Origin: an uncultured virus (IMG/VR IMGVR_UViG_3300020201_000017)
Lineage: Duplodnaviria; Heunggongvirae; Uroviricota; Caudoviricetes
Direction: 5' to 3' (one strand)
IMG/VR virus record: IMGVR_UViG_3300020201_000017
DNA length: 64,000 nt
Part shown: in pieces, positions 1 through 64,000 of the stretch
How the letters are laid out: every line of letters begins with the position of its first letter
How positions within the stretch are numbered: the first letter of the stretch is position 1
Notes under the pieces: model-generated
What the model saw: only the letters and a program-made list of their open reading frames with translations
Told to the model about the DNA's origin: nothing
Databases searched by the model: none
Position numbers and translations under genes: made by a program

Positions 1-420
1 ATAACAGAAGAATTATGTAAAATTGCTGTTAGTGACTATGGTTATGCATTATGTTATGTACCTGGAGAATTCAAAACAAAAGAATTATGTAACATTGCTG
101 TTAATGAAAATAGTCACGCATTACAATATGTACCTACAGGATTCATAACAGAAGAATTATGCAAAATTGCTGTTAGTCAAAATGGTTATGCATTACAATA
201 TGTACCTGAAGAATTGAAAGAAGAGCTGTATAAAAATGCTCTTATTCAAGATGGCTCACTGTTAGAATATATACCTGAAGAGTTTAAAACAGCAGAATTA
301 TGTAAAATTGCTGTTACTCACAATTGGTATAGATTACAATATGTACCTAAAGAATTACGAACAGAAGAGCTATGTAAAATTGCTGTCAGTCAAAATAGCG
401 ATGCATTATGTTATGTCCCT
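1..420 (+). repeat. Degenerate ~72-bp coding tandem repeat (about 6 units visible)
   Basis: Recurrent gaattatgtaaaattgctgtt ... tatgtacct at ~72-bp spacing. Confidence 0.85.
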
Positions 421-633
421 AATTATTTAAAACAAAAAATAAGAGCTTATCAAGAAAAAGCTGATATTATACTTGGCTTAAGATCTGGTGATATTGTTTG
501 GGTGAAAATTAATAATTATTGTAAATGTATTAAACTATTATCAAAACCGAAATTAGATAATGATTTTAATTGCATTTTATATCATGAGCATGGCGAAGAA
601 ATTACATCTGCTGATAATATCACAATTAATTAA
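1..633 (+). CDS. DUF4116-like helical repeat protein (5' end lies outside the window)
   Basis: Frame 1 is open from base 1 (ITEELCKIAVSDYGYALCYVP...); repeated ~24-aa unit T-x-ELCKIAV-x-x-N-x-x-ALQYVP. Confidence 0.8.
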   Translation: MTEELCKIAVSDYGYALCYVPGEFKTKELCNIAVNENSHALQYVPTGFITEELCKIAVSQNGYALQYVPEELKEELYKNALIQDGSLLEYIPEEFKTAELCKIAVTHNWYRLQYVPKELRTEELCKIAVSQNSDALCYVPNYLKQKIRAYQEKADIILGLRSGDIVWVKINNYCKCIKLLSKPKLDNDFNCILYHEHGEEITSADNITIN

Positions 634-635
634 AT

Positions 636-668
636 AAAAAAGAGAGGTTAAAACCTCTCTTTTCTTTT
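636..668. terminator. Bidirectional intrinsic terminator
   Basis: AAAAA-AGAGAGGT-taaa-ACCTCTCT-TTTCTTTT between convergent genes. Confidence 0.8.
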
Positions 669-685
669 AAGTGTATTTATTTTAA

Positions 686-1312
686 TTAGAGTTTTGAAGC
701 GAAATAATCAGCAAGTTTAACAACATCATTAATTGATGCACTAGAAGATTTCAAATGTTCATCAGAAAAAGGATTAACATGATCTGTATCAGATCGTTCA
801 GTTCCACCAGTGTGAGCAGCAGATGAAGGAGCCACTAGGCCAGGATCTTTTCCGCCCATATGTTCTTTCCAAACTTCTCCGGTATAATTGGTTGGTCTGC
901 GAGAAACGTGTTTACCTAGTTCAGGTTTGTTTGGCACTTTATTGTGTGATTTTGCTAATTCGTCCATTTCACGCTGGTGTTTTACAGCCAAATCAGATTT
1001 TGACTTATTGAAATCATCACCAAGTTCAAGATCGTAGCTTAATTGTGAATATTTATTTAATAAACTATCAGCAACTGAGCTTAGTTTATCTTTGGTAGCT
1101 TTATTTGTTTTACCAGCTCCTTCTAAGCCTTTATCTTCAGCATCTTCGATTTCTTTCTTTTCTTTAGCTGTTGGATTTTTCTTACCAGTTAATTTGCTTG
1201 CTTCATATGTAGTGCCTGGTTTAGGAGCGTCATCAGCAAGCTTGCGCATAGTTAAATCGTAAGCTAATTTAGCACTTTTGAGAGCGATTTGGTGGGCTTG
1301 TTTTTTATTCAT
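686..1312 (-). CDS. Hypothetical Lys/Ala-rich protein; the only convincing minus-strand gene
   Basis: 208-aa ORF, GGAG upstream on the minus strand, no substantial + gene overlapping, ends at the shared terminator. Confidence 0.8.
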   Translation of the reverse strand: MNKKQAHQIALKSAKLAYDLTMRKLADDAPKPGTTYEASKLTGKKNPTAKEKKEIEDAEDKGLEGAGKTNKATKDKLSSVADSLLNKYSQLSYDLELGDDFNKSKSDLAVKHQREMDELAKSHNKVPNKPELGKHVSRRPTNYTGEVWKEHMGGKDPGLVAPSSAAHTGGTERSDTDHVNPFSDEHLKSSSASINDVVKLADYFASKL

Positions 1313-1413
1313 CTGTAAAACTCCATAAATTGTTGATTAAATACACTTTACATTATTGCAAAATATTAGTATTGTTAAAGAAAATTTTGTTTATTAATTA
1401 ATAATTTAATTAA

Positions 1414-1441
1414 TTGACAATTGGTGGCCATGTGATAGTGT
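1414..1441 (+). promoter_or_regulatory. Sigma70-type promoter, probably leaderless for the 1448 ORF
   Basis: TTGACA-N16-TAGTGT with TG extension; ATG 6 nt after the -10. Confidence 0.55.
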
Positions 1442-1447
1442 AAAGCA

Positions 1448-1666
1448 ATGAATATTACAAAAAATACATTTTACGTGGTTAAAACGCCAACAAGAACATC
1501 AGAGTTATCAGATATTGTTTGGCATGTTAACTATTTAGAGTTTGCCAGAATTGCAATTGGTTCTAGTTTAATGGGAAAACATCCTGATAATGAAAATTGG
1601 AAAATTTATAATTCTGAAATTGCAGCTAAAAAAGACGCCCTGAATCGCTTAAAAAAATTAAAATAA
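1448..1666 (+). CDS. Hypothetical protein
   Basis: 72-aa ORF directly after the promoter. Confidence 0.65.
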   Translation: MNITKNTFYVVKTPTRTSELSDIVWHVNYLEFARIAIGSSLMGKHPDNENWKIYNSEIAAKKDALNRLKKLK

Positions 1667-1706
1667 TAATTTATTAATTAAAAACGTTATAATATAAGGA
1701 AAAACA

Positions 1707-1901
1707 ATGTCAAATCACGCAGAAATTAAGTTATTTAGTAAACTACCACCCATTGAAGTTGAAGAAACACATGAGGGTTTTAGCGTTTCCGTTATTTCTT
1801 TGCCAAAATTTTTATGGGCTGATAGTAAAGATCAGATCGTTCATTTTTTAGATGACCTTATTGAAAAGGCCCAGGAAGCCAAAGCTTCATTAAGTTGTTA
1901 A
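1707..1901 (+). CDS. Hypothetical protein
   Basis: 64-aa ORF with AAGGA upstream. Confidence 0.65.
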   Translation: MSNHAEIKLFSKLPPIEVEETHEGFSVSVISLPKFLWADSKDQIVHFLDDLIEKAQEAKASLSC

Positions 1902-1913
1902 TTACATTATAGA

Positions 1914-2438
1914 ATGAAAACATTACTTCTACTACGGGCATTATCTGGTTCTGGTAAATCAACATTGGCCAGGAAACTTGAAAATGATTATGGCACTAAG
2001 GCTGTGATTTGTTGTAATGATGATTATCTATATTATGGCAAAGAAAAGATTTTAGAAAATTATGATTGGACTCCTGATGGGGCCCATAATGGTTTCCTTG
2101 CTTGTTTTGATAAATTTAAAAGTGCCATTAATGATAATAAAGAATTAATCATTATTGATAATACAAATATTCGCAAACGTGATATTAAAGATTTTATCCA
2201 GGTTGGAGCTGAAAGTAGTTATGAAATAATTCTACATTCTATTACCGGATTTTCTGCTAATGATAGTTTTAACAATAATATTCATAAAGTGCCTTTCGAA
2301 ATTTGCTTGAAGAAATTTCGTGCTTTTAAGGCTTGTGAAAACCCGTTAATTATTAAAGATTTCCAATATCATATTAAAGAAGTTCTACATAATGCCTGGG
2401 ATATTCGTAAAGGTATTTATGAAACAGGTTCGTTTTAA
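1914..2438 (+). CDS. P-loop kinase (AAA_33 / polynucleotide-kinase-like)
   Basis: LRALSGSGKSTLA Walker A; IIIDNTN motif; N-x-H-x-VP. Confidence 0.8.
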   Translation: MKTLLLLRALSGSGKSTLARKLENDYGTKAVICCNDDYLYYGKEKILENYDWTPDGAHNGFLACFDKFKSAINDNKELIIIDNTNIRKRDIKDFIQVGAESSYEIILHSITGFSANDSFNNNIHKVPFEICLKKFRAFKACENPLIIKDFQYHIKEVLHNAWDIRKGIYETGSF

Positions 2439-2810
2439 ATGCAAGCAGCATTATTTTGTGGCACAAGATATGGTGTCGATTCAAATATTTTACATGATAT
2501 AATCTATTCTTTAGATTTTAAAACTATTATTATTCATGGGGATGCTGCTGGCGTAGATTCTCAAGTTAATAGTATGGCTCAAGAAAGAGGTATGACAATA
2601 ATACCTTGCCCTGCTCAATGGAAAGTTTATGGAAAATCGGCTGGCCCCAAAAGAAATACGGAAATGTTGAACATGTTAATCGCCTTAAGAAATGTTGGAT
2701 ATGAATGTAAAGTTTATGCTTACCCTAAAAAAGATTCAAGGGGTACTAATGATATGATTGCGCAAGCTAGAATTGCTAGATTTCATGTAATGGGGAAAAT
2801 TATTAGGTGA
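2439..2810 (+). CDS. SLOG-superfamily (YspA/DUF2493-like) protein
   Basis: CGTR, IIHGDAAGVD, W-x-x-YGKSAGPKRN, SRGT-x-DM motifs. Confidence 0.8.
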   Translation: MQAALFCGTRYGVDSNILHDIIYSLDFKTIIIHGDAAGVDSQVNSMAQERGMTIIPCPAQWKVYGKSAGPKRNTEMLNMLIALRNVGYECKVYAYPKKDSRGTNDMIAQARIARFHVMGKIIR

Positions 2811-2828
2811 TAAGCATTACTGATTAGC

Positions 2829-2857
2829 TTGACATTCCATAAAACTAATGATAGTAT
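2829..2857 (+). promoter_or_regulatory. Sigma70-type promoter
   Basis: TTGACA-N17-TAGTAT with TG extension. Confidence 0.65.
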
Positions 2858-2891
2858 GTTATGTGTGTAAAATTTTAATAAGAAAGAAAAT

Positions 2892-3149
2892 ATGAAATAT
2901 AGTTTAATTTTAATTGCGTTGTATTTAGTTTGTTGTCAAAAAGCTAATGAGAGTCGTGGATCTGTCACTGATGTTACGGCGCCAACTGTAACGGAAGATG
3001 TGTTTGAATGTAATGATGATACTGGCAGCACTTTAGAGTGTACAGCCGATACCGATTGTTGTGAGAGTTTTTACTGCGGAAAAGATCCTGACAAATCTCA
3101 ACGTAAAAGCTTTTGTTTATATGACCCAACAAATTATAAAGGAAAGTAA
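2892..3149 (+). CDS. Small exported Cys-rich (lipoprotein-like) protein
   Basis: MK plus hydrophobic stretch ending LVCC; C-terminal CTADTDCC...C...C. Confidence 0.6.
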   Translation: MKYSLILIALYLVCCQKANESRGSVTDVTAPTVTEDVFECNDDTGSTLECTADTDCCESFYCGKDPDKSQRKSFCLYDPTNYKGK

Positions 3150-3151
3150 TT

Positions 3152-3454
3152 ATGTCTAAAAATAAAGCTAAACATAATAAATTATTTTACGAAGTTATTA
3201 TTACTTTAGAATCGGAGTGGAAAAATAATAAAGTTAAAACTGAAGATAAAATTCTTGATTTAATTGAATTTCACGATCAACGCAGAAACTCTTTAATTGT
3301 TTGTTTATATCGTTGCGCTCTAATTAGATTGAAGGATGGAAAAAATCTTCAAACTTTTGACTATGGTGTTGAAACGCTTCTTGGAAATGCGGACGGGAAA
3401 GCTGATAAACATATTTTACTTGAAAAAAAGTTAAAAGAACAAGCTGGTTTATAA
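3152..3454 (+). CDS. Hypothetical protein
   Basis: 100-aa ORF in the operon. Confidence 0.65.
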   Translation: MSKNKAKHNKLFYEVIITLESEWKNNKVKTEDKILDLIEFHDQRRNSLIVCLYRCALIRLKDGKNLQTFDYGVETLLGNADGKADKHILLEKKLKEQAGL

Positions 3455-3463
3455 AGTAATTTT

Positions 3464-3736
3464 ATGACAGAGACTCAGATATTAAAGTTTAAAAACATAT
3501 TATTGTTAGTCGCACGCAGGCCAGCGATGTTTTTTGGACCCACTGAAGAAAACTATGCTAACTGTATGAGGTGTTACATATACGGATATGGTGACGCCAT
3601 TGATTTCAATATTGCCGTAAGTTTAGAAGAATACTTGAATTCTACATTAATTCATGAAATCAATGATTTTAAAAATCTGATGGATAAGCTGATTGAATGG
3701 TGCGATTATCATAAAATCAAAGAAATCATAGAATAA
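3464..3736 (+). CDS. Hypothetical protein ending in KIKEIIE
   Basis: 90-aa ORF; RRPAMFFG motif. Confidence 0.65.
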   Translation: MTETQILKFKNILLLVARRPAMFFGPTEENYANCMRCYIYGYGDAIDFNIAVSLEEYLNSTLIHEINDFKNLMDKLIEWCDYHKIKEIIE

Positions 3737-3841
3737 ATCAAAATTAATTTTTACATAATAAAAACTAAATACTTTATTAACATATAATATATGGATATAA
3801 AAATACTTTGATAATATCATTAATAAATTATTTTCAAAAAT

Positions 3842-3875
3842 AAAACTCACAATTAATTTTGTGAGTTTTTTTTGT
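3842..3875 (+). terminator. Intrinsic terminator
   Basis: AAAACTCACAA-loop-TTGTGAGTTTTTTTT. Confidence 0.7.
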
Positions 3876-3919
3876 TTTTCATATGCAGATATTTATCGAG
3901 ATCTTGATTGCTTTTCTCA

Positions 3920-3973
3920 TTGACTAAATAAGCACACTGTGTCACTATAGCACAGTGCTCAAAAAGGAGGTGT
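3920..3973 (+). promoter_or_regulatory. Promoter overlapped by an inverted repeat, followed by a strong RBS
   Basis: TTGACT-N17-CACTAT; AGCACACTGTG/CACAGTGCT inverted repeat; AAGGAGGTG before ATG 3975. Confidence 0.5.
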
Positions 3974-3974
3974 T

Positions 3975-4208
3975 ATGGTTAAAATATCAGAAACAACAGT
4001 GCGTGAACAACTTTTCGCACTTTTTGTAACTAAAGATCCGGTGGAAGCCAAAAAAGCAACTTATGATCAAAAACGAGATGAAATTTACCTTAATGGTAAA
4101 TATTATCCAGTTGATATGGAAGCCAAGGCTGTAATTGACCGCTTAAAACTAAATGGTTATAATGAAACTTGGATTAAAACATCAGTATTAAAGGTTGCTA
4201 AAAAATGA
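3975..4208 (+). CDS. Hypothetical protein
   Basis: 77-aa ORF with strong SD. Confidence 0.7.
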   Translation: MVKISETTVREQLFALFVTKDPVEAKKATYDQKRDEIYLNGKYYPVDMEAKAVIDRLKLNGYNETWIKTSVLKVAKK

Positions 4209-4786
4209 ATAAAGAAGATATGCATGAGCAATTAAGCAAGTTAGAATTATATCATTATGTCATATGTGCCATGTGGTCGTTCGCTGCAATAGTTTTTTTA
4301 TGCATTAATATTTTAAATATAAGTAAAGATAGATGGTTAGCGGTTTTAACTTTAGTAGCAGTTCTGCTCGCGTATATGAAGTTTAAATCAGCAAGCAGTT
4401 TTGGTGCGACAAAAAAACTGTATAGAATTGACGAACCAAATACTCAAATAAAAAAACAGTTTTGTTTTACTGATAAAAATAATCGTTTAATACTTAAAAA
4501 TGAAGCTTTTTATATTCAGAAAATAACAGATGAAAATAATAACCTATTAAAAGATTCCGAAATAAAAGAGCTGAATGATTCTGACTTTATATCTAATTTA
4601 TTAATGTGGTCAGACAAAGTTCGAGTGGTAAACAAAGACTACGCAGTAAATATTAAGATAGGTCACAAAGTTGTTGGAGTAATATCTCCAACTGAAGTTA
4701 AATTTTATGATAAAGTTTTAGCAAAAGATACTGACGCTCTGCAAGTTTGGAAAGCTTTAACAATTTCAACAAGAATGGAAAATTAA
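4205..4786 (+). CDS. Membrane protein (two N-terminal TM helices)
   Basis: Hydrophobic segments YVICAMWSFAAIVFLCINIL and WLAVLTLVAVLLAY. Confidence 0.65.
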   Translation: MNKEDMHEQLSKLELYHYVICAMWSFAAIVFLCINILNISKDRWLAVLTLVAVLLAYMKFKSASSFGATKKLYRIDEPNTQIKKQFCFTDKNNRLILKNEAFYIQKITDENNNLLKDSEIKELNDSDFISNLLMWSDKVRVVNKDYAVNIKIGHKVVGVISPTEVKFYDKVLAKDTDALQVWKALTISTRMEN

Positions 4787-4788
4787 TT

Positions 4789-5046
4789 ATGGATATTTTA
4801 AATCAAGATTTCGTTACAAAAGTACGTACAACTTTAGAAGAATTAAGTAAATCAGGTCCTGTAACTAAAAAAACGCTAGCTTCAGCCTTAAATCTTAAAG
4901 ATGGCTGGGATGATGTTTTTACTCTTATGTTAAAGAATGGTTTACTACCTGGCTTTATTACTCGTAAAGGTAAATTTGGCGGGTTTGTTAAAACAGGATT
5001 TGTTAAATTTGGTCAAGAAGAAATTGGTGAAACAGAAAATGTCTAA
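4789..5046 (+). CDS. Possible winged-helix DNA-binding protein
   Basis: PVTKKTLASALNL helix and TRKGKFGGF wing-like motif; start moved to ATG 4789. Confidence 0.4.
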   Translation: MDILNQDFVTKVRTTLEELSKSGPVTKKTLASALNLKDGWDDVFTLMLKNGLLPGFITRKGKFGGFVKTGFVKFGQEEIGETENV

Positions 5047-5302
5047 TATTAATTCGAAATTAAAAGCCGTGCAGGATGTTAAAGATTTTCTTTCTGAAAA
5101 ATTAATAGATGATCATGGCGGTCAATTTCCAAAATGGCTGATTGGTGGAATTGGTATTATTAAAGATAATAATAAATATGCAATAAAAATTGGCATCCAA
5201 ACAGGTAGTTTTGCAGAAATTCAAAAAAAGATGCCAAACAGAATTGATGGTATTTCTATTGTTTTAATAGAAACGGATGTCGCAAAACAATATGACGCCT
5301 GA
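5039..5302 (+). CDS. Hypothetical protein, paralog of the next ORF
   Basis: GIGI...AIKI...MPNRIDGISIV pattern. Confidence 0.6.
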   Translation: MSNINSKLKAVQDVKDFLSEKLIDDHGGQFPKWLIGGIGIIKDNNKYAIKIGIQTGSFAEIQKKMPNRIDGISIVLIETDVAKQYDA

Positions 5303-5540
5303 TAATCAAAATGATTTAGAAACAAAAAATGCAATAAAAGTTTGCTTAGAATTTGGCAAAACTGTTGAAAGTTATATTAATAAGAATGATTTTAGTGTTG
5401 GTTTAGGATATAAAGATGAAAAGTTTATTTTTCATATTTATTTTAAAAATGAAAATGATATGAGCATCAAAGCAATCCCAACTAATTATAAGGGTCACTC
5501 TATTGTTTGCAGTTATGTAGGAACCATTAATTATAAATAA
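5292..5540 (+). CDS. Hypothetical protein, paralog of the previous ORF
   Basis: SVGLG...FHIY...IPTNYKGHSIV pattern. Confidence 0.6.
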   Translation: MTPDNQNDLETKNAIKVCLEFGKTVESYINKNDFSVGLGYKDEKFIFHIYFKNENDMSIKAIPTNYKGHSIVCSYVGTINYK

Positions 5541-5548
5541 AGATTAAT

Positions 5549-5812
5549 ATGTACGAAGCATTAATTTGTGATGAAGATCATCTAAAGATAGCAACTAAAA
5601 AATCTCCTGTTAAGGGCATTATTCACCAAATTAATGCATTAAATATCGCCGAGGCATTTGTTGCAATTGAAAAAATAATAAACAATGAAACTGATAAGCT
5701 AAATGCTTACGGAATACTTAAACCAATTATTTTAGATATTTTAGACTCTAATAAGCAAAACAAAATGGTTTATAGCTATCATTTAGGTTTCGTTGGATTG
5801 GACAAATGTTAA
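5549..5812 (+). CDS. Hypothetical protein
   Basis: 87-aa ORF in the operon. Confidence 0.6.
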   Translation: MYEALICDEDHLKIATKKSPVKGIIHQINALNIAEAFVAIEKIINNETDKLNAYGILKPIILDILDSNKQNKMVYSYHLGFVGLDKC

Positions 5813-5815
5813 GTT

Positions 5816-6415
5816 ATGTATATTGATATAATACCCTATGAAGATTACCTGCCAGAATGGATCAGTAATTCTATGGGCAAAATGGTAGGTGATGGTGCTG
5901 AAGGTCATGTCTATGAGTTTGGTAAAAGTAGAATTATTAAAATTGCTTCATTAGGTGATGGTTTTATGCGCAGTTGGGGACAGATAAAAAATGTTCTTGA
6001 ATCACTTGTTAGAAACCCAAAACCAAATGTTGTGCAAATATATTATTACGGAATACTTAGTACTAACCCTTTGGTATATTTTTATGTTGCTGAAAAGCTA
6101 AAACCTATCTCATGGATTCAGAGAGATATTATTGATAATTGCATCGAGTGTGATGAAGTATATTATGATGTAATTGAATTATATGATCAAAGAAAGATTT
6201 CTAAAAATAAAAAATTACTGGATACTCTCGAAGGCTTGACAAATCAGAAGAGAGATGCTAGACATAGGTTCAATATTTACGATATTCATTCAGGGAATAT
6301 TATGAAAGACTCGGATAATAATTTTAAACTTTGTGATGTTGGATTAGTTGAACTCAAAAAAAAGTGGTCCAAAAAACTAAATAAAGAAAAAAAATATAAA
6401 TTAATGAGAGTTTAA
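5816..6415 (+). CDS. Protein-kinase-like (Ser/Thr kinase fold) protein
   Basis: Gly loop GDGAEGHVY, IIK, catalytic loop YDIHSGNIM, LCDVG (DFG-equivalent). Confidence 0.75.
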   Translation: MYIDIIPYEDYLPEWISNSMGKMVGDGAEGHVYEFGKSRIIKIASLGDGFMRSWGQIKNVLESLVRNPKPNVVQIYYYGILSTNPLVYFYVAEKLKPISWIQRDIIDNCIECDEVYYDVIELYDQRKISKNKKLLDTLEGLTNQKRDARHRFNIYDIHSGNIMKDSDNNFKLCDVGLVELKKKWSKKLNKEKKYKLMRV

Positions 6416-8284
6416 ATGTCTAAAGAAAAAATTAAATCACTTGCTAAAAAAATTCTAAAGGCAAAGCAAGATTATTATAATTTACAACCAACAGTAAGTG
6501 ATAATGTTTTTGATGCTTGGATTGATGAACTTTCTAAATTAGATCCTGATAACTTTGCTGTAACAGGTATTGGATCCGCTCCCATTTCTAGTTGGGTAAA
6601 AGTTACACATGAAATCCCCATGTCTAGCTTGAACAAAGTTAACACATCAGAAGAACTGAAATCTTGGGCCCAAAATGACTGCGATTCAGCAAATGAATTT
6701 CTAGTTACTGAAAAACTAGATGGAATATCCGTTTCCTTAAAATATGAAAATGGTCAACTAATCCAGGCGGCAACACGAGGATCTGGAGAAGTTGGTGAAA
6801 ATATTACATTAAATGTAATTAAAATGAAATGCGTTCCATTAAATCTTCCAAATGATGTTACGCTTCATATTCGTGGTGAAATTGTTTTATTAAAAAATGA
6901 TCATTTGGCATATTTCTCAGATTATGCTAATCCAAGGAATGCCGCCGCCGGGATTGCTAAGAGGTTGGATAGCGAAGGCTCTGAACATTTAACTGTTATT
7001 TGCTATACGGTTGAAGGTCCTGATTTTGATACCGAATTACAATCGTTTCAATTTCTAGATAATCTTGGTTTTAGAACTCCTAGTTATGAAGTGACTTCCA
7101 CTTTAGGTGTAACAGTTCTTTGGCAAAATTATCAATTAAATATTCGTGATAGGCTTGATTATGAAATTGATGGTCTGGTAATTAGGCTAAATGACCGCGC
7201 TAAGCAATTCTCTTTGGGTGAAAAAAATCATCGACCAAAAGGAGCTGTCGCCTTTAAGTTTGAAGGAGCTACAGCTATTTCTACAGTTCGTGCGATAGTT
7301 AATCAGGTAGGTCAAACAGGAAGAATTACACCAGTTGCTGAATTTGATGAAGTTGATTTGCTTGGCGCAAAAGTTAAAAGAGCTAGTCTTTATAATTATT
7401 CTTATGTTAATCAATTAAGAATCTCAGTTGGATCAGAGGTATTAATTAAACGAGCAAATGATGTTATCCCAAGATTGCAAGAAGTAATTACAGAAAATGG
7501 GAATCCGGCCGAGGCACCTAATCTTTGCCCAGATTGCCAACAGCCAACTACACAACAAGGTGAATATCTGCTTTGCACAAATAAAGTTACTTGCCCACCA
7601 CAAGTGTTAGGACGAATCAGTATGTGGGTTTCAGAGCTTAATATTCTTGAATGGGGTGATAAAATCATTCAAAAAATGATTGATCAAACAATTGTTTCTG
7701 ATATTGCTGATATTTATAAACTAAAAGTTGAAGATATCTCGAATTTAGACCGTTTAGGAGAAAAAAGTGCCCAAAATTTAATAAAAGAACTTGATAAATA
7801 TAGAGAAATTACATTAGAACATTTTATTGGAGGCTTGGGCATTGAAAATGTTGCAACATCTACTGCTAAATTAGTAATTAATGCAGGCTATGATTCATTC
7901 GAAAAGATTAAAATGCTTTCCTTCGGACAACTAGAAAATATTCCAGGATTCGGATCAATAAAAGCTAAAGCATTCGTTGATGGTATGAAAAATAATGAAC
8001 AAAGAATTCAAAATATTCTTGATTCAGGCGTCAAAATTAAAGAAAAAGTAAAAGGGTCTTTGACTGGTAAATCTTTTTGTTTTTCTGGTGCTAGTAGCTT
8101 GCCACGTGCTAAACTACATAAAATGGTTGAAGAAAATGGTGGAGAGGTTAAGAAAAGTGTTGGAGCATCCTTGACTTACCTTGTCATACCTGCTATAGAG
8201 AGTAATACATCTAAAGCCCAATCAGCAAAAAAGAATAATGTTGCTATGATTGATGAAAAACAATTTATGGAAATGATTAAGTGA
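6416..8284 (+). CDS. ligA: NAD-dependent DNA ligase
   Basis: EKLDG active site, TRGSG-x-x-GE, NPRNAAAG, GRITPV, Zn finger, HhH repeats, C-terminal BRCT. Confidence 0.97.
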   Translation: MSKEKIKSLAKKILKAKQDYYNLQPTVSDNVFDAWIDELSKLDPDNFAVTGIGSAPISSWVKVTHEIPMSSLNKVNTSEELKSWAQNDCDSANEFLVTEKLDGISVSLKYENGQLIQAATRGSGEVGENITLNVIKMKCVPLNLPNDVTLHIRGEIVLLKNDHLAYFSDYANPRNAAAGIAKRLDSEGSEHLTVICYTVEGPDFDTELQSFQFLDNLGFRTPSYEVTSTLGVTVLWQNYQLNIRDRLDYEIDGLVIRLNDRAKQFSLGEKNHRPKGAVAFKFEGATAISTVRAIVNQVGQTGRITPVAEFDEVDLLGAKVKRASLYNYSYVNQLRISVGSEVLIKRANDVIPRLQEVITENGNPAEAPNLCPDCQQPTTQQGEYLLCTNKVTCPPQVLGRISMWVSELNILEWGDKIIQKMIDQTIVSDIADIYKLKVEDISNLDRLGEKSAQNLIKELDKYREITLEHFIGGLGIENVATSTAKLVINAGYDSFEKIKMLSFGQLENIPGFGSIKAKAFVDGMKNNEQRIQNILDSGVKIKEKVKGSLTGKSFCFSGASSLPRAKLHKMVEENGGEVKKSVGASLTYLVIPAIESNTSKAQSAKKNNVAMIDEKQFMEMIK

Positions 8285-8368
8285 AAAAGAAATGAAAATG
8301 AAAGATTTTAAGTTGAAAGTACAAGAAGAGGATAAGGCGTATCATGGCAAAATGGCTGGAGAAAAACT

Positions 8369-9274
8369 ATGAATGACAAACAACTAGAACAAGTAGCGCG
8401 TGAATTGTGCCTGCTACGCGGAGAGGATCCAGACGAGCGGGTACAGTTCGGAGACGCGCTGGATACTTTGATCCTTGGTCCTCGGTGGCAATCTGTTAGG
8501 GTAGCCGTGCGAGAGGCCTGGCTTATGGCTGAGGCCATGAAGAACATCGCGTTCTTGGAACGCTCTGAAAAAATTGAGGCCGAGTTGGGGGTCCAATACC
8601 GTGGACCTAACGCTCCTAAGCTGCAGACACTTGCGCAAGCTGCTGCAACGGCTAAGGCCAAAACAGATTACAAGACACTTTTGGCCGCCGCAGAAGCAGC
8701 CCTTGAGCACCAAGGGCGCGGCAGTGCGAGCACCATGCAATTTCAGGGGGCCCGAGCATATATTGAGTCTGATGCCTCAATCATTTTGGATGAATCTGCG
8801 GCCCAAGTAGCTGTAGCGGGGCTCTCAGAATTAGAGTCAAAACCAGCGTCATACGACTGCGAATGGGACGACGACGACGCTCTTTATCTGCTAAGTCGCG
8901 ATACCGATTCCGACGGCTCAATAATTTTGGACGAATCTGCGTTCAAGCCATATAGGCTGGCAAATGCAAATCATCGAATTGTATGTCTGCAGAACGACAT
9001 CTTGAGCTTGAATAGACAGATAGCTCGACTGCAGTCCGGCAATATCATTGAGTCCGATCTATTGACCGCCGTCGATGATTTATGGCTGGTGCAGTCACGG
9101 ATTCGTGAGCTTGAGGCGTATCGTACAGAATCCAGGCGATTGGCTGGCGGGCTCACAGAAAAAGATACGGATGCTGCGGCACTGAATCGAATCCAGAATC
9201 TTCGTCGCATGGCCGATGCTGATGAAGGAATAGAGGCTGCGCACATTGCGGAGAATTTAGGAGGCAAACCATGA
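8369..9274 (+). CDS. Mosaic hypothetical protein (island)
   Basis: 301 aa; internal SIILDESA duplication; RQIARLQSGNIIESDLLTAVD module. Confidence 0.7.
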   Translation: MNDKQLEQVARELCLLRGEDPDERVQFGDALDTLILGPRWQSVRVAVREAWLMAEAMKNIAFLERSEKIEAELGVQYRGPNAPKLQTLAQAAATAKAKTDYKTLLAAAEAALEHQGRGSASTMQFQGARAYIESDASIILDESAAQVAVAGLSELESKPASYDCEWDDDDALYLLSRDTDSDGSIILDESAFKPYRLANANHRIVCLQNDILSLNRQIARLQSGNIIESDLLTAVDDLWLVQSRIRELEAYRTESRRLAGGLTEKDTDAAALNRIQNLRRMADADEGIEAAHIAENLGGKP

Positions 9275-9495
9275 CACCTAGACGCACTGAAATTAGGGCA
9301 GCAGAGCGGGCGGCGGAAGTGGCAGTCGAAGAGGCGCGCAATACATGGGAGGCGGCGAATGAGTCTGAACGGGCTGCGCGCGAAGTGTTGACTTCGGCAC
9401 GGGCTGCGCTCAAAGTAGCGAGGGACGAGTGTATTCGGTTGGCATCGGCCGACTACTGTGCAGAGATCGGATCGAGCGGAGAGTACGAACAATGA
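9271..9495 (+). CDS. Ala/Arg-rich helical protein (island)
   Basis: AGGAGG RBS, ATGA overlap. Confidence 0.65.
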   Translation: MTPRRTEIRAAERAAEVAVEEARNTWEAANESERAAREVLTSARAALKVARDECIRLASADYCAEIGSSGEYEQ

Positions 9496-9692
9496 CGAAC
9501 AAGAAACTGCAAAAAGAGGCGCTGGAGGCACAGAGGCGCCAGGCATCGGCCTGGCGGGCAGTGCAGGCCGACAAGTGGGCAACGGAGCAGTACGCGTATG
9601 CGGCGAAAATACGAACAGGCGTGCTCCGGCGTGAGTGGGCAATAGCGAAACGGTTGGCGAAGACTGCGGCCGCTAAGACGGTGACGAAATGA
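9492..9692 (+). CDS. Ala/Arg-rich helical protein (island)
   Basis: ATGA overlap start MTNKKLQKE. Confidence 0.6.
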   Translation: MTNKKLQKEALEAQRRQASAWRAVQADKWATEQYAYAAKIRTGVLRREWAIAKRLAKTAAAKTVTK

Positions 9693-9949
9693 ATGACGAC
9701 GAAATGACTGACGAACAATTGAAGGACGCCGAATCGAAGGCGCACGCAGCGCACGCCGCGTGGCAGACGGCTCACCACGCCGCTGCTGCAGCACTTTTGC
9801 TTACGTACGAGGCGTACGATGCGGCCTGCGCAACAGCAGTGCAGGCGCACATTGCACGGTGCCGCGCAGTGGATGCGTGCGAGGCGGTACAGAAAGCACA
9901 GGCGGCTGCAGCTACAGTTGCGCTGGATGTCACAAAGGCGTACCTGTGA
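9689..9949 (+). CDS. Ala-rich helical protein (island)
   Basis: ATGA overlap; repeated Ala-rich helices. Confidence 0.6.
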   Translation: MNDDEMTDEQLKDAESKAHAAHAAWQTAHHAAAAALLLTYEAYDAACATAVQAHIARCRAVDACEAVQKAQAAAATVALDVTKAYL

Positions 9950-10269
9950 CGGACGCAGAAGCCCGCTCTGCATGGGAGGCGATGTCAACAGCGCAGCGCG
10001 ACGCAATGGCTAGCGCCGCTCCAGATTTCGCGGGAGCGTGGCAGTCGGCGAGAGACGAGGACAACTGGATCCGGGGCAGGGACTGGGACTGGGAGCAGGT
10101 CGTTGCGCGCGTGACTTTGAGTGGGCGCGCGTTTGTTGAGCGTGCGTTTGTTGCGTCCGTATCGATGGATCGGACAGTCACTCAACTCGGGAAATTTAGA
10201 TCCATCGAACTCGCGCAGGCAGCGTGTGACGCAGCGCTTAGGGCAGATGAGTGGGCGCTCGAACCATGA
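9946..10269 (+). CDS. Hypothetical protein (island)
   Basis: GTGA overlap start; C-terminal LG-x-F-x-S-x-E-x-AQAACDAALRA. Confidence 0.6.
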   Translation: MTDAEARSAWEAMSTAQRDAMASAAPDFAGAWQSARDEDNWIRGRDWDWEQVVARVTLSGRAFVERAFVASVSMDRTVTQLGKFRSIELAQAACDAALRADEWALEP

Positions 10270-10496
10270 TGTGCGGCAGGCGGGAAGACGAAACGAGCAC
10301 TGCAACATGTTGGGCGACATCTGCGCAGGTCGCGGCGTACGCGCTCGACATAGCCCGCGCGGCGCGGCGCGCCGCCGAGCTTGACCGAGAAGACGACCGC
10401 AGACAGGCTGCGCGAGACGCGTACCGGCTAGCTGCGTTTGATGCGGATGACAGCAACTATCTAGATTGCCCTTCGGGCGGGAACGGAGAACCATGA
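10266..10496 (+). CDS. Hypothetical protein (island)
   Basis: ATGA overlap. Confidence 0.55.
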   Translation: MMCGRREDETSTATCWATSAQVAAYALDIARAARRAAELDREDDRRQAARDAYRLAAFDADDSNYLDCPSGGNGEP

Positions 10497-10900
10497 GCGC
10501 TGTAGAGGAATTCGAGTTCAGTCACTGCGACATTTACAACCGTTGCGAGCAGCACATTACGGAGCAGGGCGGGGTTGTGCGCGTTACGGGGCTCGACCTC
10601 GCGCCACGCGGAACCCTGGCCAGAATCAAGACCGAACTCGCAGACGCGAGCCGTCAGATCGCAAGACTGCAATCCGGCGAAATCATCGAGTCCGACCTGC
10701 TGACTGCGGTCGACATGCTAGCGCTAGCGGAGGCGCGGATTCGGGAGCTTGAGGCTGAACTCGCTGAACGCCGTGCGCTTGATGCTGATGTGCGTGCTCT
10801 GGCCAACTACTGCTGGCGTGGTCGCGGCACACTGCGGTCGGCGATCGCGACAGCCCAACGTCTACTCGCGGCGACGTGGATGGGAGGGATGGGAGAATGA
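10493..10900 (+). CDS. Mosaic coiled-coil protein (island)
   Basis: Carries GLDLAPRGTL, RQIARLQSG and ELEAELAERRALDADV modules. Confidence 0.7.
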   Translation: MSAVEEFEFSHCDIYNRCEQHITEQGGVVRVTGLDLAPRGTLARIKTELADASRQIARLQSGEIIESDLLTAVDMLALAEARIRELEAELAERRALDADVRALANYCWRGRGTLRSAIATAQRLLAATWMGGMGE

Positions 10901-11223
10901 CCGGCGCGGAACGGGTGCACGCGTTGCTGGATGCAGAGCGAGCGTATCCGTACAAACACGGGTTGCTGGCGAACGCGGCAGACGCGATAGCGCACGATTT
11001 AGACGCTGGAGCCGCTGCTATTGCGCGAGTTGCGGAGCTTGAAGCCGAGCGCGAAGAACGCATGGCACTTGATTCCGACGTTATTGCTTGCGCATTCATA
11101 ACCTCGGAAGTATCGCTACGCTACCGTGCTGCAGCACTCGGCATACTAGATGCGAGGTGTTTTGGAAGAAGAGAGCTTGACTATGCGTCAGAGATCGGTG
11201 AAGATAGAGGATTCGAACAATGA
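10897..11223 (+). CDS. Mosaic coiled-coil protein (island)
   Basis: RVAELEAEREERMALDSDV and EIG...EQ modules. Confidence 0.65.
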   Translation: MTGAERVHALLDAERAYPYKHGLLANAADAIAHDLDAGAAAIARVAELEAEREERMALDSDVIACAFITSEVSLRYRAAALGILDARCFGRRELDYASEIGEDRGFEQ

Positions 11224-11774
11224 ATAACGATGAACCAAATTATACGTGGCGTATATGCCCGGAGTGTAAAGGTGAACGGCCGTCCATCCCAGGCGGGCGC
11301 GTCGAATGCGACCATTGCTATGGCAATGGCGAGGTATACAGGGAATGGGACGAGGATGAGGAAGTGCGCTCGAAGCTAGAGCTTCGGATTGTTTCGCTGG
11401 ACACAACTGCGATTGCGCAATTTGCGAAGCTGGAGGCCGACCGCGATGTCTGGGTCGAGCGCGCCGAGAAACATCGCCAGGACCTCGCTGTGGCTGTTGG
11501 CCTAGAGCCCGAGGGAGCGTGGTGCGTCTCGATGGCTGCACTTCGACATGCAATGGCCGAACTCGCAGAGCGCCGCGCAAGCGATTTCGGATTCATTGAC
11601 TGCGAAGTCTGGGGGTTTGATCTCGCTAGTTTCGATAAGCACATCACGGAGAATGGAGGGAATGTGATCCTGAATGGGCTAGATCTCTCGCCACGTGGAA
11701 CCCTGAAGAGAATCAAGGCCGAACTCGTGGCAGCTGAGGAGCGGATTCTAGAGCTTACAGGAGAGAGCAAATGA
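11220..11774 (+). CDS. Mosaic protein with an N-terminal CxxCxG zinc-finger pair (island)
   Basis: CPECKGE...CDHCYGNG; GLDLSPRGTLKRIK module. Confidence 0.7.
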   Translation: MNNDEPNYTWRICPECKGERPSIPGGRVECDHCYGNGEVYREWDEDEEVRSKLELRIVSLDTTAIAQFAKLEADRDVWVERAEKHRQDLAVAVGLEPEGAWCVSMAALRHAMAELAERRASDFGFIDCEVWGFDLASFDKHITENGGNVILNGLDLSPRGTLKRIKAELVAAEERILELTGESK

Positions 11775-12346
11775 CAAAATTAGTAGATGCGAGAAAATGC
11801 GTAGATTTGCTGGGGCGTCGGGTTGCTGAGCTTGAGGCCGAGCTTGCTAAAATGCGCCAGGAGGTACTCCAAATTGTGGTCACGCCGAACGATACGATGA
11901 AGCTTCTTGCGGTCGAAGACCTGCAGGAGATTCTCAAGAGCGATCACGCGGAAGACTACTTCATCGGCGGCATGGTTGATCGCGACAACAACATGCTCGT
12001 CCTGTACCGAGGCGACTTCGATCGCCTTCTCGTGCCGCTCGACTTCTTCATGAAGAAGGACCAGGCGGTGAAGCCCGACTTCGCGGACTTCGACATCACG
12101 GATGTCGGGCAGACCCTTCGCTTCGGTGATTACGAGGCCGCGAGCAGCGCGGTCCTCTACGAGTTCGACGCCGCCGCCCGAAAGCGGATGAGGGAGCTAG
12201 AAGGGCTGCAAACTATCGACTACCTCGGCCCCGTGTGCTCGCCCGACGAGGCGGCGCGACGATTAGCTTGGGCACGCACAGAGCATGCGCGGATGAGTGG
12301 AAAGAAAATCTGCCCAGCTTGCGACGGAGAAGGGACACTCAAATGA
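11771..12346 (+). CDS. Mosaic protein with a globular central domain (possibly DUF2442/NE0471-like) (island)
   Basis: RVAELEAEL coil, PDFADFDITDVGQTLRFGDYEA core, C-terminal CPACDGEG. Confidence 0.6.
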   Translation: MTKLVDARKCVDLLGRRVAELEAELAKMRQEVLQIVVTPNDTMKLLAVEDLQEILKSDHAEDYFIGGMVDRDNNMLVLYRGDFDRLLVPLDFFMKKDQAVKPDFADFDITDVGQTLRFGDYEAASSAVLYEFDAAARKRMRELEGLQTIDYLGPVCSPDEAARRLAWARTEHARMSGKKICPACDGEGTLK

Positions 12347-12477
12347 CCGACGACGAATTCCGACTGATTCACGATCTGAGCGCCGAGGGTCGGGAAAAGT
12401 CTATTAGATGCGATGCAATGTATAAGGCTATCCGCAGGGAAGAGATGGCTTGCTGCAGCAAAGGTATGGATTCATGA
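12343..12477 (+). CDS. Small hypothetical protein (island)
   Basis: ATGA overlaps at both ends. Confidence 0.45.
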   Translation: MTDDEFRLIHDLSAEGREKSIRCDAMYKAIRREEMACCSKGMDS

Positions 12478-12785
12478 AAGGCGCTGACAGGCTGTCTGAG
12501 GTAGTCGAAAATGAACTAGATATAAAAGATCCTGAGACTGAGTGGTATGGCGATATAACGCTCAGCTCACTAACTTCGCACAACTTAGAGTTGATGTCTA
12601 GTATCGCTCGCGATCTCGATGAACTAGAAGAGCGCCGTGCGCTTGATGCTGATGTATTTTGGGTGGCTGCCACGATTGGCACGGAGACCAATTCGAGGGA
12701 TGCGCATTCAGCGGCTCTACGTCTTCTCGATGCGCAGTGGCTAAAAGGGGCGCTCAAACGACAATCCCTGAAGAACAGCCTATGA
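12474..12785 (+). CDS. Mosaic protein (island)
   Basis: ELEERRALDADV and AALRLLDA modules. Confidence 0.6.
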   Translation: MKGADRLSEVVENELDIKDPETEWYGDITLSSLTSHNLELMSSIARDLDELEERRALDADVFWVAATIGTETNSRDAHSAALRLLDAQWLKGALKRQSLKNSL

Positions 12786-12880
12786 GAAAGAGTAGGGAAG
12801 CATTATTTCGGGCGCTGGTTGCAGCTGAGGCTTGGTTTGAAACGACCATTACTGCTAAAGAAACTATTTTGGGAGGCTAA
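12782..12880 (+). CDS. Small hypothetical protein (island)
   Basis: ATGA overlap, 32 aa. Confidence 0.4.
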   Translation: MRKSREALFRALVAAEAWFETTITAKETILGG

Positions 12881-12882
12881 AA

Positions 12883-13449
12883 TTGTTAAAGAATCTTGCC
12901 GGATATCCATTATGTGATAAATATATCCTTCAGGAGCTGGAGAGCCACGGCATTGAACCAGTTCGATGTAAAAGCAATTCGCAAGGTGAAGTTTGCTCAA
13001 GCCTTACGGGAAGGATCGGTAAATTCACGTTTCGGCGCGATTGGAGTTATTGGGTTATCACTGGTGCTCTGCCTCTAGAATATGCTATGGCAATCTACGC
13101 TAATCCTGTAGGTAGGCAATATGTGAGAGCTGGCGGTGACTGTGCCTGCCGAAATCCAGAGATTTGGGAGAATTTTTTCGATACCGATGGAAATGAACTC
13201 TACGTCGATCCGGGCGGGAAGCAGAGGGAGCAAATTGCCAACTTATTGGAGAAAGGTTTGTTAAAAAGCACGGATACGGATAATGTTATATTTTTTGAAT
13301 CTGAGAAAGAGCGTGACAAGCACGTTGCTAGGTCCTTTGTCAATATGTATCATGTAGATAGTGATCTTGGGCTACACCTAATCGTTGATGCAATTAGGGC
13401 GTATTTAATCGTCGATACAATGAAGGCACATCTAAAGGGTACAGTATGA
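12883..13449 (+). CDS. Phage-type hypothetical protein (island)
   Basis: GGAGG RBS, TTG start; FRRDWSYWV, VRAGGDCAC, YHVDS motifs. Confidence 0.7.
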   Translation: MLKNLAGYPLCDKYILQELESHGIEPVRCKSNSQGEVCSSLTGRIGKFTFRRDWSYWVITGALPLEYAMAIYANPVGRQYVRAGGDCACRNPEIWENFFDTDGNELYVDPGGKQREQIANLLEKGLLKSTDTDNVIFFESEKERDKHVARSFVNMYHVDSDLGLHLIVDAIRAYLIVDTMKAHLKGTV

Positions 13450-13518
13450 TCGACAACTCAACCAAGGCCAAAGGCCTATATATTATTAGCAAATCTAATT
13501 TCAAGGTAAGGTGAACAT

Positions 13519-13842
13519 TTGAACTTTATAATTTATTTTTTATTAATGGCTTTAGCGGTAGCATCAATATGTTTTACTATATCCAAGTCTGAACTATTTA
13601 ACCCAATTAGAATTTTTATTTTTAAATATAACAAAGGTAAGTTATTTTATAAACTTATTCATTGCCCTTATTGTTTAAGTCATTGGGTAGCAGCTTTATT
13701 TTCGTTTTTATATATTTTTATATTTAAAGATACAATTTTTGGCAATATTTATTTTGATTTTATTGTATTGACATTCTCGCTGGTTACAGTAAGCTCTGTG
13801 ATGATAGGAAAGATTAACTCTAGCTTGGAGTTTATGGATTAA
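13519..13842 (+). CDS. DUF1360-like membrane protein
   Basis: TM helices; L-x-x-CPYCLSHWVA motif. Confidence 0.7.
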   Translation: MNFIIYFLLMALAVASICFTISKSELFNPIRIFIFKYNKGKLFYKLIHCPYCLSHWVAALFSFLYIFIFKDTIFGNIYFDFIVLTFSLVTVSSVMIGKINSSLEFMD

Positions 13843-13846
13843 AATT

Positions 13847-14452
13847 ATGAACAGAACATTCAATTATATTACGCCTGAATTAAATAACGCCGTAATTAAC
13901 TTGAGCAAATACCTTAAATTAAAAGGTATTAAGCATGTTGTGATTGGTGGAGTTGCTGTTGGGCAATATACAAAAGAACCACGAGTGACAATTGATATTG
14001 ATATTTTTACGACGGAAGATGTTGAGCGTGTCATGCCTAACCTTGGACCATTAAATGAAGTAGAAGGGATTGCTAGTGAGTGGGAAGGTATTCCTGTTGA
14101 ATTTATTTATCCATATGGTGATGAAGCAGATTTAATTTTTTCTAATTGCAAACTTGTTGATGGCATTCCTGTTGCTAGCAGAGATGCTCTTTTATATATG
14201 AAACTTAGGGCTGGAAGAACAAAAGATTCTGATGATCTTGTTCAGATGCTAAAACAAATTCGGCCAGAAGAGCGGGCGTATTTTATTAAGAAACTTGATT
14301 CATTGAAAAATAAAAATTTTCCAAGAGATTTAACGGAGCTAGTTCTAGATTTCCAATCACTAGGAAACATTGCAGATTTAGAACAATCTTCTCAACAAAA
14401 ATCAGCAACCTCAAGTTTTAGAAAACACTTATTAGTCAAAGCTATAAAATAA
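13847..14452 (+). CDS. Nucleotidyltransferase (DUF6036/AbiEii-like)
   Basis: VIGGVAV...PRVTIDIDI; K-x-x-AGR-x-KD-x-x-D. Confidence 0.8.
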   Translation: MNRTFNYITPELNNAVINLSKYLKLKGIKHVVIGGVAVGQYTKEPRVTIDIDIFTTEDVERVMPNLGPLNEVEGIASEWEGIPVEFIYPYGDEADLIFSNCKLVDGIPVASRDALLYMKLRAGRTKDSDDLVQMLKQIRPEERAYFIKKLDSLKNKNFPRDLTELVLDFQSLGNIADLEQSSQQKSATSSFRKHLLVKAIK

Positions 14453-14469
14453 TATTATAGATATAATTT

Positions 14470-14703
14470 ATGTTAATGTTATATTTTGAGATAATAGTCA
14501 TTTTTAATCTAATATTTTCAACATTATTTAGTATTAGATTATATTTTGAACGTCAACCTGGTTTTTTAGAGAAGCTTTTCCTAAATGATTATTTTTATTT
14601 TAAAGTTATTTTCCCGCCAATAATTTTAATTAATTTTATTATTTATCAGAAAGAACAAATAAATAATAAAAAACTAGATATGATTAAAGAGATTATAGAA
14701 TGA
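14470..14703 (+). CDS. Small membrane protein, paralog 1
   Basis: IFPP-x-x-L-x-x-FIIY-x-K; ends MIKEIIE. Confidence 0.6.
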   Translation: MLMLYFEIIVIFNLIFSTLFSIRLYFERQPGFLEKLFLNDYFYFKVIFPPIILINFIIYQKEQINNKKLDMIKEIIE

Positions 14704-14933
14704 CCAGGGATAAATTATTATTTATTTTAATATGGATAATCTACTGTTCTATTTTAGGAGTAACAATCTATATTAGGAGTAAATTCTCAAAACATTTAAT
14801 TAAAAGAGTCAGTTCATTACAATTTTGGTTCACACTTATTTTTCCTCCAAATCTTTTAAGGTTATTTATTATTTATAAAAAGCGCAAGGCAAAAAAGAAA
14901 AAACTAAAAATAATTAAAGGTATAATAACATGA
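14700..14933 (+). CDS. Small membrane protein, paralog 2
   Basis: IFPP-x-x-L-x-x-FIIY-x-K; ends IIKGIIT. Confidence 0.6.
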   Translation: MTRDKLLFILIWIIYCSILGVTIYIRSKFSKHLIKRVSSLQFWFTLIFPPNLLRLFIIYKKRKAKKKKLKIIKGIIT

Positions 14934-15679
14934 GCGATAAAACTGAAATCGGTAATCGTATGAAAAATTATGAAGATGTTTTTCGTCAAAGCCTTCCACT
15001 AAAGATGCCATTAATTTTAAGAATTGATGGTAAAGCATTCTCATCTTATACTAAAAATTTTGAACAACCATGGAGCGAAGAAATTAAAAATGCATTTATT
15101 TTTTCTTCTAAAATGTTATTTCCAGAAGTTCAGGGATTAAAGATAGCTTATGCTCAGTCCGATGAAATGAGTTTGCTTATCACAGATTATGATTCTTTAT
15201 ATACTAAGGCTTATTGTGATAACAATATTCAAAAAATTGTTTCTATCGTTTCCAGTATTATAACAGCTTCTTTTAATAATTATATTAGTAATAATACTGA
15301 AATAAAAAAATTAGCTTACTTTGATTGCCGAGCTTTTGTTTTGCCTAAAGATGATGTTAATAATTATTTTAGTTGGCGACAGAAAGATGCCATTAAAAAT
15401 TCCATTTCAGTTTTAGCTCAATCAGTTTTTTCTGACAAAGAACTGCATGAAAAAAAATCTCAAGAAAAAAAAGACATGCTTGCAGCTAAAGGTATTGTCT
15501 GGGATGATCTTTACGGATGGAAGCGTGTAGGCTATACTATTGCCAAAGAAAATAAAACCGATTTCAAAAACGGAAAAGATTTTATAAGAAGTGTTTTTAC
15601 TGAAAATATCAACCCGCCAATATTCTTTAAAGATAAAACGTATATTGAAAAATATGTTTACTTGGAAAATAAAGTGTGA
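14930..15679 (+). CDS. tRNA(His) guanylyltransferase Thg1-like 3'-5' polymerase
   Basis: RMKNYE, RIDGKAFS, QSDE, FDCR, YFSWRQ-x-D-x-x-KNS. Confidence 0.93.
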   Translation: MSDKTEIGNRMKNYEDVFRQSLPLKMPLILRIDGKAFSSYTKNFEQPWSEEIKNAFIFSSKMLFPEVQGLKIAYAQSDEMSLLITDYDSLYTKAYCDNNIQKIVSIVSSIITASFNNYISNNTEIKKLAYFDCRAFVLPKDDVNNYFSWRQKDAIKNSISVLAQSVFSDKELHEKKSQEKKDMLAAKGIVWDDLYGWKRVGYTIAKENKTDFKNGKDFIRSVFTENINPPIFFKDKTYIEKYVYLENKV

Positions 15680-15987
15680 CAAATTTACAAAAAAATAATT
15701 TTATTTTAATTCAAAAAACATTAGATTTATTTATAGATATTAATACTCTTGATAAATCAATGTTAAACAGTATGCTAAATGATTTAGGCTTTTATTTAGT
15801 TAAAACTCGTGTTTCACTTAAAACTGAATATTATGAGTTATATAACAAGCAATCATGTAAAATAAATAATGCTTATATATTTGGTGTTTTCCCGAGATTA
15901 AAAATTAAACGAGTTAAAGCCAATATTCCAGTGTTTTTAACACAGGCTCACTTTATTCATGAGGCCGAGCAAGATAATGAGGATTAA
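15676..15987 (+). CDS. Hypothetical protein
   Basis: 103-aa ORF between the Thg1 paralogs. Confidence 0.55.
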   Translation: MTNLQKNNFILIQKTLDLFIDINTLDKSMLNSMLNDLGFYLVKTRVSLKTEYYELYNKQSCKINNAYIFGVFPRLKIKRVKANIPVFLTQAHFIHEAEQDNED

Positions 15988-16787
15988 TGGATTCAATTTC
16001 GGAAAAAATAAAAAATTATGAGTCTGCCTATGATCAAAAGATCATAAGTGGCATACCTATTATTGTTCGTGTTGATGCAAGGAGCTTTGAAAGAATTACT
16101 CGCAAGCTTGCTAGACCTTTCGACCCTTTCATTACTGATATATTAAATAACACTATGCTTGATACCATTGCTGACATTGACGGTGCAGTTTTTGGTTACC
16201 AATATAATGATGAGATTAGCTTTATTATTAATTCTGATAATCAGTATTGGTTAAAAAATAGTGTACAAAAAATTGCAGCAATAACAGCAAGCAAAGTCTC
16301 AATTAATTTTTTAAAAAACGTTCTTTATCACGAAACACCTCCTAAGTTGGAGGATGATGTTATTTTTGATGCCACAGTATTTGCTTTACCAAATATAAAA
16401 GAAGTTATTAATTATTTAAGTTTAAAACAAAGTGATTGTAAGAGAAACGCTGTATTAAAAGCCTCTTTGTATGAATTAAAAAAGATTTATGGTAAAGAAG
16501 AAGCTGAAAAAATATTAACTGGTAAGAAATCAAAAGAAAAAATAGAATTATTATCAAGTGAATGTGAAATTGATTTTTATATTTATTATCCTGCTTCCTT
16601 TATAAATGGCGTCGGTGCTTACAAGGTTCCCCATTTAATTAAGTCTGTAGATTCTGAGCCGACAGTTAAAAAGCGATGGATTCTTGATACAGACTTGCCG
16701 AGGTTTAGTACGGATTTGAATTTTATTTCAAATATTTTGGAATCAGGGCATGATGTTTTCCGATCCGATAGAGATTTTGATGATTAA
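15987..16787 (+). CDS. Divergent Thg1-like protein (second paralog)
   Basis: KIKNYE, RVDARSF, QYNDEISF, FDAT, YLSLKQ-x-D-x-x-RNA. Confidence 0.85.
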   Translation: MDSISEKIKNYESAYDQKIISGIPIIVRVDARSFERITRKLARPFDPFITDILNNTMLDTIADIDGAVFGYQYNDEISFIINSDNQYWLKNSVQKIAAITASKVSINFLKNVLYHETPPKLEDDVIFDATVFALPNIKEVINYLSLKQSDCKRNAVLKASLYELKKIYGKEEAEKILTGKKSKEKIELLSSECEIDFYIYYPASFINGVGAYKVPHLIKSVDSEPTVKKRWILDTDLPRFSTDLNFISNILESGHDVFRSDRDFDD

Positions 16788-16815
16788 TTTATAAATAATT
16801 ATTATATTATAGATT

Positions 16816-16911
16816 ATGGCATTTTTCCAGCTCATAAATGGGGATCATAATCAATTATCATCTTTAAAAGATCTGGTTAGTTTTTTAAAAATTAAAAATA
16901 TTATGGAGTAA
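16816..16911 (+). CDS. 31-aa ORF ending KIKNIME (not in the ORF track)
   Basis: Manual translation MAFFQLINGDHNQLSSLKDLVSFLKIKNIME. Confidence 0.35.
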   Translation: MAFFQLINGDHNQLSSLKDLVSFLKIKNIME

Positions 16912-16914
16912 ATT

Positions 16915-17295
16915 ATGGAAAAATCAGATTTAATACAGGAAATTGGTGAAGCTTGGTTAAAAGAACTTTATGATCTTCAAAGTCATAAAGTACCATCTGC
17001 TATTGATAAGGTTTATAGCTTAGATGACTATATCATTAACTGTGATCTTTTATTAGTAAATTATATTCTTAAAAATATTAATGTTAAAAAAACGAAGATT
17101 GGCGTTTTATTATCACTACTCACAGTAACATTGAATTGTGAAATATCTATTGATGAGCGTTATCATTTCGTAAGTAAAGTTGAGCGTAATATGATTGACA
17201 TAGCTCATAAACTTTTTCCTAATTCGCAAAGCAATTCTGATCTTTCATCAAAAGGATTAGAATGGTATAATCAATCTTTAAACGGTTTAATTTAG
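16915..17295 (+). CDS. Hypothetical protein
   Basis: 126 aa, GGAG RBS. Confidence 0.65.
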   Translation: MEKSDLIQEIGEAWLKELYDLQSHKVPSAIDKVYSLDDYIINCDLLLVNYILKNINVKKTKIGVLLSLLTVTLNCEISIDERYHFVSKVERNMIDIAHKLFPNSQSNSDLSSKGLEWYNQSLNGLI

Positions 17296-17352
17296 AGGAT
17301 TCGATCGCATCATACACAAACTTACCTGAAATTAAATAAGTATTTTGACAAC

Positions 17353-17381
17353 TTGACTATACATATCTGACACACTATCAT
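17353..17381 (+). promoter_or_regulatory. Sigma70-type promoter
   Basis: TTGACT-N17-TATCAT. Confidence 0.6.
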
Positions 17382-17440
17382 TACAATAACGCCAAAAATA
17401 ATTTTGGTGCAAAATATAAACTTTTAACAAAAAGACAATA

Positions 17441-17737
17441 ATGATAGAAAATTTAGAATTAATAGTTAATTACACACATAAAGAAAAATTTACTTTAAAA
17501 ACAAAAGCGATTATGTACTCAGACGAAATACTCCATACTCATGAATGGAACGTTATGGAAACAGATATTGATAACCCAAATCATTTATCAATAGTTAAAT
17601 GTAAACAGTGCTCGCTTACAGCAGTAAGAAAATCTGTAGATAAATATTCGCCTCCATCATTTCAGTACTTTGTACAAAATAATGGAGAAAATAAAGATAC
17701 CTGCAAGTTAAGGTATATTAAAAACATTATCCAGTAA
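17441..17737 (+). CDS. H-x-W/CxxC/C putative zinc-binding protein, copy 1
   Basis: THEW...KCKQC...TCKLRYIKNIIQ. Confidence 0.65.
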   Translation: MIENLELIVNYTHKEKFTLKTKAIMYSDEILHTHEWNVMETDIDNPNHLSIVKCKQCSLTAVRKSVDKYSPPSFQYFVQNNGENKDTCKLRYIKNIIQ

Positions 17738-17756
17738 ACATCACTTTAGGATTTAC

Positions 17757-18023
17757 CTGTATAGTTTCCACAATTATCAAAATAAAAACAGTCATGAGTT
17801 AAGTCATAAGTGGAAAATTATTGGCAATGGTGGATCTAACACACGAAGAGTTATGTTTAGATCAATTGAAACTAAAGATAATCGTCACTTTAAAATGAAG
17901 TGTCAAAAATGTAATTGTACCGGTAAAAAATTTGTTGGACAGTCATCTGAAATATTTTTAGATGATGAAAGTAATAATAATCTTACCTGTGAAGAAATCA
18001 TTATTAAAAATATAATACTTTGA
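17757..18023 (+). CDS. H-x-W/CxxC/C putative zinc-binding protein, copy 2 (not in the ORF track; start uncertain, CTG 17757 or ATG 17853)
   Basis: Manual translation SHKW...KCQKC...LTCEEIIIKNIIL. Confidence 0.55.
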   Translation: MYSFHNYQNKNSHELSHKWKIIGNGGSNTRRVMFRSIETKDNRHFKMKCQKCNCTGKKFVGQSSEIFLDDESNNNLTCEEIIIKNIIL

Positions 18024-18074
18024 CATTAAGTTAGTAGGGAAAAGTTTCTATAAACCTTCTACCTTGGCTGTCAA

Positions 18075-18320
18075 ATGAAACATGCAATTGGCTTATCACA
18101 AGCTATTTGGGCCGTTAATGAAAATCACTCTTGGACAAAATTTATCTTCGAAAAAGAAGATGATGATGGGTACAGTTTCAATAAAATATATTTCAAATGC
18201 AAAGAGTGTGGGTTGGTAGCTCATTATAATGCTGGTGCTGATTGCCCATTTTTACACGATTATGAAACTGATTTTTTAATTAGTTGTGATGAAATAGTGA
18301 TTAAAAATATTATTGAATAA
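18075..18320 (+). CDS. H-x-W/CxxC/C putative zinc-binding protein, copy 3
   Basis: NHSW...KCKEC...SCDEIVIKNIIE. Confidence 0.65.
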   Translation: MKHAIGLSQAIWAVNENHSWTKFIFEKEDDDGYSFNKIYFKCKECGLVAHYNAGADCPFLHDYETDFLISCDEIVIKNIIE

Positions 18321-18538
18321 ACAGATTGTTAGCTTATAAAACTTTTAAATTAAAGTTAATATTTTTATGTTAAAAGCTTCAAATTACATGTCGCTGCTTA
18401 CATAATTAAGCGTGCTAACAAATATATAAAATAAATATTTTATGGTTTAACGACTAGGCCAAGTCAAAATGTCTTCTTTTATAGAATTAGGTCTGACATC
18501 TGTTTTATGATATAAAAATAAAAATTAATAGATAAATA

Positions 18539-18567
18539 TTGACATCCATATTCAACGACGCTATTAT
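18539..18567 (+). promoter_or_regulatory. Sigma70-type promoter P1 of the AAA/vWA operon
   Basis: TTGACA-N17-TATTAT. Confidence 0.7.
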
Positions 18568-18630
18568 CTTTACTATGAAACGAACAGCTTGCAAAATTGC
18601 TCGTCCTGACAAATAAAGTTGAAAAAACGT

Positions 18631-18659
18631 TTGACGGGCACCGCTCAAGGTGATAAGCT
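18631..18659 (+). promoter_or_regulatory. Sigma70-type promoter P2 of the AAA/vWA operon
   Basis: TTGACG-N17-TAAGCT with TG extension. Confidence 0.6.
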
Positions 18660-18732
18660 GTCTTCGTAAGGTTGATTCAAAGAAAATAATTTAAACAAAT
18701 TCAATAGAAATATTAACTGGAGTATATAAAAT

Positions 18733-20067
18733 ATGTTAACTGACGTACCTAAAATTGATCAAGAGAAAATGGCTTTTATCTTCCGCCACGGAATTCGCTC
18801 AGGTGCGAATATCCTGGTTCTAGGACCATCGGGCAGCGGCAAGACAATTATTGCAAAGGCAATTGCTGAAGACCAAAAATGCCAGCTGGTTTATGTTAAC
18901 CTTGCAGTTCTTGAACGAACTGACTTTCAAGGTCTTCCCGTTCTATCTGTAGCCCAGGATACCGTAAACTACGCGACTCCCGAGTTCCTTCCATTTACTG
19001 ATAAGAGTCAGGACGAAGCTATTGCAAAGTTTATGCAAGTCAAAGAAGTACTTTCCAAGAGTAAGAGCAAGGATCGTAAAGAACTTCTCGAAATGGTTGA
19101 TAAAAGAATCGAAGAACTTAGAGTGCGAGATGATCGCGCTAAGTTAGGCGCTGTTCTTCCATATCTTACAGGAGGCGATTTTACTGCAATGATTAAGGAA
19201 ATGAAAGATACTACGGCCGACTTTGATCGTCCAATTGTTTTCCTTTTTGATGAAGCTGATAAAGCAGCTCATGAAGTTAATCAGACTCTTCTAGAGTTTC
19301 TCCAGTTTCGATCAATCAATGGTCGTAAACTAAATATTCAAGCATGTATTCTCACAGGCAATCTTCCCGATGAACATGCTCATACGTCCCAACTTTCTCA
19401 CGCAATTACGAAGCGATGCCAGACTTATCATTTGGAATTGGATTTCATGCAATGGCGTAAATGGGCAATGCAAAGTGGAATGCACGAGCAATTTATCGGA
19501 TTTCTTAATTCTAACCAAGATATGCTTTACCAAAAGGCGATTGATGATGATCCAACTTGTTATGCAATGCCTTCTCCACGTACTTGGGAACAGGCAAGTT
19601 CAGCTCTGAAAGATCTTGAACAGGATAAAGAATATCATGCAATGTCTAATTCTGACAAAGGTGATGCAATGAGAACTACAATTATTGCTGGTAACGTCGG
19701 TCACACCGCAGCTACTAAGTTTTCAGTTTGGTATAAGCACTATTGCAAGCTTGACCCAACAATTGATGCGCTCTGTGACAAAGGCAAGTTCCCAGATAAA
19801 CTATCACTTCAAGATCAATTCGTTGTCGCTTTATCAGCTTCAAGTAAGGTTTATGCCTCGCTGAAGCCAAATAACGAGAAAGAGATTAAAAAAATTGTCA
19901 AGAATGTTTACTCTTGGTTTGATACACTTGATATCGATGTTGCCCATGGTGTTATCCGTATCGGTTTTGGTCGTGACTTCGAACGTGTAAAACAATATAA
20001 ACTTGCGGAAATTGAAGAGTTTACTAATTGTTTTAAGAAAATTACAGCTCAGTTCGAAAGTAAATAA
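18733..20067 (+). CDS. MoxR-like AAA+ ATPase
   Basis: GPSGSGKT, D-x-x-GLP, FLFDE, TGN, PSPRTW. Confidence 0.88.
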   Translation: MLTDVPKIDQEKMAFIFRHGIRSGANILVLGPSGSGKTIIAKAIAEDQKCQLVYVNLAVLERTDFQGLPVLSVAQDTVNYATPEFLPFTDKSQDEAIAKFMQVKEVLSKSKSKDRKELLEMVDKRIEELRVRDDRAKLGAVLPYLTGGDFTAMIKEMKDTTADFDRPIVFLFDEADKAAHEVNQTLLEFLQFRSINGRKLNIQACILTGNLPDEHAHTSQLSHAITKRCQTYHLELDFMQWRKWAMQSGMHEQFIGFLNSNQDMLYQKAIDDDPTCYAMPSPRTWEQASSALKDLEQDKEYHAMSNSDKGDAMRTTIIAGNVGHTAATKFSVWYKHYCKLDPTIDALCDKGKFPDKLSLQDQFVVALSASSKVYASLKPNNEKEIKKIVKNVYSWFDTLDIDVAHGVIRIGFGRDFERVKQYKLAEIEEFTNCFKKITAQFESK

Positions 20068-20094
20068 TTAACAAAAGTAAAAAGGAATAAACAA

Positions 20095-21570
20095 ATGTCA
20101 AACCAAAGGTTAAATGATCCCAAAAATATTGCAGGCGATAAGCACAAAGCTCTTCAGGATAAACTCCTGTTGGCTCAAGCAAAACTAGCTCGCAGTCCAG
20201 ATAAAGGTGGTATACCATTTGTTTATTCCTTTGCGGCTGTTAAAGTTCATGAACTAGATGATATGACTCTCCCAATTCTTGATGAAAAGGGCGAAAAGGT
20301 CAAGCAACTGAAAACTGCTGCCACTGATGGAAACAAATATAAATGGTCTCCAGATTTTCTTGAGAAACTAACTACGGATGAGACTGCTTTAGTGATGGCT
20401 CATGAAACATACCATATTGTTATGCAGCATTGTAATATCAATCGAGTACAGTCTCGTAACCGTATGCTTTGGAACCTAGCGATTGATTATATTGTTAATA
20501 ATTCAATTGAACATGATAAACGTTATGCCAATGTTATTTCAGCTTACATAGCTGATCATGCATACAGTCAAAATGATTGGGATAAAACGCCTCATCCTAT
20601 GTGGAATGGTAATTTTGGTCATCCAAAAATCATGAAAGATCTTCTTAAAGATATCGAGAAGATGGTTAAAGAATATGCTGGGAATGGTAATAAGCCTAAG
20701 AAGCCAGATCCAAATGAAGCTGAACCTCCACCAGTCATTTTTGTTGATTATTCACTCTGGGGCAAGTCTGCTGAGGAAATTTATAATATGCTTCAACAGA
20801 AAATGGACGAAGAGAAGGAGAAAAATGGTATCAGTGCTGTTGATGGCATGTCCGATCAGGAAATGAAAGAAATGATGGAGGCTTATGGTGTTGGTGAGAC
20901 CCTCGATGCGCACGAGGCAGCCGACGTTGATAGACATAAACTCTTGGAAGATATTCTTAACGCAATGGAGTCAACTAAAAAACTAGCAGGTTCTGTGCCA
21001 GGATCTTTAGAAGAATTTCTTAAAGAGTTAATGGAACCCAAGTTGCGTTGGCAGGATCTGGTGAAGCATGCTATTCAAAAAAAGCGTCAGGAAAAGGGAG
21101 CTTATAATGATTGGACAAGGTTTCGCCGGCGTCCTTTAAGTTTAAAAATGTGGAGACCTAAGAAGAAAGATGATACGATCACTTGGGTTTGCATGTTAGA
21201 TACTTCTGGTTCCATGACTAATGATGACATTGCATATGGCATTTCACAACTAAAGGTGCTTGACGGCAAGAGCAGGGGTTATGTTGTGCCTTGTGATACT
21301 GAATGTTACTGGGATAAGATGAAGGAAATTAGGAGTATGAATGATTTACCTAAAGTTAACGTAGTAGGTCGTGGAGGGACAGTCTTTAATAGATTCTTCT
21401 CTGAATGGAAAAAACGTATTCGAGATCCTGTTGATCTTATTATTGTAATTACCGATGGTTATTTTTCTGTAGATTTTCCAAAACCTACAACCGATGTAGT
21501 GTGGGTAATTACAAACGATCACGATCCTAAATTGCCATGGGGACGCACAGCTCCTCTTCGTAGTTTTTAA
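20095..21570 (+). CDS. DUF2201-type metallopeptidase plus vWA domain protein
   Basis: TAATDG, HETYH (HExxH), WN-x-A-x-D; MIDAS DTSGSM, GRGGT, TDG. Confidence 0.9.
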   Translation: MSNQRLNDPKNIAGDKHKALQDKLLLAQAKLARSPDKGGIPFVYSFAAVKVHELDDMTLPILDEKGEKVKQLKTAATDGNKYKWSPDFLEKLTTDETALVMAHETYHIVMQHCNINRVQSRNRMLWNLAIDYIVNNSIEHDKRYANVISAYIADHAYSQNDWDKTPHPMWNGNFGHPKIMKDLLKDIEKMVKEYAGNGNKPKKPDPNEAEPPPVIFVDYSLWGKSAEEIYNMLQQKMDEEKEKNGISAVDGMSDQEMKEMMEAYGVGETLDAHEAADVDRHKLLEDILNAMESTKKLAGSVPGSLEEFLKELMEPKLRWQDLVKHAIQKKRQEKGAYNDWTRFRRRPLSLKMWRPKKKDDTITWVCMLDTSGSMTNDDIAYGISQLKVLDGKSRGYVVPCDTECYWDKMKEIRSMNDLPKVNVVGRGGTVFNRFFSEWKKRIRDPVDLIIVITDGYFSVDFPKPTTDVVWVITNDHDPKLPWGRTAPLRSF

Positions 21571-21623
21571 AATAACTAAGAAGAACAATTGTATCATTAC
21601 GGCAAAAATAAAACATAAGTAAA

Positions 21624-21669
21624 TCGATAAAATTATCGAGAGCCCACTAATTTTAAATAGTTAGTGGGC
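21624..21669 (+). promoter_or_regulatory. Two stem-loops directly upstream of the homing endonuclease start
   Basis: TCGATAA/TTATCGA and GCCCACTAA-N10-TTAGTGGGC. Confidence 0.55.
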
Positions 21670-21672
21670 ATT

Positions 21673-22830
21673 ATGCTATCAGACATACAAAAAGAAATTT
21701 TAAACGGAACAATGCTTGGTGATGCCTCAATTGGAGGCCCAACTCATACCACCAAAAAAGCTCGTATGAAAATTGAAAGATGCTGTGCGGATAAGGCTTA
21801 CTTAGAAGCTGTGTATGAATATTTTAAAGATTTATGTAATAGCGGTATTAATTGTAAAGATCGTTTTGATAAAAGGTATCAAAAAACTTATTGTTCAACG
21901 AAATTTAGAACAAGGTGCAATCAAGATTTATATATTGAATATTTACGTTGGTATCCTGGTAACGGATCTAAAATAGTTCCGCGCGATTTAGTTCTTACAC
22001 CATTATCATTAGCTATATGGTTTGCAGATGATGGCCATATTTGTGCAAAAGATGGTAAAAAATCTTGCCGCATGAAATTTTCTACCGAATCATTTACACT
22101 AGATGATGTGAAGTTTTTAATACAACAGTTAAAAAATGTTACTAATCAAGATTTTATGTATTGCCATAAAGATGAGAAAAATCGACCAGATCAATATGTA
22201 ATATATGGTAATTCCGAACAAACTCGTCCAACAATGAAACTTATATCACCGTATTTATTACAATTTAATATGGAACGTAAAGTTTATGATATTGAAGATT
22301 ATACAAAGCAATTAAAAAAACAATTGCATATATTAAATTTTGTTAAAGAAAATCCAAATTGTAGCTTGCAAGACATTTATAATAATTTAGATTTGGATTA
22401 TCATCACATAAGATCACTATTAACAATTAAAGATTATGTTATATTCACAAAATCTATTAAAGATGGTAGAAATAAAACATATAAAATTTCAGAATCCGGT
22501 TTGCATTTTTTAGAAAACCACCCATTTAAACAGGAATTTCAGTTAAAGTCTAAAAGAACGAAAGTATTAATGACAGAACAGTTTAAAAATATATTAATTA
22601 ATATTTTAAATTATATAAATGAGCATGATAATCCTACTCGAAAAGAAATTTATACTGCATTAAAAAATTTAGGAAAGAATGGCGTTAAAAACGTATTGGG
22701 TTTTGAAATATATCAACAATATTTTTATAAAAAAACAGTGTCTGGTAAAATAAGAGAATTGGAATATATTATCTCACCAACTGGATTGCAATTTATTCTT
22801 GAAAACCCTCTTCCTTATGTCAATCTTTAA
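21673..22830 (+). CDS. Free-standing LAGLIDADG homing endonuclease with C-terminal winged-helix-like repeats
   Basis: ILNGTMLGDASI and LAIWFADDG motifs; two C-terminal repeats ending Y-x-IS-x-x-GL-x-F. Confidence 0.85.
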   Translation: MLSDIQKEILNGTMLGDASIGGPTHTTKKARMKIERCCADKAYLEAVYEYFKDLCNSGINCKDRFDKRYQKTYCSTKFRTRCNQDLYIEYLRWYPGNGSKIVPRDLVLTPLSLAIWFADDGHICAKDGKKSCRMKFSTESFTLDDVKFLIQQLKNVTNQDFMYCHKDEKNRPDQYVIYGNSEQTRPTMKLISPYLLQFNMERKVYDIEDYTKQLKKQLHILNFVKENPNCSLQDIYNNLDLDYHHIRSLLTIKDYVIFTKSIKDGRNKTYKISESGLHFLENHPFKQEFQLKSKRTKVLMTEQFKNILINILNYINEHDNPTRKEIYTALKNLGKNGVKNVLGFEIYQQYFYKKTVSGKIRELEYIISPTGLQFILENPLPYVNL

Positions 22831-22928
22831 TATGATAAATAATTTTTAAAAAATTAAAAACTAATGATATATAAACAATTGAGGAAACCAATTCTCATAT
22901 ATACCATTAAAATTTAATAAGGATACAA

Positions 22929-23405
22929 ATGCAGAGATTCAGGCTAGATTTATTTCCATCGAAAGATTCTGATGGTCAGATATTTTATGTGGGCAGGTTT
23001 CAGGCTCCGATGTCAATAAACTTATCTAAAGGTGTTGCTTTTTTAATTTATCCTGAAATGGAAGTTCCGGAGCTACACATTGGTCCACTTGACAGTCCTG
23101 ATCTTTCCTCTGTTTTTGATTATTACAACAAGCGTGATGAGAAGTTATCGAAGACTAAACATGGAAACATACCTATATCATTAACTCCACGTTTCAGTTT
23201 GGATAAGAATCGTAACAATAGGAAGTTTTATGTGGGGAAATTAAAACTTGATGCCACGATAGACGCATCAGAAGGTTTAGTATTTTTGGTATTTCTTTGT
23301 GATGAGGGTGATGAAGAGTTGCAGATAGCCGGCGTAAACATTGCCAAATTAAATAAGAAAAAACATGAAAATATAAAACAATTTGAGAGGTTTGACAAGA
23401 GGTAA
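22929..23405 (+). CDS. Hypothetical protein with an internal duplication
   Basis: FYVG...I...G-x-x-FL...EL-x-I occurs twice. Confidence 0.7.
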   Translation: MQRFRLDLFPSKDSDGQIFYVGRFQAPMSINLSKGVAFLIYPEMEVPELHIGPLDSPDLSSVFDYYNKRDEKLSKTKHGNIPISLTPRFSLDKNRNNRKFYVGKLKLDATIDASEGLVFLVFLCDEGDEELQIAGVNIAKLNKKKHENIKQFERFDKR

Positions 23406-23420
23406 TGATTATGGTATACT
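23392..23420 (+). promoter_or_regulatory. Sigma70-type promoter
   Basis: TTGACA-N17-TATACT with TG extension. Confidence 0.75.
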
Positions 23421-23469
23421 TTTTGTTAGGATTGATGGTAATTTTAACAACTAAGGAGTAATAATAATA

Positions 23470-23874
23470 ATGAACAATGTAAGTTTCGCATATTTTAGGG
23501 CTATTAAATCAAATAAAAAGGTTGGAAACATATGCGCATGCATTCAGAAATTGACTGAAGATGAGAGTATTGTAAGTTTTTCTTATTGTTCACCGCATGA
23601 TATTTTTAATAAACCAAAAGCTAGAGCCTTAGCTAAGGATCGTTTAAATCAAGGTGTTAATATAGCTGGTAAAACTAATATTCAGAAGACAGCTTTGAAT
23701 GGATTATTAAATCAGGCAAATATTGGTTGTGTTCCAAGTTGGGTGAGCACGGCGTTAAAGAGCGGCAATTTATATTTAGGTTTAACTCAGCAGGGGGAAT
23801 TAAACGTAGCCATTGTGAATAAATCTAATAATGGATTTTACTTAAGTGGAGTTGATCGTGTAACAAGGTATTGA
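23470..23874 (+). CDS. Phage-type hypothetical protein
   Basis: AAGGAG RBS; CS-x-x-D-x-F-x-K-x-x-AR-x-LA-x-x-R motif. Confidence 0.7.
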   Translation: MNNVSFAYFRAIKSNKKVGNICACIQKLTEDESIVSFSYCSPHDIFNKPKARALAKDRLNQGVNIAGKTNIQKTALNGLLNQANIGCVPSWVSTALKSGNLYLGLTQQGELNVAIVNKSNNGFYLSGVDRVTRY

Positions 23875-24188
23875 TGGCAAAAATTAAATTAATAATTAGA
23901 TATGCAGTAAAGAATGAGTGTTCTTATATATTACCATTAGAATATGAATCTGCTGAAAAATTAAAGGAATATTTTGAAAAAACAGTTCGTTCAAGTGCCA
24001 GGAATGGAAAGGTTAGTAAAAAGAAACCTGGGTCATTTATTGATGGCAGTTTTATATTATTAGGACGAGAATTCAATTGTTGTGATTTTTTACAAACAGG
24101 CGGTTTATATTTGGGACCAGAAATTTCCGAGCTTGAAAAATGGTTTGAAGATAATAAACTTGGTAAAAACAGAAATAGTTCAACATGA
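23874..24188 (+). CDS. Hypothetical protein
   Basis: P-x-EYESAE...P-x-I-x-x-L-x-x-WF. Confidence 0.6.
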   Translation: MAKIKLIIRYAVKNECSYILPLEYESAEKLKEYFEKTVRSSARNGKVSKKKPGSFIDGSFILLGREFNCCDFLQTGGLYLGPEISELEKWFEDNKLGKNRNSST

Positions 24189-24289
24189 TAGAGTAGTTAA
24201 TTATTAAAATTTTTATAATATAAAAGTCGAGTGTTTCATTAGGTTTATTATAAATGATTGGCTGTTAAAAATTTAAAAGGAATAAAATT

Positions 24290-24646
24290 ATGGATAAAAA
24301 AGTGATAATGATTTTGGTTGGATTTTTGTTTGGACTTTTGCTTTCCGTTCCGGTTATTTACAGGAATGGAGTTGAGAGTGATGCAATAATCAGTGCTTTA
24401 ACTGATACGCTGGTTAAGACTAAAAAAGAGGCGGTACGTTCTAGATTTAATGAAAATGTTTGTATTGAGATGTTAGCAACATGTAATACGGTTGCTTTTG
24501 ATTTAATGACAGAGTTGGATCTATGTGTTAAAGGTTGTGGTATTAAGATTTTCGATTTAAGTTTAGAGCCCGAATTAGAAAGCAAAGATGATTCTGAGTT
24601 AACCAAACATGATGCGTGCCGTGGTCATTATTGTTGGAACCTTTGA
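24290..24646 (+). CDS. Membrane-anchored hypothetical protein
   Basis: N-terminal TM helix, AAGGA RBS. Confidence 0.6.
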   Translation: MDKKVIMILVGFLFGLLLSVPVIYRNGVESDAIISALTDTLVKTKKEAVRSRFNENVCIEMLATCNTVAFDLMTELDLCVKGCGIKIFDLSLEPELESKDDSELTKHDACRGHYCWNL

Positions 24647-24673
24647 TGTCAAAAGTTTTACGAGCAAAAGTAT

Positions 24674-24988
24674 ATGGTTGATAAAGCAATTAACTTTTCG
24701 AGTTTAAAAAGCTCAAATCATTTTGAGGATTTATGGGAAAGTGCTGAGAAAGTGGCCGCCCAATCATATGGTGAAAGCTCGGTTGGAGAGCTTATTAATA
24801 CTATCAAAAGCAATTTAATGTTATTACGAAATGATAATGTTGACACTCAGGGATATCTTATTGGCAAGATATTATTTGATTTATCTTACTTATCTCAAAA
24901 AATAAATGTAAATGTGTACGGGGCATTACATGAAGTGGTTGAGGATGTGAAAACTGATATTTTAGAAAATGCTTTAGCGATTGACTAG
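24674..24988 (+). CDS. Hypothetical protein, weakly MazG-like helical fold
   Basis: IGKILFDLSYLSQKINVNVYGAL resembles the MazG C-terminal helix pair without its acidic residues. Confidence 0.35.
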   Translation: MVDKAINFSSLKSSNHFEDLWESAEKVAAQSYGESSVGELINTIKSNLMLLRNDNVDTQGYLIGKILFDLSYLSQKINVNVYGALHEVVEDVKTDILENALAID

Positions 24989-25009
24989 CTGTGTAATTTA
25001 TGATATAGT
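24981..25009 (+). promoter_or_regulatory. Sigma70-type promoter, probably leaderless for 25016
   Basis: TTGACT-N17-TATAGT with TG extension; ATG 6 nt after the -10. Confidence 0.7.
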
Positions 25010-25015
25010 GATAGT

Positions 25016-25705
25016 ATGAAATTAAATTCAATTATTTCCATAATTCTCACTAGTTTGTTTCTATCAAACATTGCTGCTGGAGATCCTCTTATAGAGGGCA
25101 ATCCTCTTCCATTATTGTCAGAACTGCTTGCCAAGCCAGTGGTTATGAAAACGTGTCCAGGCTTTGTTGTGATTGAGTGGCGCGGTACTCAGAACAAGCC
25201 CGAAACAAAGCAAACAATTAGGGGCGAAAAGGTTATTGAGCTGACATGTTCTCTTAGTGTAAAGTTATTTGATGAATTTATTTTAAATGAAGGATTGAGT
25301 AAAAAAAATAATCGGAAACCTCATATTGGGATCAGTTTACTTCCATGGGATGTTATTGGTACAGGAAATAAGTGGGGTGATGGTGATGGGGATGATTATA
25401 GAAACTTAAATGATACAACATTTAGGTTTAAAGATCGAACAAAGTTTACAGGACCCAATGGTGGAGAGATTGATTTGTGGGGAGTAACTGAGCGAAAGCT
25501 TTCTCATATTTTTATTAGAAACGATCCATTAACTAATGATAATGAGCCTCATCGTGTATTCTTCAAGGTATTAAGTCATGAAATTTTTCACACACTTAGT
25601 AATCATTATGGTATCTTTAAAAGTTTAGGAAGAGACAAGCAATATAAAGATGAGCAGTTGGCTTTAAAATTTGATGCATTTGTTTTAAAAAGGGTTAATT
25701 GGTAA
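25016..25705 (+). CDS. Exported zincin-like metallopeptidase
   Basis: Signal peptide; LSHEIFH (HExxH) with a downstream DE-x-x-A. Confidence 0.6.
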   Translation: MKLNSIISIILTSLFLSNIAAGDPLIEGNPLPLLSELLAKPVVMKTCPGFVVIEWRGTQNKPETKQTIRGEKVIELTCSLSVKLFDEFILNEGLSKKNNRKPHIGISLLPWDVIGTGNKWGDGDGDDYRNLNDTTFRFKDRTKFTGPNGGEIDLWGVTERKLSHIFIRNDPLTNDNEPHRVFFKVLSHEIFHTLSNHYGIFKSLGRDKQYKDEQLALKFDAFVLKRVNW

Positions 25706-25708
25706 TAT

Positions 25709-26452
25709 ATGAATCAAATTTTAGTACCAAAAGATGTGAGAATAGCTGTTATTGGTGATGTTCACGAACATGATGAACAATTTTTTAAAATTATTGATCG
25801 TATAAAGCCTGATGGTAAAACTTGGTTTGTTTCTGTTGGTGATGTGATCGATAAGGGTTTTGGTACTGAATCTTTTAACAAAATCACTTGCGAATTAATG
25901 AATTATCAAAAATGCGGCTTTGGTTTTGCTGTTCGTGGCAATCATGAAATTAAAGTTTTAAAAAGTGCTAAGAAAGAAGGGAAGCTTTCTAAAGAGCTTG
26001 CTTGGTGGAAAGATCAGCCATTATGTTTGAGGTTTAAATTTCCAAACGATCATACGCTAACTGTCGTACATGCAGGCATTTGCCCAAACCATACTTTAAG
26101 CGATCTGTACAGGGATTATTCAGTATGTTATGTGCGTGAGGTTGATGAAGATGGTAAAATGATTTCGTTAGTCTGGAAAGAAATTGATGGAAAGAAAACA
26201 TTAACAAAACCTCGATCTGGTATTAATTGGCATGAATTATATCAGGGTAAATTTGGATATGTGGCATCTGGGCACAATGCTCAGAAAGATGGCGAAGCTA
26301 AATATTATGGATACTCTTGTAATTTAGATTCGGCAGTATATGATACGGGTAAGCTAACTTGCCAGGTTTTTAATAATCGCGGTGGCTTAGATGAAAAAGT
26401 CATAGTGACTGGCGGCTGTTTTAAAACGAAATTAAATATAAATTATGAATAA
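25709..26452 (+). CDS. Calcineurin-like metallophosphoesterase (PrpE/ApaH-like)
   Basis: GDVHE, GDVIDKG, GNHE, HAG, GH, LDS. Confidence 0.88.
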   Translation: MNQILVPKDVRIAVIGDVHEHDEQFFKIIDRIKPDGKTWFVSVGDVIDKGFGTESFNKITCELMNYQKCGFGFAVRGNHEIKVLKSAKKEGKLSKELAWWKDQPLCLRFKFPNDHTLTVVHAGICPNHTLSDLYRDYSVCYVREVDEDGKMISLVWKEIDGKKTLTKPRSGINWHELYQGKFGYVASGHNAQKDGEAKYYGYSCNLDSAVYDTGKLTCQVFNNRGGLDEKVIVTGGCFKTKLNINYE

Positions 26453-27113
26453 AATTATTAAAAAAATTATTAAAAATCTGTATGCTTTACCAACGCCCGT
26501 TGAATTGGGGCATAGTGAGCGTAATGCTTTACCATGGGATAAAAATGTTGGTAATCCTGATGGATCATATTCTTGGGAAGATTATCATAAAGAAACAAGA
26601 GATAAGTTTCCTATTAGATATTTTATCAACAAAGTTTTATTTTTTAAAATTAGCTGTTGGTATAAGTGGTATGTTGAAGATTCTATTTATTGGTTTAAAT
26701 CTTTCTTGATACAACGAGATCATATTATGGATCTTAGAAGCAATGTTGAATGCATTGAATATGGTAAATATAAATGGGGATATACGGATCCTGAACACGT
26801 TTTATTTTTGGCTGTATATAAATCTTTTCAGAAATATGTAGATGAGATTAACATTAATCATGGCTCTATTGAGGAGAGGATTAAAATTTTTGAAAATCAA
26901 AATGATAGTTTTATGCCAGCAAATGATCAGGCATGGATTAAGCATTATAAAGAGGTTCGTGAAATTTATAATTTTTTTAATATTGATTTGCCAGCACAAA
27001 TTAATAATGTGACAGACAATAAGAACTATTATGAAAACGCGGAAAAGTTACAAGAAGTTATAACGGAAAATTTAATTAAAATTATTAAAATGCGAAGAAT
27101 GATGTGGACGTAA
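26445..27113 (+). CDS. Phage-type hypothetical protein
   Basis: 222 aa; ends IIKMRRMMWT. Confidence 0.7.
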   Translation: MNKIIKKIIKNLYALPTPVELGHSERNALPWDKNVGNPDGSYSWEDYHKETRDKFPIRYFINKVLFFKISCWYKWYVEDSIYWFKSFLIQRDHIMDLRSNVECIEYGKYKWGYTDPEHVLFLAVYKSFQKYVDEININHGSIEERIKIFENQNDSFMPANDQAWIKHYKEVREIYNFFNIDLPAQINNVTDNKNYYENAEKLQEVITENLIKIIKMRRMMWT

Positions 27114-27400
27114 AAGAAAAGCTTCTTCCTGGCATTAAAGAATATTTAGATGCAAATGATAATAATTTACCTGTTACATCTGAAAATTTAGAAGAATTAA
27201 TTTTTAAGGTTGTAGCAGGTACTGGGATGAGTTATGATCAATCTGAAGCTACCGTAAGGTTATATTTCCAAGAATTAAGAAATGAATTAATTAAAAATAA
27301 AATTATTACAATTGCCAAATTAGGTAAATTCATGATTAAAAAATATCATATAAAATTTATTCCATTTTTACCATTCAAGAGGTTTATTGATGTTAGATGA
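27104..27400 (+). CDS. Divergent HU/IHF-like DNA-binding protein
   Basis: Helix pair followed by IITIAKLGKF...KF-x-P pattern. Confidence 0.45.
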   Translation: MDVKEKLLPGIKEYLDANDNNLPVTSENLEELIFKVVAGTGMSYDQSEATVRLYFQELRNELIKNKIITIAKLGKFMIKKYHIKFIPFLPFKRFIDVR

Positions 27401-27659
27401 AATGAAAAAATTAGATTCGAGAACTTTAGCCTCCTATATTGTTGCTTATAGATATTTAAAAATAAATAAACAACGTGCTATTTTTGCAATACAAATATTA
27501 GAATTAAGAATTGAAAATGGTGAAGATTTTGATTATAACAAATATTGTAATGATGAAATTGCAAAGCTTCCTGTTTTAACTTCTATTGAAAAATTATTAA
27601 AAGCAAGCGAATCATCTCAAATGGGGTCTATAGCTGCCATGTTAAAAAAATTATTATGA
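27390..27659 (+). CDS. Hypothetical protein
   Basis: YRYL...L-x-x-R-x-x-NG-x-x-FDY. Confidence 0.65.
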   Translation: MLDEMKKLDSRTLASYIVAYRYLKINKQRAIFAIQILELRIENGEDFDYNKYCNDEIAKLPVLTSIEKLLKASESSQMGSIAAMLKKLL

Positions 27660-28141
27660 ATATCAAAGAAGAACTAACAAACAGTTTAGTGAAACATATG
27701 CTTGGTAATTTTGGATTCGTTGACCCGCCTTTATTTGGCAAGGTTGGCTTATCTGAGTTTTTGTTAAAAACAAAAGATAACATAACTATTAAATATGAAA
27801 ACGAAATAGAAAAAAAGTATCCTGTATATGCTGGGGAATTAAATTTAAAAGATGGTTTATTAAAATCAATTGGTACATATGTTCATTTTAATGATGATCC
27901 TTCTGAGTTTATAGTTTTGTTTAAATTAAATAATAATGAGATAACAGCGATTAAAAAAGTAGAAGATGAATGTTTATTTTTAACATCTAGTAATGGAGTT
28001 GATTGGGAATATGCTACAATGTATCAGAAGCTAATGGCTTGTGCAGGGCTAGAATACTTGACAAATACTGGTTACAATTGGTCACCTTGCTTAAGTTATT
28101 TAGATTTAATGCAACCTCTTAGAGAAATCGTTGAATTATAA
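27656..28141 (+). CDS. Hypothetical protein
   Basis: 161-aa ORF, ATGA overlap. Confidence 0.65.
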   Translation: MNIKEELTNSLVKHMLGNFGFVDPPLFGKVGLSEFLLKTKDNITIKYENEIEKKYPVYAGELNLKDGLLKSIGTYVHFNDDPSEFIVLFKLNNNEITAIKKVEDECLFLTSSNGVDWEYATMYQKLMACAGLEYLTNTGYNWSPCLSYLDLMQPLREIVEL

Positions 28142-28155
28142 GGAGCAATTTTATA

Positions 28156-28602
28156 ATGATTGAAGAAAATTTTACTATTAATTTTATTGATAACTGCATT
28201 GCTAATAATAATGTTTCAATAAATAAAATTTGTCAAAAAGCTAAAGATGAAATTAATATTATAGATAATAAATTATTAGAGCTTAATAATTTACGAGATA
28301 TGAAGAAGAAATATAAAAATATTCTAAAAACTTTAGCTTATAAAGATGTTTTCGACAAAGTAAATAGAAAACAAGAATACGTAAATACTAATAATTTTAT
28401 TATTAAAGATGAAAATATGTCTGAAGATATATTACATTTTATTAAAAATAATAATAATAAATTTACCGTTATGGAAATTTTTAAAAAACTATCTGTTGAG
28501 CCGGTAAAACAAAATTGGTTTATAAAAACTATGCAGGGATTAATGATGGCTGAGAGCATCAGTAAAGATCAAAAAACTAATCTTGTTAAAATCAATGAAT
28601 AA
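28156..28602 (+). CDS. Coiled-coil hypothetical protein
   Basis: AAGGAG RBS. Confidence 0.65.
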   Translation: MIEENFTINFIDNCIANNNVSINKICQKAKDEINIIDNKLLELNNLRDMKKKYKNILKTLAYKDVFDKVNRKQEYVNTNNFIIKDENMSEDILHFIKNNNNKFTVMEIFKKLSVEPVKQNWFIKTMQGLMMAESISKDQKTNLVKINE

Positions 28603-28885
28603 TAAAGCAACAAAATTTACTATTATTAATAATATATGGAAGAGAACTGGAAAAGTAATCCCAAGAATGCAGATACGTGATGCTGCAACAATAATAGAAA
28701 ACTACATAAGCGATGAGATTAGAAATAAAAGATCTTTAACAGTTGAAAATTTTGGAACATTTTCTCCAAAAATTATGACTTTTAAAATTCCAAGTTCTGA
28801 TAAAAACATAGCTCACAGAATGATATTTATCATTCATGGTAAGTTCAAAATAATATTAAAAAATATCAAGAAAGAATTTGGTTAA
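28595..28885 (+). CDS. Divergent HU/IHF-like DNA-binding protein
   Basis: SLTVENFGTFS motif matching HU V-x-L-x-GFGTF. Confidence 0.55.
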   Translation: MNNKATKFTIINNIWKRTGKVIPRMQIRDAATIIENYISDEIRNKRSLTVENFGTFSPKIMTFKIPSSDKNIAHRMIFIIHGKFKIILKNIKKEFG

Positions 28886-29481
28886 TGATTGAAGAAAAAA
28901 ATATAGACACTTTTTTAATTTGCTCATCTTCTGATGGAAGTATTTTAAATAAAAAAATTAAAATTAATTTAGAAAAATATAAAAATTCTAAAGATATCAT
29001 AAAAACTACAGAAGATTACCTAGCTAATAAATTTAAAAAACAATTTATTTCTTTTGGACCATTTATAAACTCAAGTGATAATGAGCAAAAATATTTTATT
29101 TGCTCTGTTAATAATAACGGAAATGTAATTTCTAAAAAGTTAAAATTAACTAATAAAACATTATCTTCTAAGCAACAGATTTTAAATGTAAGAAAGTTTT
29201 TTATTAATAAATTTAGTTTAGAACCTGAAATTGTTGGGCCATTACAACACTATATTTATACATATAGTGAAGATTTACAATGTAACGAAGAATTAACAGC
29301 TGAAAGTGTAACTTTAAGACCTGAAAAAGTATGTGGTTATTATAATAATCATAAAATAATTGGTTATCATATAAATGAGGACCCTGATATATTATATGTA
29401 ATTTTTCCTCAAAACAATAATACAAGCAAAATATCTCCAAAACTATTAAAAATAAAAGAAATTTTAAAGGAACAACCATGA
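28885..29481 (+). CDS. Hypothetical protein with an internal duplication
   Basis: F-x-ICS...SKK-x-K...GP(F/L)-like unit occurs twice. Confidence 0.6.
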   Translation: MIEEKNIDTFLICSSSDGSILNKKIKINLEKYKNSKDIIKTTEDYLANKFKKQFISFGPFINSSDNEQKYFICSVNNNGNVISKKLKLTNKTLSSKQQILNVRKFFINKFSLEPEIVGPLQHYIYTYSEDLQCNEELTAESVTLRPEKVCGYYNNHKIIGYHINEDPDILYVIFPQNNNTSKISPKLLKIKEILKEQP

Positions 29482-29840
29482 CAAATAAACTATCTAAAAC
29501 TTCAGTTTTAGAAATTGAAAAAATATTATTAAAAGAAAAAAAGTCAGTTTTAAAGACATGTCAAGACAAAGATGGTATGGAATTTGATTGTGATGGAGAT
29601 GATGTAGATGTAATCCAGGGTAAGTTATTATCCGACATTCAAAGTAAAATTTCCACCAGAGATTTAATGAAGATTTCTAGAATAGATGCTGCTTTAGCGC
29701 GTATTGCCACCGGAACTTTTGGCGTATGTGAGGATTGTGGCTCCGATATAGGTAAGAAACGCCTGCAGGTTAAGCCTGAAGCTCACTTATGCATTGTTTG
29801 TGCAGAACGCGAAGAGGTTGAACGAAAGAGATTTATGTGA
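29478..29840 (+). CDS. dksA: DksA/TraR C4 zinc-finger protein
   Basis: GDDVD coiled-coil tip, IDAALARI-x-x-GTFG-x-CEDCG, RL-x-x-x-P-x-A-x-LCIVC. Confidence 0.88.
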   Translation: MTNKLSKTSVLEIEKILLKEKKSVLKTCQDKDGMEFDCDGDDVDVIQGKLLSDIQSKISTRDLMKISRIDAALARIATGTFGVCEDCGSDIGKKRLQVKPEAHLCIVCAEREEVERKRFM

Positions 29841-29902
29841 AATATTGATAATATTGGGATATATATTGTAACAGAGATGCTTTCTTTTACAATAAAGGCC
29901 AG

Positions 29903-30604
29903 GTGTATTGCATATATAAATTAACATGCTTAAATACAGGTAAGTTTTATTTTGGGCAGACAAAAAATTATCAACATAGAATGAGTTGTCATAAAGATTC
30001 TATTTATATAAAAGATGCTAAAAGAAAAACCAGAGTTGGTAATTCTATCATTAAATACGGATGGAATAATTTTATATCTGAGATAATAATTGAAAATTTA
30101 ACAATACAATTGGCTAATGATATAGAGACATACTTAATTGCATTTTTTAATTCTACCAATAAGAATATCGGGCTTAACATTAGAGCCGGTGGTAATAATT
30201 CTAAACATTCAGAAGAGACTAGAAAAAAAATATCAGAAGCAAAACTAGGGACCAAGCAATCTGATCAAACAAAACTGAAAAGATCTGCTAGTTTAAAAGG
30301 TAGGGTTTCACCCATGAGGGGTAGAAAACAAAGCCTAAAAAGCATTCATATTTCATCTGAAAAAGCTAAAGGCAATGAAATATCATTAAATATAAAAAGG
30401 GTCAATTCTTCTTCAGCTTATTATGGTGTATCATATGATAAATCTGTGAATCGTTGGAGCGCTCAGCTTAAAGATAAAAGAAAATATAAAAAAATTGGTG
30501 TGTATAAAACAGAAGTTGAGGCGGCAGCAGCTTATAACAAATATATTACAACTCATAATTTAATTAATCGTTTTTTAAATGTTCTAATAGATAATCAACC
30601 TTAA
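29903..30604 (+). CDS. Free-standing GIY-YIG homing endonuclease with NUMOD3 and AP2-like domains
   Basis: CIYKLT...FYFGQT; HSEETRKKISEA; YYGVS...W-x-AQ...G-x-Y-x-TE-x-EAA-x-AYN. Confidence 0.85.
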   Translation: MYCIYKLTCLNTGKFYFGQTKNYQHRMSCHKDSIYIKDAKRKTRVGNSIIKYGWNNFISEIIIENLTIQLANDIETYLIAFFNSTNKNIGLNIRAGGNNSKHSEETRKKISEAKLGTKQSDQTKLKRSASLKGRVSPMRGRKQSLKSIHISSEKAKGNEISLNIKRVNSSSAYYGVSYDKSVNRWSAQLKDKRKYKKIGVYKTEVEAAAAYNKYITTHNLINRFLNVLIDNQP

Positions 30605-30618
30605 ATTTAGGATTTATT

Positions 30619-31332
30619 ATGAGAGACAAATATAAAAATATTGAATCAGCAATTATAGAAAAAACAAAAGATGGTGATGTTTATTATAATGTATTTTCAA
30701 GATTGGTTAAAGATAGGATTATATTTTTAAGTGATGAAATAGATGCTGAAGTTGCAACAACAATAGCTGCAACTATGTTTTATTTAGATCATCAAGATTG
30801 TAAGAAGGATATAACTTTATATATAAATACTCCTGGAGGAACAGTATCAGATGGCTTATTGACCATCTATGATACTATGCAATTTATAAAATCACCAGTT
30901 AAAACAATTTGTATTGGCGAGGCTTACTCTGCCGGGGCCGTTGTGCTAGCATCAGGATCGCCAGGAAAAAGACTGGCCTTTCCAAATGCAAAAGTAATGA
31001 TCCACGGTTTACAAATTGGAGGGTTAAGAGGGAGCGCTGTTGATATCGCTATTGAGGCTGCAGAAATTGCAAGACAAAACATAGCTTTAGCAGAAATTTT
31101 GGCTAGACATACAGGTAAACCTATAGAGCAAGTTCTTTCTGATATTAAAACAGATCGTTATTTGACGGCACAAGAAGCTTTAGATTATGGGTTAATAGAT
31201 GCTATTGTTAGCCCAAGCAAACAAATTCCAAAATTAATTTCAGAATCAATCATAGCTTTACCAATAGCTAAAGTTTTAAAAATTCCAACCAAAAAAGCCG
31301 CTATAAAACCTAAAAGAGTAAATAAAATATGA
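30619..31332 (+). CDS. clpP: ATP-dependent Clp protease proteolytic subunit
   Basis: FSRLVKDRIIFL, YINTPGG, catalytic S (AYSAG), H (MIHG), D (DRY). Confidence 0.95.
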   Translation: MRDKYKNIESAIIEKTKDGDVYYNVFSRLVKDRIIFLSDEIDAEVATTIAATMFYLDHQDCKKDITLYINTPGGTVSDGLLTIYDTMQFIKSPVKTICIGEAYSAGAVVLASGSPGKRLAFPNAKVMIHGLQIGGLRGSAVDIAIEAAEIARQNIALAEILARHTGKPIEQVLSDIKTDRYLTAQEALDYGLIDAIVSPSKQIPKLISESIIALPIAKVLKIPTKKAAIKPKRVNKI

Positions 31333-31694
31333 GTTTCTTTGATGCAAGAGCAAAAACACTATTGTTACAAAAAATACTTGGTAAAAGATGTCAAAATTGT
31401 TATCAGCAGTTTTCAAAAAACGTATTGATAGCAACTGTTAACCAGTGGATTACTAATAAATTATTTACCAGATATAATGGGAAACAGTTAAGAAGTCATA
31501 AACCTATTAAAAGAGACTCTAAATATTTAACAAAAGAGACGTATGGTGGCAGGCCGGTGAAAATAGAACATTATTTACTTTGTAAAACAAAAACTGTCGG
31601 TAATGTAATCGAGTTAGAGATTCAGTGCACATGTTGTTTTTATTCACAAGTAACAGAGATAGATAAAGAATTTTTAGGAAAATCATTAAAATGA
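31329..31694 (+). CDS. Hypothetical CxxC protein
   Basis: CQNC ... CTCC. Confidence 0.55.
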   Translation: MSFFDARAKTLLLQKILGKRCQNCYQQFSKNVLIATVNQWITNKLFTRYNGKQLRSHKPIKRDSKYLTKETYGGRPVKIEHYLLCKTKTVGNVIELEIQCTCCFYSQVTEIDKEFLGKSLK

Positions 31695-31978
31695 TTACCG
31701 TTTGTTATAATGCAATATTTTATTATTTTAAGGACGAGAGTGAATTTTCATATTGGAAAATGCAACAATCTGCCAATGCATTATATTTTGTAATTGATCC
31801 TATTGAATATGAAGTCACCGAGTCAGAATTATTAACAATTACTATTGTTGATTTGGAAGACCCTACAAAAAAATATAGTGAACGCCCAATTTGTATATTT
31901 TGCGATGAAGGCCCTGTCTTTAAAGATGAAAATAATTTTTGCCCTGTTTGCAGCTCCATAAGTATCTTTGCCCAATGA
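31691..31978 (+). CDS. Hypothetical protein with a C-terminal zinc ribbon
   Basis: CIFC...CPVC. Confidence 0.6.
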   Translation: MITVCYNAIFYYFKDESEFSYWKMQQSANALYFVIDPIEYEVTESELLTITIVDLEDPTKKYSERPICIFCDEGPVFKDENNFCPVCSSISIFAQ

Positions 31979-32502
31979 ATAATGTATTTAAAATTATAGA
32001 TATTGTAATAAAATATAAAGGAGCTGTTTACGGCGGTTTTGTTAGAGATATGTTGGCTAACAGGCCTTTTAACGATATTGATATTTGGTTTAAATGTTTA
32101 GAAGATAAATTAAAATTTGAAACACAATTACAAGCAGAGTATCAGTGTTCAATTACTTCTGTTGAATGGGAAAATGATAAATATTTCAGTCCAGCAGATC
32201 ATTCAAAAATAATTATTTTAGATGAGAAATTCGGATTTACTCTAGATGTTTTAGTTATAGATACAGATTCTTTTTTCACAAAACATAAGCCTGATGTCAA
32301 TGTTAACAGATTATATATTTCAAAAGATGGTATTAAAACTTATTGTACAAGTTACTCAGCATTTGATATCATAAAGAGTATTAAAAATAATCATATCACA
32401 CCAGAAATAAATTGTAAATCTATTAAAAAGAGAGTTGGTAAGTTACTAGATAAAGGTTGGGAGATGAACCCTGAATTACTAATTAAAGAAATTATTGAAT
32501 AA
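31975..32502 (+). CDS. Nucleotidyltransferase (CCA/poly(A) polymerase head-like)
   Basis: YGGFVRDML...FNDIDIW; D-x-x-VN-x-L; ends LIKEIIE. Confidence 0.75.
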   Translation: MNNVFKIIDIVIKYKGAVYGGFVRDMLANRPFNDIDIWFKCLEDKLKFETQLQAEYQCSITSVEWENDKYFSPADHSKIIILDEKFGFTLDVLVIDTDSFFTKHKPDVNVNRLYISKDGIKTYCTSYSAFDIIKSIKNNHITPEINCKSIKKRVGKLLDKGWEMNPELLIKEIIE

Positions 32503-32516
32503 TTTAACATATTAAT
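32498..32516 (+). promoter_or_regulatory. Recurrent 19-bp AT-rich motif (candidate phage-specific promoter)
   Basis: AATAATTTAACATATTAAT directly before ATG; near-copies at 46812, 49967, 53983. Confidence 0.45.
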
Positions 32517-32828
32517 ATGGAAAAAATATCTCGTTCAAAATCAAAAGACCAGGCGCAGGAATCTTTGAGAAGCAAAAAAGATTCTTGGAACTCTGATGCA
32601 TCTGCTTTGATTGCGCAATTAATTGCATTTAAACGTGGATTTAATGGGCGAGGTGACCCAAAAGCTGGTATCCCTCCAGGCAGAATTAAAGATCCTTTAC
32701 CTTCCCAGGTTGGATCCTACCTCGATCAAATGGCATCTAGCTTTAACACTTTAGTTAATGAAGCTCAAAGTATAATTAATGAACAAGCTAATTATTCTAA
32801 TACTAGAAAAAAACCTAGGACTGAGTGA
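32517..32828 (+). CDS. Hypothetical protein
   Basis: 103 aa. Confidence 0.7.
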   Translation: MEKISRSKSKDQAQESLRSKKDSWNSDASALIAQLIAFKRGFNGRGDPKAGIPPGRIKDPLPSQVGSYLDQMASSFNTLVNEAQSIINEQANYSNTRKKPRTE

Positions 32829-33217
32829 AAAACGATTATGTTATTATAAATAATAAAAAATATTCTGTTACTTATGCTGTAACAGAAGCTGAGCAAATGC
32901 AAGGATTAATGTATTTAGAGGCTAATGTTCCAAACATGGTGTTTCCTCAAAAAAAAGCAAAAGTACAAAAATTTTGGATGAAAGACACAAAGGTTCCGTT
33001 AGATATTATATTTTGTAGAGACAATAAAATTATACATATTGCTTTTGGGAGACCAATGTGTTTAGATCTGTTAGGACCTGAATCACCATCTGATTTAATT
33101 ATAGAATTCCCAACTGGTGTGGTGAAAGAAAATAAAATTAATATTGGTGATAAAATTAATTTAAAATATTCTATTCAGACAATATCAAAAATATTAAAAA
33201 ACAGTTATAATCTTTAA
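32825..33217 (+). CDS. DUF192 family protein
   Basis: A-x-T-x-x-E-x-x-x-GLM, FWMKDT-x-x-PLDIIF, IE-x-P-x-G. Confidence 0.9.
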   Translation: MKNDYVIINNKKYSVTYAVTEAEQMQGLMYLEANVPNMVFPQKKAKVQKFWMKDTKVPLDIIFCRDNKIIHIAFGRPMCLDLLGPESPSDLIIEFPTGVVKENKINIGDKINLKYSIQTISKILKNSYNL

Positions 33218-33238
33218 TTTATTCAAATATAAAAAACA

Positions 33239-33267
33239 TTGACTTATGGCAAAAATGGTGATATGAT
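33239..33267 (+). promoter_or_regulatory. Sigma70-type promoter, probably leaderless for the FtsK-like gene
   Basis: TTGACT-N17-TATGAT with TG extension; ATG 6 nt after the -10. Confidence 0.7.
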
Positions 33268-33273
33268 GTTTGT

Positions 33274-34299
33274 ATGTTTGAAAACACTGGTAAGATTAAT
33301 CAAATTTTAAGTAGTCTTAATATTAAAGCTAATTGTATTGAGGCAGCTCAGCATAGACATATTCTTTCATGTAAGTTACATTTAAGTGTTGGTCAAAGGG
33401 TTCGCAAGCTAGAGATGTATTCTCGTGAGCTTGGTTTAGCAATGCAATCTATTGAGGCTCCAACAATTTCTATGGATTCAAAAAACGGACATGTTATGTT
33501 GCAATTTGCAATGAAAAACGCTGACGTTTTATTGTTTGATGATATTTATAAAAAAGCAAAACAACCTGATGGTTTGTTGCCATTTTTGTTTGGTGAGTGT
33601 GGCGACGGTACTAGTATGTGGGTTGATATGGCTTTGAATCCGCATATGCTCATTGCTGGTGGCACCGGATCTGGAAAGTCAACATTGCTCCATGTAATTG
33701 TAGCAAATGCACTGCGCCGCGATGACGTGTGGCTCAATTTGGTTGACCCTAAAAACGGCGTAGAGTTTGGGGTTTATGAAAATAATAACGCTAATGTTGT
33801 AAATAATTATGCTGACACTATTGATATGTTAGAAAGCCTCCAGATTGAGATGGAAAAGCGCTATAAAATATTACGTAATGCTGGTGTACAAGGGATCCAG
33901 CAAAGCCCTTATATATTTCCAAAAATTCTTACGGTTATTGATGAGGCTGCAGATTTAATGTTGCAAGATAAAAATAAAAAAAATATTCATAAGGGGCGCT
34001 TCGAAGAATTACTTTGTATGATTGCTCAGAAATCTCGTGCTGTTGGCATTTATCTTGTGTTGGCAACTCAGCGTCCAAGCGTTGATGTTATCACAGGTTT
34101 GATTAAAGCCAATTTCCCAGCTCGGTTGGCTTGCAAAGTTAGTTCCTCAACAGATTCTAAAGTTATTTTAGATCAAACAGGAGCCGAGTCACTTTTGGGA
34201 CGTGGTGATGCTATTATTAATAATTACAATAATAACTATACGCGATTCCAGGTTGCATATACAACTCCGGATGAAGTATCACAAGCACAAGTGGCATAA
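33274..34299 (+). CDS. FtsK/SpoIIIE-family DNA translocase, motor domain only
   Basis: PHMLIAGGTGSGKS, VDPK, IDE-x-ADLM, LATQRPS, GAE-x-LLGRGD. Confidence 0.92.
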   Translation: MFENTGKINQILSSLNIKANCIEAAQHRHILSCKLHLSVGQRVRKLEMYSRELGLAMQSIEAPTISMDSKNGHVMLQFAMKNADVLLFDDIYKKAKQPDGLLPFLFGECGDGTSMWVDMALNPHMLIAGGTGSGKSTLLHVIVANALRRDDVWLNLVDPKNGVEFGVYENNNANVVNNYADTIDMLESLQIEMEKRYKILRNAGVQGIQQSPYIFPKILTVIDEAADLMLQDKNKKNIHKGRFEELLCMIAQKSRAVGIYLVLATQRPSVDVITGLIKANFPARLACKVSSSTDSKVILDQTGAESLLGRGDAIINNYNNNYTRFQVAYTTPDEVSQAQVA

Positions 34300-35733
34300 A
34301 TGATTATACAAGAACTGAATAATATTGAAAATGAAGTTACAGAATATCAATTAAAACAATATATTGATCCTTTATTTTTATTTTTTAAAGATAAAATAAA
34401 TGATTTATATTATAATACACATAAGTCTGAAGCTCGTAATGATATTGCTAAAAAATCTTTTGAAGAAAAGATGAAAATTGAAATCTTAGATGCCCTAAAT
34501 AGATTTTTTATTAAAAAAAGATATCAGTTCTCAGATAGGAACATACATAGTTATTTAATTACGGTTATTGATCGGTTAAGTAAAAAAGTATATTGGGATT
34601 TGAATTTAACTGCCAAGCGTTCGGCAAAATTAGTTTGTCCTGCTTGCAAGTTTTTAAATGTCAAAAGTTTTTTGGTTAAAAATAATAATCTTTATGAATG
34701 CTTAATATGTGAAAATGAAATCATTAATGATCAAAAATTAATTGATAATGACATTAGTAATAAATTTAATGTAGAGCCAAAAATTAAATTAAGAAAATGT
34801 TTTCAAAAACACTCTAAGATAGGCTATGGTTGTTTAGATTGTAAAAAGTTTATCCCTGATTCATTAGTTTATAATGAAGTTATATTTTGTCCATATTTAG
34901 ATTGCTGTTTTGTTTCTAACATTTCAGAATTATCACGTATGGCTCACCCATTATCTATGGAAGTTCAGAAAAAAGTTTTATCTTTAGAAATGGATGCTGA
35001 TAGTGCTAAAAAAGAAAAACTCATAGATGAAATAAAAAACTCATCTATGATTTCTAATAGTAGCATGGAAGTTAATGAAGAGATTCGTGAAAACATATAT
35101 TTATTAAAAAGCATTATTAATAAAATATACAAAAAAGTTGAAACAAGTAATAAAATTTCAAACATTCAAAGAAAACAAATGTGTTTGGCTTATTTAAATA
35201 TTTTAGCTGAATTTCCTCAAGAAATGGTATCATATCTTATATATAGAAGCCATTCTTATGGAATACCAATTCAATCATTTATATTTCAACAATATGTTTT
35301 AAATATAAATAAAATAATACCATTCAATTACTTTAAAAACAATAAAGAGCAAACTATATGTTCTGTTTTAGATAAGGATTTAAATTTATTTTGGGGTGTA
35401 AGTGAGTTTGAAACTGAAGTTAATAATAAAAACATTATACCTAATAAAACAAAAGAGCTTTATATTGGTGGAAATGATATGAAAAACTATGGCCCATGCT
35501 ATTTTGGTGAAATATTAAATATAACCGATTTAAGTACAAATTTATCGATAACAGATCAGGTTCAGCACACTACTTTTAGTAAAATTGTTATGAATAAATG
35601 CGTTGAACCTGGAACAAAGGTTTATGTTAAGCATCACAGGATCCCTTCTCACTATGAGCTGGGATCATTAGTAACATTACAAAGATTAAGAAAAATTATT
35701 GTTGATAATGTTAAAAAACAAAAGGATTTATAA
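34300..35733 (+). CDS. Large hypothetical protein with several CxxC pairs
   Basis: CPAC, CLIC, CLDC, CPYLDC. Confidence 0.7.
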   Translation: MIIQELNNIENEVTEYQLKQYIDPLFLFFKDKINDLYYNTHKSEARNDIAKKSFEEKMKIEILDALNRFFIKKRYQFSDRNIHSYLITVIDRLSKKVYWDLNLTAKRSAKLVCPACKFLNVKSFLVKNNNLYECLICENEIINDQKLIDNDISNKFNVEPKIKLRKCFQKHSKIGYGCLDCKKFIPDSLVYNEVIFCPYLDCCFVSNISELSRMAHPLSMEVQKKVLSLEMDADSAKKEKLIDEIKNSSMISNSSMEVNEEIRENIYLLKSIINKIYKKVETSNKISNIQRKQMCLAYLNILAEFPQEMVSYLIYRSHSYGIPIQSFIFQQYVLNINKIIPFNYFKNNKEQTICSVLDKDLNLFWGVSEFETEVNNKNIIPNKTKELYIGGNDMKNYGPCYFGEILNITDLSTNLSITDQVQHTTFSKIVMNKCVEPGTKVYVKHHRIPSHYELGSLVTLQRLRKIIVDNVKKQKDL

Positions 35734-36438
35734 ATGAGGTTGTTATTAGTAATTCAAAACTTGAGTCCGGTAGAAGATTTATCTTGTGATGAACTTGATA
35801 AGATCAAACCAATTGCAGAGAGTATAGGAACTTATTATAAGAATATATACCCTTATTTATTTGACACTAACCTGTCTGCTAAAGATAAATTAAAAGAGTC
35901 AATTAATAAATCAATGAAAAGCATGCCTACTTTAGGTGGTCAAAACTTAAACGTTGGTGAAATGCTTTCAGGTTTAGTTGAACAGTTTGGTGGTACAGCT
36001 GCAATGACTTCTCCAAAAACTAAAATTAAAATATGGAACTCACCAGCTATTTCTCATAGAAGTTTGAGTAAATTATTAAAAACACATTTACTTCCATTAC
36101 AAGAATCGCTTGGTGAAAGCTTCGTTTCATCTGAAAACTTATTATTACACTCGCCAAAAAAACAAGATTATACATTTATTAATAATGACATATTGAATAT
36201 TATTAATAGAATTTATTCTTTTTTATCTTTATTAAACAATCCTCCATTGTCTTTATTAAGCAGCCCTGATAATTTTTTAATTAAAGATCATATAATTATT
36301 TGCGATAGTTTTATAGCTAAATTAATTACAATGATTGTTTGTGAACAAAATTACGAAACGGTTAATCAGGACATTAAATGGAATAACATGTCGGTTAGAC
36401 TTGTGGAAAACCTTGATAAGGGGTATATATTTGAATAA
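35734..36438 (+). CDS. Hypothetical protein
   Basis: 234 aa. Confidence 0.65.
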   Translation: MRLLLVIQNLSPVEDLSCDELDKIKPIAESIGTYYKNIYPYLFDTNLSAKDKLKESINKSMKSMPTLGGQNLNVGEMLSGLVEQFGGTAAMTSPKTKIKIWNSPAISHRSLSKLLKTHLLPLQESLGESFVSSENLLLHSPKKQDYTFINNDILNIINRIYSFLSLLNNPPLSLLSSPDNFLIKDHIIICDSFIAKLITMIVCEQNYETVNQDIKWNNMSVRLVENLDKGYIFE

Positions 36439-37018
36439 CGAAAATACTGTTTCAGATTTTGAACTTGCAAAAGTTCATGAGTTAGTAAGTTCAGTTAATA
36501 ATAGTGTTGTGACTTCAAGTAGCAATGTGTTTAATACTTCTGCTCTAACCTGGCATCAACAAAACAATTGTTCAACATTTTTTCCAAAAACAACTTCAAC
36601 GTTTACAGAATTTGCTGATGAAATGTTTATAGAAAATAATTTTGAATCAAATAGTGAAATGTTAGATTTAAATAAATTAAAGTTTATTTCAATCATTAGT
36701 AAAGATTTTAAATCAATAAAACAAATGCATAATAATAATTATATATTTGAAAATTTTTATATTTATACTATTAAATATAAAATAAATGAAAAACAATATA
36801 TAAATAAAATATCTTCTCAATATGAACCTGATAGCAAACAAACGGATCTATTATATTTTTTCTTTTTACCTCAAGCAATTTTATTACCTGAAATAAAAAA
36901 ACAAGAATTTATTGATTTAATTCAAAAATATGATAATTTTTTAAAAATAAAGAAATTAATTTTCATAACAAAAATTAAAAGTGTAGAAGAAGATTTAATT
37001 GAAAAGATTATTGAATGA
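36431..37018 (+). CDS. Hypothetical protein ending LIEKIIE
   Basis: Probable TTG start at 36431. Confidence 0.55.
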   Translation: MNNENTVSDFELAKVHELVSSVNNSVVTSSSNVFNTSALTWHQQNNCSTFFPKTTSTFTEFADEMFIENNFESNSEMLDLNKLKFISIISKDFKSIKQMHNNNYIFENFYIYTIKYKINEKQYINKISSQYEPDSKQTDLLYFFFLPQAILLPEIKKQEFIDLIQKYDNFLKIKKLIFITKIKSVEEDLIEKIIE

Positions 37019-38139
37019 ATTTTAATTTAAAAGAGCATACAGTATTTTTAACATTATCCGGCTCCAGAGCTTATGGGACACATACTCATGAATCTGATTA
37101 TGATTATCGCGGAATAGCCATACCGCCTGCCGATAGCTATATTGGCTTGAATCCTAGATTTGAGAATGCTGTTGATAATAATGGAACTAATCTATGGAAA
37201 GAATTTGATTTACAAGAAGATTCGGATGTTCAGATTTTTGAATTGACTAAATTTGCAAGATTAGCTGTGGAATGTAATCCTTCTGTTATTGAAGTTTTGT
37301 TTACAGATCCTTCAACACATTTAATTTGTGATAAATTAATGAAAAAAATATTAGATATAAAAGAAAGCTTTTTATCTAAACAAGCTAGGCCTAGGTTTTC
37401 TGGGTATGCGCTTAGCCAGTTAAATCGTATTCGTTTGCATAGACGATATATACTTAATCCCATTACTAAAAAGCCTGAACGTGCTAGTTTTGGTTTACCA
37501 GAAAATAAATTAATTTCTGTAGATCAGCTTGGCGCTGCAGAATCAATTATTGATAAAAAAGTCAATGATTTAATTTTAGATATTAACGACTTAACAGAAG
37601 ATGTTAAAATAATTCTAAAAAACGGCATGGATGATATTTTGAAAAAAACATGGAAAGCTATTAATAATGAAAAAAATTATCCATCAAATGTGAAAGATTT
37701 AATTTTTAATGAATTTGCTAATGAGCAGTTTGATAATGAAAATTTTCTTATATATTTAGCTCAAGAAAGAAAATATAATCAAGCTAAAAAAGATTGGGAT
37801 AATTATCAGCACTGGCTTAAAACAAGAAACGTTAAACGCCTCCAGGATGAAATTAACTTCGGATTTGACTTAAAGCATGCCACTCACCTGGTTCGCCTTT
37901 TAAGGATGTGCAGAGAAATTCTTGAAACTGGCACAGTGAATGTTTTAAGGCCAGATGCAGAAGAATTAATATCGATACGTAACGGTGCGTGGACATATGA
38001 TCAGTTAGTAGAGTTTGCTGAAAATGAAGATGAAGCTTTAAAAGATGTTTGCAAAAATTCTAAGCTTCCAAATAAAGCAGACCATGATAAAATACATAAT
38101 ATAATTTTTAATATGATCGCTGAAAGGAACTTTAAATAA
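37015..38139 (+). CDS. Pol-beta-superfamily nucleotidyltransferase (PF10127/RlaP-like)
   Basis: SGSRAYGT-x-x-x-x-SDYDYRG, NP-x-x-IE-x-L, D-x-KHA-x-HLVRLL, IR-x-G. Confidence 0.88.
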   Translation: MNFNLKEHTVFLTLSGSRAYGTHTHESDYDYRGIAIPPADSYIGLNPRFENAVDNNGTNLWKEFDLQEDSDVQIFELTKFARLAVECNPSVIEVLFTDPSTHLICDKLMKKILDIKESFLSKQARPRFSGYALSQLNRIRLHRRYILNPITKKPERASFGLPENKLISVDQLGAAESIIDKKVNDLILDINDLTEDVKIILKNGMDDILKKTWKAINNEKNYPSNVKDLIFNEFANEQFDNENFLIYLAQERKYNQAKKDWDNYQHWLKTRNVKRLQDEINFGFDLKHATHLVRLLRMCREILETGTVNVLRPDAEELISIRNGAWTYDQLVEFAENEDEALKDVCKNSKLPNKADHDKIHNIIFNMIAERNFK

Positions 38140-39116
38140 TGATGAATAAGAACATTCTTTTAAAAAATATAATTGATGCTCAAAAAAACGGAGATATTGA
38201 GTCTGATTTGGCGCTAGAAACTATTGATTTTATCATGGCTAGCAATCTTGGCACAAAACAAACTTTACAAAAAAAACATCCGGTAAAAAATGATACAATA
38301 ATAAAAACCATACCTAAAAATTTCACATCAAAAACAGAGCTTAAAAAAGATAAGTGTAAATTTAAAATAACAAAAACAACTGATGATTGTTTTTCAATTA
38401 CATCCGTTGGTAAGGTTGGCGAAAAATTCTATACAAAACCAACATTTGTTACTTTTAAAATAAAATATAATCAATTTAAGAACATCTTAGATGAAGAAGG
38501 TCCCACAATTAAATATGGAAAAACAGTTTATGCAATTTTAAATTTTGATAAAAAAAATAAAAAAGTTACGCCTTATTCTGTTTATATAAATGATAGAAAA
38601 TATAATCACGAAGATAATATAAGTAAAAATACGTACTTAAAATCTCTTACAAAAAATAATGTTGGACATTTTGGAGAAGCACTGTTATATACTAAACTGG
38701 TTAATGCGGTTAATAAAAAAGATATTAACATTGAGCATACGGCTGACATTAATTTAAGCGCACCGTGTGATATAACCATTTCTAACAATAAAAAAGGCTC
38801 TTACTACTATGTAGATGTCAAATCTGTTGTGCATGAAGGTTTAAATTTACAGATTAAATCTGATCAGTTTAATAATCGCTGGGATTGTTTTCAAGATAAA
38901 GATTTTTACTATTGTTTGGTTAAGACCAATTGGAAAAATGAAGGTAATAAGACAGGTTCAATATCTCAGTCATTCATTCATATTAAAGATGTAAAAAAAC
39001 ATTGTTCTATACAAGATATTGATCGTTATGGTCGAAAAGAGCAATTAATTATAGTTAATTATTATTCTAACAGAAATTTATTTATTGAATTTGATGATTT
39101 TATAAAACGAATTTGA
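38139..39116 (+). CDS. Protein with a C-terminal PD-(D/E)XK-like nuclease domain
   Basis: GHFGE...PCDI...YVDVKS. Confidence 0.55.
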   Translation: MMNKNILLKNIIDAQKNGDIESDLALETIDFIMASNLGTKQTLQKKHPVKNDTIIKTIPKNFTSKTELKKDKCKFKITKTTDDCFSITSVGKVGEKFYTKPTFVTFKIKYNQFKNILDEEGPTIKYGKTVYAILNFDKKNKKVTPYSVYINDRKYNHEDNISKNTYLKSLTKNNVGHFGEALLYTKLVNAVNKKDINIEHTADINLSAPCDITISNNKKGSYYYVDVKSVVHEGLNLQIKSDQFNNRWDCFQDKDFYYCLVKTNWKNEGNKTGSISQSFIHIKDVKKHCSIQDIDRYGRKEQLIIVNYYSNRNLFIEFDDFIKRI

Positions 39117-39119
39117 AAC

Positions 39120-39968
39120 ATGATTAAAAATAAAGCAAAAGAGATAGCCGACTCAACACTGGCAATTATAGAAGCTGGCGAGTATACTGCTCCTTCAGGT
39201 AGTATTATAACAACACGTTTTAAAAATGATGATTGTATCACAAAATCATGTTTATATTTAGATACTGATGTTACTATTGAAAAAGCATTTTTTGTTAAAA
39301 ACATTAATCCAAAAATATCTGTTTTAAGCGAATCTATTTTAGAAACATCTTGTAGATTGCAATTAGATAATGCAGTAGCTTTAAATTTTGCAAATGCAAC
39401 TATACCTGGCGGAGGATTTGAGCTGGGAGCAATTGCTCAAGAAGAAACCATTTGCAGATCCTCATACCTCCATCTAACGCTTCAGCGCCATCCAAAATTT
39501 TATGATTTAAATAAAGAATCCATTATAAATGGTAACTATTTTTATTTAAGTAATATGATTTACTCACAAAATGTTTTAATTTTCAAAAATGATAATGGTG
39601 ATCTGTTAGAGAATCCATATTATTGCTCTTTTATTACTTCTCCTGCACCAATGAGATTTGCTATGGAAAATTTTGGGTGCGCTGAAAATGAACTTAATGA
39701 TAAATTAAATATAATTTTCACTGAGCGTATTAGAAAGTTACTAAAAATTGCCATTAAAAATGGCCACAGAACTATAATTTTAGGGGCCTGGGGTTGTGGA
39801 GCTTTTGGCAACGATCCTTTTATGGTATCTAATATATTTTATAATGTTTTAAAAGAATTACCTTATTTTGATAATATTGTTTTTTCAATTTTTACTAACA
39901 CACATAAAGAAAATGACTTAAATTATACTTGTTTTAGAGATTTGTTTGAAAGAGAAAATAATGGGTAA
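39120..39968 (+). CDS. TIGR02452 family bacterial-type PARG macrodomain protein
   Basis: LNFAN-x-x-x-PGGGF-x-x-GA-x-AQEE; LGAWGCGAFGN. Confidence 0.9.
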   Translation: MIKNKAKEIADSTLAIIEAGEYTAPSGSIITTRFKNDDCITKSCLYLDTDVTIEKAFFVKNINPKISVLSESILETSCRLQLDNAVALNFANATIPGGGFELGAIAQEETICRSSYLHLTLQRHPKFYDLNKESIINGNYFYLSNMIYSQNVLIFKNDNGDLLENPYYCSFITSPAPMRFAMENFGCAENELNDKLNIIFTERIRKLLKIAIKNGHRTIILGAWGCGAFGNDPFMVSNIFYNVLKELPYFDNIVFSIFTNTHKENDLNYTCFRDLFERENNG

Positions 39969-40743
39969 ATTTAGACCTTCCGAAAATTGTATATTTGCTA
40001 TTCCAGACGTGCACGGGCGCGCAGATGAATTGCAAGTAATTTTAAAAAGAATTCTTCCATTGCGAAAAAATAAAAATGGTCAAGATAAAATTGTATTTTT
40101 GGGTGACTATATAGATCGCGGATCAAAATCACCAGAAGTTATTGAAATTCTAATAGATCTGAAGTTACAATATGCAGATCAGGTAACGTTGCTTCTTGGT
40201 AATCATGATGATTTAATGTTGCGAGCATGCAATTATAAAGAGCAATGGGATGACCCTAGAAAGGATTCTGCTTATAGCATATGGGTTCGTAATGGTGGTG
40301 ATGAAACAATTTTATCTTATGCAAAAAAATCAGGTTCTGATATTACAAATATTTTCGGAATTCCTAAAGATAGAAATATTTCTTTTGTAGATAAACACCA
40401 TTTAGATTTTTTATCAAAAAACACTCAAATATATCATGAAACTGATAGTCATATATTTATTCACGGTGGTATGAATTATCATATTGATTTGAAAGATCAT
40501 ACTGAAGAAACTCTTCTTTGGGACAGATCTTTATTTGATTTTGTTTTAAATACTAGTCCAGATGTGAAGCTTCCTTGGAAAAAGAAAATTGTTTGCGGGC
40601 ATTCTTATATGGGGCCAGTTATAAGAGATAAGTATATAATGCTTGATGCATCCAAAGCTCAAAAATTAATGGTATGTGAGCTTAACTCGATGGAAATATT
40701 TTACGTTGGTTATGGAAATTCTAAAATGACAAAAAACATATGA
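39961..40743 (+). CDS. PPP-family Ser/Thr phosphatase-like metallophosphoesterase
   Basis: DVHG, GDYIDRG, GNHD, HGG, LLWDR, GH. Confidence 0.9.
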   Translation: MGKFRPSENCIFAIPDVHGRADELQVILKRILPLRKNKNGQDKIVFLGDYIDRGSKSPEVIEILIDLKLQYADQVTLLLGNHDDLMLRACNYKEQWDDPRKDSAYSIWVRNGGDETILSYAKKSGSDITNIFGIPKDRNISFVDKHHLDFLSKNTQIYHETDSHIFIHGGMNYHIDLKDHTEETLLWDRSLFDFVLNTSPDVKLPWKKKIVCGHSYMGPVIRDKYIMLDASKAQKLMVCELNSMEIFYVGYGNSKMTKNI

Positions 40744-42896
40744 AAAAAACAAAAACATTAATTATTGTAGAATCACCAAATAAAATCAAAAAAATATCAG
40801 AATATTTAGGTCCTAAATATATAATCAGAGCTTCGTTTGGACATATTATGGATTTATCTTCGGATATTCAGAATAATTTAGGCATTGATATTAAAAATGA
40901 TTTTCGTCCAAAATATAAAATACTACCTGAGAAAAAAGATAAATTATCAGCAATAATAGAGGCTTCTTCAGATGCCCATACAATATTAATTGCCACAGAC
41001 CCCGATAGAGAAGGTGAAGCAATTGCGTTCCATCTAGCATCGTGTCTAGATTCTTGCGGAGTTCCAATTAAAAGAATTATTTTTAATGAAATAACAAAAA
41101 AAGCAATTCAAAAAGCTGTTAAAAATCCAACAGAACTTAATAATCATCTTTATGATGCACAACAAGCACGTAGAGTTCTAGATAGAATTGTTGGTTTTTT
41201 AGTTAGTCCATTCGTTACAAAAGAATTAGGTGGAAAATTATCAGCAGGCCGTGTCCAATCTGTTGCTGTTAGATTAATCTCTGATAGAGATAAGGAAATA
41301 CAAAGTTTTATTCCTGAAGAATACTGGAACATAAATGTTAATTTATATAATAATAAAAACAAATTAAATGTCAAATATTTAGGAGATATTAAAAATTCAG
41401 AAGAAGCTGCTAATATTAAAAAACACATTGAACAATCAAACTTTGAAGTCACTGGTATTGAGTCAAAAGAGAAATTAAAATCACCTCTTCCACCTTTAAC
41501 CACATCGAAGCTTCAACAGATAGCATCAAGTAAATTAAACTTTGCCGTGGATAAGACAATGAAGCTAGCGCAGTCATTGTACGAATCCGGGTTTATCTCA
41601 TACATGAGAACTGACTCAACAAGATTGAGTGATGATTTTTTAAATGAAGCGCGAGATTGGTTAAATAATAATAATTATCAATTACCCATCACACCTAATA
41701 TATATGCAACTAAATCATCTGCTCAGGATGCCCATGAAGCTATTAGGCCTACTGAATTATCAAGAACTCCTGATAAAGTTTTTATTTCCGATGATGAATT
41801 AGCTATTTATACACTAATTTGGGATGTTTCAGCAGCAAGTCAATTATTACCAGCCAAATATGATACATCTAAAATATTATTAAGTTCAGGGAAGTATAAA
41901 TTTGCAGCTAGCGGTAAAATTTTAAAAGATGAAGGATATTTAAAAGTATTTAAAGATTTTGATTCTAAGGATGATGAAACAGAGTTACCAAACGTTAAAT
42001 CTAATGAAATGTTCTGTGTTGAAGAAGATGGTGTAATTTTAAAACAAAAGTTTACTAGCCCACCAAGCAGATACACTGAGGGCAATTTGGTTAGAGAGTT
42101 AGAGAAAAGAAATATTGGCAGACCATCTACTTATGCAAATATCATTACTACTATCAAAAATAGAAAATATGTTGAAATTAAAAATAAAACATATCAAGCA
42201 ACAGAAATCGGGAACCAGGTTTCTGATGTGTTATGTAAATATTTTAAATTTTTAGATTATAATTATACTGCTAAAATGGAGGAAGAGTTAGATTTGATTG
42301 CAGATAACAAATTATCATACGTGCAAATGCTTGATTCTTTTTTTAAACCTTTTAAAAATGAAATGAAAAGAGCGTATATAGATACTGAAATTGATTATAA
42401 TATTGATTGTCCAAAATGTAAAGATAAAATGATATTACGTCATGGCACTTTTGGTTATTTTATGCTTTGTATTAACTTTGATTGTAAAAAAATTGAAGGT
42501 TGTGAATTAATTAACGATAAACCTGTTATTAAAACCATTCTTCGAGAAGAAATTGAAGGCATTAAGTGCCCAAATTGTGGTGATGGTATGTATAGAAACG
42601 ATGGGAGATATGGCCCATTTTACGCATGCGTATCTACGCCTGATTGTAGGGGCACGAGGAAAATATTTGTCGATAAAGATTGTCCAAATTGTAATAATGC
42701 TTTGTATATTACATCTCAAAACGGGGAATTGAGATCGGTATGTTCTGATTATAAAAATTGCAAATATTCAGAGTTGTTAACAAAAGAAACAAAGCAAAGA
42801 TTAAATATCAATTGGATTTATCCTAATAATATAGAAAAACATACGTTAGGACAACAGTTGCCACTAAAAATACAAGGTATATTAAATGAACGATGA
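40740..42896 (+). CDS. topA: DNA topoisomerase IA with three C-terminal zinc ribbons
   Basis: IVESP-x-K, ATDPDREGE, SAGRVQS, catalytic ISYMRTDS, IGRPSTYA. Confidence 0.97.
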   Translation: MKKTKTLIIVESPNKIKKISEYLGPKYIIRASFGHIMDLSSDIQNNLGIDIKNDFRPKYKILPEKKDKLSAIIEASSDAHTILIATDPDREGEAIAFHLASCLDSCGVPIKRIIFNEITKKAIQKAVKNPTELNNHLYDAQQARRVLDRIVGFLVSPFVTKELGGKLSAGRVQSVAVRLISDRDKEIQSFIPEEYWNINVNLYNNKNKLNVKYLGDIKNSEEAANIKKHIEQSNFEVTGIESKEKLKSPLPPLTTSKLQQIASSKLNFAVDKTMKLAQSLYESGFISYMRTDSTRLSDDFLNEARDWLNNNNYQLPITPNIYATKSSAQDAHEAIRPTELSRTPDKVFISDDELAIYTLIWDVSAASQLLPAKYDTSKILLSSGKYKFAASGKILKDEGYLKVFKDFDSKDDETELPNVKSNEMFCVEEDGVILKQKFTSPPSRYTEGNLVRELEKRNIGRPSTYANIITTIKNRKYVEIKNKTYQATEIGNQVSDVLCKYFKFLDYNYTAKMEEELDLIADNKLSYVQMLDSFFKPFKNEMKRAYIDTEIDYNIDCPKCKDKMILRHGTFGYFMLCINFDCKKIEGCELINDKPVIKTILREEIEGIKCPNCGDGMYRNDGRYGPFYACVSTPDCRGTRKIFVDKDCPNCNNALYITSQNGELRSVCSDYKNCKYSELLTKETKQRLNINWIYPNNIEKHTLGQQLPLKIQGILNER

Positions 42897-43197
42897 TTTT
42901 GAATTTGAATTTGATAATGATTTTGAGACAGAAGATTTAGAACTAAATGTTGAGCCTTATCTTGAGACTATTATGGAAGTGTTTTCAAAAATGTGCGATA
43001 AAACTAATGATGAGAATGAATTTTTTTCTTTAATATTATCTGTATTTTTGATGAAGCAAATAGTTGTCGAGAAAGTGTTAAAACCCAATCATTCTAAAGA
43101 AGAAGCCAAAGAGTTGATCACAACTTTTAACAAGATGGCAAAAGAACTCTTTAACGACGAAGAGAATGCACCAATAGATAGATCTAAATTAAACTGA
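42886..43197 (+). CDS. Acidic hypothetical protein
   Basis: 103 aa with an acidic N-terminus. Confidence 0.65.
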   Translation: MNDDFEFEFDNDFETEDLELNVEPYLETIMEVFSKMCDKTNDENEFFSLILSVFLMKQIVVEKVLKPNHSKEEAKELITTFNKMAKELFNDEENAPIDRSKLN

Positions 43198-43218
43198 GAC
43201 TGGAAGAATAAAAAAAAT

Positions 43219-44544
43219 ATGGAATTTAAGGACTTATCACAAAAAGAAATTGACGATCAGGAAAATTTAACAAAAGAAAGATTTAAGAGATTAATTCCAA
43301 AATATGAGTGGGAATCACAACAAAGTGGTCGCCCAAAAGAGCATTTAGTTGATTTAATGAATTGGTCTAAAGAAACTTTCAAACATAATTTAAAACAAAA
43401 TAAAAATGTTAGCTGCTATATTCATAATAAAATTGTAATAGATGGTTCGTTTTTACAATTTTGCGACGAGCAAAGCATTACAGTTGAGGTTTTAATTAAA
43501 GAATCTGTTGCTTCCTGGAATAGTGATAATGATAATGAGCATTTTTTAGTGCAAGGTGTCTTTAAAATTAAAAAAGGCAATTTAGAATTTTTACATTGCG
43601 CTTTGTTTCATAAAGGCAATCAAAATGAGGATGAGATTGCATTTTTTATAGTCGCTGATAATAGTGTCTTTTATGACTACGTACAATTACGTAATCAGTA
43701 TGATAAATGGTTGGTTGAAAGAGATCGTGAGCACCTGCAAATTCAGGTAATTGGTGGTGAAGGTTTTTCATATTCTAGAAATTCAAGCTGGGATGATTTA
43801 TTCTTACCAGATGATTTAAAAAAATCAATTAAGGGTGCTGTTGACAGTTTTATTTCAGCCGAAAATATTTATAAACAATCAAATATTGCATGGAAACGTG
43901 GAATGTTATTTTATGGTGAGCCAGGCGTTGGTAAAAGCTCTGCTATTAGAACAATTATATCTAATTATGATTTCAAACCAGTAACAGTTCAGTCTGGTGC
44001 AGATACTAATGATTCCGTCCTTACAGAGGCGTTCGCTTATGCTCAAGAACAATCGCCAGGACTTCTTTACATTGAGGACCTAGATACTCTTTTGGGCAAC
44101 TATGTCAGCATTTCACATTTTCTTAATTTAATGGATGGCGTATCAGCAAATAATGGCATTTTGATTATTGCAACAGCAAATGATATTTCAATATTAAAAG
44201 AGTCTGTAACAAGTAGGCCTTCCAGATTTGATAGGAAATTTTATTTTCCAAGACCTAATCATGATATGACAAGAAAATATTTAGAAAAATGGTTTGGCAA
44301 ATCTTTAAATAAAAAAGATTACACTAATCTTGTTAATATATCTATCGAGAACAATCTGACATATGCATACTTAAAAGAGTTATATTTGACATCAGTATTT
44401 AATGCAATTGCAGAAGATAGAGAAAAACCAATTTTAAAAGATATTTTAAGTGCTATGGACCAAATATCTTCAGATAAACAAACAGCTGATAACAATTTCG
44501 ATAATAATGATGATAACAACGGATCAAGAACAATAGGAGTATAA
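43219..44544 (+). CDS. Classical AAA ATPase (BCS1-like subgroup)
   Basis: WKRGMLFYGEPGVGKS, IEDLD, LN-x-MDG, RPSRFDR. Confidence 0.88.
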   Translation: MEFKDLSQKEIDDQENLTKERFKRLIPKYEWESQQSGRPKEHLVDLMNWSKETFKHNLKQNKNVSCYIHNKIVIDGSFLQFCDEQSITVEVLIKESVASWNSDNDNEHFLVQGVFKIKKGNLEFLHCALFHKGNQNEDEIAFFIVADNSVFYDYVQLRNQYDKWLVERDREHLQIQVIGGEGFSYSRNSSWDDLFLPDDLKKSIKGAVDSFISAENIYKQSNIAWKRGMLFYGEPGVGKSSAIRTIISNYDFKPVTVQSGADTNDSVLTEAFAYAQEQSPGLLYIEDLDTLLGNYVSISHFLNLMDGVSANNGILIIATANDISILKESVTSRPSRFDRKFYFPRPNHDMTRKYLEKWFGKSLNKKDYTNLVNISIENNLTYAYLKELYLTSVFNAIAEDREKPILKDILSAMDQISSDKQTADNNFDNNDDNNGSRTIGV

Positions 44545-44547
44545 TTA

Positions 44548-44934
44548 ATGAATTTTTCAAAACTACCAAAAAGTAAATATGCAAGTGGGTTTAGGCCGGT
44601 AGATTTATCTACATTTAGTAGCGTAGAGGTTACTGTTCGTAATGGAAGGACAGATGACGCTGTAAGATATTTTAAATCATTGGTTCAAAAAGAAAATGTT
44701 TTAGGGTTATATAAGGAGAAGCAGGCTTATGAGAAGCCTTCAGTTAAACTGAAACGCAAACGTAAAGAATCGAAAGAACGACGCTTGGCCCAAGAAAGTA
44801 AAGAAAAAATGATTAAAAGTGGTGAGTGGGATAAAAAACAAAAACAAAAACAAGAAAAGAAAATGCAACGTCAACAAAATTCTAGTGATTCTCCAGCAGA
44901 ACGAAGCGATGAAGATTTGTACTTAAATAAATGA
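44548..44934 (+). CDS. rpsU: 30S ribosomal protein bS21 with N- and C-terminal extensions
   Basis: VTVRN...DDAVRYFK...G...YEKPSVKLKRKRKE. Confidence 0.85.
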   Translation: MNFSKLPKSKYASGFRPVDLSTFSSVEVTVRNGRTDDAVRYFKSLVQKENVLGLYKEKQAYEKPSVKLKRKRKESKERRLAQESKEKMIKSGEWDKKQKQKQEKKMQRQQNSSDSPAERSDEDLYLNK

Positions 44935-44940
44935 GGATTT

Positions 44941-45444
44941 ATGGATGATAATAATAGAATTTTTAAAAATGCAAATAGGAATTTAAGCCATTACGAAAAT
45001 GTTAAAGCTTTCTCTCAATATGTGCCAGAACATGAGCGTTTAAATAAAACACCGGCAGTGGCGAATAATCAAGTTGATCATCGGCTCAAAAAGCAAGTAC
45101 AAATTCCTGCCAGAACAACTGCCGAAGTTCTATCACCACAAGAAGTTGTTAAAAACACTATCAACGATATTAAGAGTCAGTCTGAAATTTATCATAGCAA
45201 AGGTTTTGATGCTGTTGATTATGTTCCAGAACGTTCACATGAAGAAGATACAAATACATCTTTTAGCGATATTGAATATGGCTCGTATCTTTTAATGTAT
45301 AATCAAGAAGTAATTGAGGTTGGTACAATTGAGTATATTCAGGATTATATTGAAAATTTAATTCAGCATAATGATGTTGAACTAAATCAGTTGGTCGTAT
45401 TAAAAAAAGTTGAAATATTTTCTGGAATTATCATAAAAGAATAA
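44941..45444 (+). CDS. Hypothetical protein
   Basis: GAGG RBS, 167 aa. Confidence 0.7.
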   Translation: MDDNNRIFKNANRNLSHYENVKAFSQYVPEHERLNKTPAVANNQVDHRLKKQVQIPARTTAEVLSPQEVVKNTINDIKSQSEIYHSKGFDAVDYVPERSHEEDTNTSFSDIEYGSYLLMYNQEVIEVGTIEYIQDYIENLIQHNDVELNQLVVLKKVEIFSGIIIKE

Positions 45445-45447
45445 AAT

Positions 45448-46059
45448 ATGACAGATAAAAAAGCATCAGATTACTTAATTTCAATTGAAGCAAAATTAGA
45501 TAAATTATTAGCTGAATCAAGTAATAATAAGTTGCAGTTAAATATTTTATTAAATAAATTAAATAAAATAACATCTAATATTACTGTTACGGATTTTGTA
45601 AAAGAAAAATTAACTGATGTTTCTGATTTTGTTTTCACGCCAGCATCAGATGATGATAAATCAGAACCTATTAAAAAAGTAATGCCTGGCTTAAAAAGCA
45701 ATGTGGAAATACAGGACGGAGTTTTAATACAACGTGGCGAAGAGTCTTTGAAAGAGAATTTAAATAGCCATATTTTATTAAAACCCGTACCTGTTACGCA
45801 AAAAATATTATATCCTGATTTTTCAGGCGTATTTAATGCAACCGTATCTATTTTTGATAGTAATAAAAATAAAATAAAAACGCTAAAGACTAACAATGGA
45901 AAATGGAATTCGGCATTAATGCCAGGTAAATATAATATTATAATTACAAAGACAGCTACACATATTAAGCCTGAAATTAAGTTTAATATTGATGTTGTAA
46001 TTCCTTCATCTGATAATGTTATAGAATTACCAACACAGCAGGATAATGGCGATCAATGA
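45448..46059 (+). CDS. Coiled coil plus C-terminal beta-sandwich (carboxypeptidase-regulatory-like) protein
   Basis: A-x-V-x-I-x-D...T-x-x-x-GKW...L-x-PG-x-Y-x-I. Confidence 0.55.
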   Translation: MTDKKASDYLISIEAKLDKLLAESSNNKLQLNILLNKLNKITSNITVTDFVKEKLTDVSDFVFTPASDDDKSEPIKKVMPGLKSNVEIQDGVLIQRGEESLKENLNSHILLKPVPVTQKILYPDFSGVFNATVSIFDSNKNKIKTLKTNNGKWNSALMPGKYNIIITKTATHIKPEIKFNIDVVIPSSDNVIELPTQQDNGDQ

Positions 46060-46128
46060 TGATCATATTTTTAAATAATGCATTAACTTTTTGCTTAAGC
46101 TTTATTAAAAGCAGAAAGAAAAATACAA

Positions 46129-46812
46129 ATGAAATTTAATGTTATTTGCGCAGATCCTCCTTATTCTTTCTCTGATAAATTATCTATGTCGGACGTTAAA
46201 CGCGGAGCAGATTCACAATATCAGCTAATATCAAATAAAGACATTAAAAATATTGATGTGAAAAGTATTGTAGCTGATGATGCCGTTTTAGCTCTTTGGG
46301 TGCCATCTTCTCTTTTAAAAGAAGGTATAGAGATTATGGAAAACTGGGGTTTTGTTCTTAAACAGTCTCATATATGGGTTAAAACAAAACAAGAACCGCT
46401 AAAAGAATTAATTAAAGATTTATTAAAAATAAAATCTTTTGATGATGTTAAAATTGCAATTAAAAACCTTATTTCCTTTGATTTTAATAATATTTTATAC
46501 TTTGGTATGGGACGTTTATTTCGTCAGACACATGAAATAGTTTTAATTGGAACCAGGGGCAAAATATATCAGCATTTAGCAAATAAATCTCAACGTTCTG
46601 TTCATTTTGCACCAATTGGTAAACATTCGAAGAAGCCTGAGTCCTTACAGGACATGCTTGATGTTATGTTTCCTGATATGAACCTGAAAAAAATAGAATT
46701 ATTTGCTAGGCGAAATAAGCCAGGTTATTTGTGTGTTGGAAATCAATGCCCAGGAGATTATTTTGATCGTGATATTAGAGACTGTATTAAAGAGCTGGAA
46801 AATACCCCATGA
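46129..46812 (+). CDS. MT-A70 family N6-adenine methyltransferase
   Basis: ADPPY, L-x-LW, WGF, WVK, HS-x-KP, IELFARR. Confidence 0.92.
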   Translation: MKFNVICADPPYSFSDKLSMSDVKRGADSQYQLISNKDIKNIDVKSIVADDAVLALWVPSSLLKEGIEIMENWGFVLKQSHIWVKTKQEPLKELIKDLLKIKSFDDVKIAIKNLISFDFNNILYFGMGRLFRQTHEIVLIGTRGKIYQHLANKSQRSVHFAPIGKHSKKPESLQDMLDVMFPDMNLKKIELFARRNKPGYLCVGNQCPGDYFDRDIRDCIKELENTP

Positions 46813-46830
46813 ATATTTTAACATATTAAC

Positions 46831-47415
46831 ATGGAAAAAGTAAAACAATATTCAGTAAATTGTGGTGGCTGTGGCTCAGAATATGCAAATTACCAAGTGC
46901 GTCCTGCTAAAATTGGCAATTTAGTCATGGATCTTTGTAAACAATGTCAGGGCTATACAGAAACTTACCATAATTATAAACAGGCTGCTGATTTATTATC
47001 TGAAATATCAAAAATTGCTGATGCTAGTGGCCCAAACATTGTTATTGAGCCTGTAGAGCCGTTAGTACAGAAAGCTGTTGATGTTTTAAAACGCATGGAC
47101 TCTAATTATTTTTCAGGTGTCAGCAAGATTGTTTTAGGACCCTCAAATCAATATGGCCACGTACAATCTGGTGCAGACAAAGATCCTACGGTAATTAATA
47201 TTAATTCCGGCAGGATAAAACAAGAAGCTAAAAATGATGTTAGGACAGCTATTTTAAATATAGCAATTGTTATTGCTCATGAGCGTGCACATGTAAAATC
47301 ATACAAAGAAGATCAAGGATTTGTTGGTGGAGAATCTCCTGCGCAAGCAGAAGAAACGAAGGTTAGTAATTGGATAAAGAATAATAAAGATAGAATTGAA
47401 GATTTGTTGAAATGA
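46831..47415 (+). CDS. Zinc-ribbon plus HExxH (zincin-like) protein
   Basis: CGGC/CKQC; IAHERAH followed by GE-x-x-A. Confidence 0.55.
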   Translation: MEKVKQYSVNCGGCGSEYANYQVRPAKIGNLVMDLCKQCQGYTETYHNYKQAADLLSEISKIADASGPNIVIEPVEPLVQKAVDVLKRMDSNYFSGVSKIVLGPSNQYGHVQSGADKDPTVININSGRIKQEAKNDVRTAILNIAIVIAHERAHVKSYKEDQGFVGGESPAQAEETKVSNWIKNNKDRIEDLLK

Positions 47416-47792
47416 CAAAGAAAAAGCCTACTTACTCTGGTGGACGCTCTGATAGCAACCATACTGAGTGGGCACGCAAAGTTAAGGTTAGGTCTGGGCA
47501 TGCATGCCAAATGTGCGGTGTAAGAGATGTGTATTTAGAAAGCCACCATTTAAACTCATATGATATACATATTGATGAGCGTTATGATATAAATAATGGT
47601 ATTACATTATGTAAACACCATCATGATTCATTTCATAGTGCTTATGGTAATGGTAACAATACCAAATTTCAATTTGCCGAATATCAGCAAATATATAGAT
47701 TAATGCAGAAAATTGCAATAAAACGTCGAGTTGAACCGTTCATATTCCATGTTAATATAGATGAAGAAGATATAGATTATATTAATGAATAA
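47412..47792 (+). CDS. HNH endonuclease
   Basis: CQMCG...ESHH...NGITLCKHHH-x-x-FH. Confidence 0.88.
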   Translation: MTKKKPTYSGGRSDSNHTEWARKVKVRSGHACQMCGVRDVYLESHHLNSYDIHIDERYDINNGITLCKHHHDSFHSAYGNGNNTKFQFAEYQQIYRLMQKIAIKRRVEPFIFHVNIDEEDIDYINE

Positions 47793-47816
47793 TAAATATA
47801 TAATACATTTAAAGAA

Positions 47817-47939
47817 GTGTACTGTGAAGCTACAAATCAAGTAAATAAAATTCATGTTTCATTTAAAAAATATTTAGAAGATCAGGTAGTCAATATAATT
47901 AGTGTTAATGATGTTATAATTAAAAGAATAATTGAATAA
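47817..47939 (+). CDS. Short ORF or gene remnant ending IIKRIIE (not in the ORF track)
   Basis: Manual translation from GTG: VYCEATNQ...VNDVIIKRIIE. Confidence 0.35.
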   Translation: MYCEATNQVNKIHVSFKKYLEDQVVNIISVNDVIIKRIIE

Positions 47940-47940
47940 A

Positions 47941-48414
47941 ATGAATGAAACACTTAAAATACTTAAAAACATAAATAAACGTATTAATTTTTCAGCTCGA
48001 TATATTGAGCCTCATCAGTTTCAAAATTATTTAGTTGAAGAATTTGCTTTACATATTGAAAAACAGTTGAATTTTGATATTGATCGATGTAACATAATTG
48101 CTGATGCATTATTTAATAATATCATCACAGATTGTGATGTATGTTGTAATTACGCTGATCGTTATTTTAAATCAAATAAACATATTCCGTTAAAACCTTC
48201 TAACCAATATAGCTACGAATATTTAAATTCTAGCGAATATGGAGGTTATGATGCAAATGAGTTTAGCCATAAATTAAAATTAATTCAAGATTGTGAATAT
48301 CTTATTAAAGATATGGTTCAAAATTGTATTCTTGAGATTACAAATAAGAGTTATTCTGGTGTTAATTATAAATTAACAGAAAATTTTATTGAAAATAACA
48401 ATTTATGTTTATAA
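47941..48414 (+). CDS. Hypothetical protein
   Basis: ATG 47941, in frame with the listed ORF. Confidence 0.6.
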   Translation: MNETLKILKNINKRINFSARYIEPHQFQNYLVEEFALHIEKQLNFDIDRCNIIADALFNNIITDCDVCCNYADRYFKSNKHIPLKPSNQYSYEYLNSSEYGGYDANEFSHKLKLIQDCEYLIKDMVQNCILEITNKSYSGVNYKLTENFIENNNLCL

Positions 48415-48544
48415 AAAATAAATACACGATATATTATTCAAAATTAGAAGATTATAAGCATTTTACTGAGGCAATTGAAAGATAACTTAGGTTATTACAA
48501 GAACAATTTTTACCACCACATAACATTAAAAGAGGATTATAAAT

Positions 48545-49015
48545 ATGAATAAAAGTGAGATTAGAAATCAAGTTGAAGAGTTTATGGTTGCTGCTGAACA
48601 AACTGTTCCAGACAAACCAACTGTGCCAAGTGATAATATTGTTAGGTTGCGGGCCAAATTGATCCTTGAAGAAGCAATTGAATATTTAGAGGCTACTTAT
48701 GGTAAAGTTTTCGATGATATTAAATTAGAATTAAGAGATCGCTTAGAACATAAGCAATTAAAAGTTGATATTATTGAGATAGCAGACGCTCTTTCTGATA
48801 TTGACTATGTTTCCGAAGGTGCTAGGTTGGCTTTTGGCATAAACGGTAAAGAAATTGCTGATGAAGTACAAAGGACTAATATGGCTAAATTTGGACCAGG
48901 ATCTTGGAAAGATGAAAATGGGAAGCAACGCAAGCCTCCAAACTGGCAGAGTCCAAATATTAAAAGCTTATTAATTGAGCAAGGATGGGATAATAAAAAT
49001 GACTTGGAAAAATAA
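48545..49015 (+). CDS. MazG-like / PRA-PH dNTP pyrophosphatase
   Basis: R-x-KLILEEA-x-E, EIADALSDIDYV-x-x-G, EV-x-x-x-NM-x-K, GK-x-x-KP-x-x-W-x-x-P. Confidence 0.85.
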   Translation: MNKSEIRNQVEEFMVAAEQTVPDKPTVPSDNIVRLRAKLILEEAIEYLEATYGKVFDDIKLELRDRLEHKQLKVDIIEIADALSDIDYVSEGARLAFGINGKEIADEVQRTNMAKFGPGSWKDENGKQRKPPNWQSPNIKSLLIEQGWDNKNDLEK

Positions 49016-49967
49016 AATACTAATATCACTCGCAGCAATCCTTGTTATTGTTGGTTTTATTGTTGTAATTAAATATCAACATGATACTATTGAAAAACAA
49101 AGACAGATTGAAACTTCATTAGTTGAAATGAAGCATTTAGCTGAAGGTATTACTCGCGCCGATTCTCGTTATGCTACAGCTGCTCAAGTAGAGCAATTTG
49201 CAAAGGAAATAGGTTTAAAATTAGACCCAATTAAAGATGACCTTAAAAAGTTCGGAGCCGATGTAAAGACAATCCAACAAATAAGGGTTATTACGAAAGG
49301 TTATTCAGCTACTGGTTTGCCTTCTGATAAAACGGAACCAAAAGCAACTACAGATCCAACTGTTACAGATGACAAATTTGGTTATTTAAAGTCCACACAA
49401 GTATTAAAACTTAATGAACCAACACAAAAAGAAAATGTTCCTTTTGGAGAAGTTAAATTTAACGCTTGGAAGGAAAAACCATGGGACCTTAGGGTCCATC
49501 CGCGCATTTATAGTGTTACTAACGTATTAGCTCAAAATGATGAAGGAAAGCATTTTGCGTATAGTAAGTTCGGTGTTGATGTTGAAGGTAAGCATTATGA
49601 TCTTCAGGTAACTGAAAATAAAATGGTAGAAGAACTGCCATCTTCTAAGTTTCGTTTTAACCCAACACTTCTTTTCAGTATAGATGGAGGAGTTTATTGG
49701 AGCACTCCGCAGTTTGAGCTTAATCCTAACTTACAAGTTGCATTATTCTCTTACAGTCGTACAAAACAACTGCCTCAATGGTTATTTCTTGGTTTGGGTA
49801 TGGGTTATTCAACACAAATGCAAGAAGTATCTTTTATTATGTCACCAGTTAATTACAATATAGCTGAGCATATTCCTTTAATTCAAAACCTATACATTGG
49901 TCCATCAATTTCAGTTGACATTAAAGGTCAATTCGCTATACTAGGTGGTATTCGTGTTTCCCTGTGA
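48999..49967 (+). CDS. Membrane-anchored envelope protein with a beta-rich C-terminus
   Basis: N-terminal TM, coiled coil, C-terminal amphipathic strands ending GGIRVSL. Confidence 0.6.
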   Translation: MTWKNKILISLAAILVIVGFIVVIKYQHDTIEKQRQIETSLVEMKHLAEGITRADSRYATAAQVEQFAKEIGLKLDPIKDDLKKFGADVKTIQQIRVITKGYSATGLPSDKTEPKATTDPTVTDDKFGYLKSTQVLKLNEPTQKENVPFGEVKFNAWKEKPWDLRVHPRIYSVTNVLAQNDEGKHFAYSKFGVDVEGKHYDLQVTENKMVEELPSSKFRFNPTLLFSIDGGVYWSTPQFELNPNLQVALFSYSRTKQLPQWLFLGLGMGYSTQMQEVSFIMSPVNYNIAEHIPLIQNLYIGPSISVDIKGQFAILGGIRVSL

Positions 49968-49995
49968 ATAATTTTGCATATTAATAAGGAGATAT

Positions 49996-50157
49996 ATGCT
50001 TCCATCTTGGCTAATTAAAAAAATTAATAAGCAAGAACATAAAGAGAAATTCCAACAAGAGTTTCTTTATGTAGAGGAATCAACCCAAGAGTATAAAGAA
50101 AAGCCTAAACAAAAAGAAGAAATTGTTGAACGTGGCTACACAGAAATCGATATATAA
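49996..50157 (+). CDS. 53-aa protein (not in the ORF track)
   Basis: AAGGAG RBS; MLPSWLIKKINKQEHKEK...ERGYTEIDI. Confidence 0.65.
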   Translation: MLPSWLIKKINKQEHKEKFQQEFLYVEESTQEYKEKPKQKEEIVERGYTEIDI

Positions 50158-50163
50158 ATATAA

Positions 50164-51123
50164 ATGAAGAAACAATTGAAAGAAAAAGTTCTTTCTGCTA
50201 TCGAAAAAGATTTTTCACGTAGATATATTGCTACAGGTAAAATTCAAGCAGATGGAAGATTAGAACTAAATAAATTTTGCATTAATTTATTGCAATTAAA
50301 AGATAGAGATATTCTTTATGTAATAAATGATCACAGTTCAGTTATCCTAGTTAAGAGTCCTTTGAAGCATGATGCTCCAAATATCATTTCAAAGGCTATT
50401 TGGGATGCTAAACGTAAGCGTCTCAGGCTTAATCCTGATGCCACCAGATTACTAATGACATGCGAGATAGGATTTCAGGTTTTTAATTATAATCAAGATA
50501 TAGCAATTCAAATTGAGCCATATATTAGACCACCATCTAATTTATTGAATAAAAAAATTAATTATATTGAAGATTTAGCACCATTTATACTAAGATCCTC
50601 AAGATCAACTGTTCATGTTGATATTTTATCAGAAACGCAATTAATAAATGAGAAATTATCATTTAGATTAATTGGCGAGTATTGGATATCAAAAATATAT
50701 ACAGATCCTCTTGATAATAAAAAATATTATAATGATGATTTAAAAGATAATAGCACTATTTATTCTTGTTACAAAGTAACCTGGTTTCCTGTTATAATTT
50801 ATGAGGATAACAACTATTCGCGTCCAGGATTATTGTCTTTTAATGAAAAAACCTTGCATATTTGTTCGAGCTTGATAGAAGAGTGTAATAGTTGGTCATT
50901 GAACATCGACGCAAAAATGCAATTTTTCAAAAATGGAAAATTTGATTTTAATGGAGAAAATTTATATAAAATAAATTATAATGATAACAATATTGAATTA
51001 ATCAATATAAATAAAGATCATCCTAAATATAAAAAAATATCTTTAGATGAAAAAGGGCTAATGAAATTAGCATTACCCGAATTAATAAATTGTGTGAAAA
51101 ATTATGAAAAAAATAGGAGTTAA
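50164..51123 (+). CDS. Hypothetical protein with a possible AbrB-like N-terminus
   Basis: GKIQADGRLEL...LQLKDRDILYV. Confidence 0.55.
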   Translation: MKKQLKEKVLSAIEKDFSRRYIATGKIQADGRLELNKFCINLLQLKDRDILYVINDHSSVILVKSPLKHDAPNIISKAIWDAKRKRLRLNPDATRLLMTCEIGFQVFNYNQDIAIQIEPYIRPPSNLLNKKINYIEDLAPFILRSSRSTVHVDILSETQLINEKLSFRLIGEYWISKIYTDPLDNKKYYNDDLKDNSTIYSCYKVTWFPVIIYEDNNYSRPGLLSFNEKTLHICSSLIEECNSWSLNIDAKMQFFKNGKFDFNGENLYKINYNDNNIELININKDHPKYKKISLDEKGLMKLALPELINCVKNYEKNRS

Positions 51124-51128
51124 TTGAA

Positions 51129-51653
51129 TTGAATACTAAAAATAGCGTTTCTATCCCTGTAGGTCACCAAATTAAAGCATCTAAAATTAGGTGCATAGAC
51201 CAAGATGGTAATAATCTTGGTATTATTGAGAAAAATGACGGTTTGCGTATGGCACATGCAGCTTCTTTAGACTTAGTACAGATTTCTAAAGAAAATGATG
51301 TTCCAATGTGTAAGATTGTTGATTTTGGCAAGTATAAATATGAGCTTGCAAAAAAACAAAAAGAAAATGATCGCAAGAAGCGTGAAAACGAAGTTAAATT
51401 AAAAGAAATAAAATTAAAACCAACTACAGCAGAAAATGATTTAAAAATCAAAGCTTCTAAAGTTAATGAATTTCTTGATGAAAACGACCATGTAAAAGTT
51501 AGTGTTGTATATAAGGGTCGTGAAATTTCATATAAAGAAAACGGATTAACATTAGTTGATACATTTATGAGTTTTGTTGAAAACTATGAGTATCTATCCG
51601 AACCCATGTTTGCTGGAAACTTCCTTTCTTTTACTCTTAAAAGAGCTAAATGA
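51129..51653 (+). CDS. infC: Translation initiation factor IF-3
   Basis: IR-x-ID-x-x-G-x-x-LG, LDLV-x-IS, CKI-x-DFGKYKYE, KEIK-x-x-P, VKVSV-x-x-KGRE. Confidence 0.95.
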   Translation: MNTKNSVSIPVGHQIKASKIRCIDQDGNNLGIIEKNDGLRMAHAASLDLVQISKENDVPMCKIVDFGKYKYELAKKQKENDRKKRENEVKLKEIKLKPTTAENDLKIKASKVNEFLDENDHVKVSVVYKGREISYKENGLTLVDTFMSFVENYEYLSEPMFAGNFLSFTLKRAK

Positions 51654-52177
51654 TAATTACAGATGATAAAAAACTAAGAATTAAGTGCTCTGATGTGTTA
51701 GATGATGAAATTGATGAATTAATTAAACTATTAGAAAAAGAATTAGACCATTCTGCCAGTATTGGTAGACCAGGAATAGGTTTAGCCGCTCCTCAAATAG
51801 GAATAGCTAAGAATATTGCAATAGTTAGAATTAATAAAGAATTAAGCTTCAATTTAATTAACGCTAGAATTAATAATGTTTATGATCAAAAGATATTTGA
51901 AAATGAAGGCTGTTTATCATTTCCAGGTGAATTTGTAAAAACGCTAAGATATGATGAAATTCATGTAACTAATCATTATGAGAATAAACGAGAATCATTT
52001 ATATTAACAGGATTGCCAGCAGTTGTTTGGCAGCACGAGCACAATCATTTACATGAAATTTTATTATCTGATATTGCTATAAAAGATAAAATCATAAAAA
52101 AACAAAAAATGCGACCAAATGATCTGTGTTCATGCGGTTCTGGTAAAAAATATAAAAAATGTTGCGTAAAGGCTTAA
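51650..52177 (+). CDS. def: Peptide deformylase fused to a C-terminal SEC-C motif
   Basis: GIGLAAPQIG, EGCLS, QHEHNH; NDLCSCGSGKKYKKCC. Confidence 0.92.
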   Translation: MIITDDKKLRIKCSDVLDDEIDELIKLLEKELDHSASIGRPGIGLAAPQIGIAKNIAIVRINKELSFNLINARINNVYDQKIFENEGCLSFPGEFVKTLRYDEIHVTNHYENKRESFILTGLPAVVWQHEHNHLHEILLSDIAIKDKIIKKQKMRPNDLCSCGSGKKYKKCCVKA

Positions 52178-52178
52178 T

Positions 52179-52427
52179 ATGACTGAAGAAAGTGATAAAA
52201 TTGTTGAATTAGAAAAAATTATAAAAGATCTTGAAAAAGATCTTTTAAGAAGTAATGGCGCTCAAGTAGAATGTTTTGTTAGAATTAATTCTTTAGAGAA
52301 ACTTTTGCTTCAAAAAGGAATTTTTTCTGAAAAAGAATATGAAGATTCTGTAAAAAAGAATATTGAAACGTTTGGAGCTGCGATGGAAGCTGCTCTCAAA
52401 GCAAGAATTGAAAATAATATAAATTAA
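52179..52427 (+). CDS. Hypothetical coiled-coil protein
   Basis: LE-x-LL-x-x-KGIFS-x-x-EY. Confidence 0.65.
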   Translation: MTEESDKIVELEKIIKDLEKDLLRSNGAQVECFVRINSLEKLLLQKGIFSEKEYEDSVKKNIETFGAAMEAALKARIENNIN

Positions 52428-52690
52428 TGATTAACGTTAAATTATTTTATGCAGAGTGGAGCAGACCAAGTGTTGCTGTTAAAAATATTATAAACAAAAT
52501 GCAAAATGAATTTTCATTAATTAATTTTGAATATCTTGAGTACGATAATGATAAACAAGCTTTTTTTAAGTTAAATGATATTGTTAATCTTCCAACAGTA
52601 GTGATATATAAAGATAGCATTGAAGTAAAACGAATCGAAGGCTCGTTTTTAACCAGCCCTCTAAGGAAATTTCTAATTAAATTAAAATAA
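52427..52690 (+). CDS. Thioredoxin-fold protein lacking the active-site cysteines
   Basis: FYAEWSRPS in place of WCxxC; LPT-x-x-I-x-KD...R-x-x-G. Confidence 0.75.
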   Translation: MINVKLFYAEWSRPSVAVKNIINKMQNEFSLINFEYLEYDNDKQAFFKLNDIVNLPTVVIYKDSIEVKRIEGSFLTSPLRKFLIKLK

Positions 52691-52698
52691 AGGAAAAA

Positions 52699-53064
52699 AT
52701 GGCTACAAAAAAAGCAAGTAAAGTTTCAAAATCAGCAAAATTAACTCCTAAAACAGTTGTGCAAAATGTTAAAGATAATATTGCTGATCTTGTTGTTGAT
52801 TTAACACCAAAAGTTAAAGAAGAAAAGAATTTGCAATCTTCTTCTGAACACGCTCTTTGGTCTGAATTAAAAGATAGACAAATTCAAGCATTTGGTTTAC
52901 CAAAACAGAAAGTTTGCGATCATGTTAAATTTAAATCAGGTGCTGGAAGTAAAATTATTGTTACTTTGAAAGCATCAGCTATTCTTCCATTATTAGAAGA
53001 GACATTTTTTAAAGAATATTTATTTGAACAGAGTGAAAAATACGTAGTAATTACCAAGATTTAA
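52699..53064 (+). CDS. Hypothetical protein
   Basis: AAGGA RBS; basic N-terminus. Confidence 0.7.
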   Translation: MATKKASKVSKSAKLTPKTVVQNVKDNIADLVVDLTPKVKEEKNLQSSSEHALWSELKDRQIQAFGLPKQKVCDHVKFKSGAGSKIIVTLKASAILPLLEETFFKEYLFEQSEKYVVITKI

Positions 53065-53068
53065 AAAT

Positions 53069-53524
53069 GTGGATATACCTAAAATACAATTATTATTGGG
53101 TTGCTTTGGCTACCAGGAAAACGGATTCGTATCCTGCAGAGGTTGTGAAAATTGTATTTTATTGATTGATTCTCAAACTGATCAATATAAGGTAATGATG
53201 GATTATCTTGATTCCTGCCGTCTTTTTGATAAAGCTTTATTTGAATATAATTCTATTAATGGTTTTATTAGAAATATGCAAGCCAAGTTTGATCAGGCAA
53301 GTAGAGATAGGACTCTTTGGAATGAAAAAGAGTATAGGCTATTTCAAAAGTTCATTGCTGAGCATAGATCTTGTGGTTTATATGTAAAATTACTACCTAT
53401 TGATGATAATAAAATAGAATTAAAGAGTATTGAGGAAAAAAGTATTACTGTTAAAACGCCAAATAATTTAAATAAAAAAATAATTACTCAAAAAATTAAA
53501 TTAAATTTGCGATGTAGAAGGTAA
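53069..53524 (+). CDS. Hypothetical Cys-containing protein
   Basis: C...CRGC...H-x-x-CG. Confidence 0.65.
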   Translation: MDIPKIQLLLGCFGYQENGFVSCRGCENCILLIDSQTDQYKVMMDYLDSCRLFDKALFEYNSINGFIRNMQAKFDQASRDRTLWNEKEYRLFQKFIAEHRSCGLYVKLLPIDDNKIELKSIEEKSITVKTPNNLNKKIITQKIKLNLRCRR

Positions 53525-53536
53525 GGGTATTTTTGT

Positions 53537-53740
53537 ATGGTGAACGAGCGAAAAGATTATAATAATTTAGTAGAAGCTAGTATTTCTGTGCTAGAATCTA
53601 AAAAATTGTCTTATAAAAAATCGTTCTGTATTGCTTGCGGATTAGAGTTTCGTGCCATATTAATACCTATTTGTTCTGATTGTTTAGATAGTGAATGTGA
53701 TATTTATGTAGACAGGATAGACGGTGATGAAACAAAGTGA
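53537..53740 (+). CDS. Small zinc-finger protein
   Basis: CIAC...CSDC. Confidence 0.55.
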   Translation: MVNERKDYNNLVEASISVLESKKLSYKKSFCIACGLEFRAILIPICSDCLDSECDIYVDRIDGDETK

Positions 53741-53978
53741 TTATAACTCCTGTTTGTTATATTTGTTATACTTATCAAAATCTAATATGATTTTTTTAGA
53801 ACTTAAAATTGATGAATACCCTTCTGTACAAGAAGTTCCATCAGGATTATATGAAGAAATTCTATTAGAAACAGATAAATATTATAAAATTCATAATAAA
53901 CTATCAAAATACTTTGCTTCAGAGTCAAATGTTGATAAACATTTAAAAATGTTTGAAAAACAAGTTGCAAAAGCTTAA
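53727..53978 (+). CDS. Hypothetical protein
   Basis: 83 aa. Confidence 0.55.
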   Translation: MKQSDYNSCLLYLLYLSKSNMIFLELKIDEYPSVQEVPSGLYEEILLETDKYYKIHNKLSKYFASESNVDKHLKMFEKQVAKA

Positions 53979-54001
53979 TATCAATAATTTACCATATAAT
54001 A

Positions 54002-54202
54002 ATGGATAGAAATCATCGAAAAACTTTATTAAAAGCTTTAATAAAAAAAATGAAAGAGTTAAATCTTACGGAAACTGATGATATTGGTGATATATTACCT
54101 AATAACAAGATACAATATTTAAACCCTCAGGATAGACAAAGCCCAAATTATGGCTATATGACTATTTCTGAAATGGCTGCTGGAACTCCAAATATATTCT
54201 AA
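54002..54202 (+). CDS. Hypothetical protein
   Basis: Directly follows the 19-bp motif. Confidence 0.6.
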   Translation: MDRNHRKTLLKALIKKMKELNLTETDDIGDILPNNKIQYLNPQDRQSPNYGYMTISEMAAGTPNIF

Positions 54203-54212
54203 GGTGAATCTC

Positions 54213-54599
54213 ATGAGAACAATTACAGAAAATCAATTTAATCGTTTAGTAATTCAGGCTGAAGAAGCTGAAAAACAAAAACTAACAAAGATTGCAACAA
54301 ATCTTACAAAGCAGGTTGAAAAAGTTTCGGTTCGTCCTGATGATGCGTCATATATATATGCTCAATCCTCTTTGTCAGAGGATGTAGAAGTATCATTGTG
54401 GGATGCAGCCATCCGTATATCAGATTTCCACAATGCCTCTGTAGACGCCGTAGAGATGCAAGGGCTGATTGAGACCTTTGCTAAGGCGCTGATTAAAGAA
54501 ATTGAAATTAAAGCTAATTGCGAACATGGTGTGGGCGCATATGAACCATCAGTGCCAGGAGAAGACAGAGAGACGGTGGCTATTGAAATTGAGGAATAA
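54213..54599 (+). CDS. Hypothetical protein
   Basis: AAGGTG RBS. Confidence 0.7.
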   Translation: MRTITENQFNRLVIQAEEAEKQKLTKIATNLTKQVEKVSVRPDDASYIYAQSSLSEDVEVSLWDAAIRISDFHNASVDAVEMQGLIETFAKALIKEIEIKANCEHGVGAYEPSVPGEDRETVAIEIEE

Positions 54600-54601
54600 T
54601 T

Positions 54602-55072
54602 ATGAGCGAAAAAATTGCTTTTAGTGATGAAAACGCTGATGTTATTGATGAAAAAAACAAAGGTATCAAAATAGATCGTAAAAAATCTATGTTTCAATCA
54701 ACAAAAGATCAAGAGCATACCGCAGATCAGTTCTCTGAAGAGATAACTGATTATCAAAACAAAGAAAAAATGCTAGCAAATCGCACACTTGATGCATCAA
54801 TTAGATTCAGAGATGCTTTGAATGACAAGACATTATCTGAAAACAAAACTCCTCAAGATAAAGATATTGAAAAATCAATCATGAAAGAATTATGTCAAGT
54901 TGCTTTAGAAATGAATAATGATGAAAATAAACCTGAAGGTGCTGGGTCCGTTGGACTTCACAGTTTAATTTTAAATATGTTCTTACTACAAAGAAACACC
55001 ATAAATTCTTTGAATTATAAAATATTTAAATTATCAGAAGAAATTAAAAGTTTAAAAAATAATGGCAAATAA
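54602..55072 (+). CDS. Hypothetical protein
   Basis: DKTL-x-x-NK, NND...G-x-GSVG, QR-x-x-IN-x-L-x-Y. Confidence 0.7.
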   Translation: MSEKIAFSDENADVIDEKNKGIKIDRKKSMFQSTKDQEHTADQFSEEITDYQNKEKMLANRTLDASIRFRDALNDKTLSENKTPQDKDIEKSIMKELCQVALEMNNDENKPEGAGSVGLHSLILNMFLLQRNTINSLNYKIFKLSEEIKSLKNNGK

Positions 55073-55292
55073 AGATATAGATAATACTTATATTGTCGAG
55101 TTGTTGGCGCAAGAAATACAGACATATAGTGAATACGTAAGATTATGTGTGAGATACAAAATTCAACCAAACCCGATAGTAGAAGCGTCATCATTAGCCA
55201 CTCAAAATATCTTGAAGAAGATAATGGATGGCAGACCAATATCGGATCAAATGCTGAACGAGAATGGTCAAAAGAATATAATTTTAAAATAA
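55062..55292 (+). CDS. Hypothetical protein overlapping the next gene
   Basis: 76 aa. Confidence 0.5.
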   Translation: MANKDIDNTYIVELLAQEIQTYSEYVRLCVRYKIQPNPIVEASSLATQNILKKIMDGRPISDQMLNENGQKNIILK

Positions 55293-55840
55293 TTAAATTA
55301 GCTAACAAACAGAGTTCATTATTACAATCTTTAAGTAATAAAAATATAAAATTTGAAATAAATTACAGCACATCTGGTTGGACCCATAAAAGCTGTTGTC
55401 CGTTTCCAGATCATCAAGATAAGACTCCATCTTTTCATTATAATTCATCTGATGATATATTTAAATGCCACGGGTGTGGCAGAGTTGGTGGGAATGTAGA
55501 ATTTTTATCTTTTTTAACAGGAAAAAAGAAAACAGAAGTAGCTAAAAGCATATTAGATAAAGAAAATATAACAAGTGATATTTATGACTCTATTTATGAA
55601 GATATAGATGATAGGTTTGATGTATTAATGAAGCAGGCTTCGGATTGTGCTCGTTCTTTTTTAAGAAAAAATAATGAGAAAAAACACTTATCTATAATTG
55701 AAAAGTTATTTTGGAATATAGACCTTTACATAGAAAAATATTTTGGTACGGACATGTACAGTTCTGATGACTTACAGGTTAGAATTAATTATATTAAAGA
55801 AAGATTAGAAGAATATGAGCAACAGTCTAATAGTAGGTGA
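55145..55840 (+). CDS. Stand-alone CHC2 (DnaG-type) zinc-finger protein
   Basis: CPFPDH-x-DKTPSF...FKCHGC-x-x-x-GG-x-V-x-F; no TOPRIM motifs. Confidence 0.82.
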   Translation: MCEIQNSTKPDSRSVIISHSKYLEEDNGWQTNIGSNAEREWSKEYNFKIIKLANKQSSLLQSLSNKNIKFEINYSTSGWTHKSCCPFPDHQDKTPSFHYNSSDDIFKCHGCGRVGGNVEFLSFLTGKKKTEVAKSILDKENITSDIYDSIYEDIDDRFDVLMKQASDCARSFLRKNNEKKHLSIIEKLFWNIDLYIEKYFGTDMYSSDDLQVRINYIKERLEEYEQQSNSR

Positions 55841-57029
55841 TTTGCATATTGGAAAAGGTTTATCAATTGGCAAACCTGGTGTTGGCAATAATTATAATAG
55901 CCGCATTATAGATCAACTAAATCTTTTAAATTGGATTACTGATGTTGTTCATGAAAAAAACGTTGATCGCATCATTTTAACTGGTGATATTTTTGAAGAT
56001 TTAAAACCACCATATTATCAATCCAAACTATTTATTGATTGGTTAAAAAGAATTGAAAGTGACGGTATTGATATTCATATCATAATAGGTAATCATGATA
56101 TTACAAGATCAGGTGCTACAATTATCTCTCCGGTTTTAGATTTAATAAATTCATGTGATTTTCAAAATGTTTATATTTATTATAATATAGAAACTATTGA
56201 AACAGAACTGGTTGATTTTACTTTTATTCCATTTCGCGATAGAAGGTCTTTACAATGCGAAACCCACGGTGAGGCATTATCTATAATTAAAAACTGTTTA
56301 GAATTTGAAGTATCAGCAATTTCTAAAATGAAAAAGAAAGTGATTGTTGGTCATTTAGCCCTTGAAGGGGCTATTTATGTTGGAGATGAATGCGATGATT
56401 CATTAAACGAATTAATTTGTCCATTAAGTATGTTTACAGATTACGATTATACTTGGATGGGTCATGTTCACAGGCCTCAAGTTAAATCAGAAACGCCATT
56501 TATAGCTCATACTGGCAGTTTAGATCTTTCTGATTTTGGAGAGACAGATCATACCAAAAATTTAATTTTAATTAATCCAAAATCAGATGATTTTTTTGAA
56601 AACATACCAGTACCTAGCAGACCATTAAGACGTTTAAAAATAAATGTTGCAAATAAAGATATTAATTCCACAGAATATGTAATGGAAATAATTTCGGGTC
56701 AACACGAAGGATCATCGTATAAAAACGCTATTGTTAAAATTGAAATAACATTATGTGGAGAAGAAATCGAAAATATTAACTTAGATAAAGTTACTGAATT
56801 TATATATTCTTTGGGAGCTTATTATATTTCATCTATAACACAATCAAGGCAAATATCAGTTATAGCTGTGGATCAAAAAGACTCTGTAGATAACAGTATT
56901 GACCCAAAATCAGCTGTAAAACTGTATTCTGAATATATTTCCAATGATGATTTAGAAAAATCACAATTTATATTGCTTTGTAATTCAATAATTGACGAAT
57001 GTAAGGAGAAATCTCGTGAAACCAATTAA
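55815..57029 (+). CDS. sbcD: SbcD/Mre11-like nuclease
   Basis: GDLH, TGDIF, GNHD, GH, MGHVH, GS-x-x-x-x-DFGE. Confidence 0.9.
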   Translation: MSNSLIVGDLHIGKGLSIGKPGVGNNYNSRIIDQLNLLNWITDVVHEKNVDRIILTGDIFEDLKPPYYQSKLFIDWLKRIESDGIDIHIIIGNHDITRSGATIISPVLDLINSCDFQNVYIYYNIETIETELVDFTFIPFRDRRSLQCETHGEALSIIKNCLEFEVSAISKMKKKVIVGHLALEGAIYVGDECDDSLNELICPLSMFTDYDYTWMGHVHRPQVKSETPFIAHTGSLDLSDFGETDHTKNLILINPKSDDFFENIPVPSRPLRRLKINVANKDINSTEYVMEIISGQHEGSSYKNAIVKIEITLCGEEIENINLDKVTEFIYSLGAYYISSITQSRQISVIAVDQKDSVDNSIDPKSAVKLYSEYISNDDLEKSQFILLCNSIIDECKEKSRETN

Positions 57030-59175
57030 TTTATGTATTGAGAAATTCATGGGTCACTCTCAAAGTGATATTGATTTCACTAATTTTAACAGTTGTTTGA
57101 TTGTTGGTGTTAATAAAAATAATAATCGTATATCTAATGGCGTTGGTAAGAGTACAATATTTCATGCTATTGAATATGTGTTGTATAACGAATATCCGTG
57201 TAAAAAAGCTGAGAAAATAATTAAAGATGGTGAAAGCAAATGTAAAGTTGAGTTTATTTTTGAAATTAATGAACAGATTTATAAAGCACGCAGAGAAAGA
57301 ACTAAGTCAGTATCCAATTTATATTTGGAGAGACAGTTAACTGATGGATCATGGGAAGAAATATCTGGTAAAAGTAACTCTGAAACGGAGCTTGAGTTAC
57401 TTAAAATTATTAAACTAAATTATAAAGCTTTTAAAAATTGCGTTTTGTTTTCTCAAGGCGATCTTGACGGGCTAGCTTCCACATCATCAGATAAAAGAAA
57501 AGACTTATTAAAAGAGCCGTTACAATTATCTAATTATAATGCTTATAGTAAAGCTGCAAAAAAGAAATTAGATACGGAAAAGCTTAATTTTGAAAAAAAT
57601 CAAGTTTTAGTTGAATCTTTAGGTAATCCAAGCGAAGATATTGATTTATTTACTATTAAAGTTGATGAAATTAAAAATAGTAATGTTTTTAATAAAAAAG
57701 AAAAAAATTCTTTGCAGGTTTTGCTAGAATCACAAGTCCAATCATTATCAGATCTAGATAATACACTAAAATCTGCGGCATCAAATACGGTAAATCAAAT
57801 ACACGATTTAGATGTAGATTTAAAAGTATTAAATAGTGATTTAAAAAAATCACTCGGTAATGACGAAACAAATTCTAAAAAGCTTGAATTTTTATTATTA
57901 AACCTAGTAAATAAACAGAGCACACTTGATGAAAAAAAGACATTATTAACACAAATACAAGTTGAAACAAAAAGAAATATTTTAGATGTAAAAAAAGAAC
58001 TTGAATCAGTTTCTAGTAAAGAAAGTGATGGTAAGAATTTTCTTTTAAATTTAAAAAATCAAAAAAATAAATTAGAAAAAGAATTACCTGAGAAAAGTAA
58101 GTGTGATATATGTCTACAAAACATTGGTGAAGATCATCGTCACAATTATAGCGTATATAAAGAATCAAAAATAACAGAAATTAATTCAAATTATGAGTTG
58201 TATTCGATAAAACTAGATAAATGCATAGCGTGTAGAGAAGCTTTATCCAAAGAAATTTATGAAATTGAGTTTTATAATGATAAAATAAAATCGTTAATTT
58301 CGGATATAGCAAATTATAAAAGTAATATTTTATTAGAATCAGAGTCAGTCAGCACTTATAAAGATATAGTTAAACAAAATAAAATAACTATAGAAGATCT
58401 TAAAAATAAAATATATTTAGCTGAACAACGTAAAGATCATTTACTATCTATATCTGTCGAAAACAAAAATGAAGAAATTAATGATAAAATATTAAAATTA
58501 AAATTAAATATTAATATTTCTCGGTCTAGTATTAATAAATTGATAGAAACAATTTCATCGAGCGATACATTTCTTGGTGTTTATGCAGAAAAGCTTCATA
58601 AAAGACAAGACGACTTGCTTAAGTTAAACGTTTTAATTGCAGATGCTGTGTTAATTCGAAAACAAATAAATTTAAATGAAAAAGTTCTGAAAGCTTTTGG
58701 TCCAAACGGCATCCCTACGATGATTATTAATAATATATTAGATGATTTACAAATCGAAGGAAACAGTATACTATCAGAAATGAGGCCATCATTACAGTTT
58801 CAGTTTATTTCTAATAATGAAACTGATTCATTAGATATAATTTTCAATGTACATGGTAAAAATAGAGATTATGAATTACTTTCAGGTGGTCAGAAATTAT
58901 ATTTTGCTTTAGCATTTAAACTTGGGCTATCTAAGGTTATTCAAAAAAGAGTTGGAATAAAAATAAACTTTATAGGTTTAGATGAAGTAGATCAATCTCT
59001 GGATCTTGACGGCATTGATGCTTTTTCTGATATAATTAAAAAGTTGCAAAATCAATTTAAAATATTAATTATTACTCATAATGAACATATTAAAAGTAAA
59101 TTTAATCATTTTATTATTGTTGAAGGTGATGATGCAAACGGTTCTTGTGCAAAATATTCGGCAAACTTGGAGTAA
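57016..59175 (+). CDS. sbcC: SbcC/Rad50-like SMC ATPase
   Basis: AAGGAG plus GTG start; NGVGKST, zinc hook CDIC, LSGGQ, LDE-x-x-x-x-LD, IITH. Confidence 0.92.
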   Translation: MKPINLCIEKFMGHSQSDIDFTNFNSCLIVGVNKNNNRISNGVGKSTIFHAIEYVLYNEYPCKKAEKIIKDGESKCKVEFIFEINEQIYKARRERTKSVSNLYLERQLTDGSWEEISGKSNSETELELLKIIKLNYKAFKNCVLFSQGDLDGLASTSSDKRKDLLKEPLQLSNYNAYSKAAKKKLDTEKLNFEKNQVLVESLGNPSEDIDLFTIKVDEIKNSNVFNKKEKNSLQVLLESQVQSLSDLDNTLKSAASNTVNQIHDLDVDLKVLNSDLKKSLGNDETNSKKLEFLLLNLVNKQSTLDEKKTLLTQIQVETKRNILDVKKELESVSSKESDGKNFLLNLKNQKNKLEKELPEKSKCDICLQNIGEDHRHNYSVYKESKITEINSNYELYSIKLDKCIACREALSKEIYEIEFYNDKIKSLISDIANYKSNILLESESVSTYKDIVKQNKITIEDLKNKIYLAEQRKDHLLSISVENKNEEINDKILKLKLNINISRSSINKLIETISSSDTFLGVYAEKLHKRQDDLLKLNVLIADAVLIRKQINLNEKVLKAFGPNGIPTMIINNILDDLQIEGNSILSEMRPSLQFQFISNNETDSLDIIFNVHGKNRDYELLSGGQKLYFALAFKLGLSKVIQKRVGIKINFIGLDEVDQSLDLDGIDAFSDIIKKLQNQFKILIITHNEHIKSKFNHFIIVEGDDANGSCAKYSANLE

Positions 59176-59178
59176 AAG

Positions 59179-60084
59179 ATGATTATTTGTTTATCTGGAA
59201 GAATAAAAAGTGGTAAGTCAACAATAGCAAACGATTTAGTCACTAACAAAGGTTTTAAAAAAATTTCCATTGCTTACTTTTTAAAAGATAGTATTTCAAA
59301 ACTATATAATATAGACATTATCAACTGTTTTGACCAGAATTTAAAAAATAAAAAAAGAAAAGACCTTCGTTGGGACTCTGAAATTGCAAAAAAATATGCT
59401 TTAGACCATGGTTTAGATTATAATAAACTATATTTTGGTTCAATTGATGATAAGATTTTTGAAGACATCAGAGATGCTTTAACATATATTGGAACAAATA
59501 TTTTGCGAAGATATGATGAAAACTTTCACGTCAAAAGGGCATTACTAGAAGTAGTTGATGATTTTGAAAATTATGTTTGTGATGATGTTAGATTCCAGAA
59601 TGAAAAACAAGCTTTTGAAAAGGCTGGTGCTAAATGTTTTTTCATTTTACGACCACATAATTTTGAATATTTAAACCATATATCGGAAACATCTCTAACA
59701 TGTAAAGATTTTAGCAATTTTATAATTAATAATAGTTCTTTTACAGAATTAATCATAACAGCTAATGATGCTATATTTAATAATAAAAAAATTAGTATTG
59801 AAGTTGATCATACAGTGTTTATTTATAAAAATATTAACGATGCTTTCTGGGCCGGTTTTATCCAAGGCAATAATTCATTACATTTTGATCAAAAAACTCA
59901 AAAATATAAATTAGTAATTTCTAGCGAAAAAAATAAAATTATTAATGATTTTTGTAATTTTTTAAAGATAGGTTTGTTCCAATATGTAACCCTAGGTACA
60001 CCTGATGAAAAACCAACTCAGTATGTTGTTGAAACTGATAATCCTTTCATTTTGGAAAATATAAAGCTTTGGGATATTCATTAA
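59179..60084 (+). CDS. dNMP kinase with a C-terminal degenerate LAGLIDADG-like domain
   Basis: SGRIKSGKST, R-x-x-L-x-x-IGT, DDVRF-x-NE, H-x-SET; C-terminal AFWAGFIQGNN. Confidence 0.8.
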   Translation: MIICLSGRIKSGKSTIANDLVTNKGFKKISIAYFLKDSISKLYNIDIINCFDQNLKNKKRKDLRWDSEIAKKYALDHGLDYNKLYFGSIDDKIFEDIRDALTYIGTNILRRYDENFHVKRALLEVVDDFENYVCDDVRFQNEKQAFEKAGAKCFFILRPHNFEYLNHISETSLTCKDFSNFIINNSSFTELIITANDAIFNNKKISIEVDHTVFIYKNINDAFWAGFIQGNNSLHFDQKTQKYKLVISSEKNKIINDFCNFLKIGLFQYVTLGTPDEKPTQYVVETDNPFILENIKLWDIH

Positions 60085-60111
60085 GCACTGAATAATACAG
60101 TATTCTTGTGT

Positions 60112-60420
60112 ATGGCTTTAAAATTAAATGAAGAATTAGCAAATCAATATATTGAACTTTTAGAAAAAAAAGGTGAGGTCGGGCTTTACAAACAAGCCAT
60201 AGCTGTAGGTGTTCGTGCATCTGTTGAAATAAAAAATCCAGAAAACGATATATTAAACTTATCAGAAGCTTTTTTATTAAAATACAGAGTGACTGCTAAC
60301 TTTAATTATTTTATAATTAGCAAATGTTTGCGCCGGGCAGCTCATGTTTTATACAGAGAATTTTTAAAAAAGAATAATCGCGCCGATATTAATAAGCGGT
60401 TTTTAAATATGGTGAAATAA
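60112..60420 (+). CDS. Hypothetical protein
   Basis: ATG 60112; LRRAAH. Confidence 0.65.
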   Translation: MALKLNEELANQYIELLEKKGEVGLYKQAIAVGVRASVEIKNPENDILNLSEAFLLKYRVTANFNYFIISKCLRRAAHVLYREFLKKNNRADINKRFLNMVK

Positions 60421-60421
60421 A

Positions 60422-61405
60422 ATGGCAGTAATAACCATAACCATAGCTGATAGCCCAATTCAAATAATTGAAGGAATACCTCAAACTGTTGCTGTTTCAG
60501 CTAATATTGCATCAACAATATTTTATACCCTAGATGGATCTGTACCAACTATTAATTCTGATATTATTATCGGCCCAATTACTATGCCTACAGATACTGG
60601 CTCTGTAATTTTGCAAGTATTTGCCTCTAACGGTACAGACTCGTCTGCCATAATTGAAAAAACTTATACAAACAATGTTTTTTCCTCTATGCGTAGACCA
60701 AGAGATACTATCCAAGGTACAGCTCAGCCATTTCCTGGTCCAAATTTATTCCCATTTGGAAGCAACTCTACAGACCCAAATGTAATTTATGGAAATATTG
60801 GCGGAGAAGTTGTTAGTACACCAGGTAATACCAATCATCCTGCTGGATGGGATGGTAAAGGGAATATTGTAGGATACACAGATCTTCCAGCAAAATCTTA
60901 CCAAAATATTTATTCTGAAACGGATAGTGAAGGACGATATGGTAGATTTTTAGGAAATTTGCCTGCTAAAGTTCAAGTTCGTGTTCCACCGCCACCAACA
61001 GATGAATCACAAGAAAACTCTCTACTGTTTAATTCAAGGTCTTTAGTTATCTTTCAGGATGGTACAAAACCACCAGTTGACCCGACGGTTGCACGTCAAA
61101 ATCGTCAATTTTTCTCTCTAGAAAACTCTGAAGTGGTAAGAGATGGTTCAAATTATTACAATACCGGTCTGGAAGTTGGAGGCCCTACAGGCTCACTAAC
61201 TCGGCCGCAATATAATGATAGAGATGGTACAGTAACTTATTATTATTTTGATAGTCAAAATCTTCGCTGGATTATTTCTAAAGAAAATGTTGGTGTTAGG
61301 GGTAATCCTACAGCCAATCTATCTCATATTCTAAGGTCTCCACGAGATACATCTGTTGGTAAGGTTTTCAAATGGATTCCATTTAAACGACAGTTTTTAG
61401 GATAA
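60422..61405 (+). CDS. Fn3-associated/chitobiase-like domain protein, possibly virion-associated
   Basis: TIFYTLDGSVPT motif; Gly/Pro/Thr-rich remainder. Confidence 0.6.
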   Translation: MAVITITIADSPIQIIEGIPQTVAVSANIASTIFYTLDGSVPTINSDIIIGPITMPTDTGSVILQVFASNGTDSSAIIEKTYTNNVFSSMRRPRDTIQGTAQPFPGPNLFPFGSNSTDPNVIYGNIGGEVVSTPGNTNHPAGWDGKGNIVGYTDLPAKSYQNIYSETDSEGRYGRFLGNLPAKVQVRVPPPPTDESQENSLLFNSRSLVIFQDGTKPPVDPTVARQNRQFFSLENSEVVRDGSNYYNTGLEVGGPTGSLTRPQYNDRDGTVTYYYFDSQNLRWIISKENVGVRGNPTANLSHILRSPRDTSVGKVFKWIPFKRQFLG

Positions 61406-61441
61406 TTGTCGAGTGTTAATAAAATGACTATACATAATAGT

Positions 61442-62290
61442 ATGGTTATTCATAAAGCAATTTTATTAAATAAAAAACCTCAAGTGGCTGAAGGAGAATC
61501 TTGGCCATATTTTAATCTTAGTGTTAGTAAAGCTAAGACATTTAAAGATTGTAAAGCTAAATATAATTTTTCATATATCGAAAAACTTCCTAAAAAAGAT
61601 TGGGAACATTTATCTTTTGGTAAATTTGTACATGAAATATTAGAAAGGTTCTACAAATATAGAATTGCTGGTAACGAAGACCCAGATCACATTTTAGTCT
61701 CTTTATCTTGTAAAGAATCTTTAGTAGAGTGGAGAGGTAAGCTCTCAGATGAATCTTTAGATTTATCTAAAGATATGATTAATCAATTTATTAAAAAATT
61801 AAAATATGATAAAGAAAATCATTTAAATCCAAATGTTATTGCTGTTGAAAAAGATTTTAATATAAGTATAGATGATAAAGTTTTATTATTAGGATTTATC
61901 GACAGAGTTCAAATTGATCGAGATGGCATAATGTGTGTGGCAGATTATAAGACAAGTAAGAGTATGGCTTATCTTAAAAAAGATTTTTTACAATTGCAAA
62001 CATATGCTATGGCTTTGTTTTTAGAAAATCCAGATGTTGAAATTATTCGAGGTTCATATATTATGTTACGTCATAAATTTGTTGAAATTACAAAAGAATT
62101 TAGAAGAAATGATGTTATGTCGTTAATAGATACTTTTTATGATTACTACGAACAAATTGGTAATGAAAAATTATTTAGACCAAAAGTTACACCTCTTTGT
62201 GGCTGGTGTGATTATTTAGAAAATTGTAAAGATGGTAAGTCTTTTATGAAAATACCAGAAACGAGTCACGGTGAAACTAGTTGGTTGTAA
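61442..62290 (+). CDS. PD-(D/E)XK RecB/Cas4-like exonuclease
   Basis: S-x-SK-x-x-TF-x-x-C, G-x-x-x-H-x-x-LE, GFIDR, DYKT, QL-x-x-Y, CGWC...C. Confidence 0.9.
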   Translation: MVIHKAILLNKKPQVAEGESWPYFNLSVSKAKTFKDCKAKYNFSYIEKLPKKDWEHLSFGKFVHEILERFYKYRIAGNEDPDHILVSLSCKESLVEWRGKLSDESLDLSKDMINQFIKKLKYDKENHLNPNVIAVEKDFNISIDDKVLLLGFIDRVQIDRDGIMCVADYKTSKSMAYLKKDFLQLQTYAMALFLENPDVEIIRGSYIMLRHKFVEITKEFRRNDVMSLIDTFYDYYEQIGNEKLFRPKVTPLCGWCDYLENCKDGKSFMKIPETSHGETSWL

Positions 62291-62433
62291 TGGATATCTG
62301 AACGTTTCGATAAACATTTATATCATAATTAAGAAGTTATAATAAAATTATACTCAATGTTTCGTGGTTTAATATTAAGCAAATAGATAAATTAGCTAAA
62401 AATAAAAATATTATAGAAGAAGGAAAATAAAAT

Positions 62434-63654
62434 ATGAATGTTACTACACAAGAAATTGAATTTTGCAAAGTTAAAGCTAGCTATACGGCCGACAAGGAAT
62501 TTGTTAAAGAAAAAAAAGATGAGGTTGTTTCTTTTTTTCAAAAACAAAAAATTCCTGGTTTTAGAAAAAACAAAGCAAGTAAATTAGTAATTTTAAATAA
62601 ATATAAGCAACAAATTGAAGATAATTTGAAACAATTATTACTCAATCAAGCTTATGAGGATGTAATTTTTGAAACAAAAATGCGTTCAATTGGTCAACCA
62701 CAAATGTTAAGCATTAATCTTAAAGGTAACAGTTTTACCTGTGATCTTCTTTTTCTAAAGAAACCTGATTTTGAATTAAAAGATTTTAATGGTATGAAGG
62801 TTGTAAAGCCTAGCTCTACCAAAAACGAAACTGAGATTGCCGAGGCTCAACTGCAAGAGTTGCGGGTTTCAGCTGGATCTTTTAAAGCGTATGATGAAAA
62901 TGATTTCGTTCAATTAAAAGATAAAGTTACTTTATCACTAGATGTTTTTGTAGATGATAAAAAATCTGAAGAACTCTCGGAAGAAGGTAAACTCTATGTT
63001 GTTGGGTCCGGATTATTTAAAGAGTTTGATGAAAATATTGTAGGTATGACTTCAGGTGAAGACCGTGAGTTTGATGTTTTGCTAGATAATAAAACAAAAG
63101 CTCATGTTAAAACAACTCTGCATACTGGTTTACGTCAAACAGCTCATCCTTTAAATGATGAACTTGCTAAGGCCTTTGGTAAAGAAACTCTTGTTGAACT
63201 GCGTGAGGCTGTTACTGGTATGGCGACAAATCAAGTGAAAGCGGAAGTTGATGCTAAAATTAATGAGCAAATTAAATTACAATTAATTCAGATGCACGAC
63301 ATTGTTGTCCCAACTTGGCTTCAACAAATGGAATCGCAACAGATTGCAGCTTTTGATAAAATTAATCTTGAGTCCTGTACACCAGAAGTTTTGGAACATT
63401 ATATGGATCGGGCAAAAATACAAGTTCAATTTGCTTTAATTTTAGATTCAATTCAACAAACTATACCTGAAGCCATGTTAACTGACGCTGAAGCAATGGA
63501 AGTTGTTAAAAATAAATTAGTTACGCAAGGTTATGATTATAATAATGTAGTTGGAGATAAAAATAATGCAAATCAATTATATGGTATGATGATTTCAGCG
63601 AAAAACGAATTTACACTTGGTTACATTATTGACAAAGCGGAGATTATAGAGTAA
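62434..63654 (+). CDS. tig: Trigger factor
   Basis: IPGFRKNKA ribosome-binding motif, FKBP-like F-x-x-x-IVGM-x-x-GE, L-x-DELAK. Confidence 0.92.
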   Translation: MNVTTQEIEFCKVKASYTADKEFVKEKKDEVVSFFQKQKIPGFRKNKASKLVILNKYKQQIEDNLKQLLLNQAYEDVIFETKMRSIGQPQMLSINLKGNSFTCDLLFLKKPDFELKDFNGMKVVKPSSTKNETEIAEAQLQELRVSAGSFKAYDENDFVQLKDKVTLSLDVFVDDKKSEELSEEGKLYVVGSGLFKEFDENIVGMTSGEDREFDVLLDNKTKAHVKTTLHTGLRQTAHPLNDELAKAFGKETLVELREAVTGMATNQVKAEVDAKINEQIKLQLIQMHDIVVPTWLQQMESQQIAAFDKINLESCTPEVLEHYMDRAKIQVQFALILDSIQQTIPEAMLTDAEAMEVVKNKLVTQGYDYNNVVGDKNNANQLYGMMISAKNEFTLGYIIDKAEIIE

Positions 63655-63656
63655 TT

Positions 63657-63893
63657 ATGGAAACAGATTTTAACCTAATATATGAACAAGTAAGCGTAAC
63701 AATAGATTATGATAATGGTAAATTAGGCTTGAACGCTTATCATAGTGGTCCTGGATGGTATTTTTGGGAAACAGAATGCCCAAGTGAAGGTTGTAACGGC
63801 CCTTATGATATCAAAGAAGACATGATGGAAGCGATTACGTCAGTTAATGGTATAGTTGAATTTGATTATACAATAGTTAGAAAGGTAAAGTAA
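63657..63893 (+). CDS. Hypothetical protein
   Basis: GWYFW...GPY. Confidence 0.6.
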   Translation: METDFNLIYEQVSVTIDYDNGKLGLNAYHSGPGWYFWETECPSEGCNGPYDIKEDMMEAITSVNGIVEFDYTIVRKVK

Positions 63894-63894
63894 T

Positions 63895-64000
63895 ATGGAA
63901 ATGTTGGGATTTAATATTTTAATCGAAGAAATTAAAGAAGAGTTAGTTGAGGAGAAAACAGCCAGCGGTTTAATTGTTCCTGGAACAGCTAAAAAAGAAA
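63895..64000 (+). CDS. groES: Co-chaperonin GroES (partial, runs off the window)
   Basis: Manual translation MEMLGFNILIEEIKEELVEEKTASGLIVPGTAKKE, with the GroES mobile-loop motif. Confidence 0.8.
   Translation, partial: MEMLGFNILIEEIKEELVEEKTASGLIVPGTAKKE

Follow-up and report, generated by a model that had tools for sequence, protein, structure and literature searches.

MoxR-type AAA+ ATPases paired with a metallopeptidase-vWA protein are known from jumbo and N4-like phages (PHROG 1297 and PHROG 1314; gp24/gp25 of N4), where their proposed role lies in virion assembly and the processing of structural proteins; a library of tagged clients or adaptors is unmentioned in the part of that account used here (Iyer et al. 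2021, PMC7824862). Two other MoxR-vWA machines, as described in the sections cited, need an exactly placed C-terminus, that of the substrate in the rubisco activase CbbQO (PMC4660213) and that of the vWA partner in NorQD (PMC13036017). The C-terminal motif required by CbbQO tolerates neither the loss of one or two residues nor the gain of one, its penultimate residue being critical and its last one free (PMC4660213). A phage-made adaptor is also known for ClpCP, namely SPO1 Gp53 (PMC6873191).

Here, we describe a C-terminal peptide tag on proteins encoded beside such a pair in a window of 64,000 nucleotides (the whole stretch of DNA analysed, part of a 72-kb contig). The source contig is a member of an uncultured clade of ~450-kb myophages (clade A), and a search of 50,697 phage records gave no close relative. 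An earlier note on this DNA had listed ten ORFs with ends resembling I-K-x-I-I-E, and all ten read as claimed, on the + strand and with the tail flush against the stop codon. They are given here with the candidate and rival readers of the tag.

3464..3736, + strand: 90-aa orphan without Pfam or PHROG match, ends KIKEIIE
14470..14703, + strand: 77-aa membrane protein predicted from hydropathy, ends MIKEIIE; same cluster as the next gene
14700..14933, + strand: 77-aa predicted membrane protein (hydropathy), paralog of the preceding gene by clustering, ends IIKGIIT
16816..16911, + strand: 31-aa ORF, possible gene remnant, ends KIKNIME
17441..17737, + strand: 98-aa Cys/His protein with a tagged homolog in G001, ends YIKNIIQ
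17853..18023, + strand: 56-aa CxxC protein with the full 13-residue tag L-T-C-E-E-I-I-I-K-N-I-I-L
18075..18320, + strand: 81-aa H..CxxC..C protein, ends I-S-C-D-E-I-V-I-K-N-I-I-E; final tagged gene ahead of MoxR
18733..20067, + strand: MoxR-type AAA+ ATPase, 444 aa, with a clade-A helical insertion (PHROG 1297, E 6e-49); candidate reader (motor)
20095..21570, + strand: HExxH metallopeptidase-vWA protein (DUF2201_N + DUF2201), 491 aa, with vWA fold matches and intact MIDAS; candidate reader (adaptor/protease)
30619..31332, + strand: ClpP, catalytic Ser and His conserved; rival reader
31975..32502, + strand: 175-aa nucleotidyltransferase resembling Gad2 (Gabija anti-defence 2; PHROG 1614, E 2e-8), ends LIKEIIE
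36431..37018, + strand: ~195-aa orphan, start uncertain, ends LIEKIIE
43219..44544, + strand: Bcs1/YjoB-fold AAA ATPase with a flexible I-G-V tail; rival reader
47817..47939, + strand: 40-aa frame from GTG, possible remnant, ends IIKRIIE

The ORFs at 16816 and 47817 may be remnants because the first encodes only 31 aa and the second frame lacks an ATG. The nucleotidyltransferase carries a precomputed PF26128 assignment and an Atlas score of 0.97, with Gad2 on 24% of its cluster. This tagged Gad2-like enzyme and the two tagged membrane proteins suit the term client better than adaptor.

Two further tagged ends lie beyond the window, at contig positions 69656 (IIKNIIK) and 71522 (IIRNIIK). Across the 72-kb contig the core motif I-[KRE]-x-I-[IM]-x is found at 12 of 121 protein termini and at 6 of 21,898 internal positions (0.033 expected at termini; Fisher p 8e-24), and per-protein shuffles (n = 2000) placed it at termini with a mean of 0.03 and a maximum of 1. 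At each offset of 1 to 14 residues from the C-terminus of the 121 proteins the count is 0, and among minus-strand stop-ended segments the motif occurs in 1 of 2949. The strict form I-K-x-I-[IM]-[EQ] matches only 7 of the 10 window ends. Since the core pattern was derived from the initial finding itself, an unbiased terminal-word search was added, in which "..I..II." ranks top (9/115, expected 0.07); no N-terminal word is enriched in G000. The enrichment at termini over internal positions and shuffles that the earlier note proposed to test for is thereby confirmed. Its caveat that two paralog groups lie behind five of the ten ends carries less weight than feared: the genes at 14470 and 14700 are paralogs, but the contig's ten profile-scored tagged bodies form 9 clusters. 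The trigger factor does end in AEIIE, which had been taken for a partial tag, but this is a conserved family ending found in tagged and untagged clades alike, and it was rejected as a tag for that reason.

Judged by codon usage, selection acts on the tag peptide, as had been suggested from the synonymous variation. Information is concentrated in codon positions 1 and 2, third positions vary, and conservation past the stop codon is nil. It is very doubtful that the motif instead arises at the DNA level, from a Shine-Dalgarno site serving the downstream gene, a recombination cassette or descent from a single paralog family, or that it signals as a nascent peptide at the stop codon. Such an origin would account for the over-representation of AAG as the codon of the tag Lys, seen in G001 and G002 and more common with a coupled next gene (57/97 vs 10/33; p 0.07 and 0.05), and for several tag positions at which codon use differs from background; a single cluster, moreover, makes up 118 of the 531 tagged bodies, and a release-factor-like gene sits in tag-rich stretches. 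Against it, 70 G002 genes ending in IKDIIE use 38 DNA spellings, the tag Lys in the source contig is AAA in 8 of 8 cases, tagged genes use all three stop codons, and 240 of the bodies are singletons.

In two near-complete relatives, tag A (13-residue consensus L-T-x-D-E-h-h-I-K-D-I-I-E) ends 125 of 803 proteins (G001) and 114 of 727 (G002), or about one gene in seven, whereas offsets 1 to 6 give 0 to 2. I occupies position -2 in 97% and E position -1 in 74%; the last residue is missing in four G001 proteins, and no strict tag extended by 1 to 3 residues was seen in G001-G003. In near-complete clade-A genomes the tag sits on small accessory proteins drawn from 49 to 72 body families. Tagged proteins have median sizes of 69 to 96 aa, and the 531 bodies form 282 clusters, one of them being the large H..CxxC..C family of 18075..18320 with its 118 tagged members across genomes. 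A CxxC or repeat scaffold is present in 103 of 125 tagged bodies in G001, and CxxC in 40/114 (G002), 46/127 (G021), 28/47 (G040) and 15/31 (G028). Predicted membrane segments are rarer in tagged proteins (2/125 vs 36/409 in G001; 0/205 vs 89/1207 in clade B). Small core proteins are hardly ever tagged (0/28 in the source contig, then 0/79, 0/82, 0/139, 2/135 and 0/131 per genome), and no core structural protein or core early enzyme carries the tag.

The sister clade, clade B, ends its proteins in a different tag, L-K-A-F-x (tag B, identified via F at -2, the final residue being variable), partly on bodies homologous to those with tag A. Clade-B genomes contain 127/769, 47/698 and 31/733 proteins with tag B and 0 to 1 with tag A; among HRxDGPA-repeat proteins, 19 of 21 copies in G003 have a tag-A variant and 9 of 9 in G021 have tag B. 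In a distant phage group we observe tag D, D-E-x-x-h-x-x-V-M-E-S, which aligns as tag A plus one residue and has S at -1 in 67%, unlike the variable ending of tag B. Six vWA loci hold 209 ORFs, 58 of which end in tag D (offsets 1 to 7, 0 to 3; 53 body clusters), some of these genes lying between MoxR and vWA, and G045 has 68 matches vs 6 in the control. The tag is thus a protein-level, genome-wide address on accessory proteins that is replaced clade by clade, which upholds the addressing signal proposed in the earlier note, and we infer that it docks as a short helix (S/T-x-x-E cap, then an h-x-x-h-h face).

The packaging or export tag also suggested there is disfavoured but keeps some probability; a few tagged proteins look membrane-bound. 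A signal for packing such proteins into the head or tail to be injected, as a C-terminal analogue of the T4 capsid targeting sequence, would suit their small size, their scarcity of predicted membrane segments and, in one case, a similarity to an anti-defence enzyme. Core structural proteins are untagged, however, two tagged proteins of the window do look membrane-bound, and the putative capsid proteins of clades A and B are 77% identical although their tags differ, whereas those of G045 and G047 are 33 to 34% identical to that of G001 (76 to 86% within the A/B/C family) although tags A and D are similar. We regard loading for injection as highly improbable.

The MoxR and vWA genes at 18733 and 20095, which adjoin the tag cluster of the window, are probably the reader of the tag. 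MoxR has 94 homologs, several named MoxR-like, and its Walker B, sensor and arginine residues (D173, E174, N210, R228, R283) are invariant in 87 sequences. In the vWA-peptidase (PF13203 + PF09967), H103, E104 and H107 of HExxH and D369, S371, S373 and D454 of the MIDAS (DxSxS..T..D) are invariant in 90 sequences, with T429 nearly so. Every one of the 8 records with a completeness of 90% or more has the vWA-peptidase, as do 22 of the 27 searched overall, three clade-B fragments being among those in which it was undetected. All near-complete tagged genomes have the pair, except that in G002 the contig stops inside the vWA gene and so does not show the MoxR ortholog. Only 5 of 127 core groups lie no more than four genes from a tagged gene in all genomes, MoxR among them (6/6; vWA 6/7); the release-factor-like gene equals it (5/5). 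Neither MoxR nor the vWA-peptidase was detected in the untagged outgroup, two fragments of one clade (G036 and G039, 35% and 45% complete) in which the flanking markers adjoin.

When tags A, B and D are placed on one vWA phylogeny, the tag-D vWA is sister to that of clade A (SH-aLRT 99 and 92 in two trees), with mean BLAST bits of 266 for A-D vs 187 for A-B, though an A+B grouping stays unrejected (p-AU 0.085). Tag type appears to go with the vWA tree and not with the capsid. Both the tag and the vWA might instead be tracking the host, which would count against the reader link. The pair also occurs with no tag detected: a strong terminal motif is found at only 17 of 72 vWA loci vs 8 at control offsets, and bases 1-30,000 of the pair-bearing coliphage N4 show no tag. 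In pair-bearing G053 (96% complete), G058 (100%) and G054, tags A, B and D are at control level, in a search with loose patterns that other tags would escape.

Reading by a host protease, chaperone or clamp, with tags varying between clades along with their hosts, would agree with the uniformity of tags inside each clade. It is improbable given that multi-copy tag A is confined to clade-A records in both sets examined (19 and 88 stretches) and that tag type goes with the phage vWA tree. Of the partners that the earlier note listed for a docking peptide, the first AAA ATPase and the vWA protein stay as candidates for the phage hub, whereas ClpP and the second AAA (43219) drop out as general readers. 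That the tag is their degron or docking tail, mimicking the AAA's own C-terminal tail, gains something from an apparently intact ClpP active site and from AAA tails that vary by clade (I at -2 and E at -1 each in 10/18 in clade A; F at -2 in 33/61 in clade B; acidic in the untagged clade). Yet the untagged fragments G036 and G039 have ClpP, the Bcs1-like AAA and trigger factor, and the complete tag-D genomes G045 and G047 lack ClpP, trigger factor and the FtsK-like gene and have no Bcs1-like ortholog, with matches at AAA-domain level only. Moreover, the T-I-G-V end of the window's AAA does not align in register with the tag, and in clade B many AAA tails extend beyond F. As general readers, ClpP and the second AAA are thus quite unlikely.

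We favour, at a probability of roughly 45%, a docking helix for the phage MoxR-vWA machine with the variable bodies serving as adaptors. The tag, fixed at the extreme end of small accessory proteins, would dock them through its short C-terminal helix onto the MoxR ATPase/vWA-metallopeptidase, and the variable front parts would be interchangeable adaptors bringing targets for remodelling or cleavage. Adaptors are preferred about two to one over the machine's own substrates. Were the tagged proteins substrates of the MoxR-vWA peptidase, matured (e.g., by being loaded with metal or freed from a complex) or degraded at set times, all evidence for this reader would count equally; known pairs, as far as the cited sections go, act on the bearer of a C-terminal motif (PMC4660213) or insert metal (PMC13036017), CxxC occurs in many tagged bodies, and one body is an enzyme. 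Substrates are nonetheless unlikely: CxxC is absent from over half of the G002, G021, G040 and G028 tagged bodies together, untagged core early enzymes would be odd for a general clock, and HRxDGPA and other repeat bodies resemble binders.

More tentatively, protein targeting in giant phages may be programmable, as a prokaryotic equivalent of F-box adaptor libraries. Each genome would supply as many as 125 rapidly evolving binders, whose plug, a C-terminal helix particular to the lineage, would fit a single MoxR-vWA-metallopeptidase machine for remodelling or cleaving defence proteins of the host; plug and socket would co-evolve and move between phage families as a unit. We found no address system of this kind in print. 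If true, about a seventh of the genes in these phages, nearly all orphans, would share one logic, and the widespread MoxR/vWA-peptidase pair, a vWA relative of which is found in 177 cultured-phage records, would gain a function. Tags A, B and D provide a built-in specificity contrast (A and D vs B). Should the bodies be adaptors, they would form a list of anti-defence binders and the machine would be a tag-directed bacterial protease, retargetable in principle.

The SspB tail and the ssrA tag are likewise short terminal peptides that bring proteins to a AAA+ Clp machine. Clp adaptors are single and serve the host protease, however, and the free end of ssrA is non-polar and Ala-rich, whereas tag A ends acidic (E 74%) and tag-D genomes have no ClpP. 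Poxvirus ankyrin-PRANC/F-box and SOCS-box adaptors combine a variable binder with a common C-terminal docking module and are expanded in the viral genome, much like the variable bodies and common end seen here (282 clusters, 531 proteins), but their hub is the eukaryotic ubiquitin ligases and they use one body family; a Pfam scan of 75 window and 149 G001 core proteins gave no Skp1/cullin hub. The tag also recalls the encapsulation peptide of microcompartments, of which no shell family was found among the same 224 proteins. The T4 capsid targeting sequence is a short common address on small variable phage proteins too, but it is N-terminal, cleaved and restricted to a handful of internal proteins, while the tag is C-terminal, on up to a seventh of genes, and does not track the capsid.

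The described phage MoxR/vWA pair has the same domains and adjacency as 18733/20095; unlike in the cited part of that description, the pair here lies amid accessory genes and tracks a C-terminal tag (PMC7824862). The tag resembles the CbbQO motif in being flush with the C-terminus (12 at offset 0 and 0 at 1-14; 114-125 vs 0-2), constrained at the penultimate residue and freer at the last one in tags A and B, tag D differing in this last point. CbbQO has a single dedicated enzyme client and a two-residue motif, with no peptidase domain named in the section cited (PMC4660213), whereas here a 13-residue tail is carried by 30-125 unrelated proteins per genome and is replaced clade-wide.

The C-terminal tag is a real and large phenomenon. 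An earlier note had listed ten ORFs carrying I-K-x-I-I-E or a close variant flush against the stop codon, and all ten ends are exactly as given there; two of these ORFs are doubtful as genes (one of 31 aa, one of 40 aa from a GTG), gene calls having been made with a simple in-house caller. The terminal enrichment is borne out as well: over the whole 71.7-kb contig, I-[KRE]-x-I-[IM]-x is found at 12 of 121 C-termini (expected, 0.033) versus 6 of 21,898 internal sites. The core motif is absent at offsets 1 to 14 from the C-terminus and occurs once among 2,949 in a minus-strand control, and an unbiased search of terminal three-letter words in the contig's proteins ranks the same pattern first. 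Since contigs from four other public runs share the DNA with few differences, the contig is not an assembly artefact.

Pfam matches on the contig comprise NAD ligase, two Thg1, a MoxR-like AAA, a DUF2201 vWA-peptidase, ClpP, an FtsK-like ATPase, topoisomerase I, IF3, deformylase, and trigger factor.

Features of the window
214-633, DUF4116-repeat protein, kin to a tagged repeat family of the related phage G002, itself without the tag
8300-13400, GC-rich island with orphan ORFs (GC of 0.52-0.59 over 8-12 kb, against ~0.30 elsewhere)
14930-16787, two Thg1-like genes, preceding the tag cluster
18733-20067, MoxR
20095-21570, vWA-peptidase
21664-22830, LAGLIDADG endonuclease, directly after the vWA gene
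30619-31332, ClpP
31975-32502, tagged nucleotidyltransferase like the Gabija anti-defence protein Gad2
43219-44544, Bcs1/YjoB-fold AAA (the second AAA)
44548-44934, ribosomal protein S21 (TIGR00030, E 1e-10), directly after the AAA gene
46831-47415, conserved H-E-x-x-H protein

The contig is syntenic, at ~40-45% identity, with G001 and G002, two uncultured phages of 435-459 kb, and with a fragment, G003. Baseplate, sheath-initiator, and tubulin genes occur in these relatives; no close cultured relative was found. Its DNA was recovered in microbial-mat metagenomes, where eight runs hold at least half of its words, three of the eight being possible sources, and no RNA runs holding it were among the matches listed. 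With regard to the host, genome contigs yielded no relatives in scans with the full tag pattern, the AAA, or a GC-island protein. The GC-rich island was likely acquired from a higher-GC phage or host; one scan of genomes returned no relatives.

The tag also occurs in these relatives; in its full form (tag A) it reads L-T-x-D-E-h-h-I-K-D-I-I-E. Its exact DNA pattern has 99 matches in G002, 42 in G001, 23 in G003, and 12 in the related G004, with none in controls. Profile searches assign it to 125 of 803 proteins in G001 and 114 of 727 in G002, whose bodies (the proteins minus the tail) form 49 and 72 clusters, respectively. Across 231 tagged proteins the logo reads L-T/S-C-D-E-h-I-I-K-D/N/E-I-I-E, position -2 being I in 97% and position -1 E in 74%, and, judging by the S/T-x-x-E start and the spacing of hydrophobic residues, the tail may form an amphipathic helix with a cap. 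Few tags lie in the structural region and almost none on small core proteins, and none of 157 core groups includes a protein ending in tag A or its clade B counterpart. The proposal that selection acts on the peptide holds: 70 IKDIIE genes are spelled in 38 ways, with zero information 3' of the stop codon. G001 and G002, but not this contig, show a weak Shine-Dalgarno overlay (AAG). Single giant-virus proteins at five loci (L275, L304, L320, L327, and L011), one per locus, have tag-A-like ends such as Y-I-R-D-I-I-E, probably by chance.

Tags are replaced across whole clades. A quick AAA tree groups the contig with G001-G003 and G005/6 as clade A (SH-aLRT 92, unstarred), with sister clade B (98) and outgroup C (100). 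Tag A does not exceed controls in clade B and C records (0-2 matches). In its place, three near-complete clade B genomes carry K/R-h-x-x-L-K-A-F-x (tag B) at the end of 127 of 769, 47 of 698, and 31 of 733 proteins. The same HRxDGPA-repeat body ends in T-D-E-E-W-I-I-F-Q-I-I-N in 19 of 21 copies in G003, and in S-Q-E-E-F-E-K-L-L-K-L-K-A-F-W or variants in 9 of 9 copies in the clade B genome G021. In the two clade C fragments (G036 and G039; 35% and 45% complete), no terminal word is enriched, despite 95 small orphans in G036. The patterns for tag B and for tag D, described below, were set post hoc, with offsets and reversed patterns as controls.

Gene content across these clades points to the MoxR-vWA pair. 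By tblastn and HMM, MoxR and the vWA-peptidase are missing from both clade C fragments, where their clade A flanking markers are adjacent. The vWA-peptidase is present in all eight near-complete A and B records and in 22 of 27 overall, being missing also from three B fragments. MoxR is one of 5 among 127 core groups that always have a tagged gene four or fewer genes away. The same is true of a release-factor-like gene (G021:425360-426439 and best hits), which lies in a tag-dense region in each of 5 genomes; the clade B version is full length, that of clade A a short RF-1 domain. Both G001 and G002 also encode a divergent second MoxR and vWA, and the "100% complete" 435-kb record of G002 stops within the vWA gene at its right end (L417), the MoxR partner being absent from the record. 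Two clade-A-private candidate readers, the window genes at 46831 and 53069, were rejected, both being present in the untagged clade. The former, the H-E-x-x-H protein, has a tag-like end in clade A (I-E-D-L-L-K or L-Q-D-L-L-K), and its Atlas look-alikes score below 0.9, two of them being from Myxococcota.

ClpP and the second AAA, which the earlier note had also named as possible readers, fare less well. Within the A/B/C family ClpP remains a live candidate, as the tail of the second AAA resembles the tags, with I-G-I-E in A and K-Y-F-K in B. However, ClpP, the Bcs1/YjoB-fold AAA, and trigger factor occur in both untagged clade C fragments, and FtsK in one, whereas ClpP and the Bcs1-like ortholog are absent from the complete tag-D genomes G045 and G047, as are trigger factor and the FtsK-like gene. 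In 16 of 18 clade A sequences the second AAA has a flexible I-G-[IFV] tail, resembling a ClpP-docking IGF loop; in clade B, which has two ClpP genes, one without the catalytic Ser, the protein ends in D-K-Y-F-K. The S21 gene is kept in clades A, B, and C.

Tag D emerged from the best 80 of 274 vWA relatives in an alignment scan (a single-protein locus scan gave no matches). It reads D-E-x-x-h-x-x-V-M-E-S, in the register of tag A plus one residue, and ends 58 of 209 ORFs in six vWA loci, with 68 matches in G045 versus 6 in the control. The putative capsid protein of G045/G047 shares 33-34% identity with that of G001, against 76-86% within the A/B/C family, while their vWA groups with that of clade A (support 99 in one tree, 92 in another); tag likeness thus tracks vWA rather than capsid. 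Monophyly of A and B vWA was not rejected (p-AU 0.085), and tag and vWA could both follow the host. Three unrelated 82-108-kb phages (L428, L438, and L447) carry distant vWA-peptidase genes flanked by other terminal motifs, L-L-x-x-E-[LI] and E-L-[ILF]-x-E-L-[CF]. ClpP and the Bcs1-like AAA are both missing from G056.

The pair looks necessary but not sufficient, because it is present in G053, G054, and G058 with tags A, B, and D not above control, no tag occurs in the first 30 kb of N4, and a strong terminal motif appears in just 17 of 72 vWA loci (8 at control offsets).

CbbQO, a MoxR-vWA activase, requires an exactly placed C-terminal motif whose penultimate residue is critical and last residue free, and the motif peptide is enough to stimulate its ATPase (PMC4660213); in another system a hydrophobic C-terminus docks in a MoxR ring (PMC13036017). 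The phage tags follow the same C-terminal grammar, so the tail probably plugs into the phage MoxR-vWA-peptidase, a candidate reader to which we give a probability of roughly 0.6. Complex prediction for MoxR, the vWA-peptidase, and a 32-residue tag alignment gave 0.24 against a mark of 0.32, with a single MoxR subunit and controls not folded. A separate vWA model built from 6 sequences was poor (pLDDT 61). Tagged bodies are more likely adaptors than substrates, being mostly zinc-ribbon-like or repeat scaffolds with fast turnover. Tethering of active cargo is possible too, since the ten tagged proteins include the Gad2-like enzyme and two membrane proteins. A search with the Gad2-like protein returned its self match alone, and PADLOC gave no hit on 8 tagged proteins.

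The phage MoxR/vWA gene pair has been described and proposed to act in virion assembly (PMC7824862). No description of such C-terminal tags turned up in searches of open-licence PMC and bioRxiv, which also covered the literal tag strings. In Bacillus phage G, seven paralogous repeat proteins (L382:9512-22790, gp538-gp563) that share a terminal helix are encoded just upstream of MoxR gp566; as a tag on unrelated bodies this cluster was rejected, being one paralog family. Phage G is cultured and possibly a tractable model. Among known systems, the tag invites comparison with F-box/PRANC, ssrA/SspB, the T4 CTS, and the encapsulation peptide.
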